Source: Planctomycetota bacterium
Lineage (GTDB): Bacteria; Planctomycetota; PLA2; JAEUHO01
Reading direction: 5' to 3'
Length of the DNA: 64,000 nucleotides
Assembly: GCA_046350655.1 (NCBI GenBank)
Contig: JAXMAB010000004.1
Location: forward strand, 1,005,225 to 1,069,224
Shown: positions 1 through 64,000 of the stretch, piece after piece
Layout of the letters: each line of letters opens with the position of its first letter
Position numbering within the stretch: the stretch's first letter is position 1
Position numbers and translations under genes: made by a program
The notes under the pieces: generated by a model
Database searches by the model: none
What the model was told of the DNA's origin: nothing
What the model saw: only the letters and a program-made list of their open reading frames with translations

Positions 1-440
1 TTGGCGCCGGCGGCGTCGCCGAGGGTGCCGAGGCCGCTGCCCTGCGAGACGCGCAGACGATAGATCGCGTCCTTGATCTGGAGGATCTCGTCGCTGTTGT
101 AGTTCCACCAGAAGATCCACTGGTCGTAGGACGTCTGGGGCTTGTTGCCGCGCGGCTTGCCCGGATCGTCACCGGTCGTCTGCGGCGGGGGCGGCGCGCC
201 CGGAGGCGTGTTCGGCGTCGTCGGCGCCGGCGGCTGCCCAGGGGTGTCCGGCGGCGTCGTGGGCGGCGTGCCCGTGGGCGGCGGGGGCGGGGGCGGCGGC
301 GTCGGGTCGGTCGGCTCGCGCAGGCCCGGCGGCACGCTGCCGCCCGGCGTGCGGTACTGACCGCCGTGGGCGAACGCCGTGGGCGCCACGATCATCGCGA
401 TCGCGCTGCCCGCGACGATTCCGTAGAGAAGACGCTTCAT
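1..440 (-). CDS. secreted proline-rich protein, partial (start at 440..438; C-terminus lies beyond the window start)
   Basis: Read from reverse complement: ATG at 440..438 preceded by GAGGAG SD. N-terminus MKRLLYGIVAGSAIAMIVAPTAFA is a signal peptide, followed by a Pro/Thr-rich low-complexity region, then ...YDQWIFWWNYNSDEILQIKDAIYRL. Absent from the ORF track because it runs off the edge. Confidence 0.5.
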   Translation of the reverse strand, partial: MKRLLYGIVAGSAIAMIVAPTAFAHGGQYRTPGGSVPPGLREPTDPTPPPPPPPPTGTPPTTPPDTPGQPPAPTTPNTPPGAPPPPQTTGDDPGKPRGNKPQTSYDQWIFWWNYNSDEILQIKDAIYRLRVSQGSGLGTLGDAAGA

Positions 441-770
441 CGGATCACTCCTCGAGTCCGACCGCGGACCGACCGGACCCAGCGTCCGGACGACCGCACT
501 CGGGCGACGTCCCCATGAAAGCACGTTCGGTGCCAGCCGTCACGTCCTCGCTTTCCATCGCTACGCGGACGCGAACGTGCCTTAACCGTCTACGAGATAA
601 CGACTTACATCCAATTTCTGGGCACGCGAGGCCCGTCCGCCCCCGGTCCTCCCCGGGGCTTCCTGCTACCGGCGGGTAGCGGGCGGTTCCCAGACGATAC
701 GCCCAGCCCGTCACCGCCGCCCACCCGCAGCCCGAACCGTACCGATCGAGTCCGTGTCGCCGCCGGCCGG

Positions 771-905
771 GCCTCGCGGTCCCCGCGGTTCGGTACCGCC
801 ATTTTGGGACCGGCACCGGATGGCGGAACCAACACGGGGGCGATCCGCCAGTCATCGACCGGCATGTATTGGCGGATCGGCCGCCGGGCCTCGCGGTCCC
901 GGGAG
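771..905. repeat. composite intergenic repeat: REP-like arms CCGGGCCTCGCGGTCCC flanking two hairpin units (GGTACCGCCATTTT-GGGACCGGCAC-CGGATGGCGGAACC; CGATCCGCCAG..GACCGGCAT..TTGGCGGATCG)
   Basis: Inverted-repeat structure visible by eye. The same units recur at 7120-7325, 20895-20955 and 25570-25790. Confidence 0.5.
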
Positions 906-916
906 ATCGAGTGGGG

Positions 917-1738
917 CTACGGCGTCGGCTGGGACCACCAGGTCTGGTCGACGATGTGGCGGTCGAGGTAGGCCGCGGCGGCCGCGGGTTCGTCGGTCAG
1001 GAGCCAGAGGTCGAGGTCGCCGGGCGAGATCGCGCCCTCCTGCAGCAGCACGTCCTGCATCCACGCGACCAGCGGCCCGAAGTACGACGTGCCCAGCAGC
1101 ACGACCGGGATGCGGCGGATCTTCCGCGTCTGGATGAGCGTCAGCGTGTCGAACATCTCGTCCATCGTGCCGAAGCCGCCCGGCGCGACGACGAGGCCCG
1201 CCGCGAACTTCGTGAACATCATCTTGCGGATGAAGAAGTAGTCGAAGTCGATCGCGACGTCGCAGAAGTCGTTGATCTCCTGCTCCATCGGCAGGTGGAT
1301 GCCGAGGCCGACGGACTTGCCGCCGCCCTCCTTCGCGCCGCGGTTCGCGGCCTCCATGATCCCGGGCCCGCCGCCCGTGATGATCGCGTAGCCCATGGTC
1401 GCGAGGAGGCGCGAGGTCTCGCGCGCGAGCAGGCACCAGCGGTTGTCCTGCTTGAAGCGCGCCGAGCCCCAGACGCTGATGGCGGGGCGGACGTCGCGCA
1501 GTCCGTCGATCGCGTCGACGTACTCGCTGATGATGCGGAAGATCCGCCACATCTCCTTGCTGTCCACGCCGCGCTCGACGTGGGGGTCCTGGCCCTTGCG
1601 GCGCAGGCGGCGGCCGTCGCGCGACGGGAGCGGGAGCCCCGCGGCGTCGAGGGGGACCCCGCCCGCCGAGGGGGCCGGGCGCGGGGCGGGCGGGACGCCG
1701 GGTCCGTGGGCGTCGGGGCGGTCGGGGGCGTCGGGCAT
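917..1738 (-). CDS. LOG family / TIGR00730 Rossmann-fold nucleotide-binding protein (cytokinin riboside 5-prime-monophosphate phosphoribohydrolase-like)
   Basis: C-terminal 273 aa of track ORF 917..3433. Motifs ITGGGPGIMEAANRGA and APGGFGTMDEMFDTLTLIQT are LOG-family hallmarks. Start is ambiguous: ATG at 1738 gives a Pro-rich 60-aa extension, and the alternative ATG at 1552 gives MWRIFRII... Confidence 0.75.
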   Translation of the reverse strand: MPDAPDRPDAHGPGVPPAPRPAPSAGGVPLDAAGLPLPSRDGRRLRRKGQDPHVERGVDSKEMWRIFRIISEYVDAIDGLRDVRPAISVWGSARFKQDNRWCLLARETSRLLATMGYAIITGGGPGIMEAANRGAKEGGGKSVGLGIHLPMEQEINDFCDVAIDFDYFFIRKMMFTKFAAGLVVAPGGFGTMDEMFDTLTLIQTRKIRRIPVVLLGTSYFGPLVAWMQDVLLQEGAISPGDLDLWLLTDEPAAAAAYLDRHIVDQTWWSQPTP

Positions 1739-1794
1739 GGGGCGGCTCCTGCCGCCCCACCCTATCCGACCGCGCGGCGCCGGCCGCGCCGCGG

Positions 1795-3621
1795 TTACGC
1801 CTGGTCCTGCGCCAGCTTCTTCGCGTTGCGGTTCTCGCGGCGCCGGTCGACCTCCTTCAGCATGCGCTTGCGCATGCGGAGGTTCTTCGGCGTGACCTCG
1901 AGGAGCTCGTCGTCCACGATGAACTCGAGGCACTCCTCGATGCTCATGCGGACCGGCGGCGGGAAGTCGGCCTTCTCGTCGGCGCCGGCGGAGCGGATGT
2001 TGGTCAGGTGCTTCTTCTTGCACGGGTTGACGAGGACGTCCTCGTCGCGCCGGTGCTCGCCGGTCACCTGGCCCTCGTAGACCATCTCGCCGGGCTCGAC
2101 GAAGAACGGCCCGCGGTCCACGAGCGCGTTGAGCGCGTACGAGGTCACGGGGTTCGTCTCGCTGCAGACCTGGCTGCCGGTCATGCGCGCCGGGAGCTCG
2201 CCGCGGTGCGGCGACCAGCCCTTCACCATGCTCGACATCACCGCGGCGCCGCGGGTGGCGTTCATGAGCTTCGTGCGGAGGCCGATGAGGCCGCGCGACG
2301 GGGCCTCGAACTCGAGGAACGCGGTGTCGCCGTGCGTCTGCATGTGCTGCAGCTCGCCGCGGCGGCGGCCCATGAGCTCGATCACCTTGCCGGCGTCCTC
2401 GGGCGGGACCTCGATCGTCACCTGCTCGATGGGCTCCTCGATGCAGTCGGGGCCCTCGCGGAACAGGACGCGCGGGCGGCCGACGGCGAACTCGTAGCCC
2501 TCGCGGCGCATCGTCTCGATGAGGATGCCGAGGTGCAGCACGCCGCGGCCGCGGACCTCCATCGAGTCCGTGCGGTCCGTGGGGAGCACCTGCAGCGCCA
2601 CGTCGGCCTTGGCCGCGCGGTCGAGCCGCTCCTTCACGTGGCGCGTCGTGACGTAGGTGCCGTCCTGGCCGGCGAACGGCGAGTCGTTGACGCGGAACTC
2701 CATCGCCAGCGTCGGCGGCTCGACCTTCATGACCTGCGGCTGCACGGGGCGCACCGGGTCGGCGATCGTGTCGCCGATCTCGACGCCCTCCATGCCCGCG
2801 ATCGCGACGACGTCGCCCGCCTCGAGGACCTTCGCCGGGATCTTCTTCATCCCGTCGAACGTGTACAGGCGGCCGGCCGTGAGCGGGCTCGACGTGAGGT
2901 CGGGGTGCAGCAGGAGGATGCGGTCGTTCTCCTTGATCGACCCGCCCTCGAGGCGGCCCACCGCGATGCGGCCCACGAACGCGTCCTGCTCGACGTGCAC
3001 GACGGGCAGGTTGATCGCGTCCTCGAGCTTCGCCTTCGGCGGCGGGATGCGCTCGAGGATCGTGTCGAGGATCGGCGCCAGCGTAGGCCCGCCCTCGGGG
3101 GTGAGGCCCGCACGGCCCTGGCGGCCCGACGCGTAGATCACCGGGAACTCGAGCTGGTGGTCGTGGGCGCCGAGCTCGATGAAGAGCCCGTACACCTGGT
3201 CGAGCACCTCCTGCGGGCGCGCGCCGTTGCGGTCGATCTTGTTGATGATCACGATCGGCTCGAGGCCGCGGTCGAACGCCTTGCGGAGCACGAACCGGGT
3301 CTGGGGCAGCGGCCCCTCGAACGCGTCGACGAGCAGGCACACGCCGTCGGCCATGCGCAGCACGCGCTCGACCTGCCCGCCGAAGTCGGCGTGACCGGGG
3401 GTGTCGATGACGTTGATCTTCGTCCCGCGCCACGTGAGCGAGCAGTTCTTCGAGAAGATCGTGATGCCGCGCTCGCGCTCGAGGTCGTTGCTGTCCATCA
3501 ACAGCGGGGCGTCGGGCGTCAGGGTCTTCACCATGCCGGCGAAGGCGAGGAGGCCGTCGACGAGCGTGGTCTTGCCATGGTCGACGTGGGCCACGATGGC
3601 GACGTTGCGGAGAGCGGGCAT
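1795..3621 (-). CDS. typA: translational GTPase TypA/BipA
   Basis: 608 aa. G-domain AHVDHGKTTLVD, DTPGHADF, NKID, then EF-G-like domains. In frame with track ORF 1795..4986, starting at MPALRNVAIVAHVDHGKTT. Confidence 0.9.
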   Translation of the reverse strand: MPALRNVAIVAHVDHGKTTLVDGLLAFAGMVKTLTPDAPLLMDSNDLERERGITIFSKNCSLTWRGTKINVIDTPGHADFGGQVERVLRMADGVCLLVDAFEGPLPQTRFVLRKAFDRGLEPIVIINKIDRNGARPQEVLDQVYGLFIELGAHDHQLEFPVIYASGRQGRAGLTPEGGPTLAPILDTILERIPPPKAKLEDAINLPVVHVEQDAFVGRIAVGRLEGGSIKENDRILLLHPDLTSSPLTAGRLYTFDGMKKIPAKVLEAGDVVAIAGMEGVEIGDTIADPVRPVQPQVMKVEPPTLAMEFRVNDSPFAGQDGTYVTTRHVKERLDRAAKADVALQVLPTDRTDSMEVRGRGVLHLGILIETMRREGYEFAVGRPRVLFREGPDCIEEPIEQVTIEVPPEDAGKVIELMGRRRGELQHMQTHGDTAFLEFEAPSRGLIGLRTKLMNATRGAAVMSSMVKGWSPHRGELPARMTGSQVCSETNPVTSYALNALVDRGPFFVEPGEMVYEGQVTGEHRRDEDVLVNPCKKKHLTNIRSAGADEKADFPPPVRMSIEECLEFIVDDELLEVTPKNLRMRKRMLKEVDRRRENRNAKKLAQDQA

Positions 3622-3720
3622 GGGGATTCCGGTCGGGAACGGGGGGTGAATCCCGGAGGGTACCAGCCTCGGACGGGACCGGCGCGGTCGGCGCACCCGG
3701 GGGGCGTAGACTCTCGGGTC

Positions 3721-5145
3721 ATGACCGAGACCCGCGCCAAGATCGTCGCCACCCTGGGCCCCGCCTCGTTCGCGCCCGCCGCCCTCGCGGCGCTCGCGAG
3801 GGCCGGGGCCGACGTCTTCCGGCTGAACGGCGCGCACACCCCGCCGGAGCGCGTCGCGGGCCTCGTCCGGCGCATCCGGGCGACGGCGCGCCGCGTCGGA
3901 CGTGACCTCGGGATCCTCCTCGACCTCCCGGGGGTCAAGGTGCGCTGTGGGGCCCTCCCCGGCGGCGCCCTGACGGTCAAACAGGGGGAGCGGCTCGACC
4001 TCGGGCCCGCGCGGGGGCCGATGCCGGGGCACGTGCCCGTCCCGCGGAGCGTCTTCGACGCCCTCGAGCCGGGGGCCGAGGTGCTGCTCTCCGACGGCAC
4101 GGTCGTGCTGCGCGTCCTCGAGGTCGGCGCGCGCACGGCCCGCGCCCGCGTCGAGGCCGGCGGCACGATCCGCGACCGCGTCGGCGTCCACGTGCGCGGC
4201 GCGCTCCACCCGGGCGCCGTCCTCACGCCGCTCGACGTCGTCCTCGCGAAGGCCGGGGCCGTCGCGGGCGTGGACGCCCTCGCCATCTCCTTCGTGCGCG
4301 GGCCGCAGGACGTGCGCCGGCTGCGCCGCCTGCTCGTGGAAGCGCGGGTCCGGATGCCGCTGCTCGTGGGCAAGCTCGAGCGCCGCGAGGCGGTGCAGAA
4401 CCTCGACGCGACGCTCGACGCCTGCGACGGCGTCATGGTCGCGCGCGGCGACCTCGGCCTCGAGTACGGCCCCGAGGAGGTGCCGGGGCTGCAGAAGCGG
4501 ATCCTCGAGGCGGCGAGCCGCCACGGCCGCTTCGCGATCACCGCCACGCAGATGCTCGAGTCGATGACGACGGCCGCCCGGCCCACGCGCGCGGAGGCCT
4601 CCGACGTCGCGAACGCGGTCTTCGACGGCACCGACGCGGTGATGCTCTCCGGCGAGACCGCCGTCGGCGCGCACCCCGCGCTGGTCGTCGAGACGATGAA
4701 CCGCATCCTCGCGGCCGCCGAGGCCGACCCGCACTGCCCGTTCGCGGGCGACCCGCGCATCCCCGGCCCCGACGCCGACGCGCGCCGCCCCGACCGGCTC
4801 GTCGTCCGCGCCGCGGTGCGGCTCGCCATGGACGCACGCGCCGCGGCCGTGGTGGTGTTCACGCGCGGCGGCCAGTCGGCGCGCCGGCTCGCGAAGGAGC
4901 GCCCGCGGGCCCCGATCTTCGCGTACGCGCGCGAGCCCGAGGTCGGCCGCGGGCTCCTCCTGTCGTGGGGCGTCCGTCCGCGTCACCTGCCCGCGCGCGG
5001 CTCGACCGACGCCGTGCTGCGCAGCGTCATGTCGAGCCTGAAGCGCGAACAGCGCCTGCGGCGGGGCGACCGCGTGGTGCTCGTGATGGGCGGCGCCGAG
5101 GACCCGGCCGGGACCACGTCGCTCGTGAAGCTCGTCTCGCTCTGA
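3721..5145 (+). CDS. pyk: pyruvate kinase
   Basis: 474 aa from ATG 3721 within track ORF 2008..5145: MTETRAKIVATLGPAS..., MVARGDLGLE, and a C-terminal allosteric domain. Confidence 0.9.
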   Translation: MTETRAKIVATLGPASFAPAALAALARAGADVFRLNGAHTPPERVAGLVRRIRATARRVGRDLGILLDLPGVKVRCGALPGGALTVKQGERLDLGPARGPMPGHVPVPRSVFDALEPGAEVLLSDGTVVLRVLEVGARTARARVEAGGTIRDRVGVHVRGALHPGAVLTPLDVVLAKAGAVAGVDALAISFVRGPQDVRRLRRLLVEARVRMPLLVGKLERREAVQNLDATLDACDGVMVARGDLGLEYGPEEVPGLQKRILEAASRHGRFAITATQMLESMTTAARPTRAEASDVANAVFDGTDAVMLSGETAVGAHPALVVETMNRILAAAEADPHCPFAGDPRIPGPDADARRPDRLVVRAAVRLAMDARAAAVVVFTRGGQSARRLAKERPRAPIFAYAREPEVGRGLLLSWGVRPRHLPARGSTDAVLRSVMSSLKREQRLRRGDRVVLVMGGAEDPAGTTSLVKLVSL

Positions 5146-5175
5146 CGCGCGTCCGCGAGGACGCGGTCGGTGCCC

Positions 5176-5215
5176 GGGACCGCGAGGCCCGGCGGCCGGC
5201 GGGCCTCGCGGTCCC
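5176..5215. repeat. REP-like palindromic element (GGGACCGCGAGGCCC ggcggccggc GGGCCTCGCGGTCCC) in the convergent 3-prime region after pyk
   Basis: Perfect 15-bp inverted arms around a 10-nt loop. Member of a family seen at least 12 times in the window. Confidence 0.6.
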
Positions 5216-5248
5216 GAGCCCTCGACCGCGCGGCGACGGACCGCGCGC

Positions 5249-5461
5249 CTACAACGCGCCGGTCAGCCAGAGCCCGGCGGCCATCAGCGCCGCGCCGAGG
5301 ATCGCGGCCGTGGCGCCCTTCTGGACGCTCTTGTCGGCCAGCGCGATCACCCCGACCAGCAGGACCGCCATGCCCGTGAGCCCGAGGACGACGCCCATGA
5401 CGGTCTTGAGCGTGTCGCCGATCGAGGCCAGGACGAGGAGCGTGCTCAGGACGGCGGTCAT
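5249..5461 (-). CDS. small hydrophobic membrane protein (70 aa, two predicted TM helices)
   Basis: MTAVLSTLLVLASIGDTLKTVMGVVLGLTGMAVLLVGVIALADKSVQKGATAAILGAALMAAGLWLTGAL. Its ATG overlaps the stop of the upstream AI-2E gene (ATGA), so the two are translationally coupled. Strong GC3 bias. Confidence 0.5.
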   Translation of the reverse strand: MTAVLSTLLVLASIGDTLKTVMGVVLGLTGMAVLLVGVIALADKSVQKGATAAILGAALMAAGLWLTGAL

Positions 5462-6957
5462 GTCGATCCTCCCGGGGCGGCGGTCCCCGCGCGCCCCTTC
5501 CACTTGGCCAGCAGCTTCCGCATCCACGCGCCGTGGCCCGCGTGGGCCGACGGCGGCTCCTTCAGCACCTGCTCGCGGAACCACCGGAACGTCGAGAGGA
5601 CGAGGCTCGCGGTGGGCACGGCGAGCAGCGCGCCCCAGATCCCGAAGGCGTGCTCGCCGGCGAGCAGCGCGAAGATGATGAGCACCGGGTGCATCTCGGC
5701 GCTCGTGCCCATGATGAGCGGGTTGAACAGGTTGGCCTCGAGCAGGTGGATCAGCGAGATCCAGCCGAGCGCGAGGACGGCGTCCTTGAGGCCGCCGGTG
5801 GCGAGCGCCACGAGGACGATCGGGATGCTTGAGGCGATCGTGCCGAAGACGGGGATCAGGCTGAACACGCCCGCGACGAAGCCGAGGAGCGTCGCGTAGG
5901 GGACGCCGAGGAACAGCAGGCCCAGCCACGTGAGGATGCCGTTCACGACGCAGATGACGAGCTGGCCGCGGATCACGCCCGACAGCCCGCGGTCGACGTA
6001 GCCCATCAGCGAGCGGTAGCCGGGGCGCAGGTGGGGGGGCGGCAACGACTCGAAGAACGCGGCGATGCCCTTGCGGTCGGTCACGATGAACGCGGTGAGC
6101 ATCAGGACGAGCAGCAGCTCGTACAGCGAGCCCACGATCGTCACGGGGATCCTCTGGCTCCACGCGACGATCCGGCTGCCGAGGTTGGGCCCGTACTCGT
6201 CGCTGCGCTCCTTCACGAAGTCGCGGACGAGGCCCGGGTCGAAGTGCGAGCCGCTGATGCGCTCGATCTGGCGGGCGACGGGGGCGATGACCCACTTCTC
6301 CGACGTCAGCTCGAGGCCCTTCGCCTCGCGGTCGCCCACGGCCTCGACGGTGACGTCGGGGGTGAGGCGCAGCGGCTTCGGGTCGACGATCCGCAGCGGC
6401 TCGTCGGGCGCGGGGTACGTCGTCGCGGCCGGACCGGACGCGTCGAGGAGGACGCGGGCGTCGGGCAGGTCCTCGCCGATCTGCTCGGGGAACATCGTGC
6501 GGAAGCGCCGGCCGTCGGCCGTCTCGAGCTCGAGGCCCTCCGGGATCCAGATCCGCGCGTGCTGCTTCGGGTGGATCCGCAGGCGCGCGGCCGGCGCCGA
6601 CTTGTCGAGCTCGGCCTTCAGCTGCTGCGCGGCGCCCTTGGCGGTGTCGGACAGCTTCTGCACGCCGCACGAGACGCCCATCACGCACAGGCCGATCACG
6701 ACGACGTAGAGCGAGACGAGCACCGGGCCGCGGCCCCACTTGAGCCCGAACAGCTTGCCGCGCGTGGCCCAGTTGATCACCGGCTCGACGAGGTACGCGA
6801 CGTAGACCGCCATCAGGAACGGGAACAGCACCGACCGGAAGACGATCAGCAGCGTCACGAACGCGAGGACGAACGCGAGCATCGTGCGCGCGTACGCACG
6901 CGGCCACCGCCCCGGGGACGGGTCCGACGCGGGCGCGGTGGGGGCCGACGACGACAT
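5458..6957 (-). CDS. AI-2E family transporter (PerM/UPF0118-like permease)
   Basis: About 499 aa starting MSSSAPTAPAS (M113 of track ORF 5458..7293). Multiple TM helices and a conserved GQLVICVVNGILTWLGLLFLGVPYATLLGFVAGVFSLIPVFG block. The alternative start MLAFVLAF lies 25 codons downstream. Confidence 0.75.
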   Translation of the reverse strand: MSSSAPTAPASDPSPGRWPRAYARTMLAFVLAFVTLLIVFRSVLFPFLMAVYVAYLVEPVINWATRGKLFGLKWGRGPVLVSLYVVVIGLCVMGVSCGVQKLSDTAKGAAQQLKAELDKSAPAARLRIHPKQHARIWIPEGLELETADGRRFRTMFPEQIGEDLPDARVLLDASGPAATTYPAPDEPLRIVDPKPLRLTPDVTVEAVGDREAKGLELTSEKWVIAPVARQIERISGSHFDPGLVRDFVKERSDEYGPNLGSRIVAWSQRIPVTIVGSLYELLLVLMLTAFIVTDRKGIAAFFESLPPPHLRPGYRSLMGYVDRGLSGVIRGQLVICVVNGILTWLGLLFLGVPYATLLGFVAGVFSLIPVFGTIASSIPIVLVALATGGLKDAVLALGWISLIHLLEANLFNPLIMGTSAEMHPVLIIFALLAGEHAFGIWGALLAVPTASLVLSTFRWFREQVLKEPPSAHAGHGAWMRKLLAKWKGRAGTAAPGGST

Positions 6958-7014
6958 GCGGTCTACGCTACCCGGGGTCGCCCCCGGCGGCGAGGGGACC
7001 GGACGGCGCCGGCA

Positions 7015-7400
7015 CGCGCGAGGCCCCGGGCGGCGGTCAGGGGTTCGGGGACGCGAGGCCCGGTGGCCCGCGCGTCCCGGGGCCACGTCCGCGACCGGGC
7101 CTCGCGGTCCCGGACATCGTCCGGTTCCGCCCAACGGGGACCGGCACCCAATGGCGGAACCGGCGCGGGCGGCGATCCGCCAATAAACGACCGGCACGTA
7201 TTGGCGGGGACCGGCACCGAATGGCGGAACCAGCACGGGGGGTGTCCATCGACGGACGACCGGCGTCGATGGGCACGGGGGGCGATCCGCCAATCAACGA
7301 CCGGCACGTAGTGGCGGATGCGGTCGGCGGCGGTCGTCGAGAGGGGCGCCGGCCAGCGGGCCTCGCGTACCGGAGGCTCGGGGATCGCGCCCAGAGCGAA
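7015..7400. repeat. cluster of REP-like palindromes and GACCGGCAC-loop hairpin units between the AI-2E gene and the 3-prime end of the giant gene
   Basis: CGCGAGGCCCGG / CCGGGCCTCGCGGTCCC arms at 7061-7106. Units GGTTCCGCCCAACGGGGACCGGCACCCAATGGCGGAACC, GGCGATCCGCCAATAAACGACCGGCACGTATTGGCGG, GGGACCGGCACCGAATGGCGGAACC and GGCGATCCGCCAATCAACGACCGGCACGTAGTGGCGGATGCGG. Confidence 0.5.
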
Positions 7401-7684
7401 CGCCGGCGGCGGGGCCCGGCTCGGGCGAGTGGTGGCCAGGCCGCCTGCGGCCCGGCCTCCCTGCGACGTGCGCCTGCCGAGACTTCTCGCGCGCTACGTC
7501 GGGTCGATGTTGGTGCCGGCCGCCGTGAGATCGAGCAGCGTCCCGAGATCGACCAGCGTCGGGGGCTCGTAGGGCGCGGTGGCGGGGCGGGAATCGACGT
7601 GGGCCATGGCGAGGGAATGAAACACCAAAGGGGTCCGAGGGTCAACCGGGGAATCAGGCTCGGCCGGGGGCGGGGCCCCCGGGG

Positions 7685-10600
7685 TCAGCGGCGGTCGCCG
7701 CCCTTGGGGCGGTCCTTGCCCGCTTCGGGCGCGCGGGGGGTGGCGGAGCGGTCGTTCTTGTCGTTGCGGTCGTCCTTCTTGTCGTTGCCCCGCTCCTTGC
7801 CCTTGTCCTTGCCGTCGCCGCCGTCCTTGCCGCCGCGATCGCCGGGGACCGGGCAGACGTCCGGCTTCGGGGGCGGCGGGCAGGTGGGGACGGCGTCCGG
7901 GCAGGCCGCGGGGCCGTTCGTGCCGCGGTTGAAGGCCTTGAGGGTGCGGTGGAGGAGGACGGCGCGCTCCTCGGCGAGGCCGCAGAAGCCGCGGCAGCCC
8001 TGGACGAGCAGGCAGCCCGCCTCGTCGATCGCGTCGGCGACCTTCCGGGACGGGGTGTTGCCCGCGGCGACGTTGAGCTGTGCGGCGATGTAGGCCTGGG
8101 CGAGGGCGACCCACGCGTCGTCCTTGGCGGAGGCGTCGAGGATGGAGCGCCAGGTGCGGCCGCAGAGGCGGCGCGACTCGGCGCCGTCGAGCGGCCACGG
8201 GACGCGCGTGGCGGCGCAGGCGCCGTCGCGGTGGACGGCGCGCCACCAGCCGACGTCGCGGACGCAGGTGGTCGGGGGCGGCGGCGGCTCCCAGCACGCG
8301 AACGGGACGACCGAGGCGACGGCGAAGTCGGGGACGTCGTCGCACCAGAGCGGGGTCCAGTTGCGGGGGAACGTGGCGCCGGGCACGAGGGACGCGCGGG
8401 TGAACGTGTCGGCGGCGGCCTCGCCGACGCCGTTGACGACGACCTCGAGGCGGAACGGGCCGTCGAAGAAGCCGCCGTCGATCGTGCCCGGGTCGGCGGT
8501 CACGCAGACGCGGACCTTGGCGTAGCCGTCGACGACCGTGAGGCCTTCGACGCGGAGGACGCCGTTGGCGCCGACGGCGGTGCCGGGGAACGCGCCGGTG
8601 TAGCCGAGGCAGACGAGGTCGCGGATGTCGCCGGCGCGCGTGCCGCGGTCGACGCGGACGTACACGTCGAAGTCGCGGGTGTGCGGGTCGGCGAGCCAGA
8701 CGCTGGCTTCGAAGCAGGCTTCGTGGACGCGCGGGTCGGTGCCCGGGTCGCACGTCGGCGGCGCGGCGCGGTAGCCGAAGTCCTTCGTGAGGTCGGTGGA
8801 GCCGCCGGTGACGGCCGCCGGGACCGTCGCGGTCGCCGGGAACGTGCGGGTGAGGCCGGTGGGCAGCGTGCTCTCGACGACGCGGAGCCGGTAGGCGCCG
8901 TCGAGGAGGCCGGGGAAGAGGTAGGAGCCGCCGGGGCCGGTCAGCTGCGAGCCGACGACGCGCCCGGCGGCGTCGAGCAGCTCGACGGTGACGCCGGCGA
9001 GGCCCGGCTCGCCGGTGGGGTCCTGGAGGCCGTCGCCGTCGGCGTCGAGCCACACGCGGCCGCCGAGCGCGACGCGCGGGGCGCCGAAGCCGAAGTCCTT
9101 CGTGCGGTCCGTGGAGGCGTTCGTGACGGTCGCGGACTGCTGCAGGCCGCCCGTGGTGGACACGAGGCCCGGCGGCAGCGACGCCGCGACGACGCGGACG
9201 GTGTAGGCCCCGTTCGCGAGGCCGTCGAAGAGGTAGGCGCCGTCGGGGCCGGTGACCTTCGACGCGACGGGCTGGCCCGCGGCGTTCAGCAGTTCGAGCG
9301 TCACGCCCGGCAGCCCGGGCTCGCCGGGATCCTGGAGGCCGTCGCCGTCCGTGTCGGCCCAGACACGGTCGCCGATCGCGCCCGTGGGCGGGGGCGGCGG
9401 CGGGGGCGTCGAGGTGTGGAAGCCGAACTCGAGGCCGGTGACGTCGTTGCCGTTCGTGATCGTCGCGGGGCGGGAGGTGGGCGTGGTGGCGTTGTAGTCC
9501 GCGGGGACCGAGCCCGGCTGGACGCGCACCGTGTACGAGCCGTCGGGCAGGTGATCGAAGGTGTACGTGCCGTCGGGGCCGGTGGTGGTGGTCGCGACGA
9601 CATTGCCGTTGCGGTCGACGAGCTCGACCACCGCGCCCGGGATGCCGGGCTCGCCCGCGTCGGTCGTGCCGTCGCCGTCGGTGTCGTTGAACACGCGGCC
9701 GGTGATCGTGCCCGAGGGCTGGTAGCCGAAGTCCTTCGAGAGATCGGTCGAGGCGTTGAGCACCGTCGCGGCCTGCTGCGTGCCTCCGAACGTGTTCGTG
9801 AGGCCCGTGGGCAGCGTCGCCGGCACGACGCGCACCGTGTAGGTGCCGTCGGCGAGCCCGTCGAACAGGTAGCCACCCGCCGAGTTCGTGACCTCGGTCG
9901 CGATGACCTGGCCCGCCGCATTCAGCAGTTCGAGCGTCACGCGGGAGATGCCGTCTTCACCGGCGTCCTGGACGCCGTCGCCGTCGACGTCGAACCACAC
10001 GCGATCGCCGATCGCACCCGTGGGCGAGTCGAAGCCGAAGTTGAGGCCGGTGACGTCGCTGCCGCCCGTGATCACGGCCGGGAGCGACGTCGGCGTCGTG
10101 GCGTTGAGGCCGGCCGGAACGCTGCCGGGCTGGACCCGCACCGTGTAGGCGCCGTCGGGCAGGTGATCGAAGGTGTAGGTGCCGTCGGGGCCGGTCGTGG
10201 TGGTCGTGACGACGTTGCCGTTCGCATCGACCAGCTCGACCACCGCACCCGGGATGCCGGGCTCGCCGGCGTCGGTCGTGCCGTCGCCGTCGGTGTCGTT
10301 GAAAACGCGCCCGGTGATCGTGCCCGAGGGCTGGTAGCCGAAGTCCTTCGAGAGATCGGTCGAGGCGTTCGTGACCGTGGCGCTCTGCTGCGCGCCGCCG
10401 AACGTGTTCGTCAGGCCCGCCGGGAGCGTGGCCGGCACGACGCGCACGGTGTAGGTGCCGTCCGCGAGGCCGTCGAACAGGTAGCCGCCCGCCGAGTTCG
10501 TGACCTCGGTCGCGATGACCTGGCCCGCCGCGTTGACGAGCTCGAGCGTCACGCCGGAGATGCCGTCCTCGCCGGAGTCCTGGACGCCGTCGCCATCGAC

Positions 10601-13600
10601 GTCGAACCACACGCGATCGCCGATCGCACCCGTGGGCGAGTCGTAGCCGAAGTTGAGGCCGGTGACGTCGTTGCCGTTTGCAACGACCGCCGGGAGCGAG
10701 GTCGGCGTGGTGGCGTTGAGGCCGGCGGGCACGCTGCCGGGCTGGACGCGCACCGTGTAGGCGCCGTCCGGCAGGTGGTCGAACGTGTACGTGCCGTCGG
10801 GGCCGGTCGTCCTCGTGGCGACGACGTTGCCGTTCGCATCGACCAGCTCGACGATCGTGCCGGGGATGCCGGGCTCGCCCGCGTCGGTCGTGCCGTCGCC
10901 GTCGGTGTCGTTGAACACGCGACCGGTAATCGTGCCGGACGGCTGGTAGCCGAAGTCCTTCGAGAGGTCGGTGGACGCGTTCGTGACCGTGGCGCTCTGC
11001 TGCGCGCCGCCGAACGTGTTCGTCAGGCCCGCCGGGAGCGTGGCCGGCACGACGCGCACGGTGTACGTGCCGTCGGCGAGGCCGTCGAAGAGGTAGCCCC
11101 CGGCCGAGTTCGTGACCTCGGTCGCGATGACCTGGCCCGCCGCGTTGACCAGCTCGAGCGTCACGCCGGAGATGCCGTCCTCGCCGGCGTCCTGGACGCC
11201 GTCGCCGTCGACGTCGAACCACACGCGGTCGCCGATGGCGCCCGTCGGCGAGTCGTAGCCGAAGTTGAGGCCGGTCACGTCGTTGCCGCCTGCAACGACC
11301 GCCGGGAGCGACGTCGGCGTGGTGGCGTTGAGGCCCGCCGGGACGCTGCCCGGCTGGACGCGCACCGTGTACGAGCCGTCGGGCAGGTGATCGAAGGTGT
11401 ACGACCCGTCGGGGCCGGTCGTGGTGGTCGTGACGACTGTGCCGTTGCTGTCCACCAACTCGACGATCGCGCCGGGGATGCCCGGCTCGCCGGCGTCGGT
11501 GGTTCCGTCGCCGTCAATGTCGTTGAAGACGCGGCCGGTGATCGTGCCCGAGGGCTGGTAGCCGAAGTCCTTCGAGAGATCGGTCGACGCGCTCGTGACC
11601 GTGGCGCTCTGCTGCGTGCCGCCGAACGTGTTCGTGAGGCCCGCCGGGAGCGTGGCCGGCACGACGCGCACCACGTAGGTGCCGTCCGCGAGGCCGTCGA
11701 AGAGGTAGCCACCGGCCGAGTTCGTGACCTCGGTCGCGATGACCTGGCCCGCCGCGTTGCGCAGTTCGAGCGTCACGCCGGAGATGCCGTCCTCGCCGGC
11801 GTCCTGGACACCGTCGCCATCGACATCGAACCACACGCGATCGCCGAGCGCGCCCGTGGGCGAGTCGTAGCCGAAGTTCAGACCGGTGACGTCGCTGCCG
11901 CCGACGATGTCCGCGGGCAGCGACGCGGGCGTCGTCGCGTTGAGGCCGGCCGGGACGCTGCCGGGCTGGACGCGCACCGTGTACGCGCCGTCGGGCAGGT
12001 GATCGAAGGTGTAGGTGCCGTCGGGGCCGGTCGTGGTGGTCGCGACGACGTTGCCGTTGCTGTCGACGAGCTCGACCACCGCACCCGGGATGCCCGGCTC
12101 GCCGGCGTCGGTCGTGCCGTCGCCGTCGGTGTCGTTGAACACGCGGCCGGTGATCGTGCCCGAGGGCTGGTAGCCGAAGTCTCTCGAGAGATCGGTCGAG
12201 GCGTTGAGCACCGTCGCGGCCTGCTGCGTGCCGCCGAACGTGTTCGTGAGGCCCGCCGGGAGCGTGGCCTGCACGACGCGCACGGTGTAGGTGCCGTCGG
12301 CGAGGCCGTCGAACAGGTAGCCACCCGCCGAGTTCGTGACCTCGGTCGCGATGACCTGGCCCGCCGCGTTGCGCAGTTCGAGCGTCACGCCGGAGATGCC
12401 GTCCTCGCCGGCGTCCTGGACGCCGTCGCCATCGACGTCGAACCACACGCGATCGCCGAGGGCGCCGGTGGGCGAGTCGTAGCCGAAGTTGAGGCCGGTG
12501 ACGTCGTTGCCGTTCGTGATCGTCGCGGGGAGCGAGGTCGGCGTGGTGGCGTTGAGGCCGGCCGGCACGCTGCCGGGCTGGACGCGCACGGTGTACGCGC
12601 CGTCGGGCAGGTGATCGAAGGTGTAGGTGCCGTCGGGGCCGGTCGTGGTGGTACCGACGACGTTGCCGTTCGCGTCCACCAGTTCGACGATCGCGCCGGG
12701 GATGCCGGGCTCGCCGGCGTCGGTCGTGCCGTCGGCGTCGACGTCGTTGAAGACGCGCCCGGTGATGGTGCCCGAGGGCTGGTAGCCGAAGTCTTTCGAG
12801 AGGTCGGTGGACGCGTTCGTGACGGTGGCCGACTGTTGCGTGCCGCCGAACGTGTTCGTCAGGCCCGCCGGGAGGGTCGCCGGCACGACGCGCACCACGT
12901 AGGTGCCGTCGGCGAGGCCGTCGAAGAGGTAGCCACCGGCCGAGTTCGTGACCTCGGTCGCGATGACCTGGCCCGCGGCGTTGCGCAGTTCGAGCATCAC
13001 GCCGGAGATGCCGTCCTCGCCGGCGTCCTGGACGCCGTCGCCATCGACGTCGAACCACACGCGGTCGCCGATGGCGCCCGTGGGGGAGTCGTAGCCGAAG
13101 TTGAGGCCCGTGACGTCGCTGCCGCCCGTGATCGTCGCAGGGAGCGAGGTCGGCGTCGTGGCGTTGAGGCCGGCCGGGACGCTGCCGGGCTGGACGCGCA
13201 CGGTGTAGGCGCCGTCGGGCAGGTGATCGAAGGTGTAGGTGCCGTCGGGGCCGGTCGTGGTGGTCGCGACGACGTCGCCGTTGCTGTCGACGAGCTCGAC
13301 CACCGCGCCCGGGATGCCCGGCTCGCCGGCGTCGGTCGTGCCGTCGCCGTCGGTGTCGTTGAACACGCGACCGGTGATCGTGCCGGACGGCTGGTAGCCG
13401 AAGTCCTTCGAGAGATCGGTCGAGGCGTTCGTGACCGTGGCGCTCTGCTGCGCGCCGCCGAACGTGTTCGTCAGGCCCGCCGGGAGCGTGGCCGGCACGA
13501 CGCGCACCGTGTAGGTGCCGTCGGCGAGGCCGTCGAACAGGTAGCCGCCCGCCGAGTTCGTGACCTCGGTGGCGACCACCTGACCCGAGGCGTTGACGAG

Positions 13601-16600
13601 CTCGAGCGTCACGCCGGAGATGCCGTCCTCGCCGGCGTCCTGGACGCCGTCGCCGTCGACGTCGAACCACACGCGGTCGCCGATGGCGCCCGTGGGGGAG
13701 TCGTAGCCGAAGTTGAGACCGGTGATGTCGTTGCCGCTGACGATGTTCGCGGGCAGCGACGTCGGCGTCGTGGCGTTGAGGCCGGCCGGGACGCTGCCCG
13801 GCTGGACGCGCACCGTGTACGCGCCGTCGGGCAGGTGATCGAACGTGTACGTGCCGTCGGGGCCGGTGGTAGTGGTCGCGACGACGTTGCCGTTGCTGTC
13901 GACGAGCTCGACCACCGCACCCGGGATGCCGGGCTCGCCGGCGTCGGTCGTGCCGTCGCCGTCGGTGTCGTTGAACACGCGGCCGGCGATCGTGCCCGAG
14001 GGCTGGTAGCCGAAGTCCTTCGAGAGGTCGGTCGAGGCGTTGAGCACCGTCGCGGCCTGCTGCGCGCCGCCGAACGTGTTCGTCAGGCCCGCCGGGAGCG
14101 TGGCCGGGACGACGCGCACCGTGTAGGTGTCGTCGGCGAGACCGTCGAACAGGTAGCCGCCCGCCGAGTTCGTGACCTCGGTCGCGACCACCTGACCCGA
14201 GGCGTTGACGAGCTCGAGGCTGACACCCGAGATGCCGTCCTCGCCGGCGTCCTGGACGCCGTCGCCATCGACGTCGAACCACACGCGGTCGCCGATCGCG
14301 CCGGTGGGCGAGTCGTAGCCGAAGTTGAGGCCGGTGACGTCGTTGCCGCCGACGATGTTCGCGGGCAGGGACGAAGGCGTCGTCGCGTTGAGGCCGGCCG
14401 GAACGCTGCCGGGCTGGACGCGCACCGTGTACGCGCCGTCGGGCAGGTGGTCGAACGTGTAGGACCCGTCGGGGCCGGTCGTGGTGGTCGCGACGACGTT
14501 GCCCTTCGCGTCCACCAGTTCGACGATCGCGCCGGGGATGCCGGGCTCGCCGGCGTCGGTCGTGCCGTTGCCGTCGGTGTCGTTGAACACGCGACCGGTG
14601 ATCGTTCCCGAGGGCTGGTAGCCGAAGTCCTTCGAGAGATCGGTCGACGCGCTCGTCACGGTGGCCGACTGCTGCGCACCGCCGAACGTGTTCGTCAGGC
14701 CCGCCGGGAGCGTGGCCGGCACGACGCGCACCACGTAGGTGCCGTCCGCGAGGCCGTCGAAGAGGTAACCGCCCGCCGAGTTCGTGACCTCGGTCGCGAT
14801 GACCTGGCCCGCCGCGTTGACGAGCTCGAGCGTCACGCCGGAGATGCCCGCCTCGCCGGCGTCCTGGACACCGTCTCCGTCGACGTCGAACCACACGCGG
14901 TCGCCGATCGCGCCCGTGGGCGAGTCGTAGCCGAAGTCGAGGCCGGTGACGTCGTTGCCGCCCGAGATCGTCGCGGGGAGCGAGGTCGGCGTCGTCGCGT
15001 TGAGGCCGGCCGGCACGCTGCCCGGCTGGACCCGCACCGTGTAGGCGCCGTCGGGCAGGTGGTCGAACGTGTACGTGCCGTCGGGGCCGGTCGTGGTGGT
15101 CGTGACGACGTTGCCGTTGCTGTCCACCAACTCGACGACCGCGCCGGGGATGCCGGGCTCGCCGACGTCGGTGGTGCCGTCGCCGTCGGTGTCGTTGAAC
15201 ACGCGGCCGGTGATGGTGCCCGAGGGCTGGTAGCCGAAGTCCTTCGAGAGATCGGTCGAGGCGTTGAGCACCGTCGCGGCCTGCTGCGTGCCGCCGAACG
15301 TGTTGGTCAGGCCCGCCGGGAGCGTGGCCGGCACGACGCGCACCGTGTAGGTGCCGTCGGCGAGACCGTCGAACAGGTACCCTCCCGCCGAGTTCGTGAC
15401 CTCGGTCGCGATGACCTGGCCCGCCGCGTTGACGAGCTCGAGGGTGACACCCGAGATGCCGTCCTCGCCGGCGTCCTGGACGCCGTCGCCGTCGACGTCG
15501 AACCACACGCGGTCGCCGACCGCGCCCGTGGGCGAGTCGTAGCCGAAGTTGAGGCCGGTGACGTCGTTGCCGTTTGCAACGACCGCCGGGAGTGAGGTCG
15601 GCGTGGTGGCGTTGAGGCCGGCCGGGACGCTGCCGGGCTGGACGCGCACCGTGTACGCGCCATCGGGCAGGTGATCGAAGGTGTAGGTGCCGTCGGGGCC
15701 GGTCGTGGTGGTCGCGACGTCATTGCCGTTCGCATCGACCAGCTCGACCACCGCGCCCGGGATGCCGGGCTCGCCGGCGTCCGTCGTGCCGTCGCCGTCC
15801 ACGTCGTTGAAGACGCGACCGGTGATCGTGCCCGAGGGCTGGTAGCCGAAGTCCTTCGAGAGATCGGTGGACGCGTTGAGGATCGTCGCCGTCGAAGGCG
15901 AGCCGTCGGGGAACGTGCGCACGACGCCGGCCGGGAGCGTGGCCGGCACGACGCGCACCGTGTAGGTGCCGTCGGCGAGGCCGTCGAAGAGATAGCCGCC
16001 GTCGAAGTCGGTGACGTCGGTCCCGATCACCGCGCCGTTCACGTCGAGCAGTTCCAGCGTCACGCCCGGGATGCCCCGCTCGTTCGCGTCCTGCACGCCG
16101 TCGCCGTCGACGTCGAACCACACGCGGTCGCCGACCGCGCCGCCCGGCCGGCGATAGCCGTAGTCGTTGTCGAGGTCGCTGCCGCCGCCCGTCAACGTGA
16201 CCGGCGTCGTCGTCTGCCCCGGGAACGTCCGCACCGAGCCCGTCGGCAGCGTCGTCTCGTCGATCCGGACGACGTACGCGCCGTCGGGCAGCCCGAAGAA
16301 CCGGTACGTGCCGTCGGGCAGGGTCGTCGTCGTCGCGAGCACGTTCCCGTTCGCGTCGAGGAGGTCGATGCGCACGCCCTCTAGCCCCGGCTCGCCGGCC
16401 GGCGCCACGAGCCCGTTGCCGTCGCCGTCGCGCCACACGAGCCCGCCGAGAACGCCCTCGGGCCGATAGCCGAAGTCCTTCGTCAGGTCTGTCGACGCGT
16501 CGAGCACCGCCGCGGGCACCGTCGCGCCCGCCGGGAACGTCCGCACGAGCCCCGCCGGCACCGTCGCCTCGACGACGCGCACGCCGTACGCGCCGTCCGG

Positions 16601-19600
16601 CAGGCGGTCGAAGAGGTAGCGGCCGTCCGCCACGGTCTGCGTCGTCCGCAGCAGGCCGCCCGCGCCGTCGAGCAGCTCGACCGTCACGCCGACGAGACCC
16701 GGTTCGCCGAACGCGTCCTGCACGCCGTCGCCGTCGACGTCGAGCCACACGCGATCGCCGATCGCGCCCCGCGGGTCGCCCGAGCCACCGGGCCTCGCGT
16801 ACCCGAAGTCACGACCGCTCACCTCGTTCCCGCCCGCCACCGTCGCGGGCCGCGACGTGACCGTGGTCGCGTCGTACCCCGCGGGCGCGGTGCCGGGCTG
16901 GACCCGCACCGTGTACGCGCCGTCGGGGAGGTGCTCGAACGCGTACGTGCCGTCCGCCGCCGTCGTCGTCGTCGCGACGACGTTCCCGCCGCCGTCCACG
17001 AGCTCGACGCCGACGCCGGGCAGGCCGGGCTCGCCGACGTCCGCCGCGCCGTCGCGGTCCGTGTCGTCGAAGACGGTGCCGCGGACCGCGCCCGTCGGAC
17101 GGTAGCCGAAGTCCTTCGTGAGGTCCGTCGCGCCGTTCGTGACGGTGGCGGGCTGCTGCGCGCCGCCGAACGTGTTCTCGAGGCCCGACGGGAGCGTGGC
17201 CGCGACGACGCGCACCGTGTACGCGCCGTCGGGGAGCCCGCCGAAGAGGTACGTGCCGTCGCCCGCGGTCGTCGTCGTGCGGAGCACCGCGCCGCCGGCG
17301 TCGAGCAGCTCGATACCGACGCCGCCGAGGCCGGGCTCGCCCGCGTCCTGCGCGCCGTCGCCGTCCGCGTCGCGCCACACGCGGTCGCCGAGCGCGCCGG
17401 TGAAGCGGTACCCGACGTCGAGCGTCAGGTTCTGCCCGCCGATCGCGACCGCGCCGACGGGCGACGCCGTCGCCGACGTGCGGACGACGGTCTTCGGCAG
17501 CGTGGTCGCGTCCACCACGAGGCGGTACGTGCCCGCGGGCAGGCCGTCGACGAGGTAGAGGCCGTCCGTGCCCGTCGTGCGCCGGCCGAACGGGGCCGAC
17601 GTGAGGTCGTCGACGACGTCCACCACGACGCCCGGGATGCCCGGCTCGTCGGCGTCCTGCTGCGTGTCGCCGTCGAGGTCGAGCCAGATGCGGTCGCCGA
17701 CCGCGGCCGAGCCGCGGTAGCCGAAGTCGACGTTCGTCGTGGCGGCGGCCTCGACGACGGTGATGGGACGCGCGGCCGGCGGCGTCGTCGACGCGAGGCC
17801 CGGCGGCAGGCTCGAGCCCACCACGCGGACGGTCCAGGCCCCGACGGGCACGTCCTCGAAGAGGTACGCGCCGTCGTTGGCGGTGGTGCGGAACGCGCGC
17901 ACGACGCCGTTCGGGTCGACGAGCTCGAGCGACACGTTGCGCAGGCCCGGCTCCTCCGGGTCCTGCACGCCGTCGCCGTCGCGGTCGAGCCACACGCGGC
18001 CCGAGACGTCCTGCGACGGGCGGTAGCCGAAGTCCACGGGCGGCGTCGGCACGCCCGCCGTCACCGTCACGGGCACCGGCTGGCCGGGCGTCGTGCGCGT
18101 GAGCCCGTCGAGGAGCGGGTTGCCCTCGACGACGTTCACGAGGTAGTCGCCCACGGGCACCGACGTGAACTCGTACGTGCCGTCGGCGCGCGTCGTCGTC
18201 GTCGCGACGACGAGGCCGTCGCGCGTGAGGAGGCGGAGCTCGACGCCGCCGATGGGCGGCTCGCCCGCGTCGTGGACGCCGTCGCCGTCGCTGTCGCGGA
18301 ACACGGTCCCCGTCACCGAGCCGGTGGGGCGGTACCCGAAGTCGAGCGTCACGTCGGCGCCGCCCGCGGGGATCGTCGCGTTCTTGACGTCCGTCGGCGT
18401 CGTGCGGAGCGAGCCGGCGGGGGCCGTCGCGTCGAGGACCTTCACGCGGTACGTGCCCGCGTCGAGGCCGGAGAAGAGGTAGCGGCCGTCGGCGACCGTC
18501 TGCTGCGTCGAGAGCAGCACGTCCGTCTCGGACCGCAGCTCGACCGTCACGCCCGGCAGGCCCGGCTCGCCGTCGTCCTGGACGTCGTCGCCGTCGTCGT
18601 CGCGCCAGACGCGGTCGCCGACGCTGCCCGCGGGGCGGTACCCGAAGTCCGCGGTGCCGATCGCGCCGCCGGCCGGCAGCACGAGGTCGAGCGACGCCGG
18701 CGTCGTCGGCCCGTACCCGGCCGGGACGGTGGCCGTGACCACGCGGACCGTGAAGCTCCCCGCGGCCAGGTTGTCGAAGCGGTACGCGCCGTCGGCGTCC
18801 GTCGTCGTCGTGCGGAGGAACTGGCCCGCGCCGTCGAGCAACTCGAGGCCGACGCCCGGCAGGCCCGGCTCGTCGGCGGACTGCTGCCCGTCGCCGTCGC
18901 GGTCGTACCACACGCGGTCGCCGATCGTGCCGATGGGGCAGAAGCCCACGTCGAGGCCGAAGAGATTCTGGCGCGGCGCGAGCGTCCGCAGGATCGGCAG
19001 CGTCGTCGACGTCGTGCGCCCCGCGAGCGCGGGCTGGCCGGGGACCACCGACACGCTCCACGCGCCGGCCGGGACCGGGTCGAACCGCCACGCGCCGAGC
19101 GCGTCCGTCACGGCGAACAGCGGCGCCGCGCCGGGCACGTCGGTCCGCAGCGCCTGCACGCGCACGCCCGCGAGCGGCGGGTCCACGCGCACGTCGTCGT
19201 CGCCGTCGCAGTCGAGGTCCTCGAAGACGCGGCCCGACAGGCTCTGGCCGTCCACCGGCCGCACCTCGAGGTTCGTCCGCAGGAACCACGAGTTGCGGGC
19301 GTCGAGGTTGTGCATGACGACGACCCAGTCGCCCGGCAGGCCGTCGGCCGGGATCGGGATCGCCTCGAAGCCGGTCTCGGTGCCCGTCTCCTGCGAGACG
19401 TTGCCCGAGAGGTCGAACAGGACGACGCGCAGCGTGCCCGCCGGGTCGTACAGCTCGAGCCACGGGCTGCCGTCGACGCTCGGCTCCGTGGACGTCGGCA
19501 GCCGGTAGCCGGAGTTGTCGCGCGCGACGCCGTTCACCGTGTACGGCCGGCCGTCGTCGGGCGGCACGCCGGGCGCCGACGGGCTCACGGTGCCGTTGCG

Positions 19601-20596
19601 CGCGACGCCGCCGGCGTCGTCCACGTCGTCCGCGTCGCCCTCCTCGAGCACCACCCGCGTCAGGAACTGCGCCCAGCTCTCGCCGCGGCGCGGCACCATC
19701 CGCACGCGCACCGAGAACGACCCCGCGTACCGGTTCACGTACGGGTCGCCCGCCGGGTACCGCACCGCCGGCGCCACGTCGCCCTGCAGCGCGAGCGCGC
19801 CGTTCCAGCTCGGCGGCGGCTCGAGCACGTCCGGGTAGTGGTCGCGCGAGACCGAGTACGGGAACTGGGTGCCGTCCTCGCGCGCGAACAGGAGGTTGCG
19901 CGCGTCCACGACGCCGCCGATGAACCCCGCCAGCAGGATCTGGTCGGCGCCCGGGTCCTGGGCGAGCACGCCGTTCGCCGCGACCTTGTAGCCGTTGATG
20001 GGGGCTCGCCCGCCGCCCGTCGGCACCGGCAGCCGGTACGACACGACGAGCCGATACGCGTACTCCTCGGTCTCCGTGACCCGGGCGTTCGGGTGGTGCG
20101 GGGCGTCGACCAGGAACTCCCACCGGCTGTCGATCGCGTTCGCGAACACCTTCGTCACGTCCGCGCTCTGCGCGCCGGGCGCCTCGGACTCGCCGACGGC
20201 GACCACCGTCGCCGGGTGGTCGGGCGAGTTCGTCGTCACGACGTACCGGACCACCGACCCGTCCGGCAGCGGCGCGCCGTCGGGGCCGTTCGAGAGGAGG
20301 TTCTGGTCCCAGAGCCCGGCCGCGTTGCCGTCGAAGATCGCGAGCCGCAGGCGGTCGGTGTTCAGGCTGCAGGTGACGCCGAACTGCGCCGGCTGCGACA
20401 GCGACGAGTTGCCGTCGGCGATCAGGTCGTGGAAGACGCCGCTGTGGCTGTCGCGGTCCGGCAGGCCCTGGAACTCCGCCCCCGCGACGAGTTCGTCGTT
20501 GTCGAACGGCTCGGCGGCCTGGGTCGACAGCGGCAGGAACGCGAGGAGGGCCGGGGCGGCGGCCGCCGCCCATCGGCGGAGCTTCGGGAAGCGCAT
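7685..20596 (-). CDS. giant secreted repeat protein (4,303 aa): signal peptide, ~560-aa N-terminal module, roughly 30 or more SdrD-B/Cna-B-like Ca-binding repeat domains (DxDGDG motifs), Cys-rich C-terminal module and a K/D-rich tail
   Basis: Track ORF 7685..20629. Start chosen at M12 (ATG 20596, with GGAGG 8 nt upstream), giving MRFPKLRRWAAAAAPALLAFLPLSTQAAEP. Repeated units ...AIGDRVWFDVDGDGVQDAGEDGISGVTLELVNAAGQVIATEVTNSAGGYLFDGLADGTYTVRVVPATLPAGLTNTFGG... and ...GTITGRVFNDTDGDGTTDAGEPGIPGAVVELVDSNGNVVATTTTGPDGTYTFDHLPDGAYTVRVQPGSVPAGLNATTP... Codons have almost uniformly G/C third positions. Confidence 0.85.
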   Translation of the reverse strand: MRFPKLRRWAAAAAPALLAFLPLSTQAAEPFDNDELVAGAEFQGLPDRDSHSGVFHDLIADGNSSLSQPAQFGVTCSLNTDRLRLAIFDGNAAGLWDQNLLSNGPDGAPLPDGSVVRYVVTTNSPDHPATVVAVGESEAPGAQSADVTKVFANAIDSRWEFLVDAPHHPNARVTETEEYAYRLVVSYRLPVPTGGGRAPINGYKVAANGVLAQDPGADQILLAGFIGGVVDARNLLFAREDGTQFPYSVSRDHYPDVLEPPPSWNGALALQGDVAPAVRYPAGDPYVNRYAGSFSVRVRMVPRRGESWAQFLTRVVLEEGDADDVDDAGGVARNGTVSPSAPGVPPDDGRPYTVNGVARDNSGYRLPTSTEPSVDGSPWLELYDPAGTLRVVLFDLSGNVSQETGTETGFEAIPIPADGLPGDWVVVMHNLDARNSWFLRTNLEVRPVDGQSLSGRVFEDLDCDGDDDVRVDPPLAGVRVQALRTDVPGAAPLFAVTDALGAWRFDPVPAGAWSVSVVPGQPALAGRTTSTTLPILRTLAPRQNLFGLDVGFCPIGTIGDRVWYDRDGDGQQSADEPGLPGVGLELLDGAGQFLRTTTTDADGAYRFDNLAAGSFTVRVVTATVPAGYGPTTPASLDLVLPAGGAIGTADFGYRPAGSVGDRVWRDDDGDDVQDDGEPGLPGVTVELRSETDVLLSTQQTVADGRYLFSGLDAGTYRVKVLDATAPAGSLRTTPTDVKNATIPAGGADVTLDFGYRPTGSVTGTVFRDSDGDGVHDAGEPPIGGVELRLLTRDGLVVATTTTRADGTYEFTSVPVGDYLVNVVEGNPLLDGLTRTTPGQPVPVTVTAGVPTPPVDFGYRPSQDVSGRVWLDRDGDGVQDPEEPGLRNVSLELVDPNGVVRAFRTTANDGAYLFEDVPVGAWTVRVVGSSLPPGLASTTPPAARPITVVEAAATTNVDFGYRGSAAVGDRIWLDLDGDTQQDADEPGIPGVVVDVVDDLTSAPFGRRTTGTDGLYLVDGLPAGTYRLVVDATTLPKTVVRTSATASPVGAVAIGGQNLTLDVGYRFTGALGDRVWRDADGDGAQDAGEPGLGGVGIELLDAGGAVLRTTTTAGDGTYLFGGLPDGAYTVRVVAATLPSGLENTFGGAQQPATVTNGATDLTKDFGYRPTGAVRGTVFDDTDRDGAADVGEPGLPGVGVELVDGGGNVVATTTTAADGTYAFEHLPDGAYTVRVQPGTAPAGYDATTVTSRPATVAGGNEVSGRDFGYARPGGSGDPRGAIGDRVWLDVDGDGVQDAFGEPGLVGVTVELLDGAGGLLRTTQTVADGRYLFDRLPDGAYGVRVVEATVPAGLVRTFPAGATVPAAVLDASTDLTKDFGYRPEGVLGGLVWRDGDGNGLVAPAGEPGLEGVRIDLLDANGNVLATTTTLPDGTYRFFGLPDGAYVVRIDETTLPTGSVRTFPGQTTTPVTLTGGGSDLDNDYGYRRPGGAVGDRVWFDVDGDGVQDANERGIPGVTLELLDVNGAVIGTDVTDFDGGYLFDGLADGTYTVRVVPATLPAGVVRTFPDGSPSTATILNASTDLSKDFGYQPSGTITGRVFNDVDGDGTTDAGEPGIPGAVVELVDANGNDVATTTTGPDGTYTFDHLPDGAYTVRVQPGSVPAGLNATTPTSLPAVVANGNDVTGLNFGYDSPTGAVGDRVWFDVDGDGVQDAGEDGISGVTLELVNAAGQVIATEVTNSAGGYLFDGLADGTYTVRVVPATLPAGLTNTFGGTQQAATVLNASTDLSKDFGYQPSGTITGRVFNDTDGDGTTDVGEPGIPGAVVELVDSNGNVVTTTTTGPDGTYTFDHLPDGAYTVRVQPGSVPAGLNATTPTSLPATISGGNDVTGLDFGYDSPTGAIGDRVWFDVDGDGVQDAGEAGISGVTLELVNAAGQVIATEVTNSAGGYLFDGLADGTYVVRVVPATLPAGLTNTFGGAQQSATVTSASTDLSKDFGYQPSGTITGRVFNDTDGNGTTDAGEPGIPGAIVELVDAKGNVVATTTTGPDGSYTFDHLPDGAYTVRVQPGSVPAGLNATTPSSLPANIVGGNDVTGLNFGYDSPTGAIGDRVWFDVDGDGVQDAGEDGISGVSLELVNASGQVVATEVTNSAGGYLFDGLADDTYTVRVVPATLPAGLTNTFGGAQQAATVLNASTDLSKDFGYQPSGTIAGRVFNDTDGDGTTDAGEPGIPGAVVELVDSNGNVVATTTTGPDGTYTFDHLPDGAYTVRVQPGSVPAGLNATTPTSLPANIVSGNDITGLNFGYDSPTGAIGDRVWFDVDGDGVQDAGEDGISGVTLELVNASGQVVATEVTNSAGGYLFDGLADGTYTVRVVPATLPAGLTNTFGGAQQSATVTNASTDLSKDFGYQPSGTITGRVFNDTDGDGTTDAGEPGIPGAVVELVDSNGDVVATTTTGPDGTYTFDHLPDGAYTVRVQPGSVPAGLNATTPTSLPATITGGSDVTGLNFGYDSPTGAIGDRVWFDVDGDGVQDAGEDGISGVMLELRNAAGQVIATEVTNSAGGYLFDGLADGTYVVRVVPATLPAGLTNTFGGTQQSATVTNASTDLSKDFGYQPSGTITGRVFNDVDADGTTDAGEPGIPGAIVELVDANGNVVGTTTTGPDGTYTFDHLPDGAYTVRVQPGSVPAGLNATTPTSLPATITNGNDVTGLNFGYDSPTGALGDRVWFDVDGDGVQDAGEDGISGVTLELRNAAGQVIATEVTNSAGGYLFDGLADGTYTVRVVQATLPAGLTNTFGGTQQAATVLNASTDLSRDFGYQPSGTITGRVFNDTDGDGTTDAGEPGIPGAVVELVDSNGNVVATTTTGPDGTYTFDHLPDGAYTVRVQPGSVPAGLNATTPASLPADIVGGSDVTGLNFGYDSPTGALGDRVWFDVDGDGVQDAGEDGISGVTLELRNAAGQVIATEVTNSAGGYLFDGLADGTYVVRVVPATLPAGLTNTFGGTQQSATVTSASTDLSKDFGYQPSGTITGRVFNDIDGDGTTDAGEPGIPGAIVELVDSNGTVVTTTTTGPDGSYTFDHLPDGSYTVRVQPGSVPAGLNATTPTSLPAVVAGGNDVTGLNFGYDSPTGAIGDRVWFDVDGDGVQDAGEDGISGVTLELVNAAGQVIATEVTNSAGGYLFDGLADGTYTVRVVPATLPAGLTNTFGGAQQSATVTNASTDLSKDFGYQPSGTITGRVFNDTDGDGTTDAGEPGIPGTIVELVDANGNVVATRTTGPDGTYTFDHLPDGAYTVRVQPGSVPAGLNATTPTSLPAVVANGNDVTGLNFGYDSPTGAIGDRVWFDVDGDGVQDSGEDGISGVTLELVNAAGQVIATEVTNSAGGYLFDGLADGTYTVRVVPATLPAGLTNTFGGAQQSATVTNASTDLSKDFGYQPSGTITGRVFNDTDGDGTTDAGEPGIPGAVVELVDANGNVVTTTTTGPDGTYTFDHLPDGAYTVRVQPGSVPAGLNATTPTSLPAVITGGSDVTGLNFGFDSPTGAIGDRVWFDVDGDGVQDAGEDGISRVTLELLNAAGQVIATEVTNSAGGYLFDGLADGTYTVRVVPATLPTGLTNTFGGTQQAATVLNASTDLSKDFGYQPSGTITGRVFNDTDGDGTTDAGEPGIPGAVVELVDRNGNVVATTTTGPDGTYTFDHLPDGSYTVRVQPGSVPADYNATTPTSRPATITNGNDVTGLEFGFHTSTPPPPPPPTGAIGDRVWADTDGDGLQDPGEPGLPGVTLELLNAAGQPVASKVTGPDGAYLFDGLANGAYTVRVVAASLPPGLVSTTGGLQQSATVTNASTDRTKDFGFGAPRVALGGRVWLDADGDGLQDPTGEPGLAGVTVELLDAAGRVVGSQLTGPGGSYLFPGLLDGAYRLRVVESTLPTGLTRTFPATATVPAAVTGGSTDLTKDFGYRAAPPTCDPGTDPRVHEACFEASVWLADPHTRDFDVYVRVDRGTRAGDIRDLVCLGYTGAFPGTAVGANGVLRVEGLTVVDGYAKVRVCVTADPGTIDGGFFDGPFRLEVVVNGVGEAAADTFTRASLVPGATFPRNWTPLWCDDVPDFAVASVVPFACWEPPPPPTTCVRDVGWWRAVHRDGACAATRVPWPLDGAESRRLCGRTWRSILDASAKDDAWVALAQAYIAAQLNVAAGNTPSRKVADAIDEAGCLLVQGCRGFCGLAEERAVLLHRTLKAFNRGTNGPAACPDAVPTCPPPPKPDVCPVPGDRGGKDGGDGKDKGKERGNDKKDDRNDKNDRSATPRAPEAGKDRPKGGDRR
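9400..15600. repeat. intragenic near-identical tandem DNA repeats (period alternating about 600/630 bp, about 10 copies; more diverged copies on both sides)
   Basis: The string CCGAAGTTGAGGCCGGTGACGTCG(T/C)TGCCG recurs at about 9421, 10021, 10651, 11251, 11881, 12481, 13081, 13711, 14311 and 15541. Each period encodes two ~100-aa SdrD-B-like domains. Confidence 0.7.
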
Positions 20597-20839
20597 ACAG
20601 ACCTCCTGCGGGGAGAGGACCGGAGGCAACTCCGGTGCCGGGCCCTCATCCGGCCTTCATAACGACGGGGAGGGACGCGCCGGGCGCACCTCAAGTCGCC
20701 ATGGATCAAGGACTTACGTCGGCGCGCAACCGACCCGTTGCCGGTCGATTCCGCGACGTCGAGCGGGCGGGGTGCTGCGGAATTCGGACAAGTCCCCCGG
20801 CGCCGATGTCGCACCGCCGCGACACGGACCGTGCGGCCT

Positions 20840-21060
20840 CGCGGGGACCGCGTCCCCGGTCCCGGGACGCAAGGCCCGGCGGCCGGCGTGACCCGCCGAT
20901 CGACGGCCGGTTCCGCCATTCTGGGACCGGCACGAAATGGCGGAACCGACCCGCGGGACCGCGAGGCCCGGTCGCCGATCTCGCCCCCGTCGACGAACGG
21001 CATGGGCGGGGGGGGCGGCGCGGGCCACCGGGCCTCGCGGTCCTGGGAGGAACGCCGCGT
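20840..21060. repeat. composite intergenic repeat between the giant gene and its paralog: REP-like arms plus the unit CCGGTTCCGCCATTCTGGGACCGGCACGAAATGGCGGAACC
   Basis: GCGGCCTCGCGGGGACC, GGACCGCGAGGCCCGG and CCGGGCCTCGCGGTCC arms. The central hairpin has a 12-bp stem GGTTCCGCCATT/AATGGCGGAACC. Confidence 0.5.
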
Positions 21061-21081
21061 CGCCGTGCTCCCCGGGAAACG

Positions 21082-21110
21082 AAAAACGGCCGGCCCTCGC
21101 GGGCCGGCCG
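21082..21110 (-). terminator. intrinsic terminator of the 981-aa paralog gene
   Basis: On the minus strand, a 10-bp GC stem (CGGCCGGCCC gcga GGGCCGGCCG) is followed by TTTTT, shortly after the TAA stop. Adjacent is a perfect 20-bp palindrome GCGGCGCGCATGCGCGCCGC at 21121-21140. Confidence 0.6.
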
Positions 21111-21155
21111 TCCAGGAGGCGCGGCGCGCATGCGCGCCGCAACCGATGGGTTCGC

Positions 21156-24101
21156 TTACTTCTTGCCGCCCTTGTTGCCCGGCTTGCCCGGAGCGGTGCC
21201 GACGCCGTCGTTCACCGGCGGGTTGCCCGGGGGCTGGGGATCGAGGCCGTTGCCGACGCCGTTGTTGCCCTTCGGCTTGTCGTCGCACTTGTCCTTGGGC
21301 TTCTCGCACTTGGACTTGTCGTCGTCGCACTTGTCCTTGGGCTTCTCGCACTTGGACTTGTCGTCGTCGCAGCGGTCCTTGGGCTTGTCGCACTTGGACT
21401 TGTCGTCGTCGCAACGGTCCTTGGGCTTGTCGCACTTGGACTTGTCGTCGTCGCACTTGTCCTTGGGCTTGTCGCCCTTCGGCTTGTCGTCGCAGCGGTC
21501 CTTCGGCTCGTCGCACTTCGGCTTCGGATCGCACTTCGGCTTCGGGTCGCACTTCGGCGGCGGGGGCGGGCAGCAGGGCACCTTCACGATGCACGCCACC
21601 GGGCCGGCCTTGCCGTCGTTGTAGCCCTTCAGCACCAGGTAGACGATCCGGGCGCGCTCCTCGGCGAGGCCGCAGAGCCCGCCGCAGTTCTGCTCGAGCA
21701 GCGCCGCAGCCTCCTCAAGGGCGGCCGCGACCGTCTTCGGGGTGCAGGCCCCGCCGGCGGCGTTGAGCTTCGCGACGATCCACTGCTGGGCGAGGGCCAC
21801 CCACGCGTCGCACTTGGCGCTGGCCTTGAGGATCGACAGCCACGACTTGCCGCAGAGGACCTTGTCCTCGCCGCCGTCGACCGGCCACGCGATCTTCGTC
21901 GCCTCGCAGGTGCCGTACTTGTTGACCGTCTTCCACCAGGCCAGGCCCTTGACGCAGCCGTCCGTGCACGGCTTGTCCGGCCAGCACTCCCAGGCGAGGT
22001 ACGACTTCAGGAAGAAGTCGGGGACGTCATCGCACCAGAGCGGCTTCCAGTCGGCCGGGAACGTCCCGCCGATCTTGAGCGACTTGCAGGAGAACTCGCC
22101 GCAGGCCGCCTCGCCGACGCAGTTGACGACGACCGTCAGCTTCATCGTGCCGTCGAAGTAGCCCATCGGGAACCACGCCGGGTCGGCCGTGGCGCACACG
22201 AGGACCTTGGCGTAGCCGTCGACGACCTTGATGTCCTTGACCTTCAGGACGCCGTTGCGGCCGGTCTGCTCGCCGGGGAAGGCCCCGTCGTAGCCGAAGC
22301 AGGCGAGGTCCACCATCGGCGGGTCGCACTCGCAGCCCTTGTCGAGCCGGACGTAGACGTCGAAGGACGTCGTGGTCGGGTCGGCGAGCCACACGCTCGA
22401 CTCGAAGCACACCTCGTGGAGGCGGCCCGTCTCGCCGCAGTCGCAGGTCTTCTCGCAGTAGCCGATGTCGGCGTCCTTGAGGTTGACCGACGGGACGACC
22501 GTCTTCGACAGCGGCTGGACGATCGCCGACGTCATGTTCGGCACGTCCGAGTCGACCGAGATGTTGTACGTCCCGGCCGGGATCGGGTTGACCGAGTAGA
22601 AGCCGTTCGCGTCCGTCACGCGGAAGATCGGCGCCGCGGGGGCGTCGGTGCGCTGGATGCGGACCGTCAGGCCGGAGAGGGCCGGCTCGACGTCGGCCTC
22701 GTCGTCACCGTCGCAATTCAGGTCGCGGTAGACGCGGCCCTCGAGCGACTGCGTGAGCGGGTTGAACTCGACGTTCGCGCGGAGGAACCACGAGTTGCGC
22801 GCGTCGAGGTTGTGCATCCGCAGCGTCCAGAGGCCCGGGATGCCGTCGAGCGGCACCGGGATCTTCTCGAACGCGGCGCCGGTGTTGTCCTCCTGGGCCA
22901 CGTTGCCCGAGAGGTCGAGCAGCGTCACGCGGACCACGCCGTTCGGGTCCACGAGCTCGAGCCACGGGCTGCCCGCGTCGCTCGGCTGGGCCGCGAACGG
23001 GAGGCGGTAGCCGGAGTTGTCGTGCGCGATGCCGCGCTGGTCGACGTAGGCGCGGCCGTCGTCCGGCGGGATGCCGGCGTTGCTCGGGCTGGGCATGCCC
23101 TCGGGGCTGATGCCCGAGAGGTCGTCCACGTCGTCGGCGTCACCCTCCTCGAGGATGAGGTTCTCGACGAAGTTCACCCAGCTCTGGCCGGGGCTCGGGA
23201 CGAGGCGGATGCCGAGCTCGAAGTCGCCCTTGTACTTGTTCACGAACGGGTCGGGGCTCGGGAACCGGACGGCCGGGAGCGCGGCGGCCGGGCCGTTCAG
23301 GATCGAGTTCAGGTTCGCGCTGGGCTCGAGCACGTCCGGGTAGTGGTCGCGCGAGACCGAGTACTCGTCCCCGTTCACCGGCGAGCCGGGGAACTTGAAG
23401 AGCATGTTGCGCGAGTCGACGACGCCGCCGATGAACCCGCCGGTCAGCAGCTGGCCGACCTGGACGGGGATCAGGCCGAAGGGCGCGTTGATCGCGACCT
23501 TGTAGCCGTTGATCGGGGCGATGTTGCTGCCCGACGGCGTCGGCTGGCGGTACTTCACCAGCAGGCGGTAGACGTGGCGGCCGTCCGGGAGCAGCGCGTT
23601 CGGGTGGTGCGGGCCGTCGTAGAGGAACTGCCAGCGGCCGTCCACGGCGTACGTGAAGATCGCCGCGCCCGGACGGGGCGCCGCGCTCTCCGAGTCGGCG
23701 ATGGCGACCACCGTCTCCGGGGCCGTCGGCGACGCGGTGACGAGGTCGTACTCGACGACCGAGCCGTCCGGCACCGGGTTGCCGTTCGCGTCGTTGTCGA
23801 TCTTGTTCTGGTCCCAGAGGCCGCCCGCGTTGCCGTCGAAGATGGCGACGCGGAGCGAGGTGCTCTCGGCCGGGGCCGCGATCCCGAAGACGTTCGGGCC
23901 GGTCACCGAGCTCGAGCCGACCGCGATGAGGTCCAGGAACACGCCGCTGTGCGTGTCCTTGTCCGGGAGGGCGAGGAACTCCGAGCCGGCGACCAGCTCG
24001 TCGTTGTCGAAAGGCTCGGCGGCGAAGGCCGGCGCCGTCAAGAAGCACGCCGCGGCCGAGAGGCCGAGCAGCGCGCGCGAGAACCACGTCATGCGACCCA
24101 T
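21156..24101 (-). CDS. 981-aa secreted paralog of the giant protein (shared N-terminal module and Cys-rich C-terminal module; no SdrD-B array; K/D/C-rich tandem-repeat tail)
   Basis: Signal peptide MGRMTWFSRALLGLSAAACFLTAPAFAAEPFDNDELVAG. Aligns residue-by-residue with the giant protein N-terminus (AAEPFDNDELVAG.., PINGYKV.., SVSRDHYPDVLEP.., LEEGDADDVDD.., NLDARNSWFLR..) and with its C-terminal module (HEVCFESSVWLADP.., WCDDVPDF.., DAWVALAQ.., CGGLCGLAEERA..). Confidence 0.85.
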   Translation of the reverse strand: MGRMTWFSRALLGLSAAACFLTAPAFAAEPFDNDELVAGSEFLALPDKDTHSGVFLDLIAVGSSSVTGPNVFGIAAPAESTSLRVAIFDGNAGGLWDQNKIDNDANGNPVPDGSVVEYDLVTASPTAPETVVAIADSESAAPRPGAAIFTYAVDGRWQFLYDGPHHPNALLPDGRHVYRLLVKYRQPTPSGSNIAPINGYKVAINAPFGLIPVQVGQLLTGGFIGGVVDSRNMLFKFPGSPVNGDEYSVSRDHYPDVLEPSANLNSILNGPAAALPAVRFPSPDPFVNKYKGDFELGIRLVPSPGQSWVNFVENLILEEGDADDVDDLSGISPEGMPSPSNAGIPPDDGRAYVDQRGIAHDNSGYRLPFAAQPSDAGSPWLELVDPNGVVRVTLLDLSGNVAQEDNTGAAFEKIPVPLDGIPGLWTLRMHNLDARNSWFLRANVEFNPLTQSLEGRVYRDLNCDGDDEADVEPALSGLTVRIQRTDAPAAPIFRVTDANGFYSVNPIPAGTYNISVDSDVPNMTSAIVQPLSKTVVPSVNLKDADIGYCEKTCDCGETGRLHEVCFESSVWLADPTTTSFDVYVRLDKGCECDPPMVDLACFGYDGAFPGEQTGRNGVLKVKDIKVVDGYAKVLVCATADPAWFPMGYFDGTMKLTVVVNCVGEAACGEFSCKSLKIGGTFPADWKPLWCDDVPDFFLKSYLAWECWPDKPCTDGCVKGLAWWKTVNKYGTCEATKIAWPVDGGEDKVLCGKSWLSILKASAKCDAWVALAQQWIVAKLNAAGGACTPKTVAAALEEAAALLEQNCGGLCGLAEERARIVYLVLKGYNDGKAGPVACIVKVPCCPPPPPKCDPKPKCDPKPKCDEPKDRCDDKPKGDKPKDKCDDDKSKCDKPKDRCDDDKSKCDKPKDRCDDDKSKCEKPKDKCDDDKSKCEKPKDKCDDKPKGNNGVGNGLDPQPPGNPPVNDGVGTAPGKPGNKGGKK

Positions 24102-24382
24102 GTGCTTTGCAATCCCTTCCTGGGGAGGGGGACCGGCGTCGGCCGGTCGGACGCGGGACAGTAGCAGAATCCGAGCCGAATGCGGTCCCAGGGTGGATTG
24201 TTTCGTAACTATTTTTCCAGTAACGAGTTACGAGTTTTGGCGTCGTGGGGGGGCGGACGGCCGCCGTTCATCGCGCGCGACGGACGTTCATTTCGCACGA
24301 CATCCCCCTCGCCGCCCGGGATTCCTCCCACCGCGGGCCGCTCTGCCTACAGAATCCCCCCGTCCCCCAGGGGGACCTCCCC

Positions 24383-25493
<1,111 letters not shown>

Positions 25494-25534
25494 CGACGGC
25501 GCCCCCGCCCGCTCGGGGCGCGGTCAGGGGGTCG

Positions 25535-25800
25535 AGGACCGCGAGGCCCGGCCTGCCGGGCGACCAAACGCGCCAAACGGTGTCCGGCACCGGATGGCGG
25601 GATTGACCTCGATGGGCGGATACGAGCGGTTGCGGTCGCCGGCGGGGGACCGCGACGCCCGGCGGCCGTCGCGTCCCAACGCGCCAGATGGTGTCCGGCA
25701 CCCAATGGCGCGAATGGCGCCGGGGACGGCCTGCCGGGCGACCAAACGCGCCAAACGGTGTCCGGCACCGGATGGCGGGATTGCCCCCGGCCGGCGGGCC
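25535..25800. repeat. intergenic repeat cluster between prfB and purH: REP-like arms plus three variant hairpin units of the GACCGGCAC family (..CCAAACGCGCCAAACGGTGTCCGGCACCGGATGGCGGGATTG.. duplicated, ..CCAACGCGCCAGATGGTGTCCGGCACCCAATGGCGCGAATGGCGCC..)
   Basis: Direct duplication of a ~45-nt unit at 25573 and 25740. Conserved CCGGCAC core and ATGGCG(G) arm. Confidence 0.5.
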
Positions 25801-25884
25801 TCGCGTCCCCCGGAAGCACGACCGCGGCCCGGTCCCGCGCCGCGCCTCCCGCCGCGCGGGGGCCCGCGCTACGCTCTCCGCCCC

Positions 25885-27471
25885 ATGCCCCCGACCCCCG
25901 TCCGCCGCGCCCTCCTCTCCGTCCACGACAAGACGGGCCTCGTCGACTTCGCGTCGGCGCTCGTCGCGCGCGGCGTCGAGCTCCTCTCGACCGGCGGGAC
26001 CGCCAAGGCCCTCCGCGCGGCGGGCCTCGCGGTCAAGGACGTGTCCGACGAGACCGGGTTCCCCGAGATGCTCGACGGCCGGGTGAAGACGCTCCACCCC
26101 CGCGTCCACGGCGCGCTCCTCGGCCTCCGCGACGACGACAAGCACCGCGCGCAGATGGCCGAGCACGGCATCGGCGCGATCGACCTGCTGGTCGTCAACC
26201 TCTACCCGTTCGAGGCCACGGTGATGAAGCCGCGGGTGACCCTCGAGGAGGCGATCGAGCAGATCGACATCGGCGGGCCCGCGATGCTGCGGAGCGCGGC
26301 GAAGAACCACCGGAGCGTCGGCGTCGTCACCGACCCGTCGCAGTACGCGACGGTGCTCGAGGACCTGAAGGCCAACGGCGGCGCGCTGTCCGAGGAGCTC
26401 AAGGCGCAGCTGGCGCGGGTCGTGTTCGCGCGGACGAGCGCGTACGACGCCGCGATCCACCAGTTCCTCGCGGGCCGCGGCCTCGACCCGATGCCGCTCG
26501 CGCTCGGCAGCGCGTGGCGCGCGACGACCCTCCGCTACGGCGAGAACCCGCACCAGGCGGCCGCGCTCTACGTCGACCCCCGCGCCCCGCGCGGCTCGCT
26601 GGCGAAGGCCCTCTTCCGCAACGGCAAGGAGCTCTCGTTCAACAACTACCTCGACGCCGACGCGGCGTGGGGGCTCGCGCGCGGCCTCGAGGCGCCCGCG
26701 GCGGTCGTCGTGAAGCACAACAACCCGTGCGGCGTCGCGACGGCGGCCGACCCGGCGGCGGCCTTCGAGGCCGCGCTCGCGTGCGACCCGCGCAGCGCGT
26801 TCGGCGGCATCGTCGCGTTCAACCGCCCGCTCACCGAGGCGCTGGCCCGGCGGCTGGCCTCGGGCGACACGTTCCTCGAGGTCGTCGTGGCGCCCGGCGT
26901 CGAGGCGGCGGCGGTGCAGGCCCTCGTCGAGGGGCCGCGGTGGGGGAAGAACCTCCGCATCCTCGACGTCGAGACGACGACGCCGACCCCGTTCGGCTTC
27001 GACGTCCGCGCCATCGACGGCGGGCTCCTCGTGCAGCAGCGCGACACCGAGCTCGTCGACCCGAAGGGCGTCGAGGTCGCGACGAAGCGCGCGCCGACGG
27101 AGGCCGAGAAGGCCGCGCTGTTCTTCGCCTACCGCGTCGTCCAGCACGTGCGCAGCAACGCGATCGTCGTCGGCGTCGGCACGCAGGCCGTGGGCGTCGG
27201 CGCGGGCCAGATGAGCCGCGTCGAGGCGACCGAGCTGGCGATCCACCGCGCGAAGCGCTGGGCCGCGGAGGGCGCCCGCTCGCTCGACGGGGCGGTGCTC
27301 GCGTCGGACGCGTTCTTCCCGTTCAACGACGCGCTCGAGACGGCGATCTCCGCCGGGGTGCGCGCGGTGATCCAGCCCGGCGGCAGCAAGAACGACGAGG
27401 CCGCCGTCGCGCTCTGCAACGCGCACGGCGTCGCGATGATCCTCGCGGGCCATCGCCACTTCCGCCACTGA
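25885..27471 (+). CDS. purH: bifunctional AICAR transformylase / IMP cyclohydrolase
   Basis: 528 aa from M98 of track ORF 25594..27471: MPPTPVRRALLSVHDKTGLVDFA.., DLLVVNLYPF, MLRSAAKNH, a C-terminal AICARFT domain. Confidence 0.9.
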   Translation: MPPTPVRRALLSVHDKTGLVDFASALVARGVELLSTGGTAKALRAAGLAVKDVSDETGFPEMLDGRVKTLHPRVHGALLGLRDDDKHRAQMAEHGIGAIDLLVVNLYPFEATVMKPRVTLEEAIEQIDIGGPAMLRSAAKNHRSVGVVTDPSQYATVLEDLKANGGALSEELKAQLARVVFARTSAYDAAIHQFLAGRGLDPMPLALGSAWRATTLRYGENPHQAAALYVDPRAPRGSLAKALFRNGKELSFNNYLDADAAWGLARGLEAPAAVVVKHNNPCGVATAADPAAAFEAALACDPRSAFGGIVAFNRPLTEALARRLASGDTFLEVVVAPGVEAAAVQALVEGPRWGKNLRILDVETTTPTPFGFDVRAIDGGLLVQQRDTELVDPKGVEVATKRAPTEAEKAALFFAYRVVQHVRSNAIVVGVGTQAVGVGAGQMSRVEATELAIHRAKRWAAEGARSLDGAVLASDAFFPFNDALETAISAGVRAVIQPGGSKNDEAAVALCNAHGVAMILAGHRHFRH

Positions 27472-27637
27472 CGGGCCCTTCCGGCACGGGCGAGCGCTCC
27501 CGGCGCGGACGGCGCCTTTCGGCACGGCCACGCCCACACAGCGGCCGGCGGAGCGCACCGCCCCGCCCCGTGCGCCGCCGGCGGTGCGACGGCACCCGCC
27601 CGTCGAGCCCCCGGCGCCCGGCCCCGTCCCGTCCTAT

Positions 27638-27652
27638 TTAGACACTGTCTAA
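27638..27652. promoter_or_regulatory. AT-rich perfect palindrome TTAGACACTGTCTAA 44 nt upstream of dps (candidate operator)
   Basis: 7-bp arms around one central base, the only AT-rich stretch in a GC-rich intergenic region. Further upstream is the direct repeat CCTT(C/T)CGGCACGG x2 at 27478 and 27524, and a GCCCCtgacGGGGC hairpin at 27662-27676. Confidence 0.35.
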
Positions 27653-27695
27653 AGAAAGCGCCGACGGCCCCTGACGGGGGCGTAGCATCCTGTCC

Positions 27696-28178
27696 ATGCA
27701 CCCCACCCGCAACGACCTCCCCGCCGCCACCCGCGAGAAGACCGTCAAGCTGCTCAACGGGCGCCTTGCCGACGCGCTCGACCTCTACCACCAGGCCAAA
27801 CAGGCCCACTGGAACGTGAAGGGCCCCAACTTCCAGGCGCTCCACGCGTTCTTCGACGAGCTCTCGGCCCACGCGCTCGCGCACGCCGACGAGCTCGCCG
27901 AACGAGCGGTGGCGCTCGGCGGCATCGCCGAGGGCCGCACCCCGCAGGTCGCGAAGGCCTCGACGATCCCCGGTTTCCCGGCCTCGGCCGTCTCCGGCCC
28001 CGAGCACCTGAAGGCCGTGATCGCGGGCCTCGCGACCTTCGCCGAGGCCTGCCGCAAGGCCATCGACACCACCGACGGGTGGGGCGACGCCGTCACGGCC
28101 GACCTCCTCACCGGCATCGTCGCTGCGGTGGACAAGGACCTGTGGATGGCCGAGGCGAACCTCCAGGCGAAGGCCTGA
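27696..28178 (+). CDS. dps: Dps (DNA-binding ferritin-like protein)
   Basis: 160 aa. QAKQAHWNVKGPNFQALHAFFDE ferroxidase-site motifs, about 40% identical in character to Dps-family proteins. Confidence 0.85.
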   Translation: MHPTRNDLPAATREKTVKLLNGRLADALDLYHQAKQAHWNVKGPNFQALHAFFDELSAHALAHADELAERAVALGGIAEGRTPQVAKASTIPGFPASAVSGPEHLKAVIAGLATFAEACRKAIDTTDGWGDAVTADLLTGIVAAVDKDLWMAEANLQAKA

Positions 28179-28234
28179 CCGACGCCCCGGACCCGCCGCG
28201 TGGCGGGCGTTCGCCCCGGGATCCGAGGCTCGCG

Positions 28235-28273
28235 GGGACGCGAGGCCCGCCGTGCGCCGGGCCTCGCGGTCCC
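28235..28273. repeat. REP-like palindrome GGGACGCGAGGCCCG ccgtgcg CCGGGCCTCGCGGTCCC downstream of dps
   Basis: Inverted arms seen directly, in the position of a 3-prime hairpin. Confidence 0.6.
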
Positions 28274-28671
28274 TCGCCGGGGGGGCCGCGATCGCGGGAT
28301 TCGGGAGTGCGGGAGCGGTGGGGGCGTCGTCGGCGGGGCGGTCCTCGTCGGGTTGCGGCGCTGCGGGGAAGGCCGCTCGCGCCCTCCTCTTCTTCCTCGC
28401 GCGAGCGCGGCCGCGGTCACGCGGATTTCCCCGCGTCGGTAGCCGGGGGTGCCCCCGGTCTCGCGACGATCCCGACGGTTTCCTTCGGTCGCCGGGGGGG
28501 GCGTGATAGCGTCGAGACCTTCCAGGTGCCCCTCGCGCGGCCCCGGGATCGCCCCGCTGCTACGGATCCGAGTGCTTCAGCTCGGGGGTGATCGGCCGGC
28601 CCCCGCGCGAGGTTCCCCTGGCTTGCGACCGGGTCGTAGGCCCCTCGCGCCACGTAACGGAACCCATTCGA

Positions 28672-30477
28672 ATGTTGAAGAGGCTGGCGGAATGCCAGCG
28701 GGTCATCGGGTACGCCTTCGCCGACCCGAATCTGCTCGAGATCGCGCTCACGCACTCGTCCGTCCGCACCCCGGACCGCGAGTGCAACGAGCGTCAGGAG
28801 TTCCTCGGGGACAGCGTCCTCGGGCTCGCGATCACCGAGGAGCTGTACAAGCGTCTTCCTGACCAACAGGAAGGCGAGCTCACCCGCATCAAGTCGGCGG
28901 TCGTCTCCCGCGGCGCGCTCTATCGCGTCTCGACGAAGCTGGGCCTCACCCGCTTCATCGAGGTGGCGAAGGGCGTCGCCCGACGCGAGGAGCTGCCCGT
29001 CTCGCTCACGGCGAACCTCGTCGAGAGCATCATCGGCGCCGTCTACCTGGACGGCGGCTTCTACCCGGCGCGCGAGTTCATCCTCCGCCACCTCGGTCCC
29101 GAGATCGAGGACGTCTTCAACGACCGGGTCCCGAAGAACTTCAAGAGCCTCCTCCAGCACGAGGCGCAGCAGCTCCTCGGCTGCACGCCCGTCTACCGGA
29201 GCGTCGAGGAGGAGGGGCCGGACCACCGCAAGGCGTTCACGGTCGCCGCGATCCTCAAGGGCACGGAGTACGGCCGCGCCACGGGGATCAACAAGAAGGA
29301 AGCCGAGCAGGAGGCCGCGCGTCACGCCCTCGAGGCGCTGAAGTACCGCGGTCGCCGGCGCCGCCGCCGCCTGCCCGAGCTCCGCGAGCGCGACCCGCGC
29401 GAGACCCGCGACACGCGGGACCGCGACGCCCGCGACGCCCGCGACCCGCGCGACCGCGATCGCGACCGCGTCCGCACCATCGTCAAGCAGAGCAGCGACG
29501 CCGACGACTGGCGCGAGTGGGCGGAGGCGGCCGCGAAGCCGGCCGGCCCGACGAACTACGCGATCGCGCCCGAGGCCGACGAGGGCTTCGTGGACGACGG
29601 CGGCGCTCCGCGGCCCGCCGCGCTCGCGCCCGAGTTCGACGCCGACGCGCCGCCCGCCGAGGCGACGCCGTCCGACGCGCCGGCCGAGACGTCCGCGCGT
29701 GACGAGGCCCCGCGCGAGGGCGACGCGCCCGCCGCCGGCCGCGAGCCGGCCGAGGGCGATGCGGAGGGCGACGGACGTCGTCGGCGTGGCCGCCGCGGCG
29801 GTCGTGGCCGCGGTCGCGGTCGTCGCGACGACGAGGGCGCGCCGCCCGCGCCGGGCATCGCCCCGGAAGCGGACGCGATGCCGCCCGAGGACGCCGCTCC
29901 GGCGGTGCCGCCGGAGGCCGACGCGTCCGGCGACGTGCCCGCGGCGTTCGTGGACGGGCCCGAGCCGTCCTCTTGGCCGGACGGCCCGAGCGAGCCCGTG
30001 CCGGCGCCGCGTGAGCGCCGCCCCCGTGGCGGACGTGGACGCGGTCGCCGTCCGGCCGCCGACGCGGCCCCGGCGGGCGACGAGGCCACGCCGGCTGCGG
30101 ATCCCTCCGCGCGCGGCGGCGACTTCGCGTTGAGCGACGCGCCGCCGTCCGAGGCTCCGGCACCGCCGCCGGCCCGACGGGGTGGCGGTCGTCGCGCGGC
30201 CGCGCCGAAGCCGGAAACGGCACCGGCGGCGGATCCCGCGCCGGTCGTGCGCGAACCCGCGCCCTCGATGCCGGCTCCGAAGCCGGCTCCCAAGCCGGCG
30301 CCCACAGGCCCCGCGTTCGGCGCGGGCGTGATCGGCAGCGAGACGCCGCCGCCGCCGGCGCCGAAGTCGTCGGTCGCGCCCGAGGTGAAGCCGACGGTCG
30401 AGGTCGAGGGCCGCCGCAAGGCGCCCGTGACGCCGAAGAAGCCGCCCGCCGACGGCGGGTTCGGTGTCGGGCTGTAG
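28672..30477 (+). CDS. rnc: ribonuclease III with a ~370-aa low-complexity C-terminal extension (RD repeats, RGG/RGR tract, Pro/Ala-rich)
   Basis: N-terminal 230 aa: ERQEFLGDSVLGLAITEELY (RNase III signature), a dsRBD (KSLLQHEAQQ...KKEAEQEAARHALEAL). Then RGRRRRRRLPELRERDPRETRDTRDRDARDARDPRDRDRDRVRT, GRRRRGRRGGRGRGRGRRDD, RGGRGRGRR and PAPKPAPKPAP. Confidence 0.8.
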   Translation: MLKRLAECQRVIGYAFADPNLLEIALTHSSVRTPDRECNERQEFLGDSVLGLAITEELYKRLPDQQEGELTRIKSAVVSRGALYRVSTKLGLTRFIEVAKGVARREELPVSLTANLVESIIGAVYLDGGFYPAREFILRHLGPEIEDVFNDRVPKNFKSLLQHEAQQLLGCTPVYRSVEEEGPDHRKAFTVAAILKGTEYGRATGINKKEAEQEAARHALEALKYRGRRRRRRLPELRERDPRETRDTRDRDARDARDPRDRDRDRVRTIVKQSSDADDWREWAEAAAKPAGPTNYAIAPEADEGFVDDGGAPRPAALAPEFDADAPPAEATPSDAPAETSARDEAPREGDAPAAGREPAEGDAEGDGRRRRGRRGGRGRGRGRRDDEGAPPAPGIAPEADAMPPEDAAPAVPPEADASGDVPAAFVDGPEPSSWPDGPSEPVPAPRERRPRGGRGRGRRPAADAAPAGDEATPAADPSARGGDFALSDAPPSEAPAPPPARRGGGRRAAAPKPETAPAADPAPVVREPAPSMPAPKPAPKPAPTGPAFGAGVIGSETPPPPAPKSSVAPEVKPTVEVEGRRKAPVTPKKPPADGGFGVGL

Positions 30478-30525
30478 GCCTTCCGCCCGCATCCCACGAC
30501 CCCACGGTCGACGATCCCCTGTTCC

Positions 30526-30561
30526 GACACGCGAGGCCCGGTGCGAACCGGGCCTCGCGTC
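30526..30561. repeat. REP-like palindrome GACACGCGAGGCCCGG tgcgaa CCGGGCCTCGCGTC between convergent rnc and the 30560..33004 gene (overlaps the latter's stop codon)
   Basis: Inverted arms seen directly. Confidence 0.6.
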
Positions 30562-33004
30562 ATTTCGGGGCGTCCGCGGGCCAGACGATCTTCACGTCGC
30601 GGGTCTCGCCGTCGGTGATCGTGAAGGTCTGGAGCGCGGGCGAGGTCTCGGCCTCGTCGTCGTCGGTGCGCACGGCCCACGTCCCCGGCTCGACGGGGTG
30701 CTCGAAGCGGCCGTCGGGCCCCGACACCACGGCCTGCCACGGGTCGTCGTGGTCCACGTCGGGGTCGGTCTTCTCCTCCGCGGCCGCGTCGGCGCCGACG
30801 CGCCGCAGGTAGAAGAGCCGTTCGACGGCGGGCGTCCCGTCGGCGTCCACGACCTGCCCGCGCACGCGCCCGCGGCGCGTGACCACGAGTCGCAGCCCGC
30901 CCGCGGGCACTTCCGTGACGCGGATGAGAGCCCTGAGGAACTCCATGCCGCCCACCTGGAGGTCGAACGGCGGCGGCGGGAAGTCCTCGAGCAGGAATCG
31001 CCCGTGGACGTCGGACGTGTCGGAACCCCACAGGCAGTCGGCGGCATCGACCCTGGCCTCCGGAATCGGGGCGCCTCGGCGGTCCACCACCGTCCCCGGG
31101 ATCCGGCGCCCGCGCTCGAGGCGTACCGTCCCGAGATCGACGGTCTCCGCCCCGCGGACCGACGTCCTCCGCCAGGCCCACGCCCACCCATCGGCGTGGA
31201 CGAGCAGCGCGACCTCGCCGCGGTCGAGTCCGCGGAACTCGACGGACCCGTGCCGGAAGTGTCCCCTTTCGATGCTGTCCCCGTCCAACAACAACTCGGC
31301 GTGGACCGTGCCTTCGGGGACGGCGCCGTCCGTCGTGAGCACTTGGGCGAGTACGGACGCGCGGGGCGTAACGACGATGCGTACCGGCGGCGCACCCGCG
31401 AGGACCCGAAGCGGCTGGTCCAACGCACGGCCGCGGTCGGGCGTCCAGACGTCTAGCCACCGTGCCGTCGCGTCGAGTCCGGAGAATCGGAACCTGCCTT
31501 CCGGGTCGGTCCTCGCCTCGCGGACGCCCGGTCGGTCGCGGTCCCAGAAATGCGTCCACCAGCGCCGTTTGGGGATCGAGTCGTCGAAGTCCGACGCGGG
31601 CGCGGCGATGACGCTGGCGGCCGCGACCGCTTGGCCCCCTTCGTCCACGACCAGTCCTTCGATCATCCGCCCTGCGTCGAGCGAGACGGTGACCCGGGTC
31701 GTAGTGCCTGCCACGGGCACGATCCGACGGACGACCGATCGGAGTCCGTCACTTCCTACGAGAAGCCACGCCGGTTCGTCCGACAGGTTGTCGAAACTTG
31801 CGAGTGCTCCGCGCGTGGCGAACTTCGACCCGGCCTGCACCAACTGCGAGAATGCGCCGTCGCAGGGCCCGCCGGGGCCGACGACCTCGATCTCCAGACG
31901 CGCGGCCCGCTGCAGCCGAAGCTCGATGGGCCTCGCGGCGCTGGCGACGTCCACGCGCGTCACCGGGGAGGGGCCAAACCCGTCCTTCACAGCCCGTACC
32001 CACGCGGTCGAGCGGCCGGGGGGGAGCGGGTGCGAGAAGGACCCGTCGGCCGCGGTCCGGGTGGACTCGCTGTCGGGCGGCGAGTACGCGGCGACATCCC
32101 GTGCGAGGGCCACGTCCTCTTCCTGCGTCCGTGGTGACGCGTCGATCACGGATCGCAGGCGGGCGCCGGGTTCGCCGCCGGTGACGTAGACCCGTGCGTC
32201 CGCCGCGACATTCCCATCGGCGTCGCGCACGATCCCGGAGATCACCGTGCAGCGCTCGAGTGCGAGCTCCAACGGGGGTTCCACGACGTCGGGCGGTGCC
32301 GCACGGACCCGGAGGGTCCGCTCGAAGAATCCGACGTGGTCCGCGACGATCTCGGTGGCAACCCCGGGCTCGACTCCCGAGAGCCGGAAGCGACCGTCGG
32401 CGTCCGTCGGGCCGATCTCCACCTCGTTCACGAGGACGCTCGCGCCCGCCACCGGCGCGCCGGACGCAGCGTCGATCACGCGGCCGACGACCTCGCGTCC
32501 GGGGCGCATCTCGAGTCGGACGACGTTCGTGTCGCGCTCGAGCTCCGTGTTCCCGGCTCCGCACGGGCACAATCCCGCGGCCCAGGCCTCGACTTCGACG
32601 ACCCGGAGGTCGGTCGAGGGGAACTCGCACGCTCCCTGCGCGTCCGTCTCCTTCGTCGCGAGCACGTCGAGGCTGTTCCAGCGCCGGACGCGGACGGTGA
32701 CGCCGGCGCGGGGCACGTCGTTCACGGTCACGAACACACGCAGGGTCGTGGGGCGCGCGGCGGCGGCCGCGCCCGCGGGCCGGTCGGCGTCTCGGGTCGA
32801 GGTGCGTCGGCCGGCGGCGGCGAGTGCGGCGTCGGTCGGTTGCGTCCCGCCGGTGACGTGGCCCGGTGCCTTGGCGCCGGGCGCGGCGGCCGCGTCGTCC
32901 TGCGTCGGGGCGAACGGGCCCACACCGCGGGACCACGCGAGCGCCACCGCGCCGCCGATCACGAGCAGCAGGCCGGCCAGCGCACCGAGTCCGCGACGCG
33001 TCAC
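30560..33004 (-). CDS. membrane-anchored protein with repeated carboxypeptidase-regulatory-like / Cna-B-like beta-sandwich domains
   Basis: 814 aa. N-terminal TM segment LGALAGLLLVIGGAVALAW. At least 6 repeats of the pattern G.V.D..G.PV.GA.V......TDA.GRF.. (e.g. GRVIDAASGAPVAGASVLVNEVEIGPTDADGRFRLSGVEPG). Confidence 0.7.
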   Translation of the reverse strand: MTRRGLGALAGLLLVIGGAVALAWSRGVGPFAPTQDDAAAAPGAKAPGHVTGGTQPTDAALAAAGRRTSTRDADRPAGAAAAARPTTLRVFVTVNDVPRAGVTVRVRRWNSLDVLATKETDAQGACEFPSTDLRVVEVEAWAAGLCPCGAGNTELERDTNVVRLEMRPGREVVGRVIDAASGAPVAGASVLVNEVEIGPTDADGRFRLSGVEPGVATEIVADHVGFFERTLRVRAAPPDVVEPPLELALERCTVISGIVRDADGNVAADARVYVTGGEPGARLRSVIDASPRTQEEDVALARDVAAYSPPDSESTRTAADGSFSHPLPPGRSTAWVRAVKDGFGPSPVTRVDVASAARPIELRLQRAARLEIEVVGPGGPCDGAFSQLVQAGSKFATRGALASFDNLSDEPAWLLVGSDGLRSVVRRIVPVAGTTTRVTVSLDAGRMIEGLVVDEGGQAVAAASVIAAPASDFDDSIPKRRWWTHFWDRDRPGVREARTDPEGRFRFSGLDATARWLDVWTPDRGRALDQPLRVLAGAPPVRIVVTPRASVLAQVLTTDGAVPEGTVHAELLLDGDSIERGHFRHGSVEFRGLDRGEVALLVHADGWAWAWRRTSVRGAETVDLGTVRLERGRRIPGTVVDRRGAPIPEARVDAADCLWGSDTSDVHGRFLLEDFPPPPFDLQVGGMEFLRALIRVTEVPAGGLRLVVTRRGRVRGQVVDADGTPAVERLFYLRRVGADAAAEEKTDPDVDHDDPWQAVVSGPDGRFEHPVEPGTWAVRTDDDEAETSPALQTFTITDGETRDVKIVWPADAPK

Positions 33005-33050
33005 GACACCCTCCGCGAGCAGCGTACCCGGGCGCGGTCCGTCGTGCCGG

Positions 33051-33212
33051 TCAGTACGGCAACTTGTGCGAGCGCCCGGGCTTCAGGGCGTTCAGGCACC
33101 CGAAGCCGTTGTTCTCCCGGCGGAGGGCGCGCCAGACCACCCAGCCCATGAGCACCGGGAACGCGATCGCGATGCCCAGGCGAATCCATATCGCGACGCC
33201 GAGCGTGATCAT
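33051..33212 (-). CDS. possible small membrane protein (53 aa)
   Basis: MITLGVAIWIRLGIAIAFPVLMGWVVWRALRRENNGFGCLNALKPGRSHKLPY, one TM helix. Lies between two co-directional genes. Support is weak because it is only the tail of a longer spurious track ORF. Confidence 0.3.
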   Translation of the reverse strand: MITLGVAIWIRLGIAIAFPVLMGWVVWRALRRENNGFGCLNALKPGRSHKLPY

Positions 33213-33400
33213 GCGTCGCGCGCTCCGTGCCCGGGGCCGACCTCGCTCCGCCGACGTCGGACGGCCGCGATCCAGGTGAGGTTCGGGGTCGTCCGCTCCA
33301 TCCCGGCATTGTGCCACGCGACTCTCCGTCGGCGGCCGCCGGGCCTCGCGTCCCGGGGAGGGGGATGCGGACAGGACGGTGGGGCAAGGGTCGCGGGGCG

Positions 33401-35533
33401 TCAGCGAAGCGCGCTGCGTCGGAGAAGGCGCACCTCGATCGGCGACGCGGCCGACGGGTCCACCGTGCGCTCCATGTACCGGTCGTCGGTCTCGAAGACC
33501 AGCCGCACGGCCGTGCGTGGCACGTGTTCCATCGTGAAGCGACCGTCCGTGTCGGTGCGCGTCCAACGGAAGTCCTCGACCTCGGGGCACCGGACCGTCG
33601 CGCCCGCGATCGGATGCCCGGCCGGGTCGAGCGCGCGGCCGGTGATCGTCGCGCCGACGTCGAGCACGACGTCGTCGAGGTCCACCGCGGCGCCGCCGCG
33701 GACCGAGAACGTGCGCCGTACCCACGCCGCGTCCGACGGGCACACGACCCAGACGTAGTCGCCGTCGGACAGGCCGTCGTGGGAGAGGACGCCGTCGTCG
33801 GGTTCGCGCGTGCCACCCTTGCCGCCACCGTCGGTCGAGAGCATGACCTCGACGCGACGCGTGTAGGGGCGCCGTTCGGCGTCCAGGAGCCGCATTCGGA
33901 CGCGGCCCTCGGGCGCGAGGACGACCCGCAGGTCGCGCGCGGGCGCGGTGGCGGGTACGCGGAAGGCGCCCGCAGCGTGGCCACGTTCGTCTTTCCATTT
34001 GACGTGCAGGTGGATGGGGCCCGGCCACACGCCCGAAACGGAGAATCGCCCCGACCCGTCCGTGCGCGTTCGGATCGACGGCGCGCCGGGCAGGCCATCG
34101 ACGCTCCAACGGTCGATCACGACGGACGCGTCCGCGAGCGGCAAGCCGCCGACGTCCACGACCGTGCCCGCGACGGTCGCGCCCGTGGACAGCGGCAGGT
34201 CGAGCTCGATCGTCGCGCCCTCCTCGACGTCCACGAACGTCGCGGCCGGCAGGAAGCCCTCGGTCTCCGCGAACACGAGCACGCGCCCGGGCACGACGTC
34301 CACCAGGCGCACGCGGCCGTCCGCTTCGGCTCGCGCGGGTCGCCTGGGGAACGAGGGCGGCGACGTGGCCCAGGCAATCCGCACGTCGTGGGGCGAGTTG
34401 GCCCCGTCCGGCACGGTGCAGCGCACGAGCAACACGGCCGGCCGACGGATCCGCAACTCGACGTCCCGTCCCGGCGCCGCGTCGGTCGTCGGCAACACGT
34501 CGGCCACGTCCGCCGCCGCGGCGTGCCCGAACACGCTCGCAGAGACACCGTACGCCGCGCCGAGCTCGAGCCCGTCGAACACGAACCTGCCGTTGCGGTC
34601 GCTGATCTGGAAGGCCGGATTGCTGCGCGCGACCAGCCGCCGACCCCACAGGAACTGCGCGACGTCGGCCGGCACGGCGGCGGGCCACGCCTCCGCGGCG
34701 TCCTCGGCGAGCTCGGCGACGGTGCGCGCCCGCACCGTCACCTCGGGCATCGGGCGGCCGTCCGGGCCCAGGACGACCCCGCGGATCGTGCCCCCGCGCT
34801 CGAGGCGGACGACCGTCGGATCGCGCTCGGGCCGCCCGCCGTCGGCGCGGAGCTTCACGGCCGACGTGCGGAACCCCGCCGCGCTCACGACGAACGTCGT
34901 CTCGTCGTTGTCCGCGAGGCCCGGGAGGGCCATCGTGCCGGTCGCGTCGGTCGCGCCCACCGGAAGCGGGATGCCCCAGCCTTCGACGGCGACCCTCGCA
35001 CCCGCGATGCCCGCCTCGCCGTCGGCCGCGACGACCCGAAGGCTGGCGGCGACGCCCGCGAGGAGCGGGATCGGGACGGGCGCCCCGTCCTCCGGCGGGC
35101 CGTGCCCGAGCTGACCGAAGTAGACGCGGTACCCGGGCGCCACCGCGTGGAAGTACCGCTCGCCCCGGGGCACGCCGTCGACGGACGCAAGGCCCGCCGC
35201 GTCACTGGCCACGGGCGCGAGCCAGTCCACGCCGTTCGGGTCGTGGACCCAGATGCGGGCCCCGGCGATCGGCGTGCCGGCGGGGTCCGCGACGCGGAAC
35301 GTGAGCCACGGCGCCGCCTCGGCCGGCGCCGGACCCTGCGATGCTCGAGGTTTCGGGGCCTCGCCGCGCGGCGAGGCCGCGAGGTCGCGCGGCGCGGGCG
35401 TCTCGGTGGGTGCCGGTCCGGCCGCGGGACTGTCGGCCGCGGGACCGCCCTTCTGCCGCAGCCCGATCCACGCGACGACGGCCAGCAATCCGGCCGCGAG
35501 GCACGCGAGGCCCGCTGCATTCCGTCGGTTCAC
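33401..35533 (-). CDS. second membrane-anchored carboxypeptidase-regulatory-like repeat protein (710 aa, GTG start)
   Basis: C-terminal 710 aa of track ORF 33401..38737. GTG start with GGGAGGGAGG 5 nt upstream. TM segment AAGLACLAAGLLAVVAWIGL, then repeats GARIWVHDPNG..., GTIRGVVLGPDGRPMPEVTV, GATVAGTVVDVGGLPLADASV, ATITGRALDPAGHPIAGATV..TDTDGRF. The upstream 1,068 codons of the track ORF are antisense to mfd and were rejected. Confidence 0.7.
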   Translation of the reverse strand: MNRRNAAGLACLAAGLLAVVAWIGLRQKGGPAADSPAAGPAPTETPAPRDLAASPRGEAPKPRASQGPAPAEAAPWLTFRVADPAGTPIAGARIWVHDPNGVDWLAPVASDAAGLASVDGVPRGERYFHAVAPGYRVYFGQLGHGPPEDGAPVPIPLLAGVAASLRVVAADGEAGIAGARVAVEGWGIPLPVGATDATGTMALPGLADNDETTFVVSAAGFRTSAVKLRADGGRPERDPTVVRLERGGTIRGVVLGPDGRPMPEVTVRARTVAELAEDAAEAWPAAVPADVAQFLWGRRLVARSNPAFQISDRNGRFVFDGLELGAAYGVSASVFGHAAAADVADVLPTTDAAPGRDVELRIRRPAVLLVRCTVPDGANSPHDVRIAWATSPPSFPRRPARAEADGRVRLVDVVPGRVLVFAETEGFLPAATFVDVEEGATIELDLPLSTGATVAGTVVDVGGLPLADASVVIDRWSVDGLPGAPSIRTRTDGSGRFSVSGVWPGPIHLHVKWKDERGHAAGAFRVPATAPARDLRVVLAPEGRVRMRLLDAERRPYTRRVEVMLSTDGGGKGGTREPDDGVLSHDGLSDGDYVWVVCPSDAAWVRRTFSVRGGAAVDLDDVVLDVGATITGRALDPAGHPIAGATVRCPEVEDFRWTRTDTDGRFTMEHVPRTAVRLVFETDDRYMERTVDPSAASPIEVRLLRRSALR

Positions 35534-35614
35534 GACGTCCTCCCTCCCCAGCGTACCCGCCCGGCCGGAGCGGGTGGGGGCGCCCGCGCGCGCGCGGGTA
35601 CCATCGGCCCTTTC

Positions 35615-38600
35615 GTGACCGCCGACCGCTCGGCTGCGCCCTACCCTGACCCCGCCCACGTGGCGGCCCCCGTCGCGGGCCTCCTCGCCCGGAAGAAGTC
35701 CGTCCGCGTGGGGGGCGTCCACGGCGGCGCCGTCGGCCTCCTCGTCGCGGGCCTGCGCGCGCACGCGCCCGCGATCCTCGTCGTCACGAGCGACGCGCGC
35801 GCGGCCGACGCCGCCGTCCTCGACGTCGCGACCTTCGCCCACGACGACGCGCTGTCGTTCCCGACGTGGCCCCACGGCGCCGGCCAGGGGCCGCCGGACC
35901 CCGACGTCCTCTCCGCGCGCGTCGCGGTGCTCGATGCCGCCCGCGCGGCACGCGAGGCCCGGTCCGCGCCGGCGAGCGGGCCTCGCGTCCCGGGAGAGGG
36001 GCCGCCGTCCCCGCGCGCCGGGTCGCGGGCGTCGGCCGCGGCGGCGCCGGGCCCGCTCGCGCCCGTGTTCGTCGCGCCCGTGGGGGCGCTCGTGCAGGAC
36101 GTGCCGTCGCCCGTCGTCGTCGAGCGGGCCGGCCTCGTGCTCGCGCTCGGCGAGACGCACGCGCCGGGGTCGCTCCTCGAGCACCTCGCGTTGTCGGGGT
36201 ACGTGCGCGTCGGCGCCGTCGAGACGCCCGGCGAGTTCGCGGGCCGCGGCGGCGTGGTCGACGTCTTCCCGTACGGCGCGAAGGCGCCCGTGCGCCTCGA
36301 CTTCTTCGGCGACGTGCTCGAGTCGGTGCGCGTGCTCGACCCCGCGACGAACCGCGTCGGGGCGGGCCTCGCGTCGGTGCGGTTGCTCTGCCTGCCCCCC
36401 GAGCGCGTGCGCGACCCCGCGGCCGACTCGGGGCCGTGCACGATCCTCGAGCACCTGCCGCCGGACGCGCTCGTGGTGCTCGTCGAGCCGTCGGTCGTCG
36501 CGGGGCGGCTGGCGGTGGGCAAGGGCGTGGCGATCGTGGGCGACCGCGTGCGGTGGAAGCGGCTCGACGGGGGCCTCGCGGCCGCGCGGCGCCTCGACCT
36601 CGCCGCGCTGCGGCTCGGCCCCGACGGCGATCTCGACCTCGAGGTGGGCACGCTGGAGGAGGTGCGCGGGATCGCGGAGCGGGCGGAGCGCGCGAGCGCC
36701 GCGCGCAAGGGCCCGACGCGCGCCGACCCGCAGGCCCTCGTCGCGGAGGCGCTGCGGCGGCTGACGACGCGCGCGGACCGCATCGTCGTGTTCCGGCGCG
36801 CGCCGGGCGAGGAGGAGCGGCTCAAGGAGCTGATGCCCGACGCGCCGCTCGTGTTCGCGGAGGGGTCGCTCTCGGCGTCGTTCCTCCTGGCGAAGGAGCG
36901 CGTCGCGTTCCTCGCGTACGACGACCTCGCCGACCTCTCCCTGCGCGAGCGGCGGCCCCGCGGCATCGCCGGGGCCTCGCGGCCGCTGCAGGACTTCCTC
37001 GAGCTCGAGGTCGGCGAGCCCGTCGTGCACCTGCACCACGGCATCGGCGTGTTCCGCGGGCTCGCGCCGCTCGACGGCGGCGCGCAGGCGATGAAGCTCG
37101 AGTTCGCGGAGGGCACGACGCTGTTCGTGCCCGTCGCGCGCATCGACCTCGTGCAGCGGTACGTCGGCACGGGGCGGCGCCCGCGGCTCTCGAAGGTCGG
37201 CGGGTCGGAGTGGGCGGCGAAGAAGGCGAAGGTCGAGGACGCGGTGCTCGAGTTCGCCGAGGGGCTGCTCGAGGTGCAGGCCCAGCGCACGCGGCGCGCG
37301 GGCCCGCCGATGAAGCCGCACCCGCACTGGCAGGACGAGTTCGAGCGCTCGTTCCCCTGGAAGGACACGCCGGACCAGGCGGCGACGACGCTCGCGCTGC
37401 GGGCCGACCTCGCGGGCCCGCGGCCCATGGACCGCCTGCTGTGCGGCGACGTCGGCTACGGCAAGACCGAGCTCGCCCTGCGCGCCGCGTTCCTCGTCGC
37501 GACGGCGGGGCGGCAGGTGGCCGTGCTCGTGCCGACCACCGTGCTGTGCGAGCAGCACCGCCGCACGTTCGAGGCGCGGCTCGCGTCGTACCCCGTCGTG
37601 GTGCGCGCGCTGTCGCGGTTCCGCACGCCGGCCGAGCAGCGCGAGATCGTCGCGGGCCTCGCGGACGGCTCCGTGGACGTCGTCGTCGGCACGCACCGCC
37701 TGCTGTCGAAGGACGTGAAGTTCAAGGACCTCGCCATGGTCGTCGTGGACGAGGAGCAGCGGTTCGGCGTCGAGCACAAGGAGAAGCTGAAGGCGCTCAA
37801 GGCCGACGTGGACGTGCTCACGCTGACCGCGACGCCGATCCCGCGCACGCTGCACATGGCCCTGCTCGGCATCAAGGACATCAGCAACCTCACGACGCCG
37901 CCGCCGGGCCGCCGGCCCATCGAGACGAAGCTCGCGCGCTTCGACGAGGCGCTCATCCGCGAGGCGATCGTGCGCGAGCTCGACCGCGGCGGGCAGGTCT
38001 ACTACCTCCACAACCGCGTCTACGACCTGCCGGTGGTCGTCGGCCGCGTCCTGCGGCTCGTGCCCGACGCGCGCGTCACCTCCATCCACGGCCAGATGGA
38101 CCGCGACCTCGTCGAGGAGCGCATGCTCCAGTTCGTCCGGGGCGACGTGGACGTGCTCGTGTCCACGACCATCGTCGAGTCGGGCCTCGACATCCCCAAC
38201 GCCAACACGATGGTCATCGAGGACGCCGAGCGGTACGGCCTCGCCGAGCTGCACCAGCTGCGCGGCCGCGTCGGGCGCGAGCAGCGCCACGCCCACTGCC
38301 TCCTCCTCGTCGACAAGGACCGCTCGCTGTCGGAGGAGGCCGCGCGCCGCCTCACCGCGCTCGAGGAGTACAGCGAGCTCGGCGCGGGCTTCCGCATCGC
38401 CATGCGCGACCTCGAGCTCCGCGGCGCCGGCAACCTCCTCGGCGCGCAGCAGTCGGGCCACATCGCCGCGGTCGGGTACGAGCTCTACTGCAAGATGCTC
38501 GCCGACGCCGTCCACCGCGTCCGCAAGGACCCGCCGCGGACCGGCGACCCCGCCACGGTGGACGTGGACGTCCCGTGCGGCCTGCCGCCGGCCTACGTCG

Positions 38601-39106
38601 CGGACGCGCGCGAGACGTTCCGCCTCTTCCGCCGCGTCTCGACCGCGCCCACCGCCGAGGTGCTCGCCGACCTCCGCGACGAGCTCGTCGCGCGGTTCGG
38701 CCCGCTGCCCCCCGACACGCAGCGGCTGTTCCTCCACCAGGGCGTGCGCCTCGCGGCGGGGGCGCTCGGGATCGGCCGCGTCGGCGCCGCCGAGGCCGGC
38801 GGGCTCGTCGTCGAGGCGCGGCCGGGCACCGACGCCATCGACCGGCTCGCGGCGCGCGGGGTCCGCATCCGTCGCCTCGCGACGCCCGGGACCGCCTACG
38901 TCCCGCCGCCCGAGGGGCCGCCGGGCCGCACGCTCGTGGCGCTCCTCGAGGCCTCGCTCGTCGCGTTGCTCGCGCGCCTGGGGCCGGATCGGCCGGGGCC
39001 GGGCCCCGGGACCCCGGGCGGTCCCGGCGGGGGACCGCGAGGCCCGGCGGCGGGCGGGGACGGCGCGTCGCGCGGGGCTCCCTCGCGGGTATCTTCGCGA
39101 CGATGA
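35615..39106 (+). CDS. mfd: transcription-repair coupling factor Mfd
   Basis: About 1,163 aa from GTG 35615 within track ORF 33227..39106. N-terminal UvrB-homology region, DEAD/DEAH motor (CGDVGYGKTE.., VVDEEQRFGV, LTLTATPIPRTL, HQLRGRVGR) and TRCF C-terminal domain. Start codon uncertain (no ATG nearby). Confidence 0.85.
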   Translation: MTADRSAAPYPDPAHVAAPVAGLLARKKSVRVGGVHGGAVGLLVAGLRAHAPAILVVTSDARAADAAVLDVATFAHDDALSFPTWPHGAGQGPPDPDVLSARVAVLDAARAAREARSAPASGPRVPGEGPPSPRAGSRASAAAAPGPLAPVFVAPVGALVQDVPSPVVVERAGLVLALGETHAPGSLLEHLALSGYVRVGAVETPGEFAGRGGVVDVFPYGAKAPVRLDFFGDVLESVRVLDPATNRVGAGLASVRLLCLPPERVRDPAADSGPCTILEHLPPDALVVLVEPSVVAGRLAVGKGVAIVGDRVRWKRLDGGLAAARRLDLAALRLGPDGDLDLEVGTLEEVRGIAERAERASAARKGPTRADPQALVAEALRRLTTRADRIVVFRRAPGEEERLKELMPDAPLVFAEGSLSASFLLAKERVAFLAYDDLADLSLRERRPRGIAGASRPLQDFLELEVGEPVVHLHHGIGVFRGLAPLDGGAQAMKLEFAEGTTLFVPVARIDLVQRYVGTGRRPRLSKVGGSEWAAKKAKVEDAVLEFAEGLLEVQAQRTRRAGPPMKPHPHWQDEFERSFPWKDTPDQAATTLALRADLAGPRPMDRLLCGDVGYGKTELALRAAFLVATAGRQVAVLVPTTVLCEQHRRTFEARLASYPVVVRALSRFRTPAEQREIVAGLADGSVDVVVGTHRLLSKDVKFKDLAMVVVDEEQRFGVEHKEKLKALKADVDVLTLTATPIPRTLHMALLGIKDISNLTTPPPGRRPIETKLARFDEALIREAIVRELDRGGQVYYLHNRVYDLPVVVGRVLRLVPDARVTSIHGQMDRDLVEERMLQFVRGDVDVLVSTTIVESGLDIPNANTMVIEDAERYGLAELHQLRGRVGREQRHAHCLLLVDKDRSLSEEAARRLTALEEYSELGAGFRIAMRDLELRGAGNLLGAQQSGHIAAVGYELYCKMLADAVHRVRKDPPRTGDPATVDVDVPCGLPPAYVADARETFRLFRRVSTAPTAEVLADLRDELVARFGPLPPDTQRLFLHQGVRLAAGALGIGRVGAAEAGGLVVEARPGTDAIDRLAARGVRIRRLATPGTAYVPPPEGPPGRTLVALLEASLVALLARLGPDRPGPGPGTPGGPGGGPRGPAAGGDGASRGAPSRVSSRR
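35949..35995. repeat. REP-like palindrome (CACGCGAGGCCCGG tccgcgccggcgag CGGGCCTCGCGTCCCGGG) lying inside the mfd reading frame
   Basis: Encodes ..REARSAPASGPRVPGEG.. within a ~30-aa insertion relative to E. coli Mfd, between the conserved segments corresponding to ..LSTLYQL and PTMQRGVLIVPV... Confidence 0.55.
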
Positions 39107-40287
39107 CCCCGTCCCGCCCGCGTGCGCGCACCCTGCCCGTGCTGATGCTGTCGGCGATCGCGGCGGCGGTCACGCCGACGCTCGCGCCGTCCCCGGCCGT
39201 CGCCGAGGACCTCCCGAGCGGCGCGCCCGCCCCGTCGGGCGGCGACGGCCGCACGCTGGACCAGTGGCTCGCCAACGTCTGCGGCGAGACCGTCACGCGG
39301 CGCATGCTCGTCCGCGAGATCGGGCCGCAGGAGCCGGACGAGCCCGAGGTCGCGTACGAGCGCCGGCTGCGCGACCGCCTCGTGATGCGCACGATCAACG
39401 GCGTGATGGCGTGGAAGGCGAAGCTGTTCGGCCTCGACCCGCGTCCGTCCGTCGTCGACGAGATCGTGCAGAAGGAGGCCGACGAGGCCGTGAAGGCCGC
39501 GCGCGAGCGCGACCCGGGCATCACGTTCGAGGGGCTCCTGCGCAAGCGGGGCCAGAGCCTCGACGAGTTCAAGGCGATCCTCGCCCGCGAGCTGGTCGTG
39601 CAGAACTACCGCGCGATCCTGTTCAACGGCACGCCCGGCAAACGCGCGCAGATCGACGTCGAGCCCGCGCCCGCCGAGTGCCGCCGGCTCTACGACAACC
39701 ACCGCGCCTCGTTCGACCAGGCCGCGGGCGTGCGCGTCGCCACGTTCGCCGCGTCCCCCGAGACCTACCTCGAGGCGTCCGGCGACCGCTACGACGTCGC
39801 GGTCGAGAGCGCGCGCAAGAAGGTCGAGTCGCTGGCCGCGCAGGTCGCGTCCGGTCGCACCCCCGCGGACGTCGCGAAGGCGAACAAGCTCGAGCAGGGC
39901 TCGTGGAGCGCGTCGGCGGCGGACGCGTGGGTCGAGAAGGGCCGCGGCGGCACGTCGCTCGAGGAGGTCGACGCGTGGGCGTTCGACCCCGCGCGTCGCG
40001 TCGGCGAGACGAAGGTCGTGGACGGGCCGCGCGGCATGGTGATCGCCTACGTGATCCTCGCGGTGCGGCCGTCGCGGACGAAGTCCTACGACGAGGCGCT
40101 CCCGGACGTCATGAACCGCATCCGCTCGACGCGCCAGCGGCGGTTCTGGATGCACCACATGCTCGAGGTGATGGCGTCCGCGCCCGTGAAGCCGCCCATG
40201 CTCGTCGAGGAGATCTCGGACCAGCTGCGGACGCAGCTCCAGCGGCTCGACGAGGACCCGATCGACCGCGAGATCCGGCTGCGGTGA
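39103..40287 (+). CDS. SurA-like periplasmic chaperone / peptidyl-prolyl isomerase family protein
   Basis: 394 aa. Signal peptide MTPSRPRARTLPVLMLSAIAAAVTPTLAPSPAVA. SurA N-terminal-domain-like region (LVREIG.., RRLRDRLVMRTINGVM, VQNYRAILFNG). ATG overlaps the mfd stop (ATGA). Confidence 0.65.
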   Translation: MTPSRPRARTLPVLMLSAIAAAVTPTLAPSPAVAEDLPSGAPAPSGGDGRTLDQWLANVCGETVTRRMLVREIGPQEPDEPEVAYERRLRDRLVMRTINGVMAWKAKLFGLDPRPSVVDEIVQKEADEAVKAARERDPGITFEGLLRKRGQSLDEFKAILARELVVQNYRAILFNGTPGKRAQIDVEPAPAECRRLYDNHRASFDQAAGVRVATFAASPETYLEASGDRYDVAVESARKKVESLAAQVASGRTPADVAKANKLEQGSWSASAADAWVEKGRGGTSLEEVDAWAFDPARRVGETKVVDGPRGMVIAYVILAVRPSRTKSYDEALPDVMNRIRSTRQRRFWMHHMLEVMASAPVKPPMLVEEISDQLRTQLQRLDEDPIDREIRLR

Positions 40288-40315
40288 GCGGGCCCGGGGC
40301 GAGCTCGGGCCCGGC

Positions 40316-40356
40316 GGGGACGCGAGGCCCGGCGGCCGACCGGGCCTCGCGTCCCC
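40316..40356. repeat. REP-like palindrome GGGGACGCGAGGCCCGG cggccga CCGGGCCTCGCGTCCCC immediately after the SurA-like gene, preceded by a second hairpin GGGCCCG gggcgagct CGGGCCC (40291-40313)
   Basis: Inverted arms seen directly. Confidence 0.6.
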
Positions 40357-40381
40357 GGGGAGCCCGACCGCGCCCCCGACC

Positions 40382-41419
40382 GTGCTGCGGCCCGTGGCCC
40401 GACGCCGGCGCGGCCCCTTCGACGTCGCGATCCTCGCGGTCGCGGTCGCGCTCGCGCTGGTGCCCGCCGGGGCCTTCGTCGCGCGACTCGCGCGGGGCAC
40501 GCCGGCGACGACGCAGCCGTTCCTGTTCCCTGCGGGCGAGCGGGCGGCGTTCGAGGCGCTGCGGGACCGCGCGGCGAAGGGGCTCCTGTCGCTGCAGCAG
40601 CCCGGCGGCGGGTTCCTGCCGCGCGTCGACGCGGTGGACGTGGATCCGTTGGACCGCGCCGAGGCGACGGCGATGGGCCTCGCGGGCCTCGCGGTCGCGT
40701 CGCGGCTCGGGTCGCGGGTGGCCGGGCTCGAGGACGGGCTCGCGCGCGCGCGGCGGACGCTGACGCAGCTGCAGTCGCAGTCGGGGCAGTTCGGCGTGAG
40801 TCGCCGGCCGCGGCGCGGGGTGGGGGTGAGCGCGGTCGCGTGCGGCGTGATCGGGCTGTGCGTCGTCGGCGATCCGGGGGACGTCACGTACCTCGAAGCG
40901 GCGGGCCGGGCCCTGGTCGCGCAGGCGCAGATGGGGACGCTGCCGAGCGGGTGGGTGCAGGCGGTCGCCGCGCGCGGCCTGGCGCAGCTGGTCGAGAGCG
41001 GGTACGGGGCGTGGCTCGGCGACGACCCGGTGTCCGTGCTGCCGACGCAGCGGATCGAGCTGGCTCGGCGGGTGACGGACAGCCACGTCGCGCAGGCGCT
41101 CGTGCTGCAGATCGAGACGGCGCTCGGGGCGCCGCCCGTGGACCTGCCGAAGGCCGTGCTGCGGAGGATCCTCGACGATCCGCCGACGTGGACGGGGCTC
41201 GAGAGCGACATGGGGTCGTGGGTCCAGCAGGCGTGGCTCGCGGCGCGGCTCCCGGAGGGGCCCGCGTGGTTCGCGAACGCGCTGTCGGAGCTCGCGAAGG
41301 CACCGGGGGAGACCGGGGTGGTCGAGGGCGACTACTACGGGTATCCGGTCGCGCGGACGGCGGGGCTCCTGCTGGTCCTGTGGGAGGGCGGCGGGCGGCG
41401 GCGGATCGGAGCGCCGTAA
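40382..41419 (+). CDS. hypothetical membrane protein with a prenyltransferase/squalene-cyclase-type repeat (QxxxGGF)
   Basis: 345 aa (GTG start). N-terminal TM segment FDVAILAVAVALALVPAGAFVA. Motif LLSLQQPGGGFLP. Otherwise not recognised. Confidence 0.5.
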   Translation: MLRPVARRRRGPFDVAILAVAVALALVPAGAFVARLARGTPATTQPFLFPAGERAAFEALRDRAAKGLLSLQQPGGGFLPRVDAVDVDPLDRAEATAMGLAGLAVASRLGSRVAGLEDGLARARRTLTQLQSQSGQFGVSRRPRRGVGVSAVACGVIGLCVVGDPGDVTYLEAAGRALVAQAQMGTLPSGWVQAVAARGLAQLVESGYGAWLGDDPVSVLPTQRIELARRVTDSHVAQALVLQIETALGAPPVDLPKAVLRRILDDPPTWTGLESDMGSWVQQAWLAARLPEGPAWFANALSELAKAPGETGVVEGDYYGYPVARTAGLLLVLWEGGGRRRIGAP

Positions 41420-41610
41420 GTCCGCCGGGCGACGGGGCTTACAGGCGTCGAACCGCGGGCAGGCTCGTCCGTTTACTCCGGGGAAGCCGGACTCTAGAAT
41501 GCGCCGCTCGGACGGTCCGAAGGCGCATCCTCGGCCGGCCCCCATGTTCTCGGCGACCGGCCTTCCCGGGCGACTTGCCCGGGGGGGAACCGAACGGAGA
41601 CTCTCGACCG

Positions 41611-43221
41611 ATGGCTCGCACCGAACGGATCGAACACCAGCCGCAGTTCCTGGAGCAGGGCGGCGACTTCAACGACCAGCTCTACAAGGCGCTGCGCGCC
41701 AGCCCGTGGTGGATGATCTCCATCGCGTTCCACGTCCTCCTGGGCGTGATCTCGAGCCTGATGACGTCGGACGCCCCGCCGCCGCAGAAGAACCTCCAGA
41801 TGGTGGCGAGCATGAACGCGGCCGAGCCGCCGGCCGTCGAGGAGCCGCCGCCGACGCCGGAGGAGACCGAGCAGATCCACCAGTCGGACGTCGTGGCGAA
41901 GGAGCCGACGGTCAAGGACGCCGAGCTCAGCGACCACAACGAGACCGACAACGACCTCCCGACCGAGGAGTCGCTCGGCGAGAGCGGCATCTCCGACGCC
42001 CCGTTCGAGGGCCCGGCGAACAACGGCCTCATCGGCATCGGCGGCAGCGCCGGCGGCGCCTTCAAGGGCCGCGGCGGTCACCGCAACCTGCGCGCGGGCG
42101 GCGGCGGCAAGAAGGCCGACGACGCGGTCGAGGACGCGCTGAAGTGGCTCGCCGCGCACCAGTCGGCCGACGGCGGCTGGGAGTGCGAGGGCTTCCGCAA
42201 GTGGTGCGACGGCAAGACGATCTCGGGCGAGGGCCCGGACGGCGCCGGCAAGGCCCAGTACGACGTGGGCGTGACGGGCATGGCCCTGCTCGCGTTCCTC
42301 GGCGCGGGCTACACGAACCGCTCGGAGGGCCCGTTCGGCAAGGTGGTCGGCAACGGCCTCAAGTACCTGCGCAACGTGCAGGACGCCGAGGGCTGCTTCG
42401 GCAGCCGTTCGTCCGGTCACTTCGTCTACAACCACGCGATCGCCGCGCTCGCCATGGTCGAGGCGTTCGGCATGACGGGTTCGACGAACTTCAAGAACCC
42501 CGCCCAGAAGGCGCTCGACTTCATCGCGATCTCGCGCAACCCGTACTTCGCCTGGCGCTACGGCATCAAGCCGGGCGACAACGACACCTCGGTGACGGGC
42601 TGGATGATGATGGCGCTCAAGAGCGCGAAGCTCATCAACCAGGCCGACGTCAAGGCCGGCAAGCCCGTCTCGCTGCAGTACGACGAGGAGGCCTTCGAGG
42701 GCATCAAGGCCTGGATCGAGAAGATGACGGACCCGGACTACGGCCGCGTCGGCTACCAGCAGCGCGGCACGGGCCCGGCGCGTCCGACCGAGCTCGTCGA
42801 CAAGTTCCCCGCCGACAAGTCGGAGTCGATGACCGGCGTCGGCATGCTGGCCCGCATCTTCCTCGGTGAGAACCCGAAGACGAGCGACCCGATCAAGAAG
42901 GGCGCCGAGCTCTGCTCGAAGGTCGCCCCGAAGTGGGACCCGAACGACGGCTCGATCGACATGTACTACTGGTACTACGCGACCCTCGCGATGTTCCAGG
43001 TCGGCGGCCCGACGTGGGACGCGTGGCAGAAGGCCATGAAGACGGCCATCATCGACACGCAGCGGAAGGACACCGACTTCTGCATGTACAAGGGTTCGTG
43101 GGACCCGATCGACCCGTGGGGCCCGGACGGCGGCCGCGTCTACTCGACGGCGTGCCTCGCGCTCTGCCTCGAGGTCTGGTACCGCTACGACAAGGTGTTC
43201 GGCGCGGCGGGCGAGAAGTAG
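41611..43221 (+). CDS. membrane-anchored alpha/alpha-toroid protein with prenyltransferase / squalene-hopene-cyclase-type repeats
   Basis: 536 aa from ATG 41611 (M258 of track ORF 40840..43221, with GGAGA upstream). TM segment WWMISIAFHVLLGVISSLM, Pro/Glu-rich linker, then KWLAAHQSADGGWECEG, GMALLAFLGAGYT, LRNVQDAEGCFGS, LDFIAISRNPYFAWRYG: the QxxDGGW/terpenoid-cyclase repeat pattern. Confidence 0.75.
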   Translation: MARTERIEHQPQFLEQGGDFNDQLYKALRASPWWMISIAFHVLLGVISSLMTSDAPPPQKNLQMVASMNAAEPPAVEEPPPTPEETEQIHQSDVVAKEPTVKDAELSDHNETDNDLPTEESLGESGISDAPFEGPANNGLIGIGGSAGGAFKGRGGHRNLRAGGGGKKADDAVEDALKWLAAHQSADGGWECEGFRKWCDGKTISGEGPDGAGKAQYDVGVTGMALLAFLGAGYTNRSEGPFGKVVGNGLKYLRNVQDAEGCFGSRSSGHFVYNHAIAALAMVEAFGMTGSTNFKNPAQKALDFIAISRNPYFAWRYGIKPGDNDTSVTGWMMMALKSAKLINQADVKAGKPVSLQYDEEAFEGIKAWIEKMTDPDYGRVGYQQRGTGPARPTELVDKFPADKSESMTGVGMLARIFLGENPKTSDPIKKGAELCSKVAPKWDPNDGSIDMYYWYYATLAMFQVGGPTWDAWQKAMKTAIIDTQRKDTDFCMYKGSWDPIDPWGPDGGRVYSTACLALCLEVWYRYDKVFGAAGEK

Positions 43222-43255
43222 GCGTCCTCCCGCAACGAACGTCCTGAGTCTCTCC

Positions 43256-43294
43256 GCGCGCCCGCCGGCACCCGCCGGCGGGCGCGCGCATTTC
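43256..43294 (+). terminator. intrinsic terminator after the 41611..43221 gene
   Basis: 13-bp perfect stem GCGCGCCCGCCGG cacccg CCGGCGGGCGCGC followed by cATTTCT. Confidence 0.55.
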
Positions 43295-43321
43295 TACGCG
43301 GGCTGCGCTGCGCCTGCGGGC

Positions 43322-43540
43322 CCGCGGGACGGCGGAACAACGGGGTCGTAGCCCTCCGTTTCGCGGTCGGCGTCCGGGCCTCGCGTCCCCGGGGGATCGG
43401 CCGCGAAGTTGGAACAACGGGGTCGTAGCCCTTTGTTCCACGTCGACGTCGGGCGACGCCGAAACAACGGGGTCGTAGCCCTTCGTTTCGCTGTCGACCG
43501 GGGGGAAGTTGGAACAACGGGGTCGTAGCCCCTTGTTCCA
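43322..43540. repeat. tandem array of four ~30-nt hairpin repeats (GGAACAACGGGGTCGTAGCCC(T/C)TTGTTCCA and GRAACAACGGGGTCGTAGCCCTYCGTTTCG variants alternating), spacers 50/20/20 nt, in a convergent 3-prime intergenic region
   Basis: Repeats at 43331, 43411, 43461 and 43511. Each folds as GGAACAA-C-GGGG tcgtag CCC(C)-TTGTTCC. The first spacer contains a REP-like half site CCGGGCCTCGCGTCCCC. Confidence 0.6.
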
Positions 43541-43542
43541 GA

Positions 43543-44835
43543 TCAGGGGTCCAGGCGCGTGCGGTCGCGGGGGTAGAGGCACGCCTCGCGGACGTTCGCC
43601 AGGCCCGCGAGCTGGGCGGTGAGCCGCTCGAGGCCGATCGCGAGCCCGCCGTGGGGCGGCATGCCGACGTCGAACATGCGGAGGTGGCCCGCGAAGGCCG
43701 CCGGGTCGATGCCGCGGGAGCGGATCGAGGCCTCGAGGTCCGAGCGGAGGTGACGGCGCTTGCCGCCCGTCGTGATCTCGAGCCCCCGATAGAGGAGGTC
43801 GAACGACTCGGCGGCCCCCGCGGTGCCGCGCGGATGCGTGTAGAACGGCCGCGCGGCGATCGGGAACCCGACCACGAAGACCGCCGCGACGCCGTGCTGC
43901 CGCTCGGCGAGCGCGCAGAGCTGCCGCTCGCCCTCGGGGTCGAGGTCGTCCACGAGGTCGGCGCGGCCCGCGTCGCGCCGGAGGCGCCCGAGGCACTCGC
44001 CGAACTCCCAGACCGGCGCGCGCTCGATCGTCGGCGGGGGCGCGACCCCCAGCGGCTTCCAGAGCGCGGCGTGCTCCGCCGCGAGGCCCGCGAACATCTC
44101 GCAGAGCACCTCGCGCTCCAGCTCGATCACGTCCTCGGCGGCGTCCACGAACGCCATCTCGAGGTCGAGGGAGAGGTACTCGGTGAGGTGCCGCGACGTC
44201 GCGTGCGGCTCCGCCCGGTAGACGTGCCCGGTCTCGAACACGCGCTCGAGGCCCGCGGTCCCGTGCTCCTTGAAGAACTGCGGGCTCTGCGCCAGGTAGG
44301 CCACGCGGTCGAAGTAGGTGACCGGGAAGAGGTTGGCGCCGCCCTCCGTGCCCCCGGACACGAGCTTCGACGTCACGATCTCGGTGAACCGCCGCCGACG
44401 GAGCGCGGCCCGGAAGCCCTCGAGGAGGGCCGCCTGCAGGCGGAACACCGCGCCGACGCGCTCGTTGCGCAGCGAGAGGGGGCGGTGCGCGAGGACCGTC
44501 TCCGCGCCCACGGCCGACAGGTCGGCGCTCGCGTGGAACGGGAGGTCCTGCGCCGCCCGGGCGAGCACCTTGGCCTCGAGGATGTCCACCTCGACGCCCC
44601 CGTAGCGGGAGCGCGGGTCGGGGCGCACCTTGCCCCGGAACTCGACCACGTCGTCGAGGGAGAGGGCGAGCGGCGCCAGGGCCGGCGTGGCCGCGACGCA
44701 CTGCATCTGCCCGGAGGCGTCCTGCAGCACCACGAAGGTCGTGTGCGACAGCACGCGGAGCCGGTGGACCCAGCCCGCGAGGACGACCTCGGTGCCGCTA
44801 CGCTGCGCAAGCTCCGCGAGGAAGGTCTTGCGCAC
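43543..44835 (-). CDS. class IIb aminoacyl-tRNA synthetase, archaeal-type (short) AspRS or AsnRS
   Basis: 430 aa, GTG start. N-terminal OB anticodon-binding domain. Class II motif 2 YRAEPHATSRHLTEYLSLDLE, motif 3 GGLAIGLERL. The length fits archaeal-type AspRS better than AsnRS, but sequence alone does not decide. Confidence 0.8.
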   Translation of the reverse strand: MRKTFLAELAQRSGTEVVLAGWVHRLRVLSHTTFVVLQDASGQMQCVAATPALAPLALSLDDVVEFRGKVRPDPRSRYGGVEVDILEAKVLARAAQDLPFHASADLSAVGAETVLAHRPLSLRNERVGAVFRLQAALLEGFRAALRRRRFTEIVTSKLVSGGTEGGANLFPVTYFDRVAYLAQSPQFFKEHGTAGLERVFETGHVYRAEPHATSRHLTEYLSLDLEMAFVDAAEDVIELEREVLCEMFAGLAAEHAALWKPLGVAPPPTIERAPVWEFGECLGRLRRDAGRADLVDDLDPEGERQLCALAERQHGVAAVFVVGFPIAARPFYTHPRGTAGAAESFDLLYRGLEITTGGKRRHLRSDLEASIRSRGIDPAAFAGHLRMFDVGMPPHGGLAIGLERLTAQLAGLANVREACLYPRDRTRLDP

Positions 44836-44911
44836 GATCTGGCCTGCCGACGTAGGACGGGACGCGGATCATGGGGGGGACCTCCTCGCGGAGCGCCGGA
44901 CCTGCGTCCGG

Positions 44912-45187
44912 TTACTTCGCCTTCTTGACCGCCGAGGCGACCGCCTTGGCGAGCTTGCTCTTGTGGTTCGACGCCGTGTTCCGGTGGATCACGTGGCGCT
45001 TCGCGGCCTTGTCGAGCTTCTTGAACGTGTGGGGGAGGAGGGCCTCCGCCTCCTTCGCCTTGCCGGCCGCGAGGAGGGCGCGGAGGTCCTTCTCGGCGGC
45101 GCGCATCGCGCCCTTCGTGGCGAGGTTGGCGACGCGACGGCGCTCGTTCTGGCGGACGCGCTTCTTGGATGAACGGCTGTGGGGCAT
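44912..45187 (-). CDS. rpsT: 30S ribosomal protein S20
   Basis: 91 aa: MPHSRSSKKRVRQNERRRVANLATKGAMRAA...KRHVIHRNTASNHKSKLAK. A CCGGAC ctgc GTCCGG hairpin follows the stop. Confidence 0.9.
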   Translation of the reverse strand: MPHSRSSKKRVRQNERRRVANLATKGAMRAAEKDLRALLAAGKAKEAEALLPHTFKKLDKAAKRHVIHRNTASNHKSKLAKAVASAVKKAK

Positions 45188-45288
45188 CGGGAGAGTCTTT
45201 CCAGGTCAGGTTCGTTCGGGACGCTTGGGAACGGTCAGGGACAAGGGACGGACGACGGGGGCGGCCGGGGCGGGGGATGACCGGGAGG

Positions 45289-46626
45289 TCAGCTCCCCAG
45301 ACCCTCGAGCTTGGCACCCACGTCGCGGTACGAGATGTCCACCTCGTAGATCTTGGTGAACTCGCGGCGCGCGTCCTCCTTCGCGCCGCGCTTCTCGTGG
45401 AGCTCGCCGAGGCGGAAGGTGATCTCCTTCGCGCGGTCGGAGTTGAGCTGGGGGAAGTCCTCCGCGGCCTTGGCGACCTGCTTGACCGCCAGGTCGAGGA
45501 GGTTCTTCTTCTCGAAGCAGTCCGCGAGCCGCATGAGGCTGTCGGTCTTCTTGCGCGGGTCCTGCACGGTCTTCTGGAACTCGCCGATGGCCTCGTCGAG
45601 GCGGTTGGCCATCAGCAGCACGAGGCCCAGGCGGAACCGCTCGCCGAGGTCGGTCGGGTGCTCGCGGACGCGGCGGCCGTACTCGGCCAGCCGCGCCTCG
45701 ACCAGCGCCGTCCGCGCGGCCTGGAACGCCGCGAGGTTCTCGTCGGTCTCGGACACGGCGTAGCGCCGGCGGGCCTCGTCGTACGGGACCTGCAGCTTCT
45801 GCAGCTTCATGTCGCCGATGCGGATCGACAGGTCGTAGTTGCCCGGGTCGGTCTTGAGCACCAGCTCGAGCTGCTCGAGCGCGGCGTCCGTGTTGCCCTG
45901 CTGCTGCAGGACGTCGGCCAGGCGGAGGCGCGTGCGCGCCGCCGTCGCCGGGTTCTTCTCGATGTCGGCGCGCAGGCGCGCGGCCTCGTCGGTCGCGTCC
46001 TGGTCGGTCAGCTGGAGGCGCGTGTCGCGCTCGAGGCGCCCCGCGACCTCCTTGTCCTTGATCAGCTCGCGCGACGACTTCGCGGTCTCGTAGCCGCCCT
46101 GCTTGAGGGCGCCCTCGGCGGCCAGGTTCTTGCGCATCTTCAGCGCTTCCTGGTCCTTCGGGTCGATGCGGGCCGCCTCGCCGTAGGCGTCGGAGGCCTC
46201 CTTGATCTTGCCCTGGCGGTACAACGCCGCCCCGAGCGACTTCCACGCCGTGTTGTCCTCGGGGTCGAGCTTCGCGGCCATCTTGAAGCCGAACTGCGCG
46301 GCGTTCAGGAAGTTGCCCGCCTCGCCGGCCTCGCCGAGCGTCATCCAGGCGTCCTTGTCGTCCGGGTTCTTCGCGAGGTGGCGCGCGGCCGCCGCGATCT
46401 TCTTCTGCGGGTCGCGGACCGACGCGATGCCGAGGCGGCCCATGCCGCCGAACAGCGACTTCCCCTTGCCCTCGCGGCGCTTCTCGGCCGCCTGGTGCAG
46501 CCCCTCGAGCGCCTCGATGTCGTTCGGGTCGAGCTGGATGACCTCGAGGTACATCTCGACGGCGAGGTCGTAGTTCTTCCGCTTGAACGAATCGCGAGCC
46601 TTGGACTTGAGGTCGGCGACGCCCAT
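45289..46626 (-). CDS. tetratricopeptide (TPR) repeat protein
   Basis: 445 aa from M41 of track ORF 45289..46746 (AGGA upstream). Repeated A..YLEV.QLDPND.EAL / W..LG.AL...G...EA...Y..A..IDPKD 34-residue TPR pattern. Confidence 0.75.
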   Translation of the reverse strand: MGVADLKSKARDSFKRKNYDLAVEMYLEVIQLDPNDIEALEGLHQAAEKRREGKGKSLFGGMGRLGIASVRDPQKKIAAAARHLAKNPDDKDAWMTLGEAGEAGNFLNAAQFGFKMAAKLDPEDNTAWKSLGAALYRQGKIKEASDAYGEAARIDPKDQEALKMRKNLAAEGALKQGGYETAKSSRELIKDKEVAGRLERDTRLQLTDQDATDEAARLRADIEKNPATAARTRLRLADVLQQQGNTDAALEQLELVLKTDPGNYDLSIRIGDMKLQKLQVPYDEARRRYAVSETDENLAAFQAARTALVEARLAEYGRRVREHPTDLGERFRLGLVLLMANRLDEAIGEFQKTVQDPRKKTDSLMRLADCFEKKNLLDLAVKQVAKAAEDFPQLNSDRAKEITFRLGELHEKRGAKEDARREFTKIYEVDISYRDVGAKLEGLGS

Positions 46627-46768
46627 GGAGGTCCTGTGGGGAGCGCTGGGGGAGGCCCGGCGCGAACGACGCAGGGTAGTCCGGCCGCCCCCCGGGGACA
46701 ACCTCCGCGGGGGGTGGCCGGAGCGCCGGTGGCCCCTCCCTCCCACCCCCGGCTACAATCGCCCGGCG

Positions 46769-47287
46769 ATGCACGTCGAGATCGTCCACTGGCCGAACCC
46801 CATCCTCACCCGGGGGACGTCCCCGGTCACCCCGGCGGATCTGACGGACGACTTCCGTGACACGGTCGCCCAGATGACCCGCCTCATGATCGACCTCCGG
46901 GGCGTCGGCCTGGCGGCCCCCCAGGCCGGCATCGGCAAGCGGTTCATGCTCGTCTGCCCGACGGGCGAGGCCGGCGACGAACGGGTCGTCATCAACCCCG
47001 AGATCGTGGCCCGCGAGGGCGACGAGGAGATGGAGGAGGGCTGCCTCTCCTTCCCCAAGATCTACGGGACCATCCGCCGCGCCGCCAAGGTGAAGGTCCG
47101 CTGGCGCGACCTCGACTGGAAGGAGCACGAGGAGGTCCTCGACGGCTTCATCGCCCGCATCTTCCAGCACGAGCTCGACCACCTCAACGGCGTCGTCTTC
47201 ATCGACCGCATGGACGACACCGACCTCTCGGCCGCCAAGCCCCGCCTCGCCGAGCTCAAGAAGGCCTTCGCCGCGACGCCGCGGTGA
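46769..47287 (+). CDS. def: peptide deformylase
   Basis: 172 aa: GVGLAAPQ, EGCLSFP, HELDHLNG motifs. A -10-like TACAAT lies at 46754-46759. Confidence 0.9.
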   Translation: MHVEIVHWPNPILTRGTSPVTPADLTDDFRDTVAQMTRLMIDLRGVGLAAPQAGIGKRFMLVCPTGEAGDERVVINPEIVAREGDEEMEEGCLSFPKIYGTIRRAAKVKVRWRDLDWKEHEEVLDGFIARIFQHELDHLNGVVFIDRMDDTDLSAAKPRLAELKKAFAATPR

Positions 47288-47291
47288 CCCC

Positions 47292-48251
47292 GTGCGCGTC
47301 GTCACCGGCCGCGACGCGCTGACCCAGGCCTCGTTCCGCCGCCCGGTCGTCGCCATCGGAGTCTTCGACGGCGTCCACCGCGGCCACCGCCACGTCCTCG
47401 AGAGCCTCCGCGCCTTCGCCGACGAAGCCGACGGCGAGGCCGTCGTCGTCACCTTCGACACCCACCCGCGCGCCCTCCTCGACGGCCGGGCCCCGCGCCC
47501 GCTCGTCTCCCTCGCGCACCGCCTCCTCCTGCTCTCGCGCCTCGGCCTCGACGCCGTCGTCGTCCTCCCCTTCGACGCCGCCATGCGCGACACGCCCTTC
47601 GACGCCTTCGTCGCCGACGTCCTGGTCGGCCGCATCGGCGTCCGCGGCCTCCTCTTCGGCTACGACACCTGCTTCGGCCGCGACGGCCTCGGCACCTTCG
47701 ACACCGTCGCGCCCCTCGCGCTCCGCCACGGCTTTGCGGTCCGCCGCGCGCCGCCCATCGCCGTCGGCGGCCGCCCCATCTCCGCCACCCGCATCCGCGA
47801 AGCCCTCGAGCGCGGCGACCTCGAGGCCGCCGCCGAGCTCCTCGGCCGCCCGCCCACGCTCTACGGCCCCGTCGTCCACGGCGACGGCCGCGGCCGCACC
47901 CTCGGCTTCCCGACCGCCAACGTCGACCTCGAGGGCGAGTCGCTCCCGCCCGCCGGCGTCTACCAGGTCGTCGCCACGCTCCGCGGCCGCCGCTACGCCG
48001 CGGTCGCCAACATCGGGACGCGACCCACCTTCCCGGACGCGAGGCCCGCCCGCCCGCTGCTCGAGGTCCACGTCCCCGGCGTCGACTTCGCCTTCTACGG
48101 CGAGCCCCTCGAGGTCGAGCTGGTCCGCAAGATCCGCGACGAGCAGCGCTTCCCGAACCGCGACGCGCTCGTCGCGCAGATCCGCCGCGACGTCGCGTCG
48201 CTCGCCCTCCCCGCCGCCGACGATCCGGCCGGCGGGCCGACCGATCGCTGA
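47292..48251 (+). CDS. ribF: bifunctional riboflavin kinase / FMN adenylyltransferase
   Basis: 319 aa, GTG start 5 nt after the def stop. GVFDGVHRGH N-terminal FAD-synthetase motif and a C-terminal riboflavin kinase domain (GRTLGFPTANV, PTFPD). Confidence 0.85.
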   Translation: MRVVTGRDALTQASFRRPVVAIGVFDGVHRGHRHVLESLRAFADEADGEAVVVTFDTHPRALLDGRAPRPLVSLAHRLLLLSRLGLDAVVVLPFDAAMRDTPFDAFVADVLVGRIGVRGLLFGYDTCFGRDGLGTFDTVAPLALRHGFAVRRAPPIAVGGRPISATRIREALERGDLEAAAELLGRPPTLYGPVVHGDGRGRTLGFPTANVDLEGESLPPAGVYQVVATLRGRRYAAVANIGTRPTFPDARPARPLLEVHVPGVDFAFYGEPLEVELVRKIRDEQRFPNRDALVAQIRRDVASLALPAADDPAGGPTDR

Positions 48252-48295
48252 CCCGCCGCGGTACGCTCTCCGCCTCCCTTCCTCGGAGCCCCGCC

Positions 48296-48520
48296 ATGGC
48301 CGATCCCGCCCCGAACGTCACCGTCACCGTCAAGCCGAACGGCCCGCTCCTCGTCGCCGGGCCCATCACCCTCGTCGACCCCACGGGCCAGACGGTCGCG
48401 TTGCCGGCCGGCCGTCCCACCGCGCTCTGCCGCTGCGGCCACTCGACGATGAAGCCGTTCTGCGACGGCTCCCACGGCCCCAAGGGCTTCCACGCGGCCG
48501 AGGCGGCGCCGAAGCGCTGA
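48296..48520 (+). CDS. CDGSH-type iron-sulfur domain protein
   Basis: 74 aa with CRCGHSTMKPFCDGSHGPKGF, which matches the C-X-C-X2-(S/T)-X3-P-X-C-D-G-(S/A/T)-H signature. Confidence 0.75.
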   Translation: MADPAPNVTVTVKPNGPLLVAGPITLVDPTGQTVALPAGRPTALCRCGHSTMKPFCDGSHGPKGFHAAEAAPKR

Positions 48521-48538
48521 CGCCCGGTCGTGCGCCCC

Positions 48539-48593
48539 GGGACGCGAGGCCCGGTCGCCGTCCCTCCGGACGGCGCGCGGGCCTCGCGGTCCC
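48539..48593. repeat. REP-like palindrome GGGACGCGAGGCCCGG ..(nested GCCGTCCctcCGGACGGC hairpin).. CGGGCCTCGCGGTCCC after the CDGSH gene
   Basis: Inverted arms with a nested inner hairpin in the loop. Confidence 0.6.
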
Positions 48594-48761
48594 GAACCGC
48601 GTCCTTCCCCTCACGCGTCGCGCGCCGCGCGACGTGGACCGCCGTGCGTCCCGGGGCCGCCCACGGGCCTCGTGGTCCCGTGCGCCGGACCGTTTCCCCC
48701 GGGGCGCCGGTCTGCGAGGATCGTCGGGCGCACGCGAGGTCGCGTGCTCGGAGGCGAAGCG

Positions 48762-49856
48762 ATGGCCGACGTCCCCCCGACCCGTCCGGGCGCGTGCCCG
48801 TCGTCGGAGACGCTCGACGCGTTCGTCGCGGGGTCGCTCGACGCCGGCGCGCGGGACGGCGTCGCGCGCCACCTCGCGACGTGTTTCATGTGCCGCGCCG
48901 TCGCGGTGGGGCTCGCGAAGGCGGCCGGGAAGTCGCCGGACGCCGCGGGGATCCCCGCGCGTGACGGCGGCGCGTCGTCGCGGCCCGCGGCGACGTCGGC
49001 GCCTGCACCGTCGGGGAACGGGCCGTCGGGCGGCGCGCCGTCGGGCAACGCGCCGGCGTCGCGGCCTTCGCCGACCGGAGCCCCGTCGCCGACCGGCGGC
49101 GACGCAGGCAACCGTCGCGGGCCGGGCCTCGCGGTCCCGAAAGTCGTCGGGGTCGTGGTCCTGGTCGTCGTGGCGATCGGGCTGTACCTGGCGTTGAAGT
49201 CGTGCGGCGGCGGTGGGGGTGCGTCGGCGGGGAAGGACGGCGAGGCCGTGCTGGCGGCGGTGGCGGGCGACCTCGCGGCGAAGTCGCCGGACCTGTTCGC
49301 GGGGTTCGCGCCGGTGCCGCGCGGCGAGCGCGTGGCGGCGCAGGCGATGGTGCGCGACGGCGAGATCGAGGTGCACGGGCCGACGGAGGTGGTGCTCGGC
49401 GGGCGGCCGCGGTTCGCGTGGGTGCAGAGCGGGCGCGTGCGGAACTACGACCTCGTGCTGAAGGGCGCGGACGGGAAGACGGCGTGGAAGAAGCGCATCG
49501 AGGGCTTCGCGGCGCCATTCCCGGCGGACGAGGCGCCGCTGCCGGCGGGGTCGGCGTGGACGTGGGAGGTGTCGGGCAAGCGTTCGACGGGGACGGTGCG
49601 GGGCGTGCGGACGTTCCGCGTGGCGACGGACGACGAGCGCAAGCGGTACGAGGCGGCGGTGGCGGTGGTGCGCGCGCGGCCGGCGTCGGACCGGCCGAAC
49701 CTGGTGGTGGCGCACCTGGCGCTGCGGGCGGGGCTGCTCGAGGAGGCGGAGGCCGCGGCGGCGGCCGACGTGCGGGCGTTCCCGGGCGACGACGCGGGCC
49801 GGACAACGCTTGCGTGCGTCCGCGCGCGGCTGGGGATCGTGCCCGACGGGCCGTGA
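48762..49856 (+). CDS. putative zinc-finger anti-sigma factor-like membrane protein (no adjacent ECF sigma gene)
   Basis: 364 aa from M31 of track ORF 48672..49856. H-x3-C-x2-C motif (HLATCFMCR) near the N-terminus, a Pro/Ser/Gly-rich linker, TM segment VVGVVVLVVVAIGLYLAL, and a C-terminal extracytoplasmic domain. Confidence 0.5.
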   Translation: MADVPPTRPGACPSSETLDAFVAGSLDAGARDGVARHLATCFMCRAVAVGLAKAAGKSPDAAGIPARDGGASSRPAATSAPAPSGNGPSGGAPSGNAPASRPSPTGAPSPTGGDAGNRRGPGLAVPKVVGVVVLVVVAIGLYLALKSCGGGGGASAGKDGEAVLAAVAGDLAAKSPDLFAGFAPVPRGERVAAQAMVRDGEIEVHGPTEVVLGGRPRFAWVQSGRVRNYDLVLKGADGKTAWKKRIEGFAAPFPADEAPLPAGSAWTWEVSGKRSTGTVRGVRTFRVATDDERKRYEAAVAVVRARPASDRPNLVVAHLALRAGLLEEAEAAAAADVRAFPGDDAGRTTLACVRARLGIVPDGP

Positions 49857-50076
49857 CGCGGTCGGGCGCGTGGTCCGGTCGCGGGTGGGGGGGACGCGAG
49901 GCCCGTGCGGGGGGCGGCCGCGCGGTGGGGCCGCCGGGCCGGTGCGGGCGGGCTTCGTCGGCGGTGCGAGCCCTGCTGGGGGGGCGGTCGCGGCCGGGCC
50001 TCCCCCCCTAGAATGGGGCGTGGCGGGCGGGGTGTGCTACCCCTTCTCCCTCCGATCGGGTGTCCGCGGCCCGAGT

Positions 50077-50152
50077 GGGCAGGTAGCTCAGCTGGTAGAG
50101 CGTCGGACTGAAAATCCGAAGGTCACCGGTTCAATCCCGGTCCTGCCCACCA
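50077..50152 (+). tRNA. tRNA-Phe (anticodon GAA)
   Basis: GGGCAGGTAGCTCAGCTGGTAGAGCGTCGGACTGAAAATCCGAAGGTCACCGGTTCAATCCCGGTCCTGCCCACCA: 7-bp acceptor stem, anticodon loop cT-GAA-aa, T-arm GGTTCAATCC, encoded CCA. Confidence 0.9.
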
Positions 50153-50293
50153 CTCTCTCCTCGTCGGCGTTTCGTCGGCCTCTCCTCGTCGGCCGCCCCG
50201 CGACCCCGTCCCGCGCGTGCCGCCCCCCGAACGCCCCCCGGGCGGTCCTCCGCGTGCGCCGGTAGACTGCCGCCGTCTTCGGAGGAACGGGCG

Positions 50294-50491
50294 ATGTCCG
50301 CGACACGCAAGTCGGTTTGGATCCTCTCGGCGCTCGCGTTCATCGGTGGCTGTTGGGCGATCGACATGGCCGATAGTCTCAAGCGCGGGCACGAGGTCTA
50401 CGCGATCGCGCTCATCGCGGACAGCATCTTCGTCTCTTCATGCGTCTGCACGGCCGCCGTGCTCGCCTCGCGTCCCGACCGCCAGGCGTAG
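50294..50491 (+). CDS. small membrane protein (65 aa)
   Basis: GGAGGA SD 8 nt upstream of the ATG. MSATRKSVWILSALAFIGGCWAI... No recognised family. Confidence 0.4.
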   Translation: MSATRKSVWILSALAFIGGCWAIDMADSLKRGHEVYAIALIADSIFVSSCVCTAAVLASRPDRQA

Positions 50492-50541
50492 CCGAGCGCG
50501 CGTCGCCGCTTCCCCGTCGCGATGCGACGGCAGGCTCGGCA

Positions 50542-51483
50542 TCAGTTCGTCCGAACGGACGCGGCGACGCGGAACCCGACGTACTCGCGGGTCTCCCCCT
50601 CGCCCTGCACCCCGATGCGGAACGCGGCGCGGAGCATGTAGGCGTTCTCGCCGCCATAGGCGCCGCCGCGCCGGAGGTGAGAGCCGCTCGGCGGGGGCCC
50701 GAGCGGGTCGATCGCGGGACCCGGCGGGTAGTCCCGATCGTCGTACCCGTCCGAGCACCACTCGCTCGCGTTGCCGTGCACCTCGTGCAGGCCGAAGGGG
50801 TTCGCGGGCAGCGAGCCCACGGGGACCGTCGTGCCGCGGGCCTCGCGCTTGTGGTCCTCGTCGTACGGCGTGACGTTCCCGTCGTAGTTCGCCATGTCCG
50901 ACGAGAGCCAGTTGCCCCACCAGAAGGCGGTGGACGTGCCGGCGCGGCAGGCCCGCTCCCACTCCGCCTCCGTCGGGAGCCGGTACGTCAGGCGCCGGTC
51001 CCCGTGGCCGGGTTCCTGGGCGTTCAGCCAGCCGACGTAGTCGAGCGCGTCCTGGAACGACACCTGCACGACCGGTTGGTCGTCGCCGTCGAGGGAGCCC
51101 TTGGCCGTGCCCGTGCTCCGGTGCCCGGGCCGGAACCGTCGGAACTGCGCGTTCGTGACCTCGGTCGTCTGGAGGTAGTACGCGCGCGTCAACCGGACCT
51201 CGTGCTGCGTCTCGGTCGCCTCCTCGTGGCCGGGTTCGTCGGGCGGCGATCCCATCAGGAACGTCCCCGACGGGACAAGGACGAAGCGCATCCCCTGCGG
51301 GTTCTCGAACGCGACGGGGACGCCGAGCCGTCGCGCCTCGGCGCGTTGCACGTCGGCGACGTGGGCCCAAGCCGGGACGGCGTCCGACGCGGGGCCCGGG
51401 GCTGGGCCTCCGTCCGGTCCGCCGCAGCCCGCGAGGAGCAGGCCGGTCAGGGAGAGGACGACGCGTCGATACATCCCGCGCAC
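50542..51483 (-). CDS. formylglycine-generating-enzyme (SUMF1/FGE-sulfatase) family lipoprotein
   Basis: 313 aa. Lipobox LLLAGC. FLMGSP, VTNAQFRRF, EAEWERACRAG, GLHEVHGNASEWCSD, GFRVA are FGE-domain hallmarks. Confidence 0.8.
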   Translation of the reverse strand: MRGMYRRVVLSLTGLLLAGCGGPDGGPAPGPASDAVPAWAHVADVQRAEARRLGVPVAFENPQGMRFVLVPSGTFLMGSPPDEPGHEEATETQHEVRLTRAYYLQTTEVTNAQFRRFRPGHRSTGTAKGSLDGDDQPVVQVSFQDALDYVGWLNAQEPGHGDRRLTYRLPTEAEWERACRAGTSTAFWWGNWLSSDMANYDGNVTPYDEDHKREARGTTVPVGSLPANPFGLHEVHGNASEWCSDGYDDRDYPPGPAIDPLGPPPSGSHLRRGGAYGGENAYMLRAAFRIGVQGEGETREYVGFRVAASVRTN

Positions 51484-51849
51484 TCTATCGGGGCGCGGGG
51501 CCGATCGCTCCGGAGTCCGTCCGGAAGGTCGAGCGGCGGACCACCGCCCGATCCCCGGGACGATCGCACGGTCGCGCTCCGCGCGAGACTCCCGGGTCGC
51601 GTTGCTGCCCGATGCCGAGGCGAGCCCGGTCGGGGTCGGTCAGGCGCGTCGCTTCCGGCGCCCGCGCAGCCGGCGCCAGAGCGACCGCAGTCCGTGGATC
51701 AGGACGGGCAGGCCCCACGACGACGGTCGCGTCGTCATGTCGCGGACGTCGGGACGGTCGTCGTCGGACGGCCGCCGCGCGGAGTGGGAACGTCGAGGCC
51801 GGTTAGCCACGGCGCCCTCGCGCCGCGGGCGGGAAGGACCTGCCGCGTG

Positions 51850-52113
51850 TCACTTCGCCTCCGCGCGTTGGCGCGGCCAGAAGCCGGAAACGGCGCAGGT
51901 GATCCCGGCAGCGAGCAACAGCGCCGTCCCGCGCGAACGGTCCGGCGTGTTCGGCGCGACGTCTCGACGGGCGCCCGCGGGTCCGACGTCGAAGCTCCCG
52001 AAGTGGATCGCGGCCAACTCGTCGTCGACGCTCCCTTCGATGGGTTCGGGTCGGCGCCACGGCGGCATTCCGAGCCAGCCACCCGTCAGGCTCGAGATCG
52101 CGTAGACCGCCAT
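51850..52113 (-). CDS. hypothetical protein (87 aa; the start could extend to 52329)
   Basis: Good GC3 bias in this frame. No family recognised. Confidence 0.3.
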   Translation of the reverse strand: MAVYAISSLTGGWLGMPPWRRPEPIEGSVDDELAAIHFGSFDVGPAGARRDVAPNTPDRSRGTALLLAAGITCAVSGFWPRQRAEAK

Positions 52114-52258
52114 CGTGGCCCCCAGGACGACCCACACGGTCCGCACGGCTCGACCCACCCGAGTAGCGTAACAACGATCCCGTGCGCGAGCGCCGCCACC
52201 CGGCTCGGGTTGCGCGGTCCGGAGGGGGGCGCGACGCCGTCGCGCTGCGCCGGCGCGC

Positions 52259-52870
52259 GTGACACGACGCGGAAGGGCGGCCGGCCCCGTGGCGTCGAAG
52301 CCGCGGATGGAACCGCCGACCGTGAGCACGCCGTGGCGCCGGAGGTGGCGTGTGGTCCGGTGGGCCCTCGTGGCGCTCGGCTGCGTGGTCGTCGCCTACG
52401 GTGTCGCGGTGCGGACGGGCGTGGGGTGGGGCACGCCGTGCTGGGAACCCGCGCGGGTCACGGAGGCGAACGGCCTCGAGGTCCGGGCACGACGTCGCTG
52501 GGCGCCCGCGGTCGTCGCCGGCGCGGGCGCCGCGATCGCCTTCGTCGCATGGCCCCGTCGGCCGCGCGCCGCGGGCAGGTTCGATGGACGGCGCTGGCTG
52601 TGGATCCCGTGCCTCGAGGTCGTGTTCGGGCTGCATGCGCCGTGCGCCGCGGACTGGGGCGAGGCGTTCCGCGCGCTGGCGGGTCCGTTCGCGTGGGTCC
52701 TGGCGAGACCGTTCTCCGCCGACCTCGTGGGCGCCTTCGTCGCGCTCGGCGTCGTCGTCTGGATGACCGCCCGCAGCGTGGCCCGCCCGTCGTTCACCAC
52801 GATGCTGTGGTTGCTCCCGTGGTACGTGCTGTGGTTCGTGCTGTCGGCGCCGTTCGAGTGGCGCGCCTGA
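52259..52870 (+). CDS. hypothetical integral membrane protein (about 4 TM helices)
   Basis: 203 aa. Hydrophobic segments WALVALGCVVVAYGVAV, AVVAGAGAAIAFVAW, FVALGVVVWMTA, MLWLLPWYVLWFVLSAPF. Confidence 0.45.
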   Translation: MTRRGRAAGPVASKPRMEPPTVSTPWRRRWRVVRWALVALGCVVVAYGVAVRTGVGWGTPCWEPARVTEANGLEVRARRRWAPAVVAGAGAAIAFVAWPRRPRAAGRFDGRRWLWIPCLEVVFGLHAPCAADWGEAFRALAGPFAWVLARPFSADLVGAFVALGVVVWMTARSVARPSFTTMLWLLPWYVLWFVLSAPFEWRA

Positions 52871-52945
52871 GCGTCGACGCGCGGCGAGGGCCGCCCCCGC
52901 CGGCGGCCGGGCCTCGCGTACCCGCGAGCCCGAGTGGGGACCGGG

Positions 52946-54328
<1,383 letters not shown>

Positions 54329-54510
54329 GGGGGCAGCGTATCAGAGAAAAAACCTCAGAAGTGTGAGGAAGTATCACCTGGCACGCGAGGCCCGCCCCGA
54401 CGTAACCGGCGGCAACGCGGCGGGTTACGTCGCCGGCCCGATCGGCACGGCGTGTGTTCCTGCGGGCCGGCCGCGGCGCGTTCGTGTCCGCCGGCCCGGA
54501 GGGTCCTCCC

Positions 54511-56553
54511 ATGTACGTCCCGCTCGTCGTCTCGGCGCTCGAGGCCGGGCTGCCGTGGTTCGTCGTGGCGCTGCTCTGGCTCGTCGGCACGCCGCTCGCG
54601 CTCTACCTCCTGGTCCGGCTGCTCGGCTTCCGCCGGATCCCGAACGACCGCGTCGGCGTCGTCGAGAAGCTGTGGTCGTTCGCGGGCTCCGTCGAGGGCG
54701 GGCACCTGCTCGCCCGGTCCGGCGAGGCCGGGTACCAGGCGCGGCTGCTGCGCGGCGGGCTCCACTGCCTGCTGTTCCCGTGGCAGTACCGCGTCCACGT
54801 CCTGCCGCTCGTGGCCGTCTCGCAGGGCAAGCTCGCCTACGTCTACGCCCGCGACGGCGAGCCGCTCCCGCCCGACCAGACGCTGGCGCGCGTCGTCGCA
54901 TGCAACCACTTCCAGGACGCCGAGGGGTTCCTCGCGCGGGACGCGCAGGGGCACGGCGGGCAGCGCGGACGCCAGCGCGCGATCCTGCGCGAGGGCGTCT
55001 ACGCGATCAACCTCGCGCTGTTCGTCGTCATCACGGAGGAGGCCGTGTACCGCCTCGAGCTCGGCGACGAGAGCGAGCGGCGGTCCGTGGACCGCTGGCA
55101 GCGGGAACTCGCCGGCCTCGACGCGTTCTCGCCGGTCGTGATCGGCGGGCGGCCGGGCGCGCCGGAGACGGCCTCCGACGAGATCGGCATCGTCACCACC
55201 CAGGACGGGCCGGCGCTCCCGCCGGGCGAGGTGATCGCGCCCGCGGTGGGGGGCAGCGAGGGCAGCGTGGACGTGCACAACCGCTACCAGGACGTCGAGG
55301 CGTTCCTGAAGGCGGGCGGGCTCCGCGGGCGGCAGCTGGTCCCGATCGTGGACGGGACGTACTTCCTGAACCGCTGGTTCGCGAGCCTCGAGCGCATCCC
55401 GAAGACGGTCGTCCCCATCGGGCACGTCGGGGTCGTCGTCTCGTACCACGGCAAGTCGGGCGCCGACCTCTCGGGCGCCGGCTTCCGGCACGGCGAGCGG
55501 GTGGCCGAGGGCGGGCGCGGCGTGCTCGAGCGCACGCTCGGCCCGGGCAAGTACCCGTTCAACACCTACGCCGGGCAGGTCCACCTGGTCCCGACGACGA
55601 ACTTCGTCCTGCACTGGATCACCGGGCGGTCCGAGTCGCACCGCTACGACGAGTCGCTCAAGTCCATCGACCTCGTGACCGCCGACGCGTTCGAGCCGGT
55701 CCTCCCGCTCTCGATCGTCGTGCACATCGACTACGAGCGCGCGCCGAGCGTGATCCAGCGCTTCGGCGACGTGAAGCGGCTCATCACCCAGACCCTCGAC
55801 CCGCTCCTGTCGGCCTACTTCCGCGACATCGCGCACAAGAAGACGATGCTCCAGCTGCTCCACGAGCGCGACGCGATCCAGCGGGAGGCGACCCTGGCGC
55901 TGCGGACCCGCTTCGCCGAGTTCGACATCCAGCTCGTGGACGTCCTGATCGGGAAGCCCGACAGCCAGCCCGGCGACACGAAGATCGAGACGCTGCTCGA
56001 GCAGCTGCGCCTGCGCCAGCTGTCGAAGGAGCAGGTCGAGACGTACGAGCAGCAGCGCCTCGCGGCCGAGCGGTTGAAGACGCTCCGGCTCGCGGAGGCG
56101 GTGGCGACGAAGCAGACCGAGCTGACGAACAGCCAGGTCGAGATCGAGATCGCCCAGAACCACGGCAACGCCGACCTCGCCCGCGCGAGGCTGGCCGCCG
56201 AGCAGACGGTCGTGACGTCGGAGGCCGAGGGGCGGCGGCGCGTGCTCCTCGCGGAGGCGGCCTCGCGCGAGGCGGTCGTCATGGGCGAGGGAGAGGCCCG
56301 CGCGACGGCGCTCCGCGGCGACGCCGAGGCCGGCGTGCTCCGGGCGAAGGCGGCCGCGCTCGGCGACCCGCGCCTCTACGCGCTCACGGTGCTCGCGCGG
56401 CGGATGGCGTCGAGCCGGCAGCCGCTCGTCCCCGACCGGGTGTTCCTCGGCGGCGCCGACGGCGCGGCGGGCCCGGCCGTGGGCCCGCTCGCCGCGCTCT
56501 TCGACCTCGTCCGCGACGGTGCGCCCCGCGTGCCCGACGTCGCCGCGCCCTGA
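54511..56553 (+). CDS. SPFH/band-7 (flotillin-like, YqiK-type) membrane protein
   Basis: 680 aa from ATG 54511 (GGAGGG SD). N-terminal TM segment, SPFH domain, and a long coiled-coil region rich in A/E/R/L (LEQLRLRQLSKEQVETYEQQRLAAERLKTLRLAEAVATKQTEL...). Confidence 0.8.
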   Translation: MYVPLVVSALEAGLPWFVVALLWLVGTPLALYLLVRLLGFRRIPNDRVGVVEKLWSFAGSVEGGHLLARSGEAGYQARLLRGGLHCLLFPWQYRVHVLPLVAVSQGKLAYVYARDGEPLPPDQTLARVVACNHFQDAEGFLARDAQGHGGQRGRQRAILREGVYAINLALFVVITEEAVYRLELGDESERRSVDRWQRELAGLDAFSPVVIGGRPGAPETASDEIGIVTTQDGPALPPGEVIAPAVGGSEGSVDVHNRYQDVEAFLKAGGLRGRQLVPIVDGTYFLNRWFASLERIPKTVVPIGHVGVVVSYHGKSGADLSGAGFRHGERVAEGGRGVLERTLGPGKYPFNTYAGQVHLVPTTNFVLHWITGRSESHRYDESLKSIDLVTADAFEPVLPLSIVVHIDYERAPSVIQRFGDVKRLITQTLDPLLSAYFRDIAHKKTMLQLLHERDAIQREATLALRTRFAEFDIQLVDVLIGKPDSQPGDTKIETLLEQLRLRQLSKEQVETYEQQRLAAERLKTLRLAEAVATKQTELTNSQVEIEIAQNHGNADLARARLAAEQTVVTSEAEGRRRVLLAEAASREAVVMGEGEARATALRGDAEAGVLRAKAAALGDPRLYALTVLARRMASSRQPLVPDRVFLGGADGAAGPAVGPLAALFDLVRDGAPRVPDVAAP

Positions 56554-56622
56554 TCGGGCCGCGCGACGGGGGACGTGTGCGGAGCGGGCCCGGGCCGACG
56601 TGCGCCCGGGCCCGCGAAGGCG

Positions 56623-59430
56623 TCACTGGTCGTACGTGAAGCGGACGGACCAACGGTCGAGGTAGGGGCCGGCGTCGAACGGGCCCATGGTCGAGGGCAG
56701 GAAGAACGTCACGCGGAAGCGGACGAACTCCATGCCGGCGAGCTGCGCGAAGCCGGAGGGCGACACGCCGCCCGGCAGGACGCCGCCGACGTCCGCGACG
56801 TCGAGGGCCGGCGGGGGAACGTCGGCCACCCAGGTCGGCTCCGTGACCGCGCCGGAGTCCACGAAGTGGCCGACGGCGCGCCACCCCGTGCCGACGGCGC
56901 TCGGCGTCCCGTCGGCGTTCGCGGCGAAGCCCTCGGCCTCGACGAAGATCGCCGTGCGGCCCCCGCCGCGGCTCGCGACGAGCGGGATGCCGGCGACGAA
57001 GTCCGCCGCGGTCGGCGAGAGGAAGACCGGCGCGAACGGGCCCGCGTCGATCAGCTTCGTGACGAGGGTCGGGCGCAGGCCGCCGCCCTGGAACCGCGTC
57101 GCGTCGAACACGCCGCGGTAGAAGCCCGCGCCGCCCTCGCCCGGAACCACCGTCGCGGCGCCGAGCCCGGTCACGATCGAGTCCGAGTCCTCGATCACGA
57201 TGCGGCCGAGGCCGCCCGCGCCGCCGTTGTTGGCGGGCGCGTTGTTCGCGGGGTACGCGAGGCTCGTGCCGCCCGCGCCGCCGTTGGCGGTGAGCACGGC
57301 GCCCGCGCCGAGCACCACGTCGCCCGGCGTCAGCAGCCGGATGCCGCCGCCGGAGCCGCCGCCGCCGCCCGCGCCGGAACCGACGACCGCGCCGCCCTGC
57401 GTGCCTCCGTTGCCGCCGCGGCTCCCCTGGGCGTCCACGGTCCCGGAGATGCGGATCGAGCCCTGCGCCGTGAGGTCGACGAACCCGCCGCCCGCGCCGC
57501 CGCCGCCGCCGCACCCGAAGTACGCCGTGCCGTTCGCCGGCAGGCCCTGCTGGGACCCGCCGCCGCCGCCGCCCGACCCGGCCTCCGCGGTCGGCATGCG
57601 GCTGCCGAGCGTGCCGTACGTCCCGCCGCCGGCCCCGTCGATGACGGTGCTCATCAGCGCGCGCGGGTTGCCGCCCGCGCCGTTCGCGGTGCCGGGGGCG
57701 CCGGTGGTCGCGTGCCCGCCGCCGCCGCCCGAGGCCGGGAACCGGTTGACCGCCGCGATCTGGTTCTGCAGCGTGCCGACGCCGCCGCGGCCCGCGCCCT
57801 GGAGCACCGGGTCGGTGTCGCCGCCCGAGCCGGGCGCCGTGCCCCACGCGCCGGAGCCGTAGCCCGCCTCGCCGTTGCCGCCGTACACGAGGAGGTTGCC
57901 GTTCACGTTGCGGCCCACGCCTCCGCTGCCGCCGCCCGCGACGCCGACGCCGCCCGCCGCGTCACCGCTGGACGTGCCGTTGCCGGTCTGTCCGGCGCCG
58001 GACGGCGCGCCGTTGCCGCCGTCGCCGCGGGCGAGGAGCCGCGCGCCCGCCTCGATCGTGAGGTCGCCGCGCACGAGGATGATCGCGGGGTTCACGCCCG
58101 TCAGTCGCACCGTCACGCCGCTGCGGATGCGGAACGAGCGGTACTCGAACACCACCGCGGCCGAGCCGTCCGTCGAGTTGCGGCAGGTGTTCCGCGTCGT
58201 CCCCGTCGAGAGGTTCACGTCGGTCGGCGGGTCGAAGTCGTCGAGCAGCCCGTCGTTGGCGGTGGGCGGGATCGCCGCCGAGCACGCGCCGCCGCCGTTC
58301 ACGTGGCCGTTCTCCGTGCCCGGCCCCGACGCCGAGGTCAGGTTCCCGAACGGGCCGTTGTCGCCGTCGCCCGCCACGAGCAGGAACCCGGTCACGCGGC
58401 TCGACGACCGAGCCGTGTCGAGCTCCGCCGTCGTGCTGCCGGCGTCGGCCTGCACGTCGGCCGCGAACTCGAGCGGGAGCGACCGCGTCTGCACCGGCCG
58501 GTCCTCGGTCGTGAACGCGAACGCGTACGACGGCAGCGGGTTGCCCCCGAAGTCCGTGACCGTGTTGTCGAGGCGCACCACGATCAGCGCGTTGTCGGGC
58601 CACTCGCCGAACCGCGGCACGATGCGCAGGCGCGTCGAGAGCGTGGTCTGCGTGAACTGGTAGTCGCACCGGATCGTGCGGGCCGGCGCCGTCGGCGTGC
58701 CGCTGCCCCACGTCGTCGGGTCGCCCGGGGTCTGGTCCGCGGCCGGCGAGAACGGGCCCGTCGCGACCTGCGTCACGGTGACCCCGTTCGCCGTCACGGT
58801 GCACGGGTCGAGGTTCTCGCTGAACACGATCTCCACCGCGTTCGACGGCGAGATCGGCACCCCGGCCGTCCCGTCCGCGGGCGTCACGGACAGCACCGTC
58901 GGCAGCGCACCGGGCCTCGCGTCCTCGAAGAGCTCCGGGTCGGTCTCGGGGCGCGTGTGGAACGTCAGGCCCTCGGTCACCGTCGCCGCGAGCGGCGCGC
59001 CGCCGACGCCCCGCACCGCGAAGTGCTCGGGGTGCCCGATCACCGTGACGCGGTAGTCGGTGTCCGGCTGCAGCCCGCCGTCGGAGAGGTCGCAGAGGCC
59101 GGGCAGGCGCGGCTCGAACCGCACGCGCGACCCCTGCACCACCGAGATGCCCGTGACCTGCGGCCCGAAGGCCGGGCCCTGCCGGATCTGGAACGAGTCC
59201 GGCCCCACGGAGTCCGGGTCGATCGCGTCGCTGAAGACGAACTCGAGCGTGCGGTTCAGCGGCACGTTGCCCTGACCGCGCTGGAGGAAGTCCACCAGGA
59301 CGATGCCCGTCGGCGTCGAGGGCCCTCCCGCGGACCCGCCTCCGCCGCACCCGGACGCCGCGAGCGCCAACCCCGCGGCGGCGACGATCGATCCGGGGCG
59401 CGTCCGACCACGAGGTCCGTGCCAGCGCAT
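56623..59430 (-). CDS. large glycine-rich secreted lipoprotein with Ig-like (SbsA-type) domain(s) and a Gly/Ala/Asn-rich putative beta-helical region
   Basis: About 935 aa from M63 of track ORF 56623..59616 (GGAGGG upstream). Lipobox LALAASGC. VTPADGTAGVPISPSNAVEIVFSENLDPCTVTANGVTV is an Ig-like domain pattern. Long GGGxGxGG tracts follow. Confidence 0.7.
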   Translation of the reverse strand: MRWHGPRGRTRPGSIVAAAGLALAASGCGGGGSAGGPSTPTGIVLVDFLQRGQGNVPLNRTLEFVFSDAIDPDSVGPDSFQIRQGPAFGPQVTGISVVQGSRVRFEPRLPGLCDLSDGGLQPDTDYRVTVIGHPEHFAVRGVGGAPLAATVTEGLTFHTRPETDPELFEDARPGALPTVLSVTPADGTAGVPISPSNAVEIVFSENLDPCTVTANGVTVTQVATGPFSPAADQTPGDPTTWGSGTPTAPARTIRCDYQFTQTTLSTRLRIVPRFGEWPDNALIVVRLDNTVTDFGGNPLPSYAFAFTTEDRPVQTRSLPLEFAADVQADAGSTTAELDTARSSSRVTGFLLVAGDGDNGPFGNLTSASGPGTENGHVNGGGACSAAIPPTANDGLLDDFDPPTDVNLSTGTTRNTCRNSTDGSAAVVFEYRSFRIRSGVTVRLTGVNPAIILVRGDLTIEAGARLLARGDGGNGAPSGAGQTGNGTSSGDAAGGVGVAGGGSGGVGRNVNGNLLVYGGNGEAGYGSGAWGTAPGSGGDTDPVLQGAGRGGVGTLQNQIAAVNRFPASGGGGGHATTGAPGTANGAGGNPRALMSTVIDGAGGGTYGTLGSRMPTAEAGSGGGGGGSQQGLPANGTAYFGCGGGGGAGGGFVDLTAQGSIRISGTVDAQGSRGGNGGTQGGAVVGSGAGGGGGSGGGIRLLTPGDVVLGAGAVLTANGGAGGTSLAYPANNAPANNGGAGGLGRIVIEDSDSIVTGLGAATVVPGEGGAGFYRGVFDATRFQGGGLRPTLVTKLIDAGPFAPVFLSPTAADFVAGIPLVASRGGGRTAIFVEAEGFAANADGTPSAVGTGWRAVGHFVDSGAVTEPTWVADVPPPALDVADVGGVLPGGVSPSGFAQLAGMEFVRFRVTFFLPSTMGPFDAGPYLDRWSVRFTYDQ

Positions 59431-59621
59431 GTGCATTCCCTCCACCCTCGCGCGCAGCCCGGACGCCCGCCCCTCCATGGCAACCGACGGGCCACGCGGT
59501 TGTAACGGCCGAGGGTCGCGCGCAACCGTCTGTCGTCCTTGCGGTTGCGGCGGTCGGTTGCGGGGGTACGCGAGGCCCGCCGGCCGTTCGCGACGGCACG
59601 GCGAGCGGACTCGCACGGCAA

Positions 59622-59915
59622 ATGCGGGCGGGGACCGCGCGTCCGTTACATTCCGCCGCCGTGCCGCTCAACGACCTCATCGGTTTCGTCGCCGCCGTCC
59701 TCACCACGAGCGCGTTCGTGCCCCAGGCGTGGATGACGTGGAAGACCCGCTCCGCGCACGGCGTGTCCCTCGGGATGTACGTCGTGTTCGTGCTCGGGGT
59801 CGCGCTGTGGCTCTGGTACGGCATCAACCTCGGGTCGATGCCGATCATCGTCGCGAACGCCGTGACGTTGTCGCTCGCGACGTTCATCCTCGTGATGAAG
59901 CTGCGGTTCGGTTAG
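59622..59915 (+). CDS. SemiSWEET / PQ-loop (MtN3-like) small membrane transporter
   Basis: 97 aa. PQ motif (..TSAFVPQAWMTWKTRSAHGVSLGMYVVFVLGVALWLWYG..). Three TM helices, as in bacterial SemiSWEETs. Confidence 0.55.
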   Translation: MRAGTARPLHSAAVPLNDLIGFVAAVLTTSAFVPQAWMTWKTRSAHGVSLGMYVVFVLGVALWLWYGINLGSMPIIVANAVTLSLATFILVMKLRFG

Positions 59916-60085
59916 GAGCCTTCTCCAGTGGCGTCCCTGTTGCGCCCGGTGATCCTCTCGCTGCGGCGGGCCTGCTCGCCTCGCGTCGGTCCCGCCGGGC
60001 TCGCGACGGACACCCCTGGAATCGGCTCTAGGCGCTGCTCGCGGTGCGTCGCGTGGCGAGCCCGTCGCGTACGGTTGAATGGCCG

Positions 60086-60553
60086 ATGGAGGAGCGCCCC
60101 GTGAACCTCGAGATCCACGTCGCCGTCGACGTGCTGCCGCACGCCGCCGACCTCGCGTTGCCCGCCTATGCGACGGCGGGGGCCGCGGGGCTCGACCTCG
60201 TCGCGGCGGTGCCCGCGCCCGTGACGATCGCGCCCGGCGGCCGGGCGTTGGTGCCGACGGGTCTGCGGATCGCGGTGCCCGAGGGGTTCGAGGCGCAGGT
60301 GAGACCGCGCAGCGGGTTCGCGTGGAAGCAGGGGCTCGTCGTCCCGAACAGCCCGGGCACGATCGACGCGGACTACCGCGGCGAGGTCGCCGTGATCCTC
60401 ATGAACCTCGGCGCGGAGCCGGTCGTGATCGCGCGCGGGACGCGCATCGCGCAGCTCGTGTTCGCGCCGGTCGCGCGCGCGACGTGGGTGCCGACGACGA
60501 CGCTGCCGCCGACGGCCCGCGGCGCCGGCGGGTTCGGCCACACCGGCGCCTGA
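60086..60553 (+). CDS. dut: dUTP diphosphatase
   Basis: 155 aa from M15 of track ORF 60044..60553. [45 protein letters not shown] motifs. Confidence 0.9.
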
Positions 60554-60562
60554 CGGCGCGGG

Positions 60563-61033
60563 TCAGGCCTTGCCGAAGCCGTTGCGGACGAGGATCACCG
60601 GGATCTTCCCGGACTTCACGACGTCCGTCGCGACGCTGCCCATCAGCACGCGGCCGATGCCGGTGCGGCCGTGGGTGCCCATCACCACGACGTCGGCGCC
60701 GACGCGCGTGGCCTCGCGGTGGATCGTCGCCGTCGGGTTGCCGTCCTTCACGACGTGGATCTCGTGGCGGACGTTGCTCGCGTTGTCCGGCACGAGGCGC
60801 TTCAGGTGCGCGCGCACCTTCTTCTCGTGGGCCTCGTCGGACGCCGGCGAGGCGGGCAGCAGCACCACGGGCGCGGCATCGAGCGGCGAGAGCACGTACG
60901 CGGGCTCCCAGACGTGCAGCAGGTGGACGGTCCCGCCCGGCGCCACGAGCGCGAACGCGAGCGCCACGGCTTCGTCGCCGGTGGCGGACAGGTCGGTCGG
61001 GCACAGGATGGAGGCGAAGGGGGGGCGCTTCAC
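60563..61033 (-). CDS. universal stress protein (UspA family)
   Basis: 156 aa, GTG start with AAGGGAG SD. ...VVMGTHGRTGIGRVLMGSVATDVVKSGKIPVILV is the Usp C-terminal ATP-binding motif. Confidence 0.8.
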   Translation of the reverse strand: MKRPPFASILCPTDLSATGDEAVALAFALVAPGGTVHLLHVWEPAYVLSPLDAAPVVLLPASPASDEAHEKKVRAHLKRLVPDNASNVRHEIHVVKDGNPTATIHREATRVGADVVVMGTHGRTGIGRVLMGSVATDVVKSGKIPVILVRNGFGKA

Positions 61034-61764
61034 GGGGGACTCCCTTGCGTTGGACCGGGTGCGCCGGCCTGGGCGATCACCTGCAGGACCTCGAAACTCC
61101 CGACGATGCCGGCGAAGTGACCGCCGCTCTCCACGAGCACGCGGTGGATGCGCTTCTCGACCATCGTCCGGGCGACGTCCGCGAGCGGCGCGTCGGCGGG
61201 GACGCTGAAGACCTCGGCGGTCATCACGTCCTCGGCCGTCTCCTCGGTCTCCTCGGGGAGCTCGGTCAGCTCGTAGTCGTCGTCCTCGAGCTCTTCCGAG
61301 GAGAGGTGGAAGTACCCGCGGGACCGGCGCGGCCTCGCGTCGGCGTCCTCGACGTAGCGTTCGACGAGGTCGCGGAGGGAGATGACGCCGACGATGGCGC
61401 CGGTCTCGTCGGTGACGGGCGCGCCCGAGATCTTCTGGTCGGCCATGACGCGCTCGACTTCCGACAACGGCGTGGCCCGGTCGATCGTGATGACGTCCCG
61501 TCGCATGACGTCGCGGGCGGTCAGGTGGGGCCACGGGTGCCGCGGCGCGGCGGGGGGGACGCGCCCCCCCGGGGGGAGGACCTCGGCGGTCACCGTCCGG
61601 GGCGGCGGCGCCGCCGGGCGGCGCGGGGCCGCGGGCTCGGCCGCTCGGCGGCGGTGCGCCTGCCGGCCCGAGGGGGTCTTCCCCGACGGGGCCCGGGCCT
61701 TGCGTCCGGAGGCTCCGCCTCGGCCCGACGGGCGGGAGGCGGACTTCTTCGGACGCGCGGACAT
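61030..61764 (-). CDS. CBS domain pair protein with an Arg/Pro/Ser-rich N-terminal extension
   Basis: 244 aa from M57 of track ORF 61030..61932. Two CBS domains (ARDVMRRDVITIDRATPLSEVERVMADQKISGAPVTD.., AEDVMTAEVFSVPADAPLADVARTMVEKRIHRVLVE). Its stop overlaps the uspA GTG (GTGA). Confidence 0.7.
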   Translation of the reverse strand: MSARPKKSASRPSGRGGASGRKARAPSGKTPSGRQAHRRRAAEPAAPRRPAAPPPRTVTAEVLPPGGRVPPAAPRHPWPHLTARDVMRRDVITIDRATPLSEVERVMADQKISGAPVTDETGAIVGVISLRDLVERYVEDADARPRRSRGYFHLSSEELEDDDYELTELPEETEETAEDVMTAEVFSVPADAPLADVARTMVEKRIHRVLVESGGHFAGIVGSFEVLQVIAQAGAPGPTQGSPP

Positions 61765-61991
61765 GCGACGGACTCCACCGGGCACGGCCCGACCGCCGGG
61801 CCCCGGGGGGGCTACGCCAATCCCGTGCCCAAGGCCGATTCGGGGGCGCCCCGGACGCAAGTCCGGTCGTTTTCCGGGTTCCGGCGCGAGGGGGCGTGAA
61901 TCCGTCCGGGTTCGGTGCGGAACGATCCCCATTCGGTTGGGGCGGGATCCCCGGCGTCGCGACCGAACCGACGGTGTATCGTCCGGAGACC

Positions 61992-63358
<1,367 letters not shown>

Positions 63359-63362
<4 letters not shown>

Positions 63363-64000
63363 GCCGCGCCGGCGCGGGCGACGTCTCGCCGGCCGCGACC
63401 ACGCTGATCGGCGTCGTCCGTGAGGGGCTCGCGCTGCGGCCCGAGGAGGAGGCGCGGCTGCGCACGGCGGGCCCGCGGCTCCTCGGCGAGGTCGAGGCGT
63501 GGGTCGAGCGGTTCTACGCGCGCCTGCTGCTCGACCCGACGGCCGCGCGGCTGTTCGTGGACGAGGCCTCGGTGCTGCGGCTGAAGCGGTCGCTCGCCGG
63601 CTGGGCGCACGAGATGTTCCACCTGCCGTTCGACACGGCGTACGAGGGGACCCGCGCCGAGATCGGCCGCGTGCACGTGCGGATCGGGATGCCGATCCAC
63701 CTGATGGTGACGGCGATGGGCGGGCTGCGGCGCGACGTCGTCGCGAGCGTCGAGCGGCTGTGGGGCGACGACGTCGAGGGGGCGAAGCTCGTGCGCACGG
63801 CGGTCGAGAAGGCGCTCGACCTCGAGCTGGCGCTGATGCTGACGCAGTTCGAGCGCCGCCGGCTCGAGCTCGAGCGCGACCGGTCGCGCGCGGAGGACCT
63901 GGGCCGTCTCGCGCGGCGCTTCGAGCGCATCGCGCAGGAGGCGGTGTCCGCGGCGCTGTGCCACACGCATCTGCTGCGGGACGCCGACGCGAGGCCCGAT
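63359..64000 (+). CDS. globin-coupled-sensor / protoglobin-domain protein, partial (runs off the window end)
   Basis: Read directly: GTG overlapping the RR stop (GTGA), then VSRAGAGDVSPAATTLIGVVREGLALRPEEEARLRTAGPRLLGEVEAWVERFYARLLLDPTAARLFVDEASVLRLKRSLAGWAHEMFHLPFDTAYEGTRAEIGRVHVRIGMPIHLMVTAMGGLRRDVV... This is the sensor-globin pattern (W..F...LL.D.....F.......L...L..W.......P.D..Y...R..IG..H.RIG.P). Uniform GC3 bias, no stop within 214 codons. Confidence 0.5.

Follow-up and report, generated by a model that had tools for sequence, protein, structure and literature searches.

The DNA analysed here, a 64-kb stretch that we call the window, carries pyk, dps, rnc, mfd, ribF, a SurA-like gene and a CDGSH gene, and copies of a short repeat, type A, are dispersed among them. 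The host is an uncultivated, very GC-rich lineage (74% GC) labelled planctomycete. The core of the repeat, CGCGAGGCCCG, occurs as 45 exact copies, 20 on the plus strand and 25 on the minus strand, which corresponds to ~0.7 per kb with both strands about equally represented. A search for GACGCGAGGCCCGG allowing up to two mismatches returned 50 matches, 10 of them exact, compared to 11.6 ± 3.6 (maximum 22) in dinucleotide-preserving shuffles of the window. An abundant repeat had been proposed from a sequence-only reading of this DNA, and these counts bear it out. The exact cores are unevenly distributed, with 27 of the 45 located in the ~7.5 kb of non-coding DNA (~12% of the window) and 18 in coding sequence, such that core density in non-coding DNA is ~12 times that of coding DNA.

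The type A unit, or arm, is ~30 nt long and reads CnCCGGGAC(C)GCGAGGCCCGG-CGGCCG, often with a GCGGTCG or CCCCTCTCCC flank ahead of it. It has a sharp information profile in which the 11-mer core is invariant, and arm variants with GGCAC, GGGACG, GGGACCG, and GGTAC were seen. Beyond the core, copies have positions −8 to +20 in common and fall into two outer flank classes, alpha and beta, which indicates that they are related by descent and are not convergent terminators. Roughly a third of the arms occur as head-to-head pairs with a loop of 6 to 9 nt, or up to 33 nt, between them, and intergenic copies display 30 to 80 nt of flanking similarity, palindromes of 30 to 40 bp, and tandem arrays.

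Seven tight inverted pairs (dimers) are present in the window, with perfect GC stems of 13 to 17 bp that reach 30 to 40 bp when the flanks are included. All five pairs listed by the sequence-only reading were recovered (5176-5215, 28235-28273, 30526-30561, 40317-40355, and 48539-48593), along with two additional ones at 7048-7111 and 35947-35991. The pyk dimer (5159..5229) lies 3′ of the gene in a convergent gap and consists of arms at 5176-5191 (+) and 5200-5215 (−), the loop CGGCCGG, and the outer flanks GCGGTCG/CGACCGC; its RNA is predicted to fold at −67.4 kcal/mol (z −5.3). The pair at 7048..7111, which has a 33-nt spacer, sits at the edge of a mosaic cluster (7015-7371) and folds at −63.2 kcal/mol (z −1.6). 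The dps dimer (28235..28273) begins 57 nt past the stop codon and combines a GGGACG variant left arm with a GGGACCG right arm. Between rnc (+) and a convergent CarboxypepD_reg gene (−) is the dimer at 30526..30561 (−45.3 kcal/mol, z −3.3), the right arm of which overlaps the TGA of the CarboxypepD_reg gene. The dimer 3′ of the SurA-like gene (40291..40381, arms 40317-40331 and 40341-40355) belongs to a palindrome with arms of up to 42 nt (−77.5 kcal/mol, z −4.4), and the dimer 19 nt past the stop of the CDGSH gene (48539..48593; −62 kcal/mol, z −4.9) contains a nested hairpin in its 24-nt spacer. Both are kept in the related contigs L101 and L102, the former with uncompensated mutations. The dimer at 35947-35991 lies in frame inside mfd and, together with a beta-type flank, spans 35947..36025.

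In several gaps, type A arms are accompanied by two other families of hairpin repeats, B and C, which the sequence-only reading had missed. The stems of the B and C hairpins carry compensatory changes; these are classical stem-loop repeat families that form BIME-like mosaics with type A arms. One such cluster (768..900, minus strand) consists of A arms at 768-783 and 885-900 that enclose B hairpins at 786-836 and 835-885. A second continues from the 7048-7111 pair (7117..7371); its B hairpins lie at 7117-7167, 7167-7217, and 7277-7327, and it closes with a single A arm at 7357-7371 (−). The cluster at 20864..21044 has one B hairpin (20903-20953) and three A arms, two on the plus strand (20864-20878 and 20955-20970) and one on the minus strand (21029-21044). 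In the prf/purH gap (25535..25809), two plus-strand A arms (25535-25550 and 25646-25661) and one minus-strand A arm (25795-25809) are interspersed with three B hairpins (25560-25610, 25671-25721, and 25738-25788). Type C is represented by four copies of GGAACAACGGGGTCGTAGCCCcTTGTTCC at 43327..43545 (+), the number of which varies among strains, with a single A arm (43375..43389, −) in their midst in the convergent gap 43222-43542.

The remaining arms are found singly. Nearly all of the single arms catalogued by the sequence-only reading were located within ~10 nt of where it had placed them, and arms at 16789, 25646, and 49123 are additions to its list. The arm at 33340..33354 (−) has a beta-type flank (CATCCCCCTCCCC) and a fold z of +0.6, and the arm at 39031..39046 (+) lies in the 3′ tail of the mfd ORF, which is Gly/Pro-rich, at the point where L101 and L102 break. 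The arm at 48664..48679 (−) forms a direct repeat with the arm at 48578, and in L103 the DNA between these two is deleted. Others are located at 49123..49138 (−), bordering or falling within an uncertain ORF start and kept in L101 and L103; at 49891..49905 (+), 35 nt past a gene and upstream of tRNA-Phe; at 52908..52922 (−), a GGTAC variant in a 75-nt convergent gap; and at 59565..59579 (+), a GGTAC variant with an alpha flank in a divergent gap. Arms at ~630 and ~54380 are GGCAC variants, and an arm at 63986 sits within a gene.

RNA folding of representative copies agreed with the hairpins that had been proposed for the pairs: dimers form long, stable hairpins (−45 to −77 kcal/mol). The predicted folds of single arms are no more stable than those of shuffles (z −0.7 to +0.7); with no structure in the single arm, the type A unit lacks the palindromy of classical REPs. 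The unit also carries no GTAG or CGTC tag. With regard to placement, five pairs lie 19 to 57 nt past stop codons (pyk, dps, rnc, the SurA-like gene, and the CDGSH gene), and arms occupy 4 of 7 convergent gaps and 10 of 19 tandem gaps in the window but only 2 of 8 divergent ones. The proposed location 3′ of genes or in convergent gaps holds for these pairs. Once other loci are counted, where 33 of 41 dimers adjoin a gene 3′ end and 8 of 41 are apparently divergent, the preference is modest.

A related MAG, GCA_016795345.1 (Planctomycetia label), is likewise full of this extended element, and its syntenic DNA is 89 to 96% identical. This assembly contributed 21 of 100 scan rows and contains 7.2 matches per 10 kb with the same inverted pairs and flanks, so that both the above-chance abundance and the paired arrangement extend beyond the window. 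Orthologous copies are kept at this level of identity, with one arm decaying without compensation. Only one-off hairpins with unrelated flanks were found in other high-GC genomes.

Taken together, we favor, with a probability of about 0.58, a lineage-specific, untagged short interspersed repeat of the REP/BIME-like kind, the dimers of which would act as 3′-end RNA hairpins by analogy with known REPs. The REP/BIME assignment in the sequence-only reading stands insofar as the repeat is dispersed, non-random, mostly extragenic, paired, and present in mosaic clusters, and fails insofar as the unit is not a palindrome, has no tag, and has a core that is enriched in genes. What the analysis shows is the sequence family itself, with its abundance, placement, folding potential, persistence across strains, and one in-frame copy within a gene; the function at the RNA level and any mechanism of mobility are inferred. 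Dimers transcribed at the end of an mRNA would fold into the −45 to −77 kcal/mol hairpins, which, by analogy with E. coli REPs, would block 3′-to-5′ exonucleases and might also make RNA polymerase pause or stop with no need of a U-tract; upstream transcripts would thereby be punctuated and stabilized. Single arms may be half-elements, either left by or serving as substrates of recombination or slippage at the palindromes. The suggested role as terminators fared less well: no T-run lies 3′ of the hairpins and none is called as an intrinsic terminator, so "terminator" is an interpretation, and mRNA 3′-end protection is the more defensible reading.

The main rival, which we consider unlikely, is that the core is a DUS/USS-like or otherwise protein-recognized genomic word of ~11 to 12 nt, non-palindromic and dense on both strands. 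Such a word would be kept by sequence-specific drive or selection, for example biased uptake and recombination or a DNA-binding protein, and inverted pairs would merely have been recruited as 3′-end hairpins, much as DUS/USS pairs beside gene ends serve as terminators. The sharp profile, the near-equal strands, and the failure of single copies to fold fit this proposal, as do the copies inside genes. With protein sequences held fixed, the core is 3 to 7 times over-represented within genes; the 18 in-CDS copies compare with 2.6 expected, which gives the core a higher z-score than any other of the 40 most frequent CDS 11-mers. Approximately 14 window copies in coding sequence, absent from the list of the sequence-only reading, are core-only. 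One reading frame dominates ([A/P]GLA in 10 of 18), as described for DUES, and the rare AGG codon is used to spell the core (5 observed versus 0.07 expected). Examples are an in-frame arm in a giant ORF (16789..16803, −), which encodes ...GYARPGG... with AGG, and GGACGCGAGGCCCG in ribF (48034..48048, +), which encodes PDARP with AGG, is kept in L101-L104, and shows no block insertion on comparison with solved RibF structures. Such in-gene enrichment, which classical REPs do not show, and the origin of the ribF copy other than by block insertion count against the REP reading. However, in 157 kb of independent loci the enrichment is only ~3-fold, well short of what DUS/USS reach, and part of it may stem from gene-call error. 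Non-coding density is also higher, the long flanks, palindromes, and tandem arrays look like copied elements, and the mfd copy is a ~75-nt block (full dimer plus flank) inserted in frame, coinciding with a ~25 aa segment absent from Mfd homologues. Moreover, no exact core occurs in the 9.1 kb of DNA from more distant relatives, and no competence or receptor gene is encoded in the window.

Another rival, which the block insertion in mfd would fit, is that the arms are terminal inverted repeats of an IS or derived MITE, with dimers as minimal TIR-TIR elements and singles as solo TIRs. The distinct left and right ends that alpha and beta flanks give some dimers (~75-80 nt) and the related assemblies whose contigs break at arms point the same way. 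The mfd insertion and the contig breaks also fit the favored REP/BIME-like reading. Against this, no target-site duplication is visible at dimers, the elements (36-90 nt) are below typical MITE size, no transposase gene adjoins any arm in the DNA examined, and 13 kb of orthologous DNA with ~9 arms showed no insertion polymorphism between strains, a result that also counts against the REP/BIME-like reading; we regard this origin as improbable. Independently evolved GC-rich terminators, alike since GGCCCG/CGGGCC stems are favored at 74% GC, would account for the one-off CGCGAGGCCCG...CGGGCCTCGCG hairpins in many unrelated high-GC genomes, but those have unrelated flanks and loops, whereas copies in this lineage have flanks, loop (CGGCCG), and outer motifs in common, half are unpaired single arms, and 10 exact 14-mers compare with far fewer than 1 expected; the shared flanks effectively refute this explanation, which is highly improbable.

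As a REP/BIME-like repeat, type A would be a new family of a well-known class of bacterial intergenic repeats and not a new kind of system. Like the GTAG-tagged REP/BIMEs of Enterobacteria and Pseudomonas (PMC3733652), it is short, high-copy, mostly extragenic, found downstream of genes or in convergent gaps, joined head-to-head into larger hairpins, mixed with other motifs in mosaics, and occasionally in frame in a repair gene, where intragenic REPs are documented (PMC3733652). It differs in its single unit, which is neither a stem-loop nor tagged, in its core enrichment in CDS, and in its dimer spacer of only 6 to 9 nt. A search for a RAYT or an IS200-like Y1 transposase covered ~305 kb of lineage DNA, short of a whole genome, and found neither, a weak negative that would also suit a genomic word. 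REPIN-RAYT systems (Bertels & Rainey 2011, PMC3116915; PMC3337134) similarly build a long hairpin from two inverted units, with singlets and doublets coexisting and vertical persistence at orthologous sites; in contrast to type A, the two REPs of a REPIN are palindromes in their own right with a longer spacer between them, and the system is defined by a single-copy RAYT flanked by repeats. DUS of Neisseriaceae and USS of Pasteurellaceae (10.1101/2025.10.24.684340) resemble type A in their non-palindromic 9-12 nt core at ~1 per kb on both strands, terminator-like inverted pairs, and in-gene copies in one dominant frame, and are unlike it given its modest CDS enrichment, long flank similarity, block insertions, and absence of competence evidence. 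Rickettsia RPEs and intragenic REPs likewise place a palindromic repeat in frame in a housekeeping gene and leave the gene undisrupted, as type A does in mfd, although RPEs are 100 to 150 bp and type A has one clear case only. Untagged REP-like families from M. tuberculosis, D. radiodurans, Bordetella, Brucella, and cyanobacteria (PMC3733652) are unrelated in sequence to type A, which comes from a very-high-GC Planctomycetia-labelled lineage, and resemble it in being palindromic and lineage-specific, in lacking a conserved terminal tag, and in having no known transposase.

At a GC content of 72-76% throughout the window, the motif GACGCGAGGCCCGG matches 50 times with up to two mismatches, as compared to 11.6 ± 3.6 (maximum 22) in dinucleotide-preserving shuffles, and 10 of the matches are exact. 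Within this repeat, here termed type A, an invariant 11-mer, CGCGAGGCCCG (the core), occurs in 45 exact copies in 64 kb, 20 on the + strand and 25 on the - strand, or 0.7 per kb. The sequence-only reading had described an abundant REP-like palindrome, present as inverted pairs (dimers) and as single units (arms), and the observation was confirmed. The five dimers that it named were all found (5176-5215, 28235-28273, 30526-30561, 40316-40356, and 48539-48593), as were almost all of its single arms; two further dimers, at 7048-7111 (33-nt spacer) and 35947-35991, and several extra arms were also detected. Its interpretation was partly supported: the copies are dispersed, mosaic, and arranged as inverted doublets, but the unit is not a stem-loop and has no GTAG/CGTC tag.

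The anatomy of type A was derived from an alignment of 72 arms, from the window and a related MAG, anchored on the core. Information content is limited to positions -8 to +20, with the consensus CnCCGGGAC(C)GCGAGGCCCGG-CGGCCGnCG and three 5′ variants (GGGA-, GGGAC-, and GGTA-/GGCA-). Two outer flank classes were recognized, with GCGGTCG lying 7-10 nt upstream of 27 arms and a C-rich CCCCTCTCCC flank accompanying ∼21. Several dimers have a different flank class at each end, resulting in an asymmetric element of ∼75-80 nt. There are seven dimers in the window and at least 20 in Planctomycetia bacterium isolate new MAG-19 (GCA_016795345.1, hereafter MAG-19), with loops of 6-9 nt that are mostly CGGCCG-like and hairpins of up to 40 bp; dimers of 36-55 nt are perfect palindromes. 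RNA folding of the dimers, as had been proposed, gave stable hairpins (-45 to -77 kcal/mol; z of -3 to -5 for the best), and those 3′ of pyk and of the SurA-like gene reach 30-40 bp. Single arms, which account for about two-thirds of the copies, do not fold beyond shuffled sequence (z of -0.7 to +0.7). Hence the unit that repeats has no palindrome of its own, and one arises only where two units are inverted. A small GNRA-capped hairpin and a GCGGTC/GACCGC hairpin were each tried as folds of the single arm and rejected: single arms have z ∼0, and the upstream GGTCG motif is kept as sequence whatever the arm variant. At 25646-25677, the 5′ half of an arm self-pairs otherwise (GGGACCGCGAC-gcccggcggcc-GTCGCGTCCC), which shows that pieces of the arm recombine to form other palindromes. 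At two places in MAG-19 (L022:174-260 and L069:1-130) the arm core is repeated in tandem micro-arrays, one with a ∼19-nt period of CGACGCGAGGCCCGggcca and the other with GCACGCGAG/GTGAGGCCC repeats directly abutting a dimer.

A scan of 185,579 species genomes for the paired core sets a lower bound on the taxonomic spread. Among the 100 matches listed, at least 21 fall in MAG-19 (74.9% GC), and the remaining listed matches, all from unrelated high-GC bacteria, are lone hairpins whose loops and flanks differ. The MAG-19 copies have the same flanks, loop, and outer motifs as those of the window and reach 7.2 matches per 10 kb. The S20 protein of the window is identical in MAG-19, GCA_041917585.1, and two Logan assemblies, and the contigs that bear it are syntenic with and 89-96% identical to window positions 39085-51877, so the window comes from a close relative. 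A metagenome scan with the commonest dimer returned 26 short stretches of 70-78% GC, none of which overlaps the window. Three contigs of more distant relatives (Mfd 45-55% identical, 75-80% GC) have no exact core in 9.1 kb, too small a sample for judging whether the wider family shares the core in dialects, as it would a DUS/USS uptake sequence. Exact-protein look-ups of Dps, a TPR protein, and a PQ-loop protein gave no match, and that of Usp gave one 1.2-kb contig only.

Ordinary ORF listing is uninformative at the GC content of the window; the gene map was made from codon-position GC and a codon log-odds caller and was checked with Pfam. The map includes genes for a LOG-family protein, TypA, pyruvate kinase, an AI-2E transporter, a repetitive, probable surface protein of 4,300 aa, a release factor, PurH, Dps, RNase III, and two CarboxypepD_reg proteins, followed by Mfd, a SurA-like PPIase, AspRS, S20, deformylase, RibF, a CDGSH protein, and tRNA-Phe, and lastly an FGE-sulfatase protein, two sigma-54 activators, dUTPase, and Usp. 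The giant ORF (7685-20596, - strand, ∼4,300 aa) is mostly made of 612/306-nt tandem repeats that are 85-92% mutually identical, and its predicted product is probably a surface adhesin-like protein. The RNase III ORF (28672-30477, + strand) encodes 601 aa, with the catalytic and dsRBD domains in residues 1-223 and a long tail whose codon bias is weak and which contains a low-complexity stretch rich in Arg and Asp (…RDRDARDARDPRDRDRDR…). The genes at 52946-54328 (- strand) and 61896-63362 (+ strand) encode paralogous sigma-54-dependent response regulators, whose AAA+ cores appear as inverted repeats of 58-125 nt with 73-86% complementarity.

Relative to this map, 27 of the 45 exact cores lie within the ∼7.5 kb (12%) of non-coding DNA, a density ∼12 times that of coding DNA. 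Arms are present in four of seven convergent, 10 of 19 tandem, and two of eight divergent gaps of the window, and no window dimer lies in any of the eight divergent gaps. The proposal that copies sit immediately 3′ of genes held for five window dimers, which start 19-57 nt past the stops of pyk, dps, rnc, the SurA-like gene, and the CDGSH gene, with the rnc dimer overlapping the TGA of the convergent gene. Among 41 dimers from the window and related DNA, crudely classified, 33 adjoin at least one gene 3′ end and eight are apparently divergent. The 3′ preference is real in the window and not exclusive overall. Two GGCAC-variant cores, at 621-635 and 54380-54394, each directly follow an unusually AT-rich stretch (…aatttctGGGCACGCGAGG… and …gaagtatcaccTGGCACGCGAGG…), and one of them sits in a divergent gap beside a sigma-54 activator gene. 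Both resemble a -24 element, and a sigma-54 promoter reading of these tGGCACGCGAGGCCCG copies (621 and 54380) was rejected by eye, as there is no GC at -12.

Comparison of strains and homologs bears on how the copies arose. In 13 kb of orthologous DNA, all of the ∼9 arms keep their positions from strain to strain. In two strains, one arm of the SurA dimer carries substitutions that are not compensated, and one strain (L103) has lost ∼86 nt between the direct arms at 48578 and 48664 (region 48578-48679), which is a footprint of recombination or slippage at the repeats. The one good sign of past block insertion comes from mfd (35660-39106, + strand), which carries a dimer in frame in its N-terminal region. 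Six Mfd homologs (45-64% identical) are without ∼25 residues exactly at this dimer, and the residues absent from them (…REARSAPASGPRVPGEGPPSPRAGS…) correspond to nucleotides ∼35951-36025, that is, the dimer and its C-rich flank. Intragenic REPs in repair genes have been documented (PMC3733652). The contigs of two independent related assemblies (L101 and L102) end at ∼39085-39164, which is ∼40-120 nt downstream of the mfd-tail arm at 39031-39046. Short-read assemblies of the lineage are probably fragmented by the repeats, and breakage of contigs at arms would explain why those assemblies are in pieces. No direct duplication flanks the dimers, and no transposase genes were seen near arms. A REP-associated tyrosine transposase (RAYT), the Y1 HUH transposase whose gene the repeats flank in REPIN-RAYT systems, was searched for among all six-frame ORFs using phmmer with E. 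coli TnpA_REP (sequence verified against PDB 4ER8) and IS608 TnpA, together with an HUH...Y regular expression. No match was found in ∼305 kb of lineage DNA, a weak negative owing to partial genome coverage.

The main rival to copied elements is that the core, as (A/C)CGCGAGGCCCG(G/C), is more than the conserved part of a selfish repeat, namely a genomic word, recognized by a protein and maintained by selection or drive in the manner of the DNA uptake sequences (DUS/USS). The core is the commonest 11-mer in window CDS (18 copies in 12 genes), as compared to 1.4 copies expected when codons are shuffled within genes and 2.6 when protein sequences are fixed and synonymous codons shuffled, and the core and its extensions have the top z-scores (6-11) among the 40 commonest coding 11-mers. 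Independent loci, comprising 157 kb of other lineage DNA with automatic gene calls, gave 15 in-CDS cores against 4.7 expected. Ten of the 18 window copies are antisense and read [A/P]-G-L-A, whereas four are sense and read D-A-R-P with AGG (1.8% of arginine codons); A-R-P spelled GCG AGG CCC was observed five times against 0.07 expected. Only three residues distinguish the loop that holds the ribF copy from solved RibF structures, which indicates that this copy is not a block insertion. A genomic word would explain why one reading frame dominates and why AGG is used, as well as the non-palindromic unit, the sharp core, and the strand symmetry, and its inverted pairs would double as 3′-end hairpins, as in Neisseria and Haemophilus. 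However, the in-CDS excess, while real, is only 3-7 times and shrank with better nulls and independent data, and the case is further weakened by the mfd block insertion and by how far the shared flanks extend. We consider it improbable that the core is such a word; in the most interesting version it would be a third DNA-uptake-type signal, evolved independently in a lineage labelled Planctomycetota. DUS/USS words belong to naturally competent hosts with a sequence-specific uptake receptor, and no competence genes were present among the ∼39 window genes scanned. A polar word of the KOPS or Chi kind was rejected, as the strands show no skew (20 versus 25). Should the CDS enrichment extend to the whole genome, it would suggest that sequence-specific drive like that of DUS/USS exists beyond the two families known to have it.

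Type A shares its gaps with two further hairpin families, types B and C. Type B has a fixed 27-nt center, GCCA-N6-[GT][AT]CCGGCA[CT]-N5-TGGC, with an invariant apical G-[A/T]CCGG-C, and its outer stem pairs vary compensatorily between subfamilies (TTCC/GGAA, ATCC/GGAT, and ACGC/GCGT). In an alignment of 19 copies, pairing holds for 75% of cells, as compared to ∼38% with the partners slid; both sides change in nine of the pairs, and the covariation score was reached by 0 of 500 shuffles. Copies lie in the window at 786-885, 7117-7327, 20903-20953, and 25560-25788 and at the related loci L094, L098, L119, and L126; all nine window copies are on the + strand regardless of the direction of the neighboring gene. 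Type C, GGAACAACGGGGTCGTAGCCCcTTGTTCC, carries GTAG in its loop and has covarying stems (GGAAC/GTTCC, GAGAC/GTCTC, and GGAGC/GCTCC). It lies at 43327-43545 (gap 43222-43542), where type A is also present, and at L101-L104, L120, and L124, and it forms an array of two to five copies depending on the strain. Types A and B are mixed in clusters at 768-900, 7015-7371, 20864-21044, and 25535-25809, which look like BIME-type mosaics.

For the dimers, the most likely role is that of 3′-end RNA hairpins that protect or delimit transcripts, as suggested by their position and folding energy and by the REPs of E. coli, which are an established precedent for such a role. Termination by dimers without a U-tract is possible but unsupported. 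A consensus scan for intrinsic terminators over 28000-47999 called none of the hairpins, and its four sites compare with 4.2 expected by chance. The hairpins were not called because the T-run that follows the GC hairpin of an intrinsic terminator is absent from type A; the sequences 3′ of the hairpins are GC-rich. Canonical terminators are absent at the scanned sites, and the hairpins are obvious candidates for ending or protecting transcripts. Rfam at gathering thresholds reported only the tRNA-Phe in the window and no known RNA family over the repeats. Independent evolution of the copies as terminators is excluded by their shared flanks.

Taken together, the extended shared flanks, the block insertion in mfd, the mosaics, the footprints of recombination, and the confinement to a single lineage argue that type A is a family of copied, REP/BIME-like elements. 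Because it has no stem-loop unit and no GTAG/CGTC tag, both of which define classical REPs, and because the RAYT search was limited to ∼305 kb, we file it as untagged REP-like rather than as REPIN-RAYT; untagged REP-like families are an acknowledged category (PMC3733652). For an uncultivated lineage of ∼74% GC, there is now a repeat family defined by its sequence, with three or more hairpin families in co-residence. Type A also tests the reach of the REP/RAYT model, being non-palindromic, tagless, RAYT-less in ∼305 kb, and enriched for its core in genes.

Among known systems, type A differs from MITEs in having neither a target-site duplication nor a nearby transposase. It resembles DUS/USS in its non-palindromic core of the 9-12 nt class, present at ∼1 per kb on both strands. 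Those words are also marked by a large in-CDS excess arising in place; for type A the excess is 3-7 times, and the ribF copy is not an insertion. Set against REP/BIME elements, the unpaired terminal tag is absent, as CGTC occurs only inside the paired stem of one variant, and the 20-40 nt imperfect palindrome that forms their unit has a counterpart in the dimer but not in the single arm. Avoidance of divergent promoter regions is matched by the window dimers, whereas 8 of 41 look divergent across all loci under the crude classification. The likeness to REPIN-RAYT systems lies in the inverted doublets, which form a long hairpin, and the likeness to REP/BIME elements lies in the high copy number, the dispersed and predominantly extragenic placement, and the mosaic clusters with other short motifs.

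Follow-up and report, generated by a model that had tools for sequence, protein, structure and literature searches.

The gene pair and its parts

The window analysed here, a 64-kb stretch of planctomycete DNA with a G+C content of 72-78%, carries two adjacent minus-strand genes whose predicted products differ more than fourfold in length and share their end modules. The giant gene lies in an open reading frame spanning 7685-20629(-), its start being taken at the ATG at 20596. The genes and their parts are as follows (all on the minus strand).

7685..20596 (-): giant gene, 4,303 aa from the ATG at 20596, comprising a signal peptide, N module, 34 SdrD_B domains, C module and basic tail
20516..20596 (-): predicted Sec signal peptide of the giant, residues 1-27, ...STQA/AEPFDNDE, read from the sequence
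19247..20515 (-): giant N module, residues 28-450, uncharacterised, Cys-poor, acidic, pI 4.4
8777..19246 (-): giant stalk, residues 451-3940, ~34 SdrD_B domains, delimited by Pfam and segmentation
9374..16132 (-): core of the giant stalk, residues 1489-3741, 11 tandem double units of 204 aa / 612 nt
7901..8776 (-): giant C module, residues 3941-4232, containing 13 Cys and made up of a beta-sandwich (C1) and a helical part (C2)
7685..7900 (-): giant linker and tail, with a Pro-rich linker, a K/D/R-rich basic tail of pI 9.1 and the stop codon, and without a hydrophobic anchor
21156..24101 (-): short gene, 981 aa, comprising a signal peptide, N module, one neck domain, C module and long tail
22752..24020 (-): short-form N module, residues 28-450, beta-rich in its AlphaFold2 model, apparently two beta-sandwich subdomains
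22455..22751 (-): short-form neck domain, residues 451-549, single and SdrD_B-like, aligning with the first stalk domain of the giant
21567..22454 (-): short-form C module, residues 550-845, containing 23 Cys and made up of an Ig-like beta-sandwich (C1) and a helical bundle (C2)
21156..21566 (-): short-form tail, with a CCPPPPP linker, Cys-Lys-Asp heptad repeats and the terminal motif KGNNGVGNGLDPQPPGNPPVNDG..GKPGNKGGKK
21084..21113 (-): terminator-like hairpin with a 13-bp stem and a T-run, 43 nt past the stop codon of the short gene

Both frames have the codon-position signature of real genes, with a GC3 of 0.97 in giant and short gene alike. By eye, the signal peptide of the giant has a basic n-region, a hydrophobic core and small residues at -3/-1; the predicted cleavage context is ...TQA/AEPF in one of the two proteins and ...AFA/AEPF in the other. 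The terminator-like hairpin that follows the short gene suggests that each gene is transcribed as a unit of its own. Neither the modules nor the tail motif were found anywhere else in the 64-kb window.

The initial annotation described the genes as co-oriented paralogues of one architecture, and this is borne out by BLASTP as well as by their common strand. The N parts are 53% identical over 541 aa (E 1e-156; short form 27-549 against giant 27-553) and the C parts 47% identical over 394 aa (E 3e-102; short form 452-837 against giant 3843-4232). The motifs quoted there for the shared modules all occur in both proteins, but the last of them differs, reading CGGLCGLAEERA in the short form and CRGFCGLAEERA in the giant. 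The proposed N-terminal module of ~560 aa likewise stands as the region common to both, but needs to be divided: the short form has one SdrD_B stretch at residues 455-519 (27.1 bits, below the Pfam cut-off of 29.7), so that the shared N part consists of a novel module of ~424 aa followed by a conserved SdrD_B-like neck of ~100 aa. Some 33 further domains are inserted between neck and C module in the giant.

The stalk, its orthologues and the history of the locus

An estimate of about 30 or more SdrD_B domains in the stalk agrees with the 34 stretches that Pfam finds in the giant (2053 bits in all). The stalk has a pI of 4.1, and the whole giant protein contains 44 D-x-[DN]-x-[DN] motifs. TRF reports the array with a period of 306 and 20.7 copies. 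Among the double units, ten of the 11 of which were compared, DNA identity is 84-94% (mean 89.7%), and codon differences are synonymous about twice as often as not (1549 synonymous, 746 non-synonymous). The units are thus distinguishable and apparently under purifying selection, and do not represent one collapsed sequence copied over.

These figures bear on whether the giant frame could be an assembly artefact, its repeat number inflated or collapsed by mis-assembly of the tandem array. Tandem 612-nt units over 6.7 kb pose a difficulty for assembly, and a related short-read contig, L001, does break within the array with an inverted chimeric join. Against this, the units differ at ~10% of positions (~60 per unit), mostly synonymously; the 12.9-kb frame is unbroken; and an independent 625-kb contig from a related genome (L007/L008) carries an orthologue of ~10.2 kb with ~9 double units. 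We consider an artefact very unlikely, and the giant probably real, since its double units are ~90% identical in DNA and their differences mostly synonymous. That level of identity fits the periscope-protein model, in which high DNA identity permits repeat gain and loss (PMC8201768).

The genes occupy a fixed chromosomal site, in which prfB is followed by two or three tandem paralogues, a small ORF and perM; it was found in L001, L002, L004, L005 and L007/L008. Its flanks are (mfd), rnc, dps or a nitroreductase gene, purH and prfB on one side, and perM (AI-2E family), pyk and typA on the other. No conserved secretion or partner gene was found beside the locus, the neighbours being housekeeping genes. 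A neighbouring ORF encodes a conserved, lasso-leader-like peptide of 37 aa; lasso-peptide biosynthesis genes to go with this small ORF were absent from the window ORFs scanned. The paralogues present at each locus are listed below.

Window and L001: short + giant
L002: short + long, the long form truncated where the contig ends
L004: two short members + one whose N and C modules lie ~2.5 kb apart
L005: one member truncated where the contig ends, a second that is short, then perM; no long form
L007/L008: short + a ~10.2-kb long form with ~9 double units

L004_3 is the orthologue of the giant, with N and C modules 83% and 75% identical to those of the latter, and the long form of L007/L008 has an N module 84-92% identical to that of the giant over most of its length. 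Stalk domains at orthologous loci number 1, about 8, about 24-25 and 34, and the same orthologous gene appears to have very different stalk lengths, with the reservation that the short-read contig L004 may be collapsed and that L008 is indel-ridden. The view of end modules separated by an expandable stalk therefore provides the right frame for these loci. The C module of the L007/L008 long form shares 71% identity with that of the short paralogue in its own genome but only 51% with that of the giant, a pattern that speaks for gene conversion, or an exchange of modules, among the tandem copies.

The pair already exists in genomes where the N modules of the short-form orthologues show 74% and about 60% identity. 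Because the paralogues themselves are only 53% and 47% identical in their end modules, and the pair is already present in diverged genomes, the duplication is old and predates these genomes. An intergenic repeat family had been said to flank the pair on both sides and to be a plausible substrate for its duplication. Its motifs, GGTTCCGCCATT and GGACCGCGAGGCCCGG, do occur 3' of the giant (7050-7320) and between the genes (20860-21045), but not upstream of the short gene (24102-24560), and they recur in at least ten other intergenic places of the window. The repeats are a dispersed, genome-wide REP-like element. Given this dispersal, the lack of a copy 5' of the short gene and the age of the duplication, we abandon them as its substrate.

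Relatives are few. Single-sequence homology searches gave at least four and at least three among the matches listed, and a profile search gave 22, mostly short forms of 830-1045 aa. An HMM of the N module, run exhaustively against 1.84 billion representatives, returned 94 matches at E<=1e-3, which makes the family rare; about 12 of these cover the whole N module, most others only its first subdomain, at their own N terminus. In all nine distant matches scanned with Pfam, 1-8 SdrD_B or CarboxypepD_reg domains come after an uncharacterised N region, and there is no other domain. When a C-module HMM was applied to all fetched proteins, the C1 end was detected in eight relatives known from the N profile only (1,443-2,340 aa) and C2 in six, so that a layout with N and C modules as bookends is kept well beyond the close family. 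The named carriers are high-GC metagenome-assembled genomes of Planctomycetia and Planctomycetota, and we describe a small, lineage-specific family of high-GC Planctomycetota, in which the short form is the commonest architecture and probably the ancestral one.

End modules, tails and the search for an anchor

The end modules had been taken to belong to no characterised family, and our searches agree. Six sub-segments representing N1, N2, C1, C2 and the tail have no Pfam match even at E<=10, the N module, C module and tail have no NCBIfam match, and PDB sequence and profile searches with the terminal segments gave nothing significant; with all three resources empty, a known-domain identity for these segments was dropped.

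The N module has a pI of 4.4 and 0-1 Cys. Its AlphaFold2 model, built from a 21-sequence alignment, is beta-rich (pLDDT 73.7, pTM 0.71), and in this model the module appears to comprise two sandwich subdomains joined by low-confidence acidic loops. Foldseek relates the model to tandem-sandwich proteins at TM scores no higher than 0.19. The module is a beta-sandwich resembling carbohydrate-binding modules (CBMs) at fold level only, in a model that is only moderately confident, and it has no detectable similarity to any proven adhesive domain. Asp, Asn and Gly dominate its invariant positions (FDGN..G.WD, GGFIGGVVD, EGDAD, PPDD, DLSGNV, DARN.F), and to judge from these the N module would be a calcium-stabilised binding module and not an enzyme. 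The mature N-terminal peptide, AEPFDNDELVAG.EF.GLPDKD, is strongly conserved and is modelled at pLDDT 53-66.

The composition along the chain is strikingly polar, passing from a Cys-poor, acidic N end to a Cys-rich C module (23 Cys in the short form, 13 in the giant) and a basic tail. The tails are rich in Pro, Cys, Lys and Asp, with pI values of 8.5-9.1. That of the short form contains five copies of a 42-nt tandem repeat (CDDDKSKCDKPKDR, 21279-21492) and ends in KGNNGVGNGLDPQPPGNPPVNDG.GT.PGKPGN.GGKK, a motif present in many homologues and twice in some; the terminal motif KGNNGVGNGLDPQPPGNPPVNDG is absent from the giant.

Established sorting and anchoring signals were sought in both proteins. 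Neither has an LP.[TSA]G motif or a C-terminal hydrophobic segment, the Kyte-Doolittle maximum over the last 140 aa (19-residue window) being -0.73 in the short form and 0.92 in the giant. The tail segments have no Pfam match of any kind at E<=10, and the idea of a T9SS cargo was rejected, since the best stretch for TIGR04183 (Por_Secre_tail) is internal, at residues 3450-3489 and profile positions 20-59 of 72, and is read as a cross-match to the repeats. As regards an RTX or T1SS adhesin, neither protein has an RTX or haemolysin-type calcium-binding Pfam match, and an N-terminal signal peptide is present. Nor does either match the YTV domain in Pfam or NF052345, the model of anammox Kustd1514-type S-layer glycoproteins. 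Elsewhere in the window, a gene at 30560-33082(-) shows a weak, partial match to NF052345. The Cys-rich C module together with the basic tail is a candidate anchor.

A proposed displayed head on a stalk of variable length, and its alternatives

We propose, with a probability of about 0.5, that the pair represents Sec-exported, calcium-stiffened stalk proteins functionally analogous to fibrillar adhesins and periscope proteins, in which the head would be distal and the base proximal to the envelope. Three features define fibrillar adhesins, namely an adhesive region, a stalk built of repeats and a surface anchor; among their established stalk domains is SdrD_B (PF17210) (PMC9210967). In periscope proteins, a variable number of highly similar repeats sets how far the N-terminal domain projects (PMC8201768). 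We infer surface export, an anchored end, calcium binding and ligand binding by the N module; the N-distal, C-proximal orientation would follow from the composition of the chain and from analogy with Gram-positive adhesins. Counting against the proposal are the lack of any recognised anchor, the failure to find a conserved secretion or partner gene beside the locus, and an N module that resembles no proven adhesive domain.

In such an arrangement, the acidic N module with its lectin- or CBM-like beta-sandwich subdomains would act as the distal binding head, and the SdrD_B rod would set its distance from the cell, the short form having a single domain and the giant 34. At ~4 nm per domain, which is our own estimate, this would amount to roughly 4 nm versus more than 100 nm. 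The Cys-rich C module, Pro-rich linker and basic Cys/Lys/Asp tail would form an envelope-proximal base, possibly held by disulfides, by charge or by both in a planctomycete envelope that is rich in protein; wall preparations from planctomycetes characteristically contain Cys-rich proteins (PMC8567305). Tandem paralogues could thereby present related heads at different heights, and the near-identical 612-nt units may allow the stalk of the last paralogue to grow or shrink by recombination.

The closest analogue is found in the staphylococcal Sdr proteins. These have a signal peptide, an N-terminal non-repeat region, a calcium-binding SdrD_B stalk of variable length and a charged low-complexity region near the C terminus. 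Josefsson and colleagues reportedly described in 1998 that SdrC, SdrD and SdrE lie in tandem and differ in B-repeat number. Tandem paralogues, SdrD_B stalks of differing number and a charged C-terminal region are thus common to both systems, whereas the planctomycete pair lacks the MSCRAMM A region of IgG-like (DEv) domains, the SD repeats and LPXTG. In NCBIfam, MSCRAMM_SdrD scores 1718.8 against a cut-off of 2500 and SdrC 1219.8 against 1700, with the best stretches in the B-repeat part of the profiles.

With periscope proteins (SasG, Rib, Sgo_0707; PMC8201768) the pair shares a stalk of closely similar tandem domains, the number of which differs among close relatives. At ~90%, however, its units are less alike than those of many periscope proteins, and the length difference is also fixed, as tandem paralogues (1 versus 34) in one genome. 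Large size, an SdrD_B stalk and an unannotated N-terminal region are shared with fibrillar adhesins, a class defined mostly on Firmicutes and Actinobacteria, in which such N-terminal regions have been a source of novel adhesive domains (PMC9210967); unlike these, the pair has no known adhesive domain or anchor. Within the phylum, genes for giant surface proteins are frequent (PMC5177795; Reva and Tummler 2008, cited therein), and the present giant resembles them in being a gene of more than 10 kb for a repetitive predicted surface protein, but its end modules are not among the domains reported there and a conserved short paralogue adjoins it. The YTV wall proteins of Planctomycetales (PMC8567305) likewise have Cys- and Pro-rich segments in predicted envelope proteins, whereas our pair is Cys-rich only in the C module and tail, where the absence of any Pfam match means that no YTV domain is detected.

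The main rival is self-assembly, in which the N module of one molecule would bind the C module of another and so build head-to-tail surface fibres, a sheath or an S-layer-like mesh from short and giant forms together, rather than each working as an adhesin by itself. We regard this as rather unlikely. It would account for the co-occurrence of N1 and C1/C2 as bookends in a wider, more divergent superfamily, even though that was retrieved by the N profile only, but such co-occurrence is equally expected of a head-plus-anchor design. The conserved N-terminal peptide, with its low pLDDT, is what one would expect of a segment that docks to a partner, and the C module of the L007/L008 long form, which resembles that of the neighbouring short paralogue (71%) more than that of the orthologous giant (51%), could be read in the same sense; no S-layer family is matched in NCBIfam. 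A more specific version, somewhat less probable, holds that the bookends are matched interfaces and that short and giant subunits together set the spacing of a previously undescribed planctomycete surface fibre or lattice. Such a fibre or lattice could possibly be the protein basis of the fibres seen on planctomycete cells, and the 37-aa lasso-leader-like peptide might belong to the same system.

Next comes the possibility, a little less probable than self-assembly in its general form, that the proteins are not anchored at all and serve as a calcium-binding extracellular or periplasmic scaffold, as in a biofilm matrix or in cation buffering, with tails that give a loose electrostatic association. 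No recognised anchor or sorting signal was found, the bulk of the proteins has a very low pI (4.1-4.4) and carries DxDxDG-type motifs by the dozen, and the tail is basic and devoid of a hydrophobic segment, all of which would suit a matrix component. On the other hand, a structured, Cys-rich C module is conserved at the protein end in all complete members, and an ordered head-stalk-base layout, with a stalk length that varies in one paralogue only, is typical of displayed proteins (PMC8201768). The suggestion that the short form acts as a decoy or competes with the giant draws on the head and base modules common to both and is highly improbable, as most family members are short forms of 830-1045 aa, L005 has them without a long form, the heads, at only 53% identity, need not bind the same ligand, and the short gene possesses its own terminator-like hairpin.

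Giant repetitive surface proteins are to be expected in Planctomycetes as a class; the design principle of the present pair is familiar and its stalk domain known, while the head, base and tail are novel. If the head-stalk-base reading is true, the pair would bring four or five domain families that are absent from Pfam and NCBIfam, namely N1, N2, C1, C2 and the KGNNGVGNG...PPVNDG tail motif. A natural "ruler" series would come with it, in which the number of stalk domains between the same head and base is 1, about 8, about 25 or 34, and this from a phylum whose surface proteins and their anchoring are largely uncharacterised. The C module and tail would then be a candidate for a hold, neither LPXTG- nor T9SS-based, by which a long protein is kept in the planctomycete envelope.

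Possible module exchange and divergence in related genomes

The long form encoded at loci L007 and L008, which belong to one genome (ENA ERZ25039503 contig_53871), has an N module 84–92% identical to that of the giant across most of its length, whereas its C module shares 71% identity with that of the same genome's short paralogue and only 51% with that of the orthologous giant. This pattern suggests that the tandem paralogues have undergone gene conversion or swapped modules.

A more distant genome, represented by L003, carries two adjoining family members on a contig with many frameshifts throughout:

L003 6587-8452: 621-aa paralogue with an N-like region, one SdrD_B domain and a C1-like region
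L003 10001-14795: mid-size family member

The N module of the 621-aa paralogue is 27% identical. Its mid-size neighbour has ~9 stalk repeats with an inserted CNGIQDP..AEHGVNGVSV segment and is devoid of C2, ending in a Pro/Cys/Lys tail directly after C1. L001, a short-read MAG contig with 94%-identical orthologues, stops within the repeat array (~12,550-13,033), where the sequence passes into an apparent reverse-complement join, seemingly a failure to assemble the repeats.

A conserved small ORF and dispersed repeats

Between the giant gene and its conserved neighbour perM lies a small ORF, whose counterparts are kept at the same position in three related loci:

Window 7494-7606 (-): 37-aa ORF, MAHVDSRPATAPYEPPTLVDLGTLLDLTAAGTNIDPT
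L005 4842-4943: counterpart
L004 14626-14709: counterpart, cut by the locus end
L008 11228-11377: counterpart

All four end invariably in ...DLTAAG(T/S)xIDPT. The window ORF matches the NCBIfam model lasso_leader_L3 at 22.2 bits, above the cut-off of 19; the "core" past the leader-like Thr comprises only ~9 residues, and a scan of window ORFs turned up no lasso biosynthesis gene.

Short GC-rich motifs and hairpins, which form a dispersed family resembling REP elements, occur in many of the window's intergenic regions; examples are GGACCGCGAGGCCCGG and GGTTCCGCCATT, the latter in inverted pairs. These motifs are not specific to the giant/short gene pair:

Window 767-905, 5174-5216, 7050-7320, 20860-21045, 25536, 28257, 39031, 48540-48594, 49122 and others: REP-like motif sites

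Neighbouring genes and the C-terminal tail motif

Two further window genes:

Window 28510-30477 (+): RNase III
Window 30560-33082 (-): ~840-aa protein

RNase III has an apparent ~400-aa C-terminal extension of low complexity, rich in Arg, Asp, Pro and Ala, and its L007 orthologue is likewise long (582 aa). The ~840-aa protein shows weak, partial NCBIfam similarity to the N-terminal part of SusC/RagA and to the model of the anammox S-layer glycoprotein Kustd1514 (E 2.6e-4), and may be another envelope protein in the vicinity.

The short form carries a conserved C-terminal motif, which is absent from the giant and has no match in Pfam:

Window 21156-21270: KGNNGVGNG(L/E/I/V/Y/T)DPQPPG(N/D/H)PPVNDG.GT.PG.PGN.GG

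It recurs in homologues P0005, P0007-P0010, P0016, P0018 and P0019, in one or two copies per protein, every copy being preceded by a Cys/Lys-rich spacer. This motif could act as a signal for sorting or attachment.

Follow-up and report, generated by a model that had tools for sequence, protein, structure and literature searches.

The tandem DNA array in a giant minus-strand gene of this planctomycete is best explained as encoding the middle section of a protein stalk, whose length has changed as the repeat units underwent unequal exchange and gene conversion with one another; we put the probability of this reading at about 80%. The gene begins with an ATG at 20596 of the window, which is the whole 64,000-nucleotide stretch of DNA analysed, and its reading frame is open further upstream to a TTG at 20629. 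With the HMM, 34 contiguous SdrD B-like domains were found in its product, 21 of which are supplied by the array (Table 1).

Table 1. Parts of the giant gene and of the neighbouring short paralog (window positions).
Feature	Position	Strand	Basis or remark
Giant gene, 4,303 codons + stop	7685..20596	-	ORF list, translation; Pfam SdrD_B E=0, 33 matched stretches
Predicted Sec-type signal peptide, aa 1-30 (MRFPKLRRWAAAAAPALLAFLPLSTQA before AEP)	20507..20596	-	from translation; paralog N-terminus similar in form
N-terminal head domain, aa 31-449	19250..20506	-	no Pfam or PDB sequence match
Domains 1-11, SdrD B-like, proximal, mutually divergent	15836..19249	-	HMM domain parse
Domains 12-32, high-identity array	9407..15835	-	10 full 612-bp A+B units and a leading B-type domain
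Poly-proline linker (STPPPPPPP) at the array end	9386..9406	-	translation
Domains 33-34, SdrD B-like, distal, divergent	8759..9385	-	HMM parse; Pfam on C-terminal piece
Cys-rich C-terminal domain (15 Cys), then Lys/Asp/Arg-rich tail	7688..8758	-	translation
Short paralog, 981 aa	21156..24101	-	head and Cys-rich tail domain as in the giant protein, one SdrD B-like domain
42-bp coding tandem repeat (DKSKCDKPKDxCDD) in the paralog tail	21279..21558	-	TRF, translation

The predicted signal peptide, whose cleavage site was placed by reading and not computed, suggests that the giant protein is secreted, and it may be located at the cell surface. Both ends of the protein are rare: only seven homologs of the head and two of the Cys-rich C-terminal domain were found among 5.8 billion proteins, and the latter has no Pfam or PDB match. 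At the C-terminus no LPXTG, hydrophobic anchor or sorting-domain match was detected; searches of the giant protein for anchors of the sortase, T9SS and PEP-CTERM types gave none, and Por_Secre_tail scored without any matched stretch above threshold. Between the two ends, domains 1-11 are 35-56% identical to their neighbours and 34-78% identical at the i/i+2 distance. The poly-proline linker that ends the array is also kept in MAG-19.

The array has a period of exactly 612 bp (204 codons), which is constant throughout. Self-identity at a lag of 612 is 0.79, compared with about 0.33-0.40 at other lags, and 60-nt windows starting between about 9400 and 15280 are 0.8-1.0 identical to the sequence 612 bp downstream, which bears out the claim of a previous sequence-only reading that a coding tandem array is present at this site in the giant ORF. 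A superperiod of 1224 or 1836 was rejected, since the lag identities are 0.776 and 0.770 versus 0.788 at 612. The marker GAAGTTGAGGCCGGTGACGTC, with up to four mismatches allowed, occurs at 9425, 10037, 10649, 11261, 11873, 12485, 13097, 13709, 14321, 14933 and 15545. All eleven markers are thus spaced by 612, and the period alternating between 600 and 630 bp that had been reported is an aliasing effect of the 30-nt lines in which the sequence was read. The earlier estimate was about ten units, with the one near 14933 absent from its marker list; we count 10.5. Ten are full units, the first at 14915-15526 and the last at 9407-10018 in the direction of the gene, and they are preceded by the B-half of another at 15527-15835. 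The proposed span of 9400-15600 ended too early, since the array runs to about 15835 and repeated sequence to about 15890. To call the units near-identical was an overstatement: the ten full units share 84.8-94.0% of their nucleotides (mean 89.9%) and the 204-aa units 87-96% of their amino acids. Codon position 3 accounts for 66% of the mismatches between units and, with dN 0.052, dS 0.29 and dN/dS 0.18, purifying selection acts on each copy. Exact repeats within the array reach 119 bp at most. A half-period of 306 bp underlies the array (20.7 copies with 65% matches in TRF), because each unit consists of two domains.

These two domains, of about 102 residues each, are both SdrD B-like but differ from each other, and we call them A type and B type. 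Adjacent domains in the array are 43-50% identical and alternate ones 87-99%. The giant protein scores 2053 bits with Pfam SdrD_B (PF17210; curated cut-off 29.7; 33 stretches), and the two-domain unit matches S. aureus SdrD B1-B2 (10ps_A) in sequence with an E value of 2.8e-19. An AF2 model of the unit was obtained with a pLDDT of 95.6 and a pTM of 0.82, and its top Foldseek match is again 10ps (E 4.7e-18, 30% identity). In the predicted structure, the unit domains thus have the SdrD B beta-sandwich (CnaB/prealbumin-like) fold in tandem. Each domain carries an invariant EF-hand-like DxDxDGxxDxxE loop after strand A, with D10, D12, E21, D112, D114, D120 and E123 invariant in 17/17 aligned two-domain units, and short linkers containing Pro connect consecutive domains. 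The domains may therefore bind calcium. Isopeptide-bonded CnaB pilin domains were considered and rejected: the Lys-Asn/Asp pair was not found, B-type domains usually have no lysine and A-type domains have one, and pilins appear only among the lower-ranked Foldseek fold matches. The NCBIfam models MSCRAMM_SdrD (1718.8 vs cut-off 2500) and MSCRAMM_SdrC (1219.8 vs 1700) stay below their cut-offs, with matches that cover the B repeats only. Pfam and PDB sequence searches of the giant protein revealed no N2N3 ligand-binding A region, and neither an (SD)x3 run of Ser-Asp repeats nor an LPxTG occurs anywhere in it.

Repeats of this kind are hazardous for short-read assembly, as had been pointed out before, and the hazard is real. 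In the closest short-read MAG, two MEGAHIT contigs enter the array from opposite sides and break off after about 1.3-1.5 units, and one of them carries an inverted-copy artefact; two further short-read contigs end within the repeat region, so that three relatives are affected in total. Since contigs of three relatives end in the repeats, metagenome-assembled genomes will systematically lack genes like this one or contain them in truncated form. Could the array, or its copy number, be a product of mis-assembly in the window as well? Within the array 43% of the k-mers are non-unique at k=31 and 13% at k=55, and a collapse that joined two units inside a shared run of 40-119 nt is conceivable. However, all 10.5 units are distinct, k-mers of at least 120 nt are never repeated, the junctions are all exactly in register and a frame of 12.9 kb is open in DNA with 74% GC. 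Arrays of the same kind, with 8.5 and 9 units, were moreover found in two relatives that had been assembled independently. Mis-assembly is thus very improbable, and the suspicion that the copy number given here is wrong has no internal support.

The two relatives, GCA_964268455.1 (L006) and ERZ25039503 contig_53871 (L007), belong to species-level lineages different from that of the window. Compared with 34 domains in the window, their syntenic orthologs contain 30 and 25, respectively, counts that come from error-rich long-read assemblies and could be imperfect, as could the unit sequences; 1-nt indels split eight domains in L006 and eleven in L007, where BipA is split likewise. The variation in length that had been predicted from the repeats is therefore supported between lineages, and comparing orthologous loci, a check named at the time, did uncover different repeat numbers. 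L006 has exactly two 612-bp units fewer than the window (9 markers vs 11; 1254-nt offset). TRF and autocorrelation had suggested that L007 has no high-identity array, which was wrong: unit-by-unit alignment gave nine units at 89-98%, hidden because the 1-nt indels blur the register. A metagenome scan found no long contig of the same species as the window; the closest fragment (L010) is 95% identical in nucleotides and only 1.4 kb long.

Units partly group by genome, strongly in L007, the most distant relative, and moderately in the window. Mean unit identity within the genomes of the window, L006 and L007 is 89.9, 88.3 and 93.3%, and between genomes 86.9% and 81.6%. In the unit tree, the clade of L007 units has a bootstrap of 200/200 and that of the window units 145/200, while the L006 units are not monophyletic (6/200). 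A tree like this one would also be expected from independent bursts of amplification in each lineage, which counts against our preferred explanation.

A static array, formed in a single old burst and altered since then by independent point mutations without exchange, would account for the unit divergence of about 10%, with a dS of 0.29 exceeding the third-position divergence of about 10% between the flanks of the window and L006, and for a difference of only two units between these genomes. It is hard to reconcile with the distribution of the 91 informative sites, which form a mosaic: 55% of the site pairs fail the four-gamete test, and the sites are significantly clustered in space, local incompatibility being lower than in all 2000 permutations. 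Between the units of the window and those of L006 there are zero fixed differences, and at 50 sites the units of both genomes vary between one and the same pair of alleles. The gene flanks of the two genomes are 93-95% identical, yet every array unit finds a counterpart of at most 92.5%, and orthology of units by position was rejected, since the identity matrix has no diagonal. L007 units are about 93% alike, yet only about 82% like window units. We therefore regard the static array as decidedly unlikely. Homogenisation of the units since the split between the window and L006 is moderately supported, and the grouping of units by genome together with the site mosaic indicates that the array has probably undergone concerted evolution via unequal exchange and gene conversion, for which we infer a recombination pathway between units.

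The opposite extreme, in line with the prediction of the previous reading, would be a contingency locus, in which RecA-mediated expansion and contraction occur at high frequency and the protein differs in length from cell to cell. Every pair of units shares in-register exact runs of 38-119 nt (the longest run per pair has a median of 59 bp), which are longer than the shortest homology at which RecA-dependent exchange has been reported. With active mismatch repair, a divergence of about 10% makes homologous recombination rarer by orders of magnitude. Known Periscope proteins do vary between strains (PMC8201768, PMC9704523); however, the most variable Periscope genes have near-100% identity, in strong contrast to the unit divergence of about 10% here, and only two units were gained or lost across a flank divergence of 5-7%. 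Such rapid variation is unlikely here.

Under the preferred explanation, a stalk whose units exchange and convert, the 34 domains in series separate the N-terminal head from the Cys-rich C-terminal domain. As judged from the homologous SdrD B region, the domains most likely form a spacer, stiffened by calcium, that determines how far apart the two protein ends are. Neighbouring domains can be dissimilar while the DNA repeats are similar because the duplicated unit is a module of two domains, with neighbours at 43-50% identity and the DNA repeats at about 90%. This DNA similarity would permit unequal exchange and gene conversion between units, and both processes would add or remove whole units and keep those of the same genome more alike. 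Gain and loss of whole units in this way would account for the stalk lengths of 34, 30 and 25 domains that distinguish the lineages.

The short paralog next to the giant gene serves as a reference form with no stalk. Its head is 55% identical to that of the giant protein, and the region equivalent to the Cys-rich C-terminal domain gave a confident model with a beta-sandwich and three helices. A mobile-element context was rejected, since housekeeping genes surround the locus (BipA, pyruvate kinase, AI-2E transporter, prfB, purH, mfd) and synteny is retained in relatives. The only RNA family found is a tRNA-Phe at 50077-50152. It is a tentative idea, less likely than not, that the locus might be a natural 'ruler' pair, so far seen only in a small planctomycete clade, in which adjacent paralogs with the same undescribed head and Cys-rich tail domains present one spacer domain versus a stalk of 25-34 domains, the length of the latter being adjusted as an (A-B)n module evolves in concert. 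If this is true, such a module would reconcile the high DNA similarity needed for length change with the neighbour identity below 50% that protects against misfolding, and the Periscope principle, here combined with a new functional head, would also apply to bacteria that are free-living and non-pathogenic.

The closest known counterpart of the domains is the B region of S. aureus SdrD (also of SdrC/E and UafA), which belongs to the same PF17210 family by HMM, sequence and predicted fold and has the same EF-hand-like loop right after strand A, tandem arrangement and short Pro-containing linkers. This region has been proposed to be a spacer between the functional end and the cell, and its dependence on calcium has been described (PMC5902956, PMC13174682), although a recent SdrD study found the B fold to be retained in the absence of calcium (PMC13174682). 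The short linkers, together with the SdrD B1-B2 structure (PMC13174682), suggest that the stalk may be extended and rod-like. In contrast to SdrD, which has five such domains, the giant protein has 34, it is without the A region (N2N3), Ser-Asp repeat region and LPXTG anchor, and it comes from a planctomycete, which has an outer membrane, and not from a Gram-positive pathogen. Between the SdrD variants compared, the B repeats are described as conserved (PMC5902956); in the giant protein, lineages differ by whole units.

The concept of variable-length stalks ("Periscope") was defined by repeats of >50 aa with >=80% identity (PMC8201768, Whelan et al. 2021), and the 204-aa units described here are 87-96% identical. 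Like the Periscope Proteins SasG/Aap (E-G5), Rib/alpha C, Sgo_0707 (SHIRT) and CdrA, the giant protein has folded domains in tandem whose coding DNA repeats are long and closely alike, a repeat number that varies among homologs and an N-terminal non-repeat domain; as in the E-G5 repeats of SasG, the repeated module holds two different domains. It is thus a new environmental member of this kind. It differs in the DNA identity of its repeats (about 90% versus near 100%), in its environmental, uncultured host, in a length variation seen only between species-level relatives and in a stalk to which 13 old, divergent members of this domain family also belong. Stalk proteins of variable length, so far described mostly in pathogens, are thereby suggested for environmental Planctomycetota too, with an example of a duplicated module built from an unlike pair of domains, which gives dissimilar neighbours and similar DNA repeats. 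It is for the head and tail domains, both previously undescribed, that a function would be worth finding. In having a gene of >10 kb for a predicted repetitive secreted or surface protein, this planctomycete resembles those with giant genes reported earlier (Reva and Tummler 2008; Kohn et al. 2016, PMC5177795); those reports catalogue sizes and domain matches, and the present family, with its short paralog and its repeat dynamics, is an addition to them.

In our self-comparison of the window a lag of 612 bp dominates (identity 0.79 vs 0.33-0.40 at other lags), and eleven copies of a 21-nt marker, the first at 9425 and the last at 15545, follow each other at a constant spacing of 612 bp. The sequence-only reading had placed the array correctly but missed the marker copy at 14933, and the alternation between 600 and 630 bp that it described is a rounding effect of reading the sequence in 30-nt lines. 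Comparing 60-nt sliding windows with the DNA 612 bp further downstream gave identities of 0.8-1.0 for starts from ~9400 to ~15280, so the repeated sequence reaches ~15890. Ten full units and half of an eleventh could be delimited in the protein register (see table). Between full units, DNA identity is 84.8-94.0% (mean 89.9%) and protein identity 87-96% (dN 0.052, dS 0.29); two-thirds of their differences lie at third codon positions. The longest exact repeat within the array is 119 bp, and the median of the longest in-register exact run over unit pairs is 59 bp. Thus the tandem array is real and far above chance, but to call its units near-identical was too strong.

Features of the giant gene and its surroundings in the window
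Feature	Position	Strand	Remarks
Giant open frame	7685-20629	-	4,314 codons; ATG at 20596 gives 4,303 residues
34 contiguous SdrD B-like domains	8759-19249	-	residues 450-3946
Ten full 204-codon units	14915-15526 down to 9407-10018	-	protein register
Second half of eleventh unit	15527-15835	-	protein register; ahead of the full units
Short paralog	21156-24101	-	981 aa; adjoins the giant gene; same head and Cys-rich domain
42-bp tandem repeat	21279-21558		Cys/Lys/Asp-rich end of short paralog; DKSKCDKPKDxCDD, about 5 copies
Antisense ORF	7949-15595	+	2,548 codons; overlaps the array
ORF with CarboxypepD_reg-like domain	30560-33004	-	
ORF with CarboxypepD_reg-like domain	about 33401-33700	-	overlaps long plus-strand ORF holding mfd (TRCF) from about 36140 onward
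tRNA-Phe (GAA)	50077-50152	+	sole RNA family match in the window

The window has a GC content of ~74%. The array has 71.4% vs 75.4% in the remainder of the giant gene, and its GC3 is slightly lower (95.8% vs 98-99%). The long antisense ORF is best explained not as a gene but by the high GC3 (96-99%) combined with the repeat, which carries a stop-free frame onward.

Pfam recognises 33 SdrD_B (PF17210) stretches in the giant protein; a domain HMM made from the units finds 34 contiguous domains, with domains 12-32 forming the high-identity array. Each 612-bp unit encodes two unlike domains: the A type has 101 residues, the B type 103. In the array, adjacent domains are 43-50% identical and domains two apart 87-99%. 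TRF reports a half-period of 306 bp (65% matches) because each unit consists of two related but different domains. The unit matches S. aureus SdrD B1-B2 by sequence (10ps_A, E 2.8e-19), as well as 4jdz and UafA. AlphaFold models one unit with very high confidence (pLDDT 95.6, pTM 0.82), and among PDB folds the SdrD B1-B2 structure 10ps matches this model best (E 4.7e-18, 30% identity). Isopeptide-bonded pilin domains appear among the lower-ranked fold matches but are a poor model, since lysine is absent from most B-type domains. In 17/17 aligned two-domain units, both domains carry an invariant EF-hand-like loop, DxDxDGxxDxxE. SdrD B repeats have been described as calcium-binding domains with short rigid linkers, which serve to space the ligand-binding region from the cell (PMC5902956, PMC13174682).

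Judged by its sequence, the N-terminus of the giant protein reads as a Sec signal peptide. Neither Pfam nor the PDB yielded a match for the head that follows (residues about 31-449), and a search of 5.8 billion proteins found only seven homologs of it. The C-terminal ~357 residues are rich in Cys and close with a Lys/Asp/Arg-rich tail; they likewise gave no match in Pfam or the PDB, and just two homologs. Neither an LPXTG motif nor a hydrophobic anchor was found at the C-terminus. In the short paralog the same ends enclose a single SdrD B-like domain. The giant gene thus corresponds to the short form with 34 domains inserted, in line with the repeats serving as a spacer. Housekeeping genes surround the locus (BipA, pyruvate kinase, AI-2E transporter, prfB, purH, mfd).

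Comparing orthologous loci, as the sequence-only reading had proposed, revealed variation in repeat count. Two syntenic genes on long contigs were compared, one in GCA_964268455.1 (L006, CAXXZE010000012.1) and one on ERZ25039503 contig_53871 (L007). In the head and proximal repeats L006 shares 93-95% identity with the window; it has 9 markers vs 11 and an alignment offset of 1254 nt, showing that its array is two units shorter; its giant gene has 30 domains vs 34 in the window. L007, with flanking genes 70-79% identical to those of the window, has 25 domains; among these are 9 units with 89-98% identity to each other. Indels of 1 nt are frequent in both assemblies, and BipA is split in L007 too; we read the broken genes as sequencing error, not decay.

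The relatives also differ in other respects. The tandem repeat at the end of the short paralog is 42 bp x 4.4 in L006 (917-1100) and 27 bp x 9.3 in L007 (208-458), thus this second repeat varies too. In DNA comparison, the C-terminal domain of the giant gene in L007 (10085-10963) matches the window's short paralog (21441-22310, 67%) and not the C-terminal end of its giant gene; giant and short paralogs may have exchanged sequence. Metagenome contig Ga0163144_10016482 (1957-9265) apparently carries two short paralogs in tandem ahead of the giant gene, matching the window at 21079-25501 (86%) and 21531-24022 (75%).

Mean unit identity within genomes is 89.9% (window), 88.3% (L006) and 93.3% (L007); between genomes it is 86.9% for window and L006 and 81.6% for L007 against either. 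Genome-specific unit clades have bootstrap values of 200/200 (L007), 145/200 (window) and 6/200 (L006). Window and L006 units share the same two alleles at 50 polymorphic sites and have no fixed differences, and no positional orthology was found between them, though their flanks are closer than any unit pair. Among the window units, 55% of pairs of the 91 informative sites fail the four-gamete test, and incompatibility between nearby sites is below that in 2000/2000 permutations. This mosaic, together with the identity pattern, the clades, the shared polymorphism and the missing positional orthology, points to unequal exchange and gene conversion among units. These sequence patterns indicate that the units evolve in concert, with gain and loss of whole units. 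With ~10% divergence between units, homologous exchange is expected to be much less frequent than among the near-identical repeats of Periscope Proteins, and deletion in tandem repeats can also be RecA-independent.

The array had been flagged as a short-read assembly hazard, and relatives bear this out. In the closest short-read MAG (MAG-19, MEGAHIT k141), one contig (JAEUHO010000249.1) ends about 1.3 units into the array: it reads in frame up to there and then, in its last ~400 nt, switches to an apparent reverse-complement copy, which looks like a hairpin-type contig-end artefact. A second contig (JAEUHO010000577.1) begins 1.5 units before the poly-proline linker, and contigs of two more relatives end in the repeat region. 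In this second contig (1-800) the last array unit stops after the A-type domain, directly followed by the linker, whereas the window has a B-type domain ahead of the linker, a half-unit difference. For the window, the share of non-unique array k-mers is 43% at k=31, 3% at k=77 and zero from k=120 upwards, and all unit junctions are in frame; its copy number is plausible.

The stalk of a Periscope Protein is defined by repeats of >50 residues with at least 80% identity, whose number varies among homologs (PMC8201768). In length, identity and repeat number among homologs the array falls within this operational definition, and like E-G5 of the Periscope Protein SasG it repeats a two-domain module. 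Identities of ~50% or lower between neighbouring domains have been linked to avoidance of misfolding (PMC8201768), and neighbouring domains of the array lie at or under this level. Sdr-family MSCRAMMs, in contrast, have an N2N3 region, a Ser-Asp region and an LPXTG anchor; the giant protein lacks all three and its NCBIfam scores are under the cut-off, and assignment to this family was rejected. We regard the array as well supported but of a kind to be expected; its host, a planctomycete, is unusual, and the terminal domains that frame it are undescribed.

Follow-up and report, generated by a model that had tools for sequence, protein, structure and literature searches.

Class 1 RNase III enzymes from E. 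coli, Aquifex and Thermotoga comprise 226, 221 and 252 aa, respectively, and the bacterial enzyme is regarded as a compact, free-standing dimer; scaffold tails are a textbook feature of RNase E. The scaffold domain of RNase E is known from the E. coli degradosome and the Caulobacter BR-bodies, and its Arg-rich segments bind RNA. In planctomycetes, the RNase E/G homologs are listed as 509–588 aa long and without a scaffold extension (PMC3071783). Here we describe a planctomycete RNase III with a long C-terminal tail, encoded in a stretch of 64,000 nucleotides (hereafter the window) of a Planctomycetota genome; the rnc gene and the features of its protein lie on the forward strand.

The rnc gene of the window (28672..30477) comprises 601 codons and a TAG stop (30475-30477), as delimited by its open reading frame, the start of its orthologs and the TIGR02191 profile. 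The ORF finder had listed GTG 28588 as the start; the most likely start codon is ATG 28672, as orthologs open with MLKRLAECQ or MSKRLAECQ, and the protein is therefore counted as 601 aa. The product scores 198.4 bits against the TIGR02191 RNaseIII equivalog (cut-off 166.25), and Pfam identifies PF14622 Ribonucleas_3_3 (92.8 bits, 2.4e-26, cut-off 35), PF00636 Ribonuclease_3 (72.3 bits, 6.1e-20, cut-off 27) and, C-terminal to the catalytic domain, a single dsRBD (PF00035 dsrm, aa 158–223, 59.4 bits, 5.1e-16, cut-off 23). According to Pfam and AF2, aa 1–226 (28672..29349) form a canonical RNase III core, a catalytic domain followed by the dsRBD, which AF2 models with pLDDT 90–99 from an alignment of 87 sequences, the dsRBD adopting an alpha-beta-beta-beta-alpha fold at pLDDT >90. 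The catalytic domain exhibits the signature ERQEFLGD (28789-28812) and the motif ANLVES (29011-29028); E40, E43, D47 and E118 are invariant in the 87 sequences, and E118 is aligned to the E-to-Q catalytic positions of the Drosha entry 6lxd. One metal-site position is occupied by Asn115, which matches Drosha RIIIDa, whereas Drosha RIIIDb has Asp there; we take this position to correspond to D114 of E. coli. Drosha chains are the top-scoring solved sequences for the core, partly through double matching, and Pfam finds only one RNase III domain in the rnc product, which places it outside class 2 (Drosha type). With one catalytic domain and one dsRBD, the ERxEFLGD signature, the catalytic Glu and the locus that 242-aa planctomycete rnc genes occupy, the protein is a class 1 bacterial RNase III. 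It differs from other members of the class in that it does not end after the dsRBD at the usual ~220–250 aa, 375 of its residues lying beyond that domain, roughly 1.7-fold the size of the enzyme itself; membership of the family does not require the usual length, which is an architectural habit.

The tail spans 29350..30474, EAARHALEALKYRG closing the dsRBD at aa 226/227. The initial annotation had proposed a continuous rnc gene with a long, disordered, Arg/Asp/Gly-rich C-terminal extension that resembles RNase E scaffolds. The continuity and the disorder are borne out: the Pfam and NCBIfam domains are all upstream of the tail, the strings quoted for the tail (RD repeats, an RGG/RGR tract, PAPKPAP) are all in place, and AF2 finds no fold, with pLDDT <60 across nearly all of aa 230–601 in two runs. 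The compositional label is incomplete: the three named residues are abundant, but Ala (19%) and Pro (18%) lead, ahead of Arg (13.6%), Gly (10.7%), Asp (9.9%) and Glu (8.0%), these six and Lys accounting for 82% of the tail. With 61 basic and 67 acidic residues (net charge -6), the tail is a near-neutral polyampholyte. Searches of Pfam, NCBIfam and the PDB gave no match to the tail, and AF2, run without a pair-error map, gave no confident docking of tail motifs on the core. Local charge segregation exceeds that of shuffled sequences in 15 of 15 tails (z 1.8–9.0), so the tail exhibits the alternating charge blocks of condensate-forming (BR-body-type) scaffolds; in the window its blockiness is modest (z 2.6) and the SCD measure is not significant. 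Tandem repeats occur throughout the tail DNA. It should be mentioned, as a general point against a functional tail, that high-GC genomes favour disordered sequences rich in Ala, Pro, Arg and Gly.

Several conserved elements are distributed along this sequence. The tail begins with GRRRRRR (aa 227–233, 29350..29370), which prolongs the last helix of the dsRBD (residues 208–229 in the AF2 model) with basic residues; G227, R228 and R230–R233 are invariant in the 13 tail-bearing orthologs of alignment A1 (pattern GRxRRRR). It is followed by an Arg-Asp dipeptide repeat (aa 238–266, 29383..29469), a GC-rich tandem repeat for which TRF reports periods of 6, 9, 18 and 33 at 29383-29475, and whose copy number differs among close relatives, always in frame (compared with the window, P0001 is 3 codons shorter, P0004 much shorter and P0002 longer). 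The sole secondary structure that AF2 gives the tail is a pair of weak helices (aa ~261–272 and 277–287, 29467..29538, pLDDT 51–58), which includes the motif D-D-x-W-[RK]-x-W-A-E (WxxWAE, 29503-29526). In the 8-sequence tail alignment A2, W280, W283, A284 and E285 are invariant; in the 13-sequence alignment A1, E285 is invariant and A284 is conserved in at least 90%, both Trp residues being absent from the two most distant sequences, P0023 and P0027. Alignment A2 also revealed an acidic-aromatic motif, YAIAPEADEGF (aa 296–306, 29557..29589; consensus YAIxPEADEGF), with Y296, P300 and E301 invariant and position 306 always aromatic (F/W/Y). The main Arg/Gly box, GRRRRGRRGGRGRGRGRR (aa 368–385, 29773..29826), is flanked by acidic residues and kept in all close orthologs. 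Next come AAFVDGPEPSSWPDGP (aa 424–439, 29941..29988), kept among the closer orthologs only (SWPDGP is retained in P0001 and P0004–P0007, P0010 has SWPDF, and W435 is retained in 62% of alignment A2), a second Arg/Gly box, RERRPRGGRGRGRR (aa 447–460, 30010..30051), and a third, small one, RRGGGRR (aa 502–508, 30175..30195), in a segment missing from several orthologs. Every Arg box in the tail is bordered by acidic residues. Of 10 aromatic positions in the tail alignment, 6 hold an aromatic residue in every sequence, although mean identity is 44%.

The most sharply defined element is a C-terminal module of 63 aa (aa 539–601, 30286..30474), delimited by comparison of orthologs, which contains FGAGV (30316-30330), VEVEGRRKAP (30397-30426) and the terminal GGFGVGL (30454-30474; consensus GGFGxGL-COOH). 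F549, G552, F597 and G600 are invariant, and A584 and P585 are found in at least 90% of sequences; AF2 assigns the module a slightly raised pLDDT (52–68) and no secondary structure. A terminal F-[GDAS]-x-G-[LI] is located at most 5 aa from the end in 46 of 56 sequences, the stop following directly after GGFGxGL in 36 of the 46 with the terminal motif, and a second copy lies 42–51 aa upstream of the terminal one in 36 of 44. Up to five FxxG[LI] copies occur in some relatives (P0054). Of 53 internal FxxG[LIV] copies, 27 have Asp or Glu as the next residue, imitating the free carboxylate with which the terminal copy ends. In the ribosomal stalk proteins of archaea and eukaryotes the tip is acidic-GFGLFD, of which the acidic-GFGxGL tip is reminiscent. 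Within the window, the motif is confined to rnc. A search of 1.84 billion representatives with the tail profile revealed no carrier other than RNase III at strong E-values, only the rnc product P0042 and a 67-aa fragment, while the module profile in a word-indexed database returned two fragments and missed known positives, and is thus uninformative. A degenerate DNA pattern (KAP...GF.xG[LI]-stop) retrieved 108 stretches from metagenome contigs, 4 with the true module and the others by chance; two of the four (L028, L035) are in ORFs with the RNase III signature and two (L031, L074) are cut by the contig start, the C-terminal 75 aa of L031 being those of L028.

The initial annotation had pointed to the unbroken, well-biased frame of the tail. 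Here the lack of stops is at chance level: the tail DNA is so GC-rich (~82%; 78–84% along the tail) that nearly all frames are open, and the open frame alone proves nothing. Stops are absent from the sense frame and one antisense frame, each of the other four has 1–4, and in some orthologs 5 of 6 frames are fully open; GC1, GC2 and GC3 converge mid-tail, where GC3 discriminates poorly. An open frame with GC3 bias was thus rejected as proof of coding, and the evidence comes instead from the comparison of ortholog sequences rather than from the window alone. In five DNA loci the frame is maintained up to a common C-terminus (GGFGVGL), every indel comprising whole codons. The tail substitutions between the window and L009 number 10, 9 and 45 at codon positions 1, 2 and 3, and the dN/dS of the tail is 0.21, 0.24, 0.38 and 0.56 (core: 0–0.21). 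Judged from these comparisons, the tail is coding, is kept by purifying selection and is probably translated. Overlapping antisense ORFs were rightly dismissed at the outset as artefacts, as they have no family matches and the longest has its fastest-evolving sites at its own codon position 1.

Two explanations that would deprive the tail of function have to be weighed against these data. One is that a sequencing frameshift joins rnc to what lies downstream, be it another gene or non-coding DNA. Several database versions of rnc are indeed broken by such errors: the tails of P0002, P0003 and P0017 leave the frame, and on the P0003 contig the C-terminal module is annotated on its own, in a 111-aa call (P0247); therefore, frameshift errors do occur in this GC-rich stretch. 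However, the window, L009, L010, L011, L001, L012 and L013, all independent assemblies, read in one frame to the same C-terminus, with no need to invoke a frameshift, the extension is common to the orthologs, which end in an identical C-terminal peptide, and the broken versions are exceptions that rejoin the conserved frame further on, so that this explanation is close to refuted. The other is that the tail arose by stop loss or read-through and then expanded by slippage in GC-rich DNA, and is translated and tolerated as a functionless, neutral by-product. The near absence of stops in every frame means that extensions are easily gained, and the tandem repeats all along the tail DNA, the many in-frame indels and variable RD repeat among close relatives, the spread of tail length from 120 to 440 aa and the climb of the tail dN/dS to 0.56 with greater distance all fit such an origin. 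Nevertheless, we deem it very unlikely, because dN/dS stays below 1 in every comparison, the motifs and the 60-aa C-terminal module with its fixed spacing are kept where the tails are otherwise unalignable, and the stop mostly keeps its place right after GGFGxGL.

The analysis of genomic neighborhood revealed a prfB-purH-(dps)-rnc-mfd context common to the window and to the tail-bearing loci L009, L013 and L124; the same context in L125 holds a canonical rnc of 242 aa (P0142), whose stop overlaps the mfd start, and L122 retains the rnc-mfd pair. On these grounds the tail-bearing rnc is an ortholog of the 242-aa planctomycete rnc genes. The tail is confined to a clade with core identity of at least ~65%, and much of it is unalignable beyond close relatives. 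This variability, and the range of lengths, speaks against a tail that is functional throughout, and a large part of it may be neutral spacer. The fold of the sequence upstream of rnc equals that of shuffled sequences (z 0.07) and has no Rfam match, which gives no indication of a structured leader. A perfect hairpin with a 12-bp stem, recognized by reading the sequence between rnc and the convergent gene (30530..30559), could possibly be a two-way terminator; the terminator consensus scan did not call it, as it lacks a T run, and the promoter and terminator consensus scans otherwise gave nothing useful.

The suggested likeness to RNase E scaffold tails gained support from the tail profile, which gave 12 matches in all among 1.84 billion proteins. 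Pfam analysis of the 10 weak ones identified three RNase E/G C-terminal regions (P0234, P0238, P0240) and one NYN nuclease tail (P0236), all of which run through the main, acidic-flanked Arg/Gly box (aa 368–385); with E about 1e-4, the RNase E/G matches are weak, and what they align is Arg/Gly sequence of low complexity. Like the RNase E C-terminal domain, the tail is a long disordered extension of a major endoribonuclease, with charge blocks, acidic-flanked RRRRGRRGGRGRGR boxes and short conserved peptide motifs, one of them at the extreme C-terminus. Unlike it, the tail sits on an RNase III catalytic domain and, while it would work in a similar way, is thus no member of the RNase E scaffold family; moreover, only the acidic WxxWAE helix pair was seen and no hydrophobic amphipathic helix of the membrane-targeting type, and the motifs are not known RNase E ones, the GWW-type ends of P0238 and P0240 being absent. 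Drosha also joins an RNase III enzyme to a long low-complexity Pro- and Arg-rich region, but a Drosha chain contains two catalytic domains, and its disordered region, rich in Arg/Ser, lies at the N-terminus; the search of solved sequences revealed no relation between the two tails. A parallel is offered by RNases III of the Methylomirabilota and Eisenbacteria type, in which a canonical core is followed by 250–350 aa of disordered sequence, acidic and rich in Arg, with an RRRRGRRGGRGRG box and a tip that is likewise conserved; they differ in ending with PDYGRRGRRR, in lacking the FxxG[LI] module and in a core identity of 44–48%, and their sequences look like an independent or long-diverged solution. 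In the searchable literature, which includes few subscription journals, we found no description of a disordered tail on a bacterial RNase III, this type included.

Taken together, these results make it probable that the rnc product is an orthologous RNase III whose clade-specific, selected, disordered tail serves as an RNA-binding and partner-docking hub. According to this proposal, the RNase III of one planctomycete clade would have gained a C-terminal tail consisting of a fast-drifting polyampholyte linker with local charge blocks, which holds two kinds of conserved elements. The Arg-rich boxes, one extending the dsRBD and several of the RRRRGRRGGRGRGR type between acidic stretches, would add sequence-independent RNA binding, most likely in the manner of the Arg-rich segments in the RNase E C-terminus. 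The aromatic motifs (WxxWAE and YAIxPEADEGF) and the ~60-aa C-terminal module with its FxxG[VIL], RRKAP and GGFGxGL-COOH are most likely docking sites for at least one protein or RNP partner. In such a setting the enzyme would no longer be a free dimer of 226-aa chains but a tethered one or a hub, possibly within condensates. Since planctomycete RNase E/G is listed without a scaffold (PMC3071783), RNase III with such a tail would occupy a position otherwise left empty. A bolder version, which we consider doubtful, is that RNase III took over the scaffold role in this clade: the tail would assemble an RNase III-centred degradosome-like complex or RNA condensate, and the multivalent FxxG[LI]-(D/E or COOH) peptides together with RRKAP would constitute a new docking code.

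Could the tail instead act in cis? Its acidic stretches might mimic nucleic acid and mask the dsRBD and the Arg boxes, while the C-terminal module would fold back on the catalytic dimer, so that activity would be gated by RNA concentration, salt or modification and not by partner recruitment. The near-neutral balance of charges, the acidic residues beside every Arg box and the slightly raised pLDDT of the module agree with such regulation, but AF2 predicts no confident structure or contact for the tail, and up to five FxxG[LI] copies are more readily reconciled with multivalent trans binding than with one fold-back, which makes this mode of action unlikely. We would give somewhat little credit also to the possibility that the tail is a localisation device, which would hold RNase III on the nucleoid, RNA polymerase or nascent ribosomes for co-transcriptional rRNA processing, with no decay complex. 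It is suggested by the histone-H1-like Lys/Ala/Pro repeats in the tails of P0041 and P0057, by PAPKPAPKPAP in the tail of the window, and by mfd, the gene of an RNA-polymerase-binding factor, which throughout Planctomycetota follows immediately after rnc. However, mfd, the only gene to which the neighborhood points, adjoins tail-less rnc as well, so that the adjacency is uninformative on the tail, and no known polymerase- or ribosome-binding motif was recognised in the latter. Such a quite improbable device would, besides, overlap with the partner-docking hub that we prefer rather than exclude it.

As the present analysis demonstrates, the comparison of orthologs can validate long tails where the genome is very GC-rich. 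The hub that we propose offers sharply defined short peptides, above all the C-terminal 63 aa, which can be used directly as bait for partners. A conserved, motif-bearing tail on RNase III, found in a phylum whose RNase E/G is listed as scaffold-less (PMC3071783), suggests that a nuclease other than RNase E may serve as the base of RNA-processing hubs; RNase III tails with motifs of their own are present in at least one other lineage, in which the names include Methylomirabilota and Eisenbacteria.

The rnc gene lies in a 629-codon ORF on the forward strand (28588–30477, ORF finder listing), and its likely start is the ATG at 28672, because orthologs begin with MLKRLAECQ or MSKRLAECQ; this would give a protein of 601 aa. 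Pfam locates the RNase III domain and dsRBD at aa 18–224, all above gathering scores, and the product scores 198.4 bits against the NCBIfam ribonuclease III equivalog TIGR02191 (cut-off 166.25). The catalytic Glu (E118) is retained in 87 of 87 aligned planctomycete RNase III proteins, nearly always preceded by Ala-Asn. In the window this segment reads ANLVES (29011–29028), with Asn115 at a position aligned to Asp in Drosha RIIIDb (ADLLES) and Asn in Drosha RIIIDa (ANCFEA), and which we take to be that of the metal-site residue D114 of E. coli. The rnc product is a class 1 bacterial RNase III by everything tested except its length. All residues after EALKYR form the tail (aa 227–601, 29350–30474, forward strand), closed by a TAG stop at 30475–30477 and composed of Ala (19%), Pro (18%), Arg (14%), Gly (11%), Asp (10%) and Glu (8%), with 61 basic and 67 acidic residues; the peptides quoted in the initial annotation are all present in it or in the core.

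The gene order in the window is prfB, purH, dps, rnc, two CarboxypepD_reg genes on the minus strand (30560–33004 and about 33404–35600) and mfd. The prfB/purH/dps-rnc order recurs in the related loci L009 and L013, and the tail stop lies 109 bp from mfd in L013 and 34 bp in L122, another relative. A canonical planctomycete rnc of 242 aa (P0142) shows the same prfB-purH-rnc-mfd order, therefore the tailed rnc is an ortholog of ordinary rnc, with the tail grown in place. In the locus of P0142, which has no tail, a 4-bp overlap between the end of rnc and the beginning of mfd suggests that the two genes form an operon. Mfd directly follows rnc across Planctomycetota (L125 7001–10998, L013 8001–13100, L122 7001–12010, window 28672–39103), in the window parted from it by the two CarboxypepD_reg genes, and RNase III and Mfd domains are joined in one database call (P0056, 985 aa). 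The stretch separating rnc from the convergent CarboxypepD_reg gene holds a perfect inverted repeat at 30530–30559, CGCGAGGCCCGG-TGCGAA-CCGGGCCTCGCG, which from its sequence is likely to be a two-way terminator lacking a T run. In L009, purH and dps are separated by a gene for a 494-aa HEAT_2-repeat protein (2350–3906), absent from the window at ~27529–27594, and in L013 a protein kinase gene on the minus strand separates dps from rnc. Elsewhere in the window, the minus strand contains a stop-free ORF of 4324 codons (7685–20656) with a coding-like GC3 of 0.97, adjoined by an ORF of 1023 aa (21159–24227) that includes an SdrD_B-like domain.

The search with the full protein returned planctomycete RNase III matches of 336–671 aa, among them P0001, which matches the query over its full length (100%) at 96% identity. 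The core-only search revealed the start of the tail (GRGRRRR...) in all relatives whose cores are at least about 65% identical, the short proteins among them being fragments, while planctomycete sequences ~50% identical (some named Gemmataceae or Phycisphaerae) have 227–260 aa. The length of complete tails varies between about 120 and 440 aa.

The initial annotation had relied on an uninterrupted, well-biased frame. In the window alone such evidence is insufficient: the tail DNA has a GC content of 78–84%, two frames cross it without a stop (the sense and one antisense; the remaining four have 1–4 stops each), five of six are entirely open in two orthologs, and mid-tail codon-position bias is weak because GC1, GC2 and GC3 are all 0.72–0.98. 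The reading frame is real by comparison of the window with the gene in four other loci, taken from independent assemblies (L009, L001, L012, L013). The extension is shared by all five genes, which run in a single frame to a common C-terminal GGFGVGL, and all gaps among them are whole codons, which leaves no frameshift separating the tail. Tail dN/dS is 0.21, 0.24, 0.38 and 0.56, rising with distance (core 0–0.21), and between the window and L009 the tail substitutions number 10, 9 and 45 at codon positions 1, 2 and 3. These fast-changing sites would be codon position 1 of the 691-codon antisense ORF, and no ORF overlapping the tail has a Pfam match, in agreement with the earlier dismissal of the antisense ORFs as artefacts. 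In P0002, P0003 and P0017 the tail goes out of frame with a partial return, and on the P0003 contig the C-terminal module is called as a separate 111-aa gene (P0247). These breaks probably stem from indel errors made in assembling a ~82% GC, repeat-rich stretch, and so do not look like evidence against the tail.

Divergence between the window and L009 is uneven. Across 28494–29393, which takes in the rnc core and ~180 nt at the end of the spacer before it, the two differ by 0–2%; in dps they differ by 5–7% and in the tail by about 6%, with dS of 0.024 in the core and 0.145 in the tail; further low-divergence patches occur within the gene downstream of rnc (31344–31943). The simplest reading is mosaic recombination; alternatively, RNA-level constraint may act on the rnc leader.

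AlphaFold2 (87-sequence alignment) gave pLDDT of 90–99 for the core and mostly below 60 for the tail, with only two weak helices in the latter (aa 261–272 and 277–287), and a shallower alignment left this picture unchanged; the proposed disorder is thus borne out by prediction. The tail has no matches in Pfam, NCBIfam or PDB sequences. In the tail alignment, mean identity is 44% and conservation is very uneven. GRRRRRR, abutting the last dsRBD helix, is invariant (G227, R228 and R230–R233) in a separate alignment of 13 tail-bearing orthologs, and the other conserved elements are D-D-x-W-[RK]-x-W-A-E, YAIxPEADEG with an aromatic directly after it, a GRRRRGRRGGRGRGRGRR box flanked by acidic residues together with two smaller Arg/Gly boxes, and the C-terminal module, plus SWPDGP in closer relatives only. 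The RD dipeptide repeat, likewise among the conserved elements, is encoded by a DNA tandem repeat of variable copy number. Six of the ten tail aromatics are aromatic in every aligned sequence, and local charge segregation exceeds that of shuffled tails in 15 of 15 tails (z 1.8–9.0; window 2.6).

Of all features of the tail, the C-terminal module is the most sharply defined. Among 56 sequences (the window and P0001–P0055), 46 carry F-[GDAS]-x-G-[LI] within 5 residues of the protein end, 36 of these at the very C-terminus. A second copy lies 42–51 residues upstream in 36 of 44, with an (E)A-x-x-R-[RK]-K-A-P element between the two, and the number of copies reaches five among more distant members (P0054). 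The residue following internal copies is Asp or Glu in 27 of 53, as if to imitate the terminal carboxylate. The module was not found outside RNase III in three kinds of search of limited sensitivity, and rnc is the only carrier of the motif in the window.

The tail profile, compared with 1.84 billion representative proteins (E ≤ 0.001), yielded 12 matches, of which two were strong: the rnc P0042 and a 67-aa rnc fragment. According to Pfam scans, the ten weak ones (E 3e-5 to 8e-4) include 3 RNase E/G C-terminal regions, 1 NYN-domain nuclease tail and 1 RDD protein, the rest lacking a clear domain, and all align via an acidic stretch followed by a RRRRGRRGGRGRGR box. Weak and of low complexity as it is, this match points without bias to RNase E-type Arg-rich segments. 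Planctomycete RNase E/G homologues are listed with 509–588 aa and no degradosome-scaffolding extension in a 2011 survey (PMC3071783). The rnc tail would work like the RNase E scaffold tail but is not a member of that family, as it sits on another catalytic domain and has different motifs; a hydrophobic amphipathic helix of the kind that targets membranes was not seen in it.

Other RNase III lineages are also extended. A second lineage (P0080–P0120, including P0086, P0099 and P0104; some members named Methylomirabilota and Eisenbacteria) has acidic and Arg-rich tails of 250–350 aa ending in a different conserved tip, PDYGRRGRRR-COOH, and in some members an amphipathic stretch rich in Phe and Trp at the N-terminus (FWSWLKELF, FFAWLKSLFGF, LWGWLKSLF) resembles a membrane-targeting helix. 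There are also further planctomycete-like groups (P0057–P0068; P0069–P0074, P0079 and P0094): in one the tails end with ...PAAPDASAQP without the FxxG[LI] module, and in another a disordered Arg-rich region of up to about 400 aa is N-terminal instead, P0070 having a DDGFGAGV copy there.

It is established that the rnc product is a genuine orthologous RNase III with a translated-frame, selected, predicted-disordered and motif-bearing tail, and an artefactual tail is extremely improbable. We favor, with some confidence, the tail as an RNA-binding and partner-docking device. The Arg boxes, one continuous with the dsRBD helix, would strengthen RNA binding non-specifically, through affinity or avidity; acidic blocks would balance them to give a polyampholyte, which could condense with RNA; and the aromatic motifs, above all the fixed-spacing C-terminal module, may dock a partner. 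Since RNase III is a dimer, the enzyme would display at least four FxxG[LI] peptides. That the tail instead regulates the enzyme in cis is unlikely. A slightly weaker candidate is localisation to the nucleoid, polymerase or ribosome, a reading that overlaps with RNA binding and docking, and weaker still is neutral, GC-driven extension.

The tailed proteins are already in the databases under the plain name ribonuclease III, and the literature searched, which misses most subscription journals, yielded no account of a disordered tail on a bacterial RNase III. Disordered Arg-rich tails on RNA enzymes of GC-rich bacteria are of a type unlikely to astonish specialists; the tail described here is real, conserved and directly testable.
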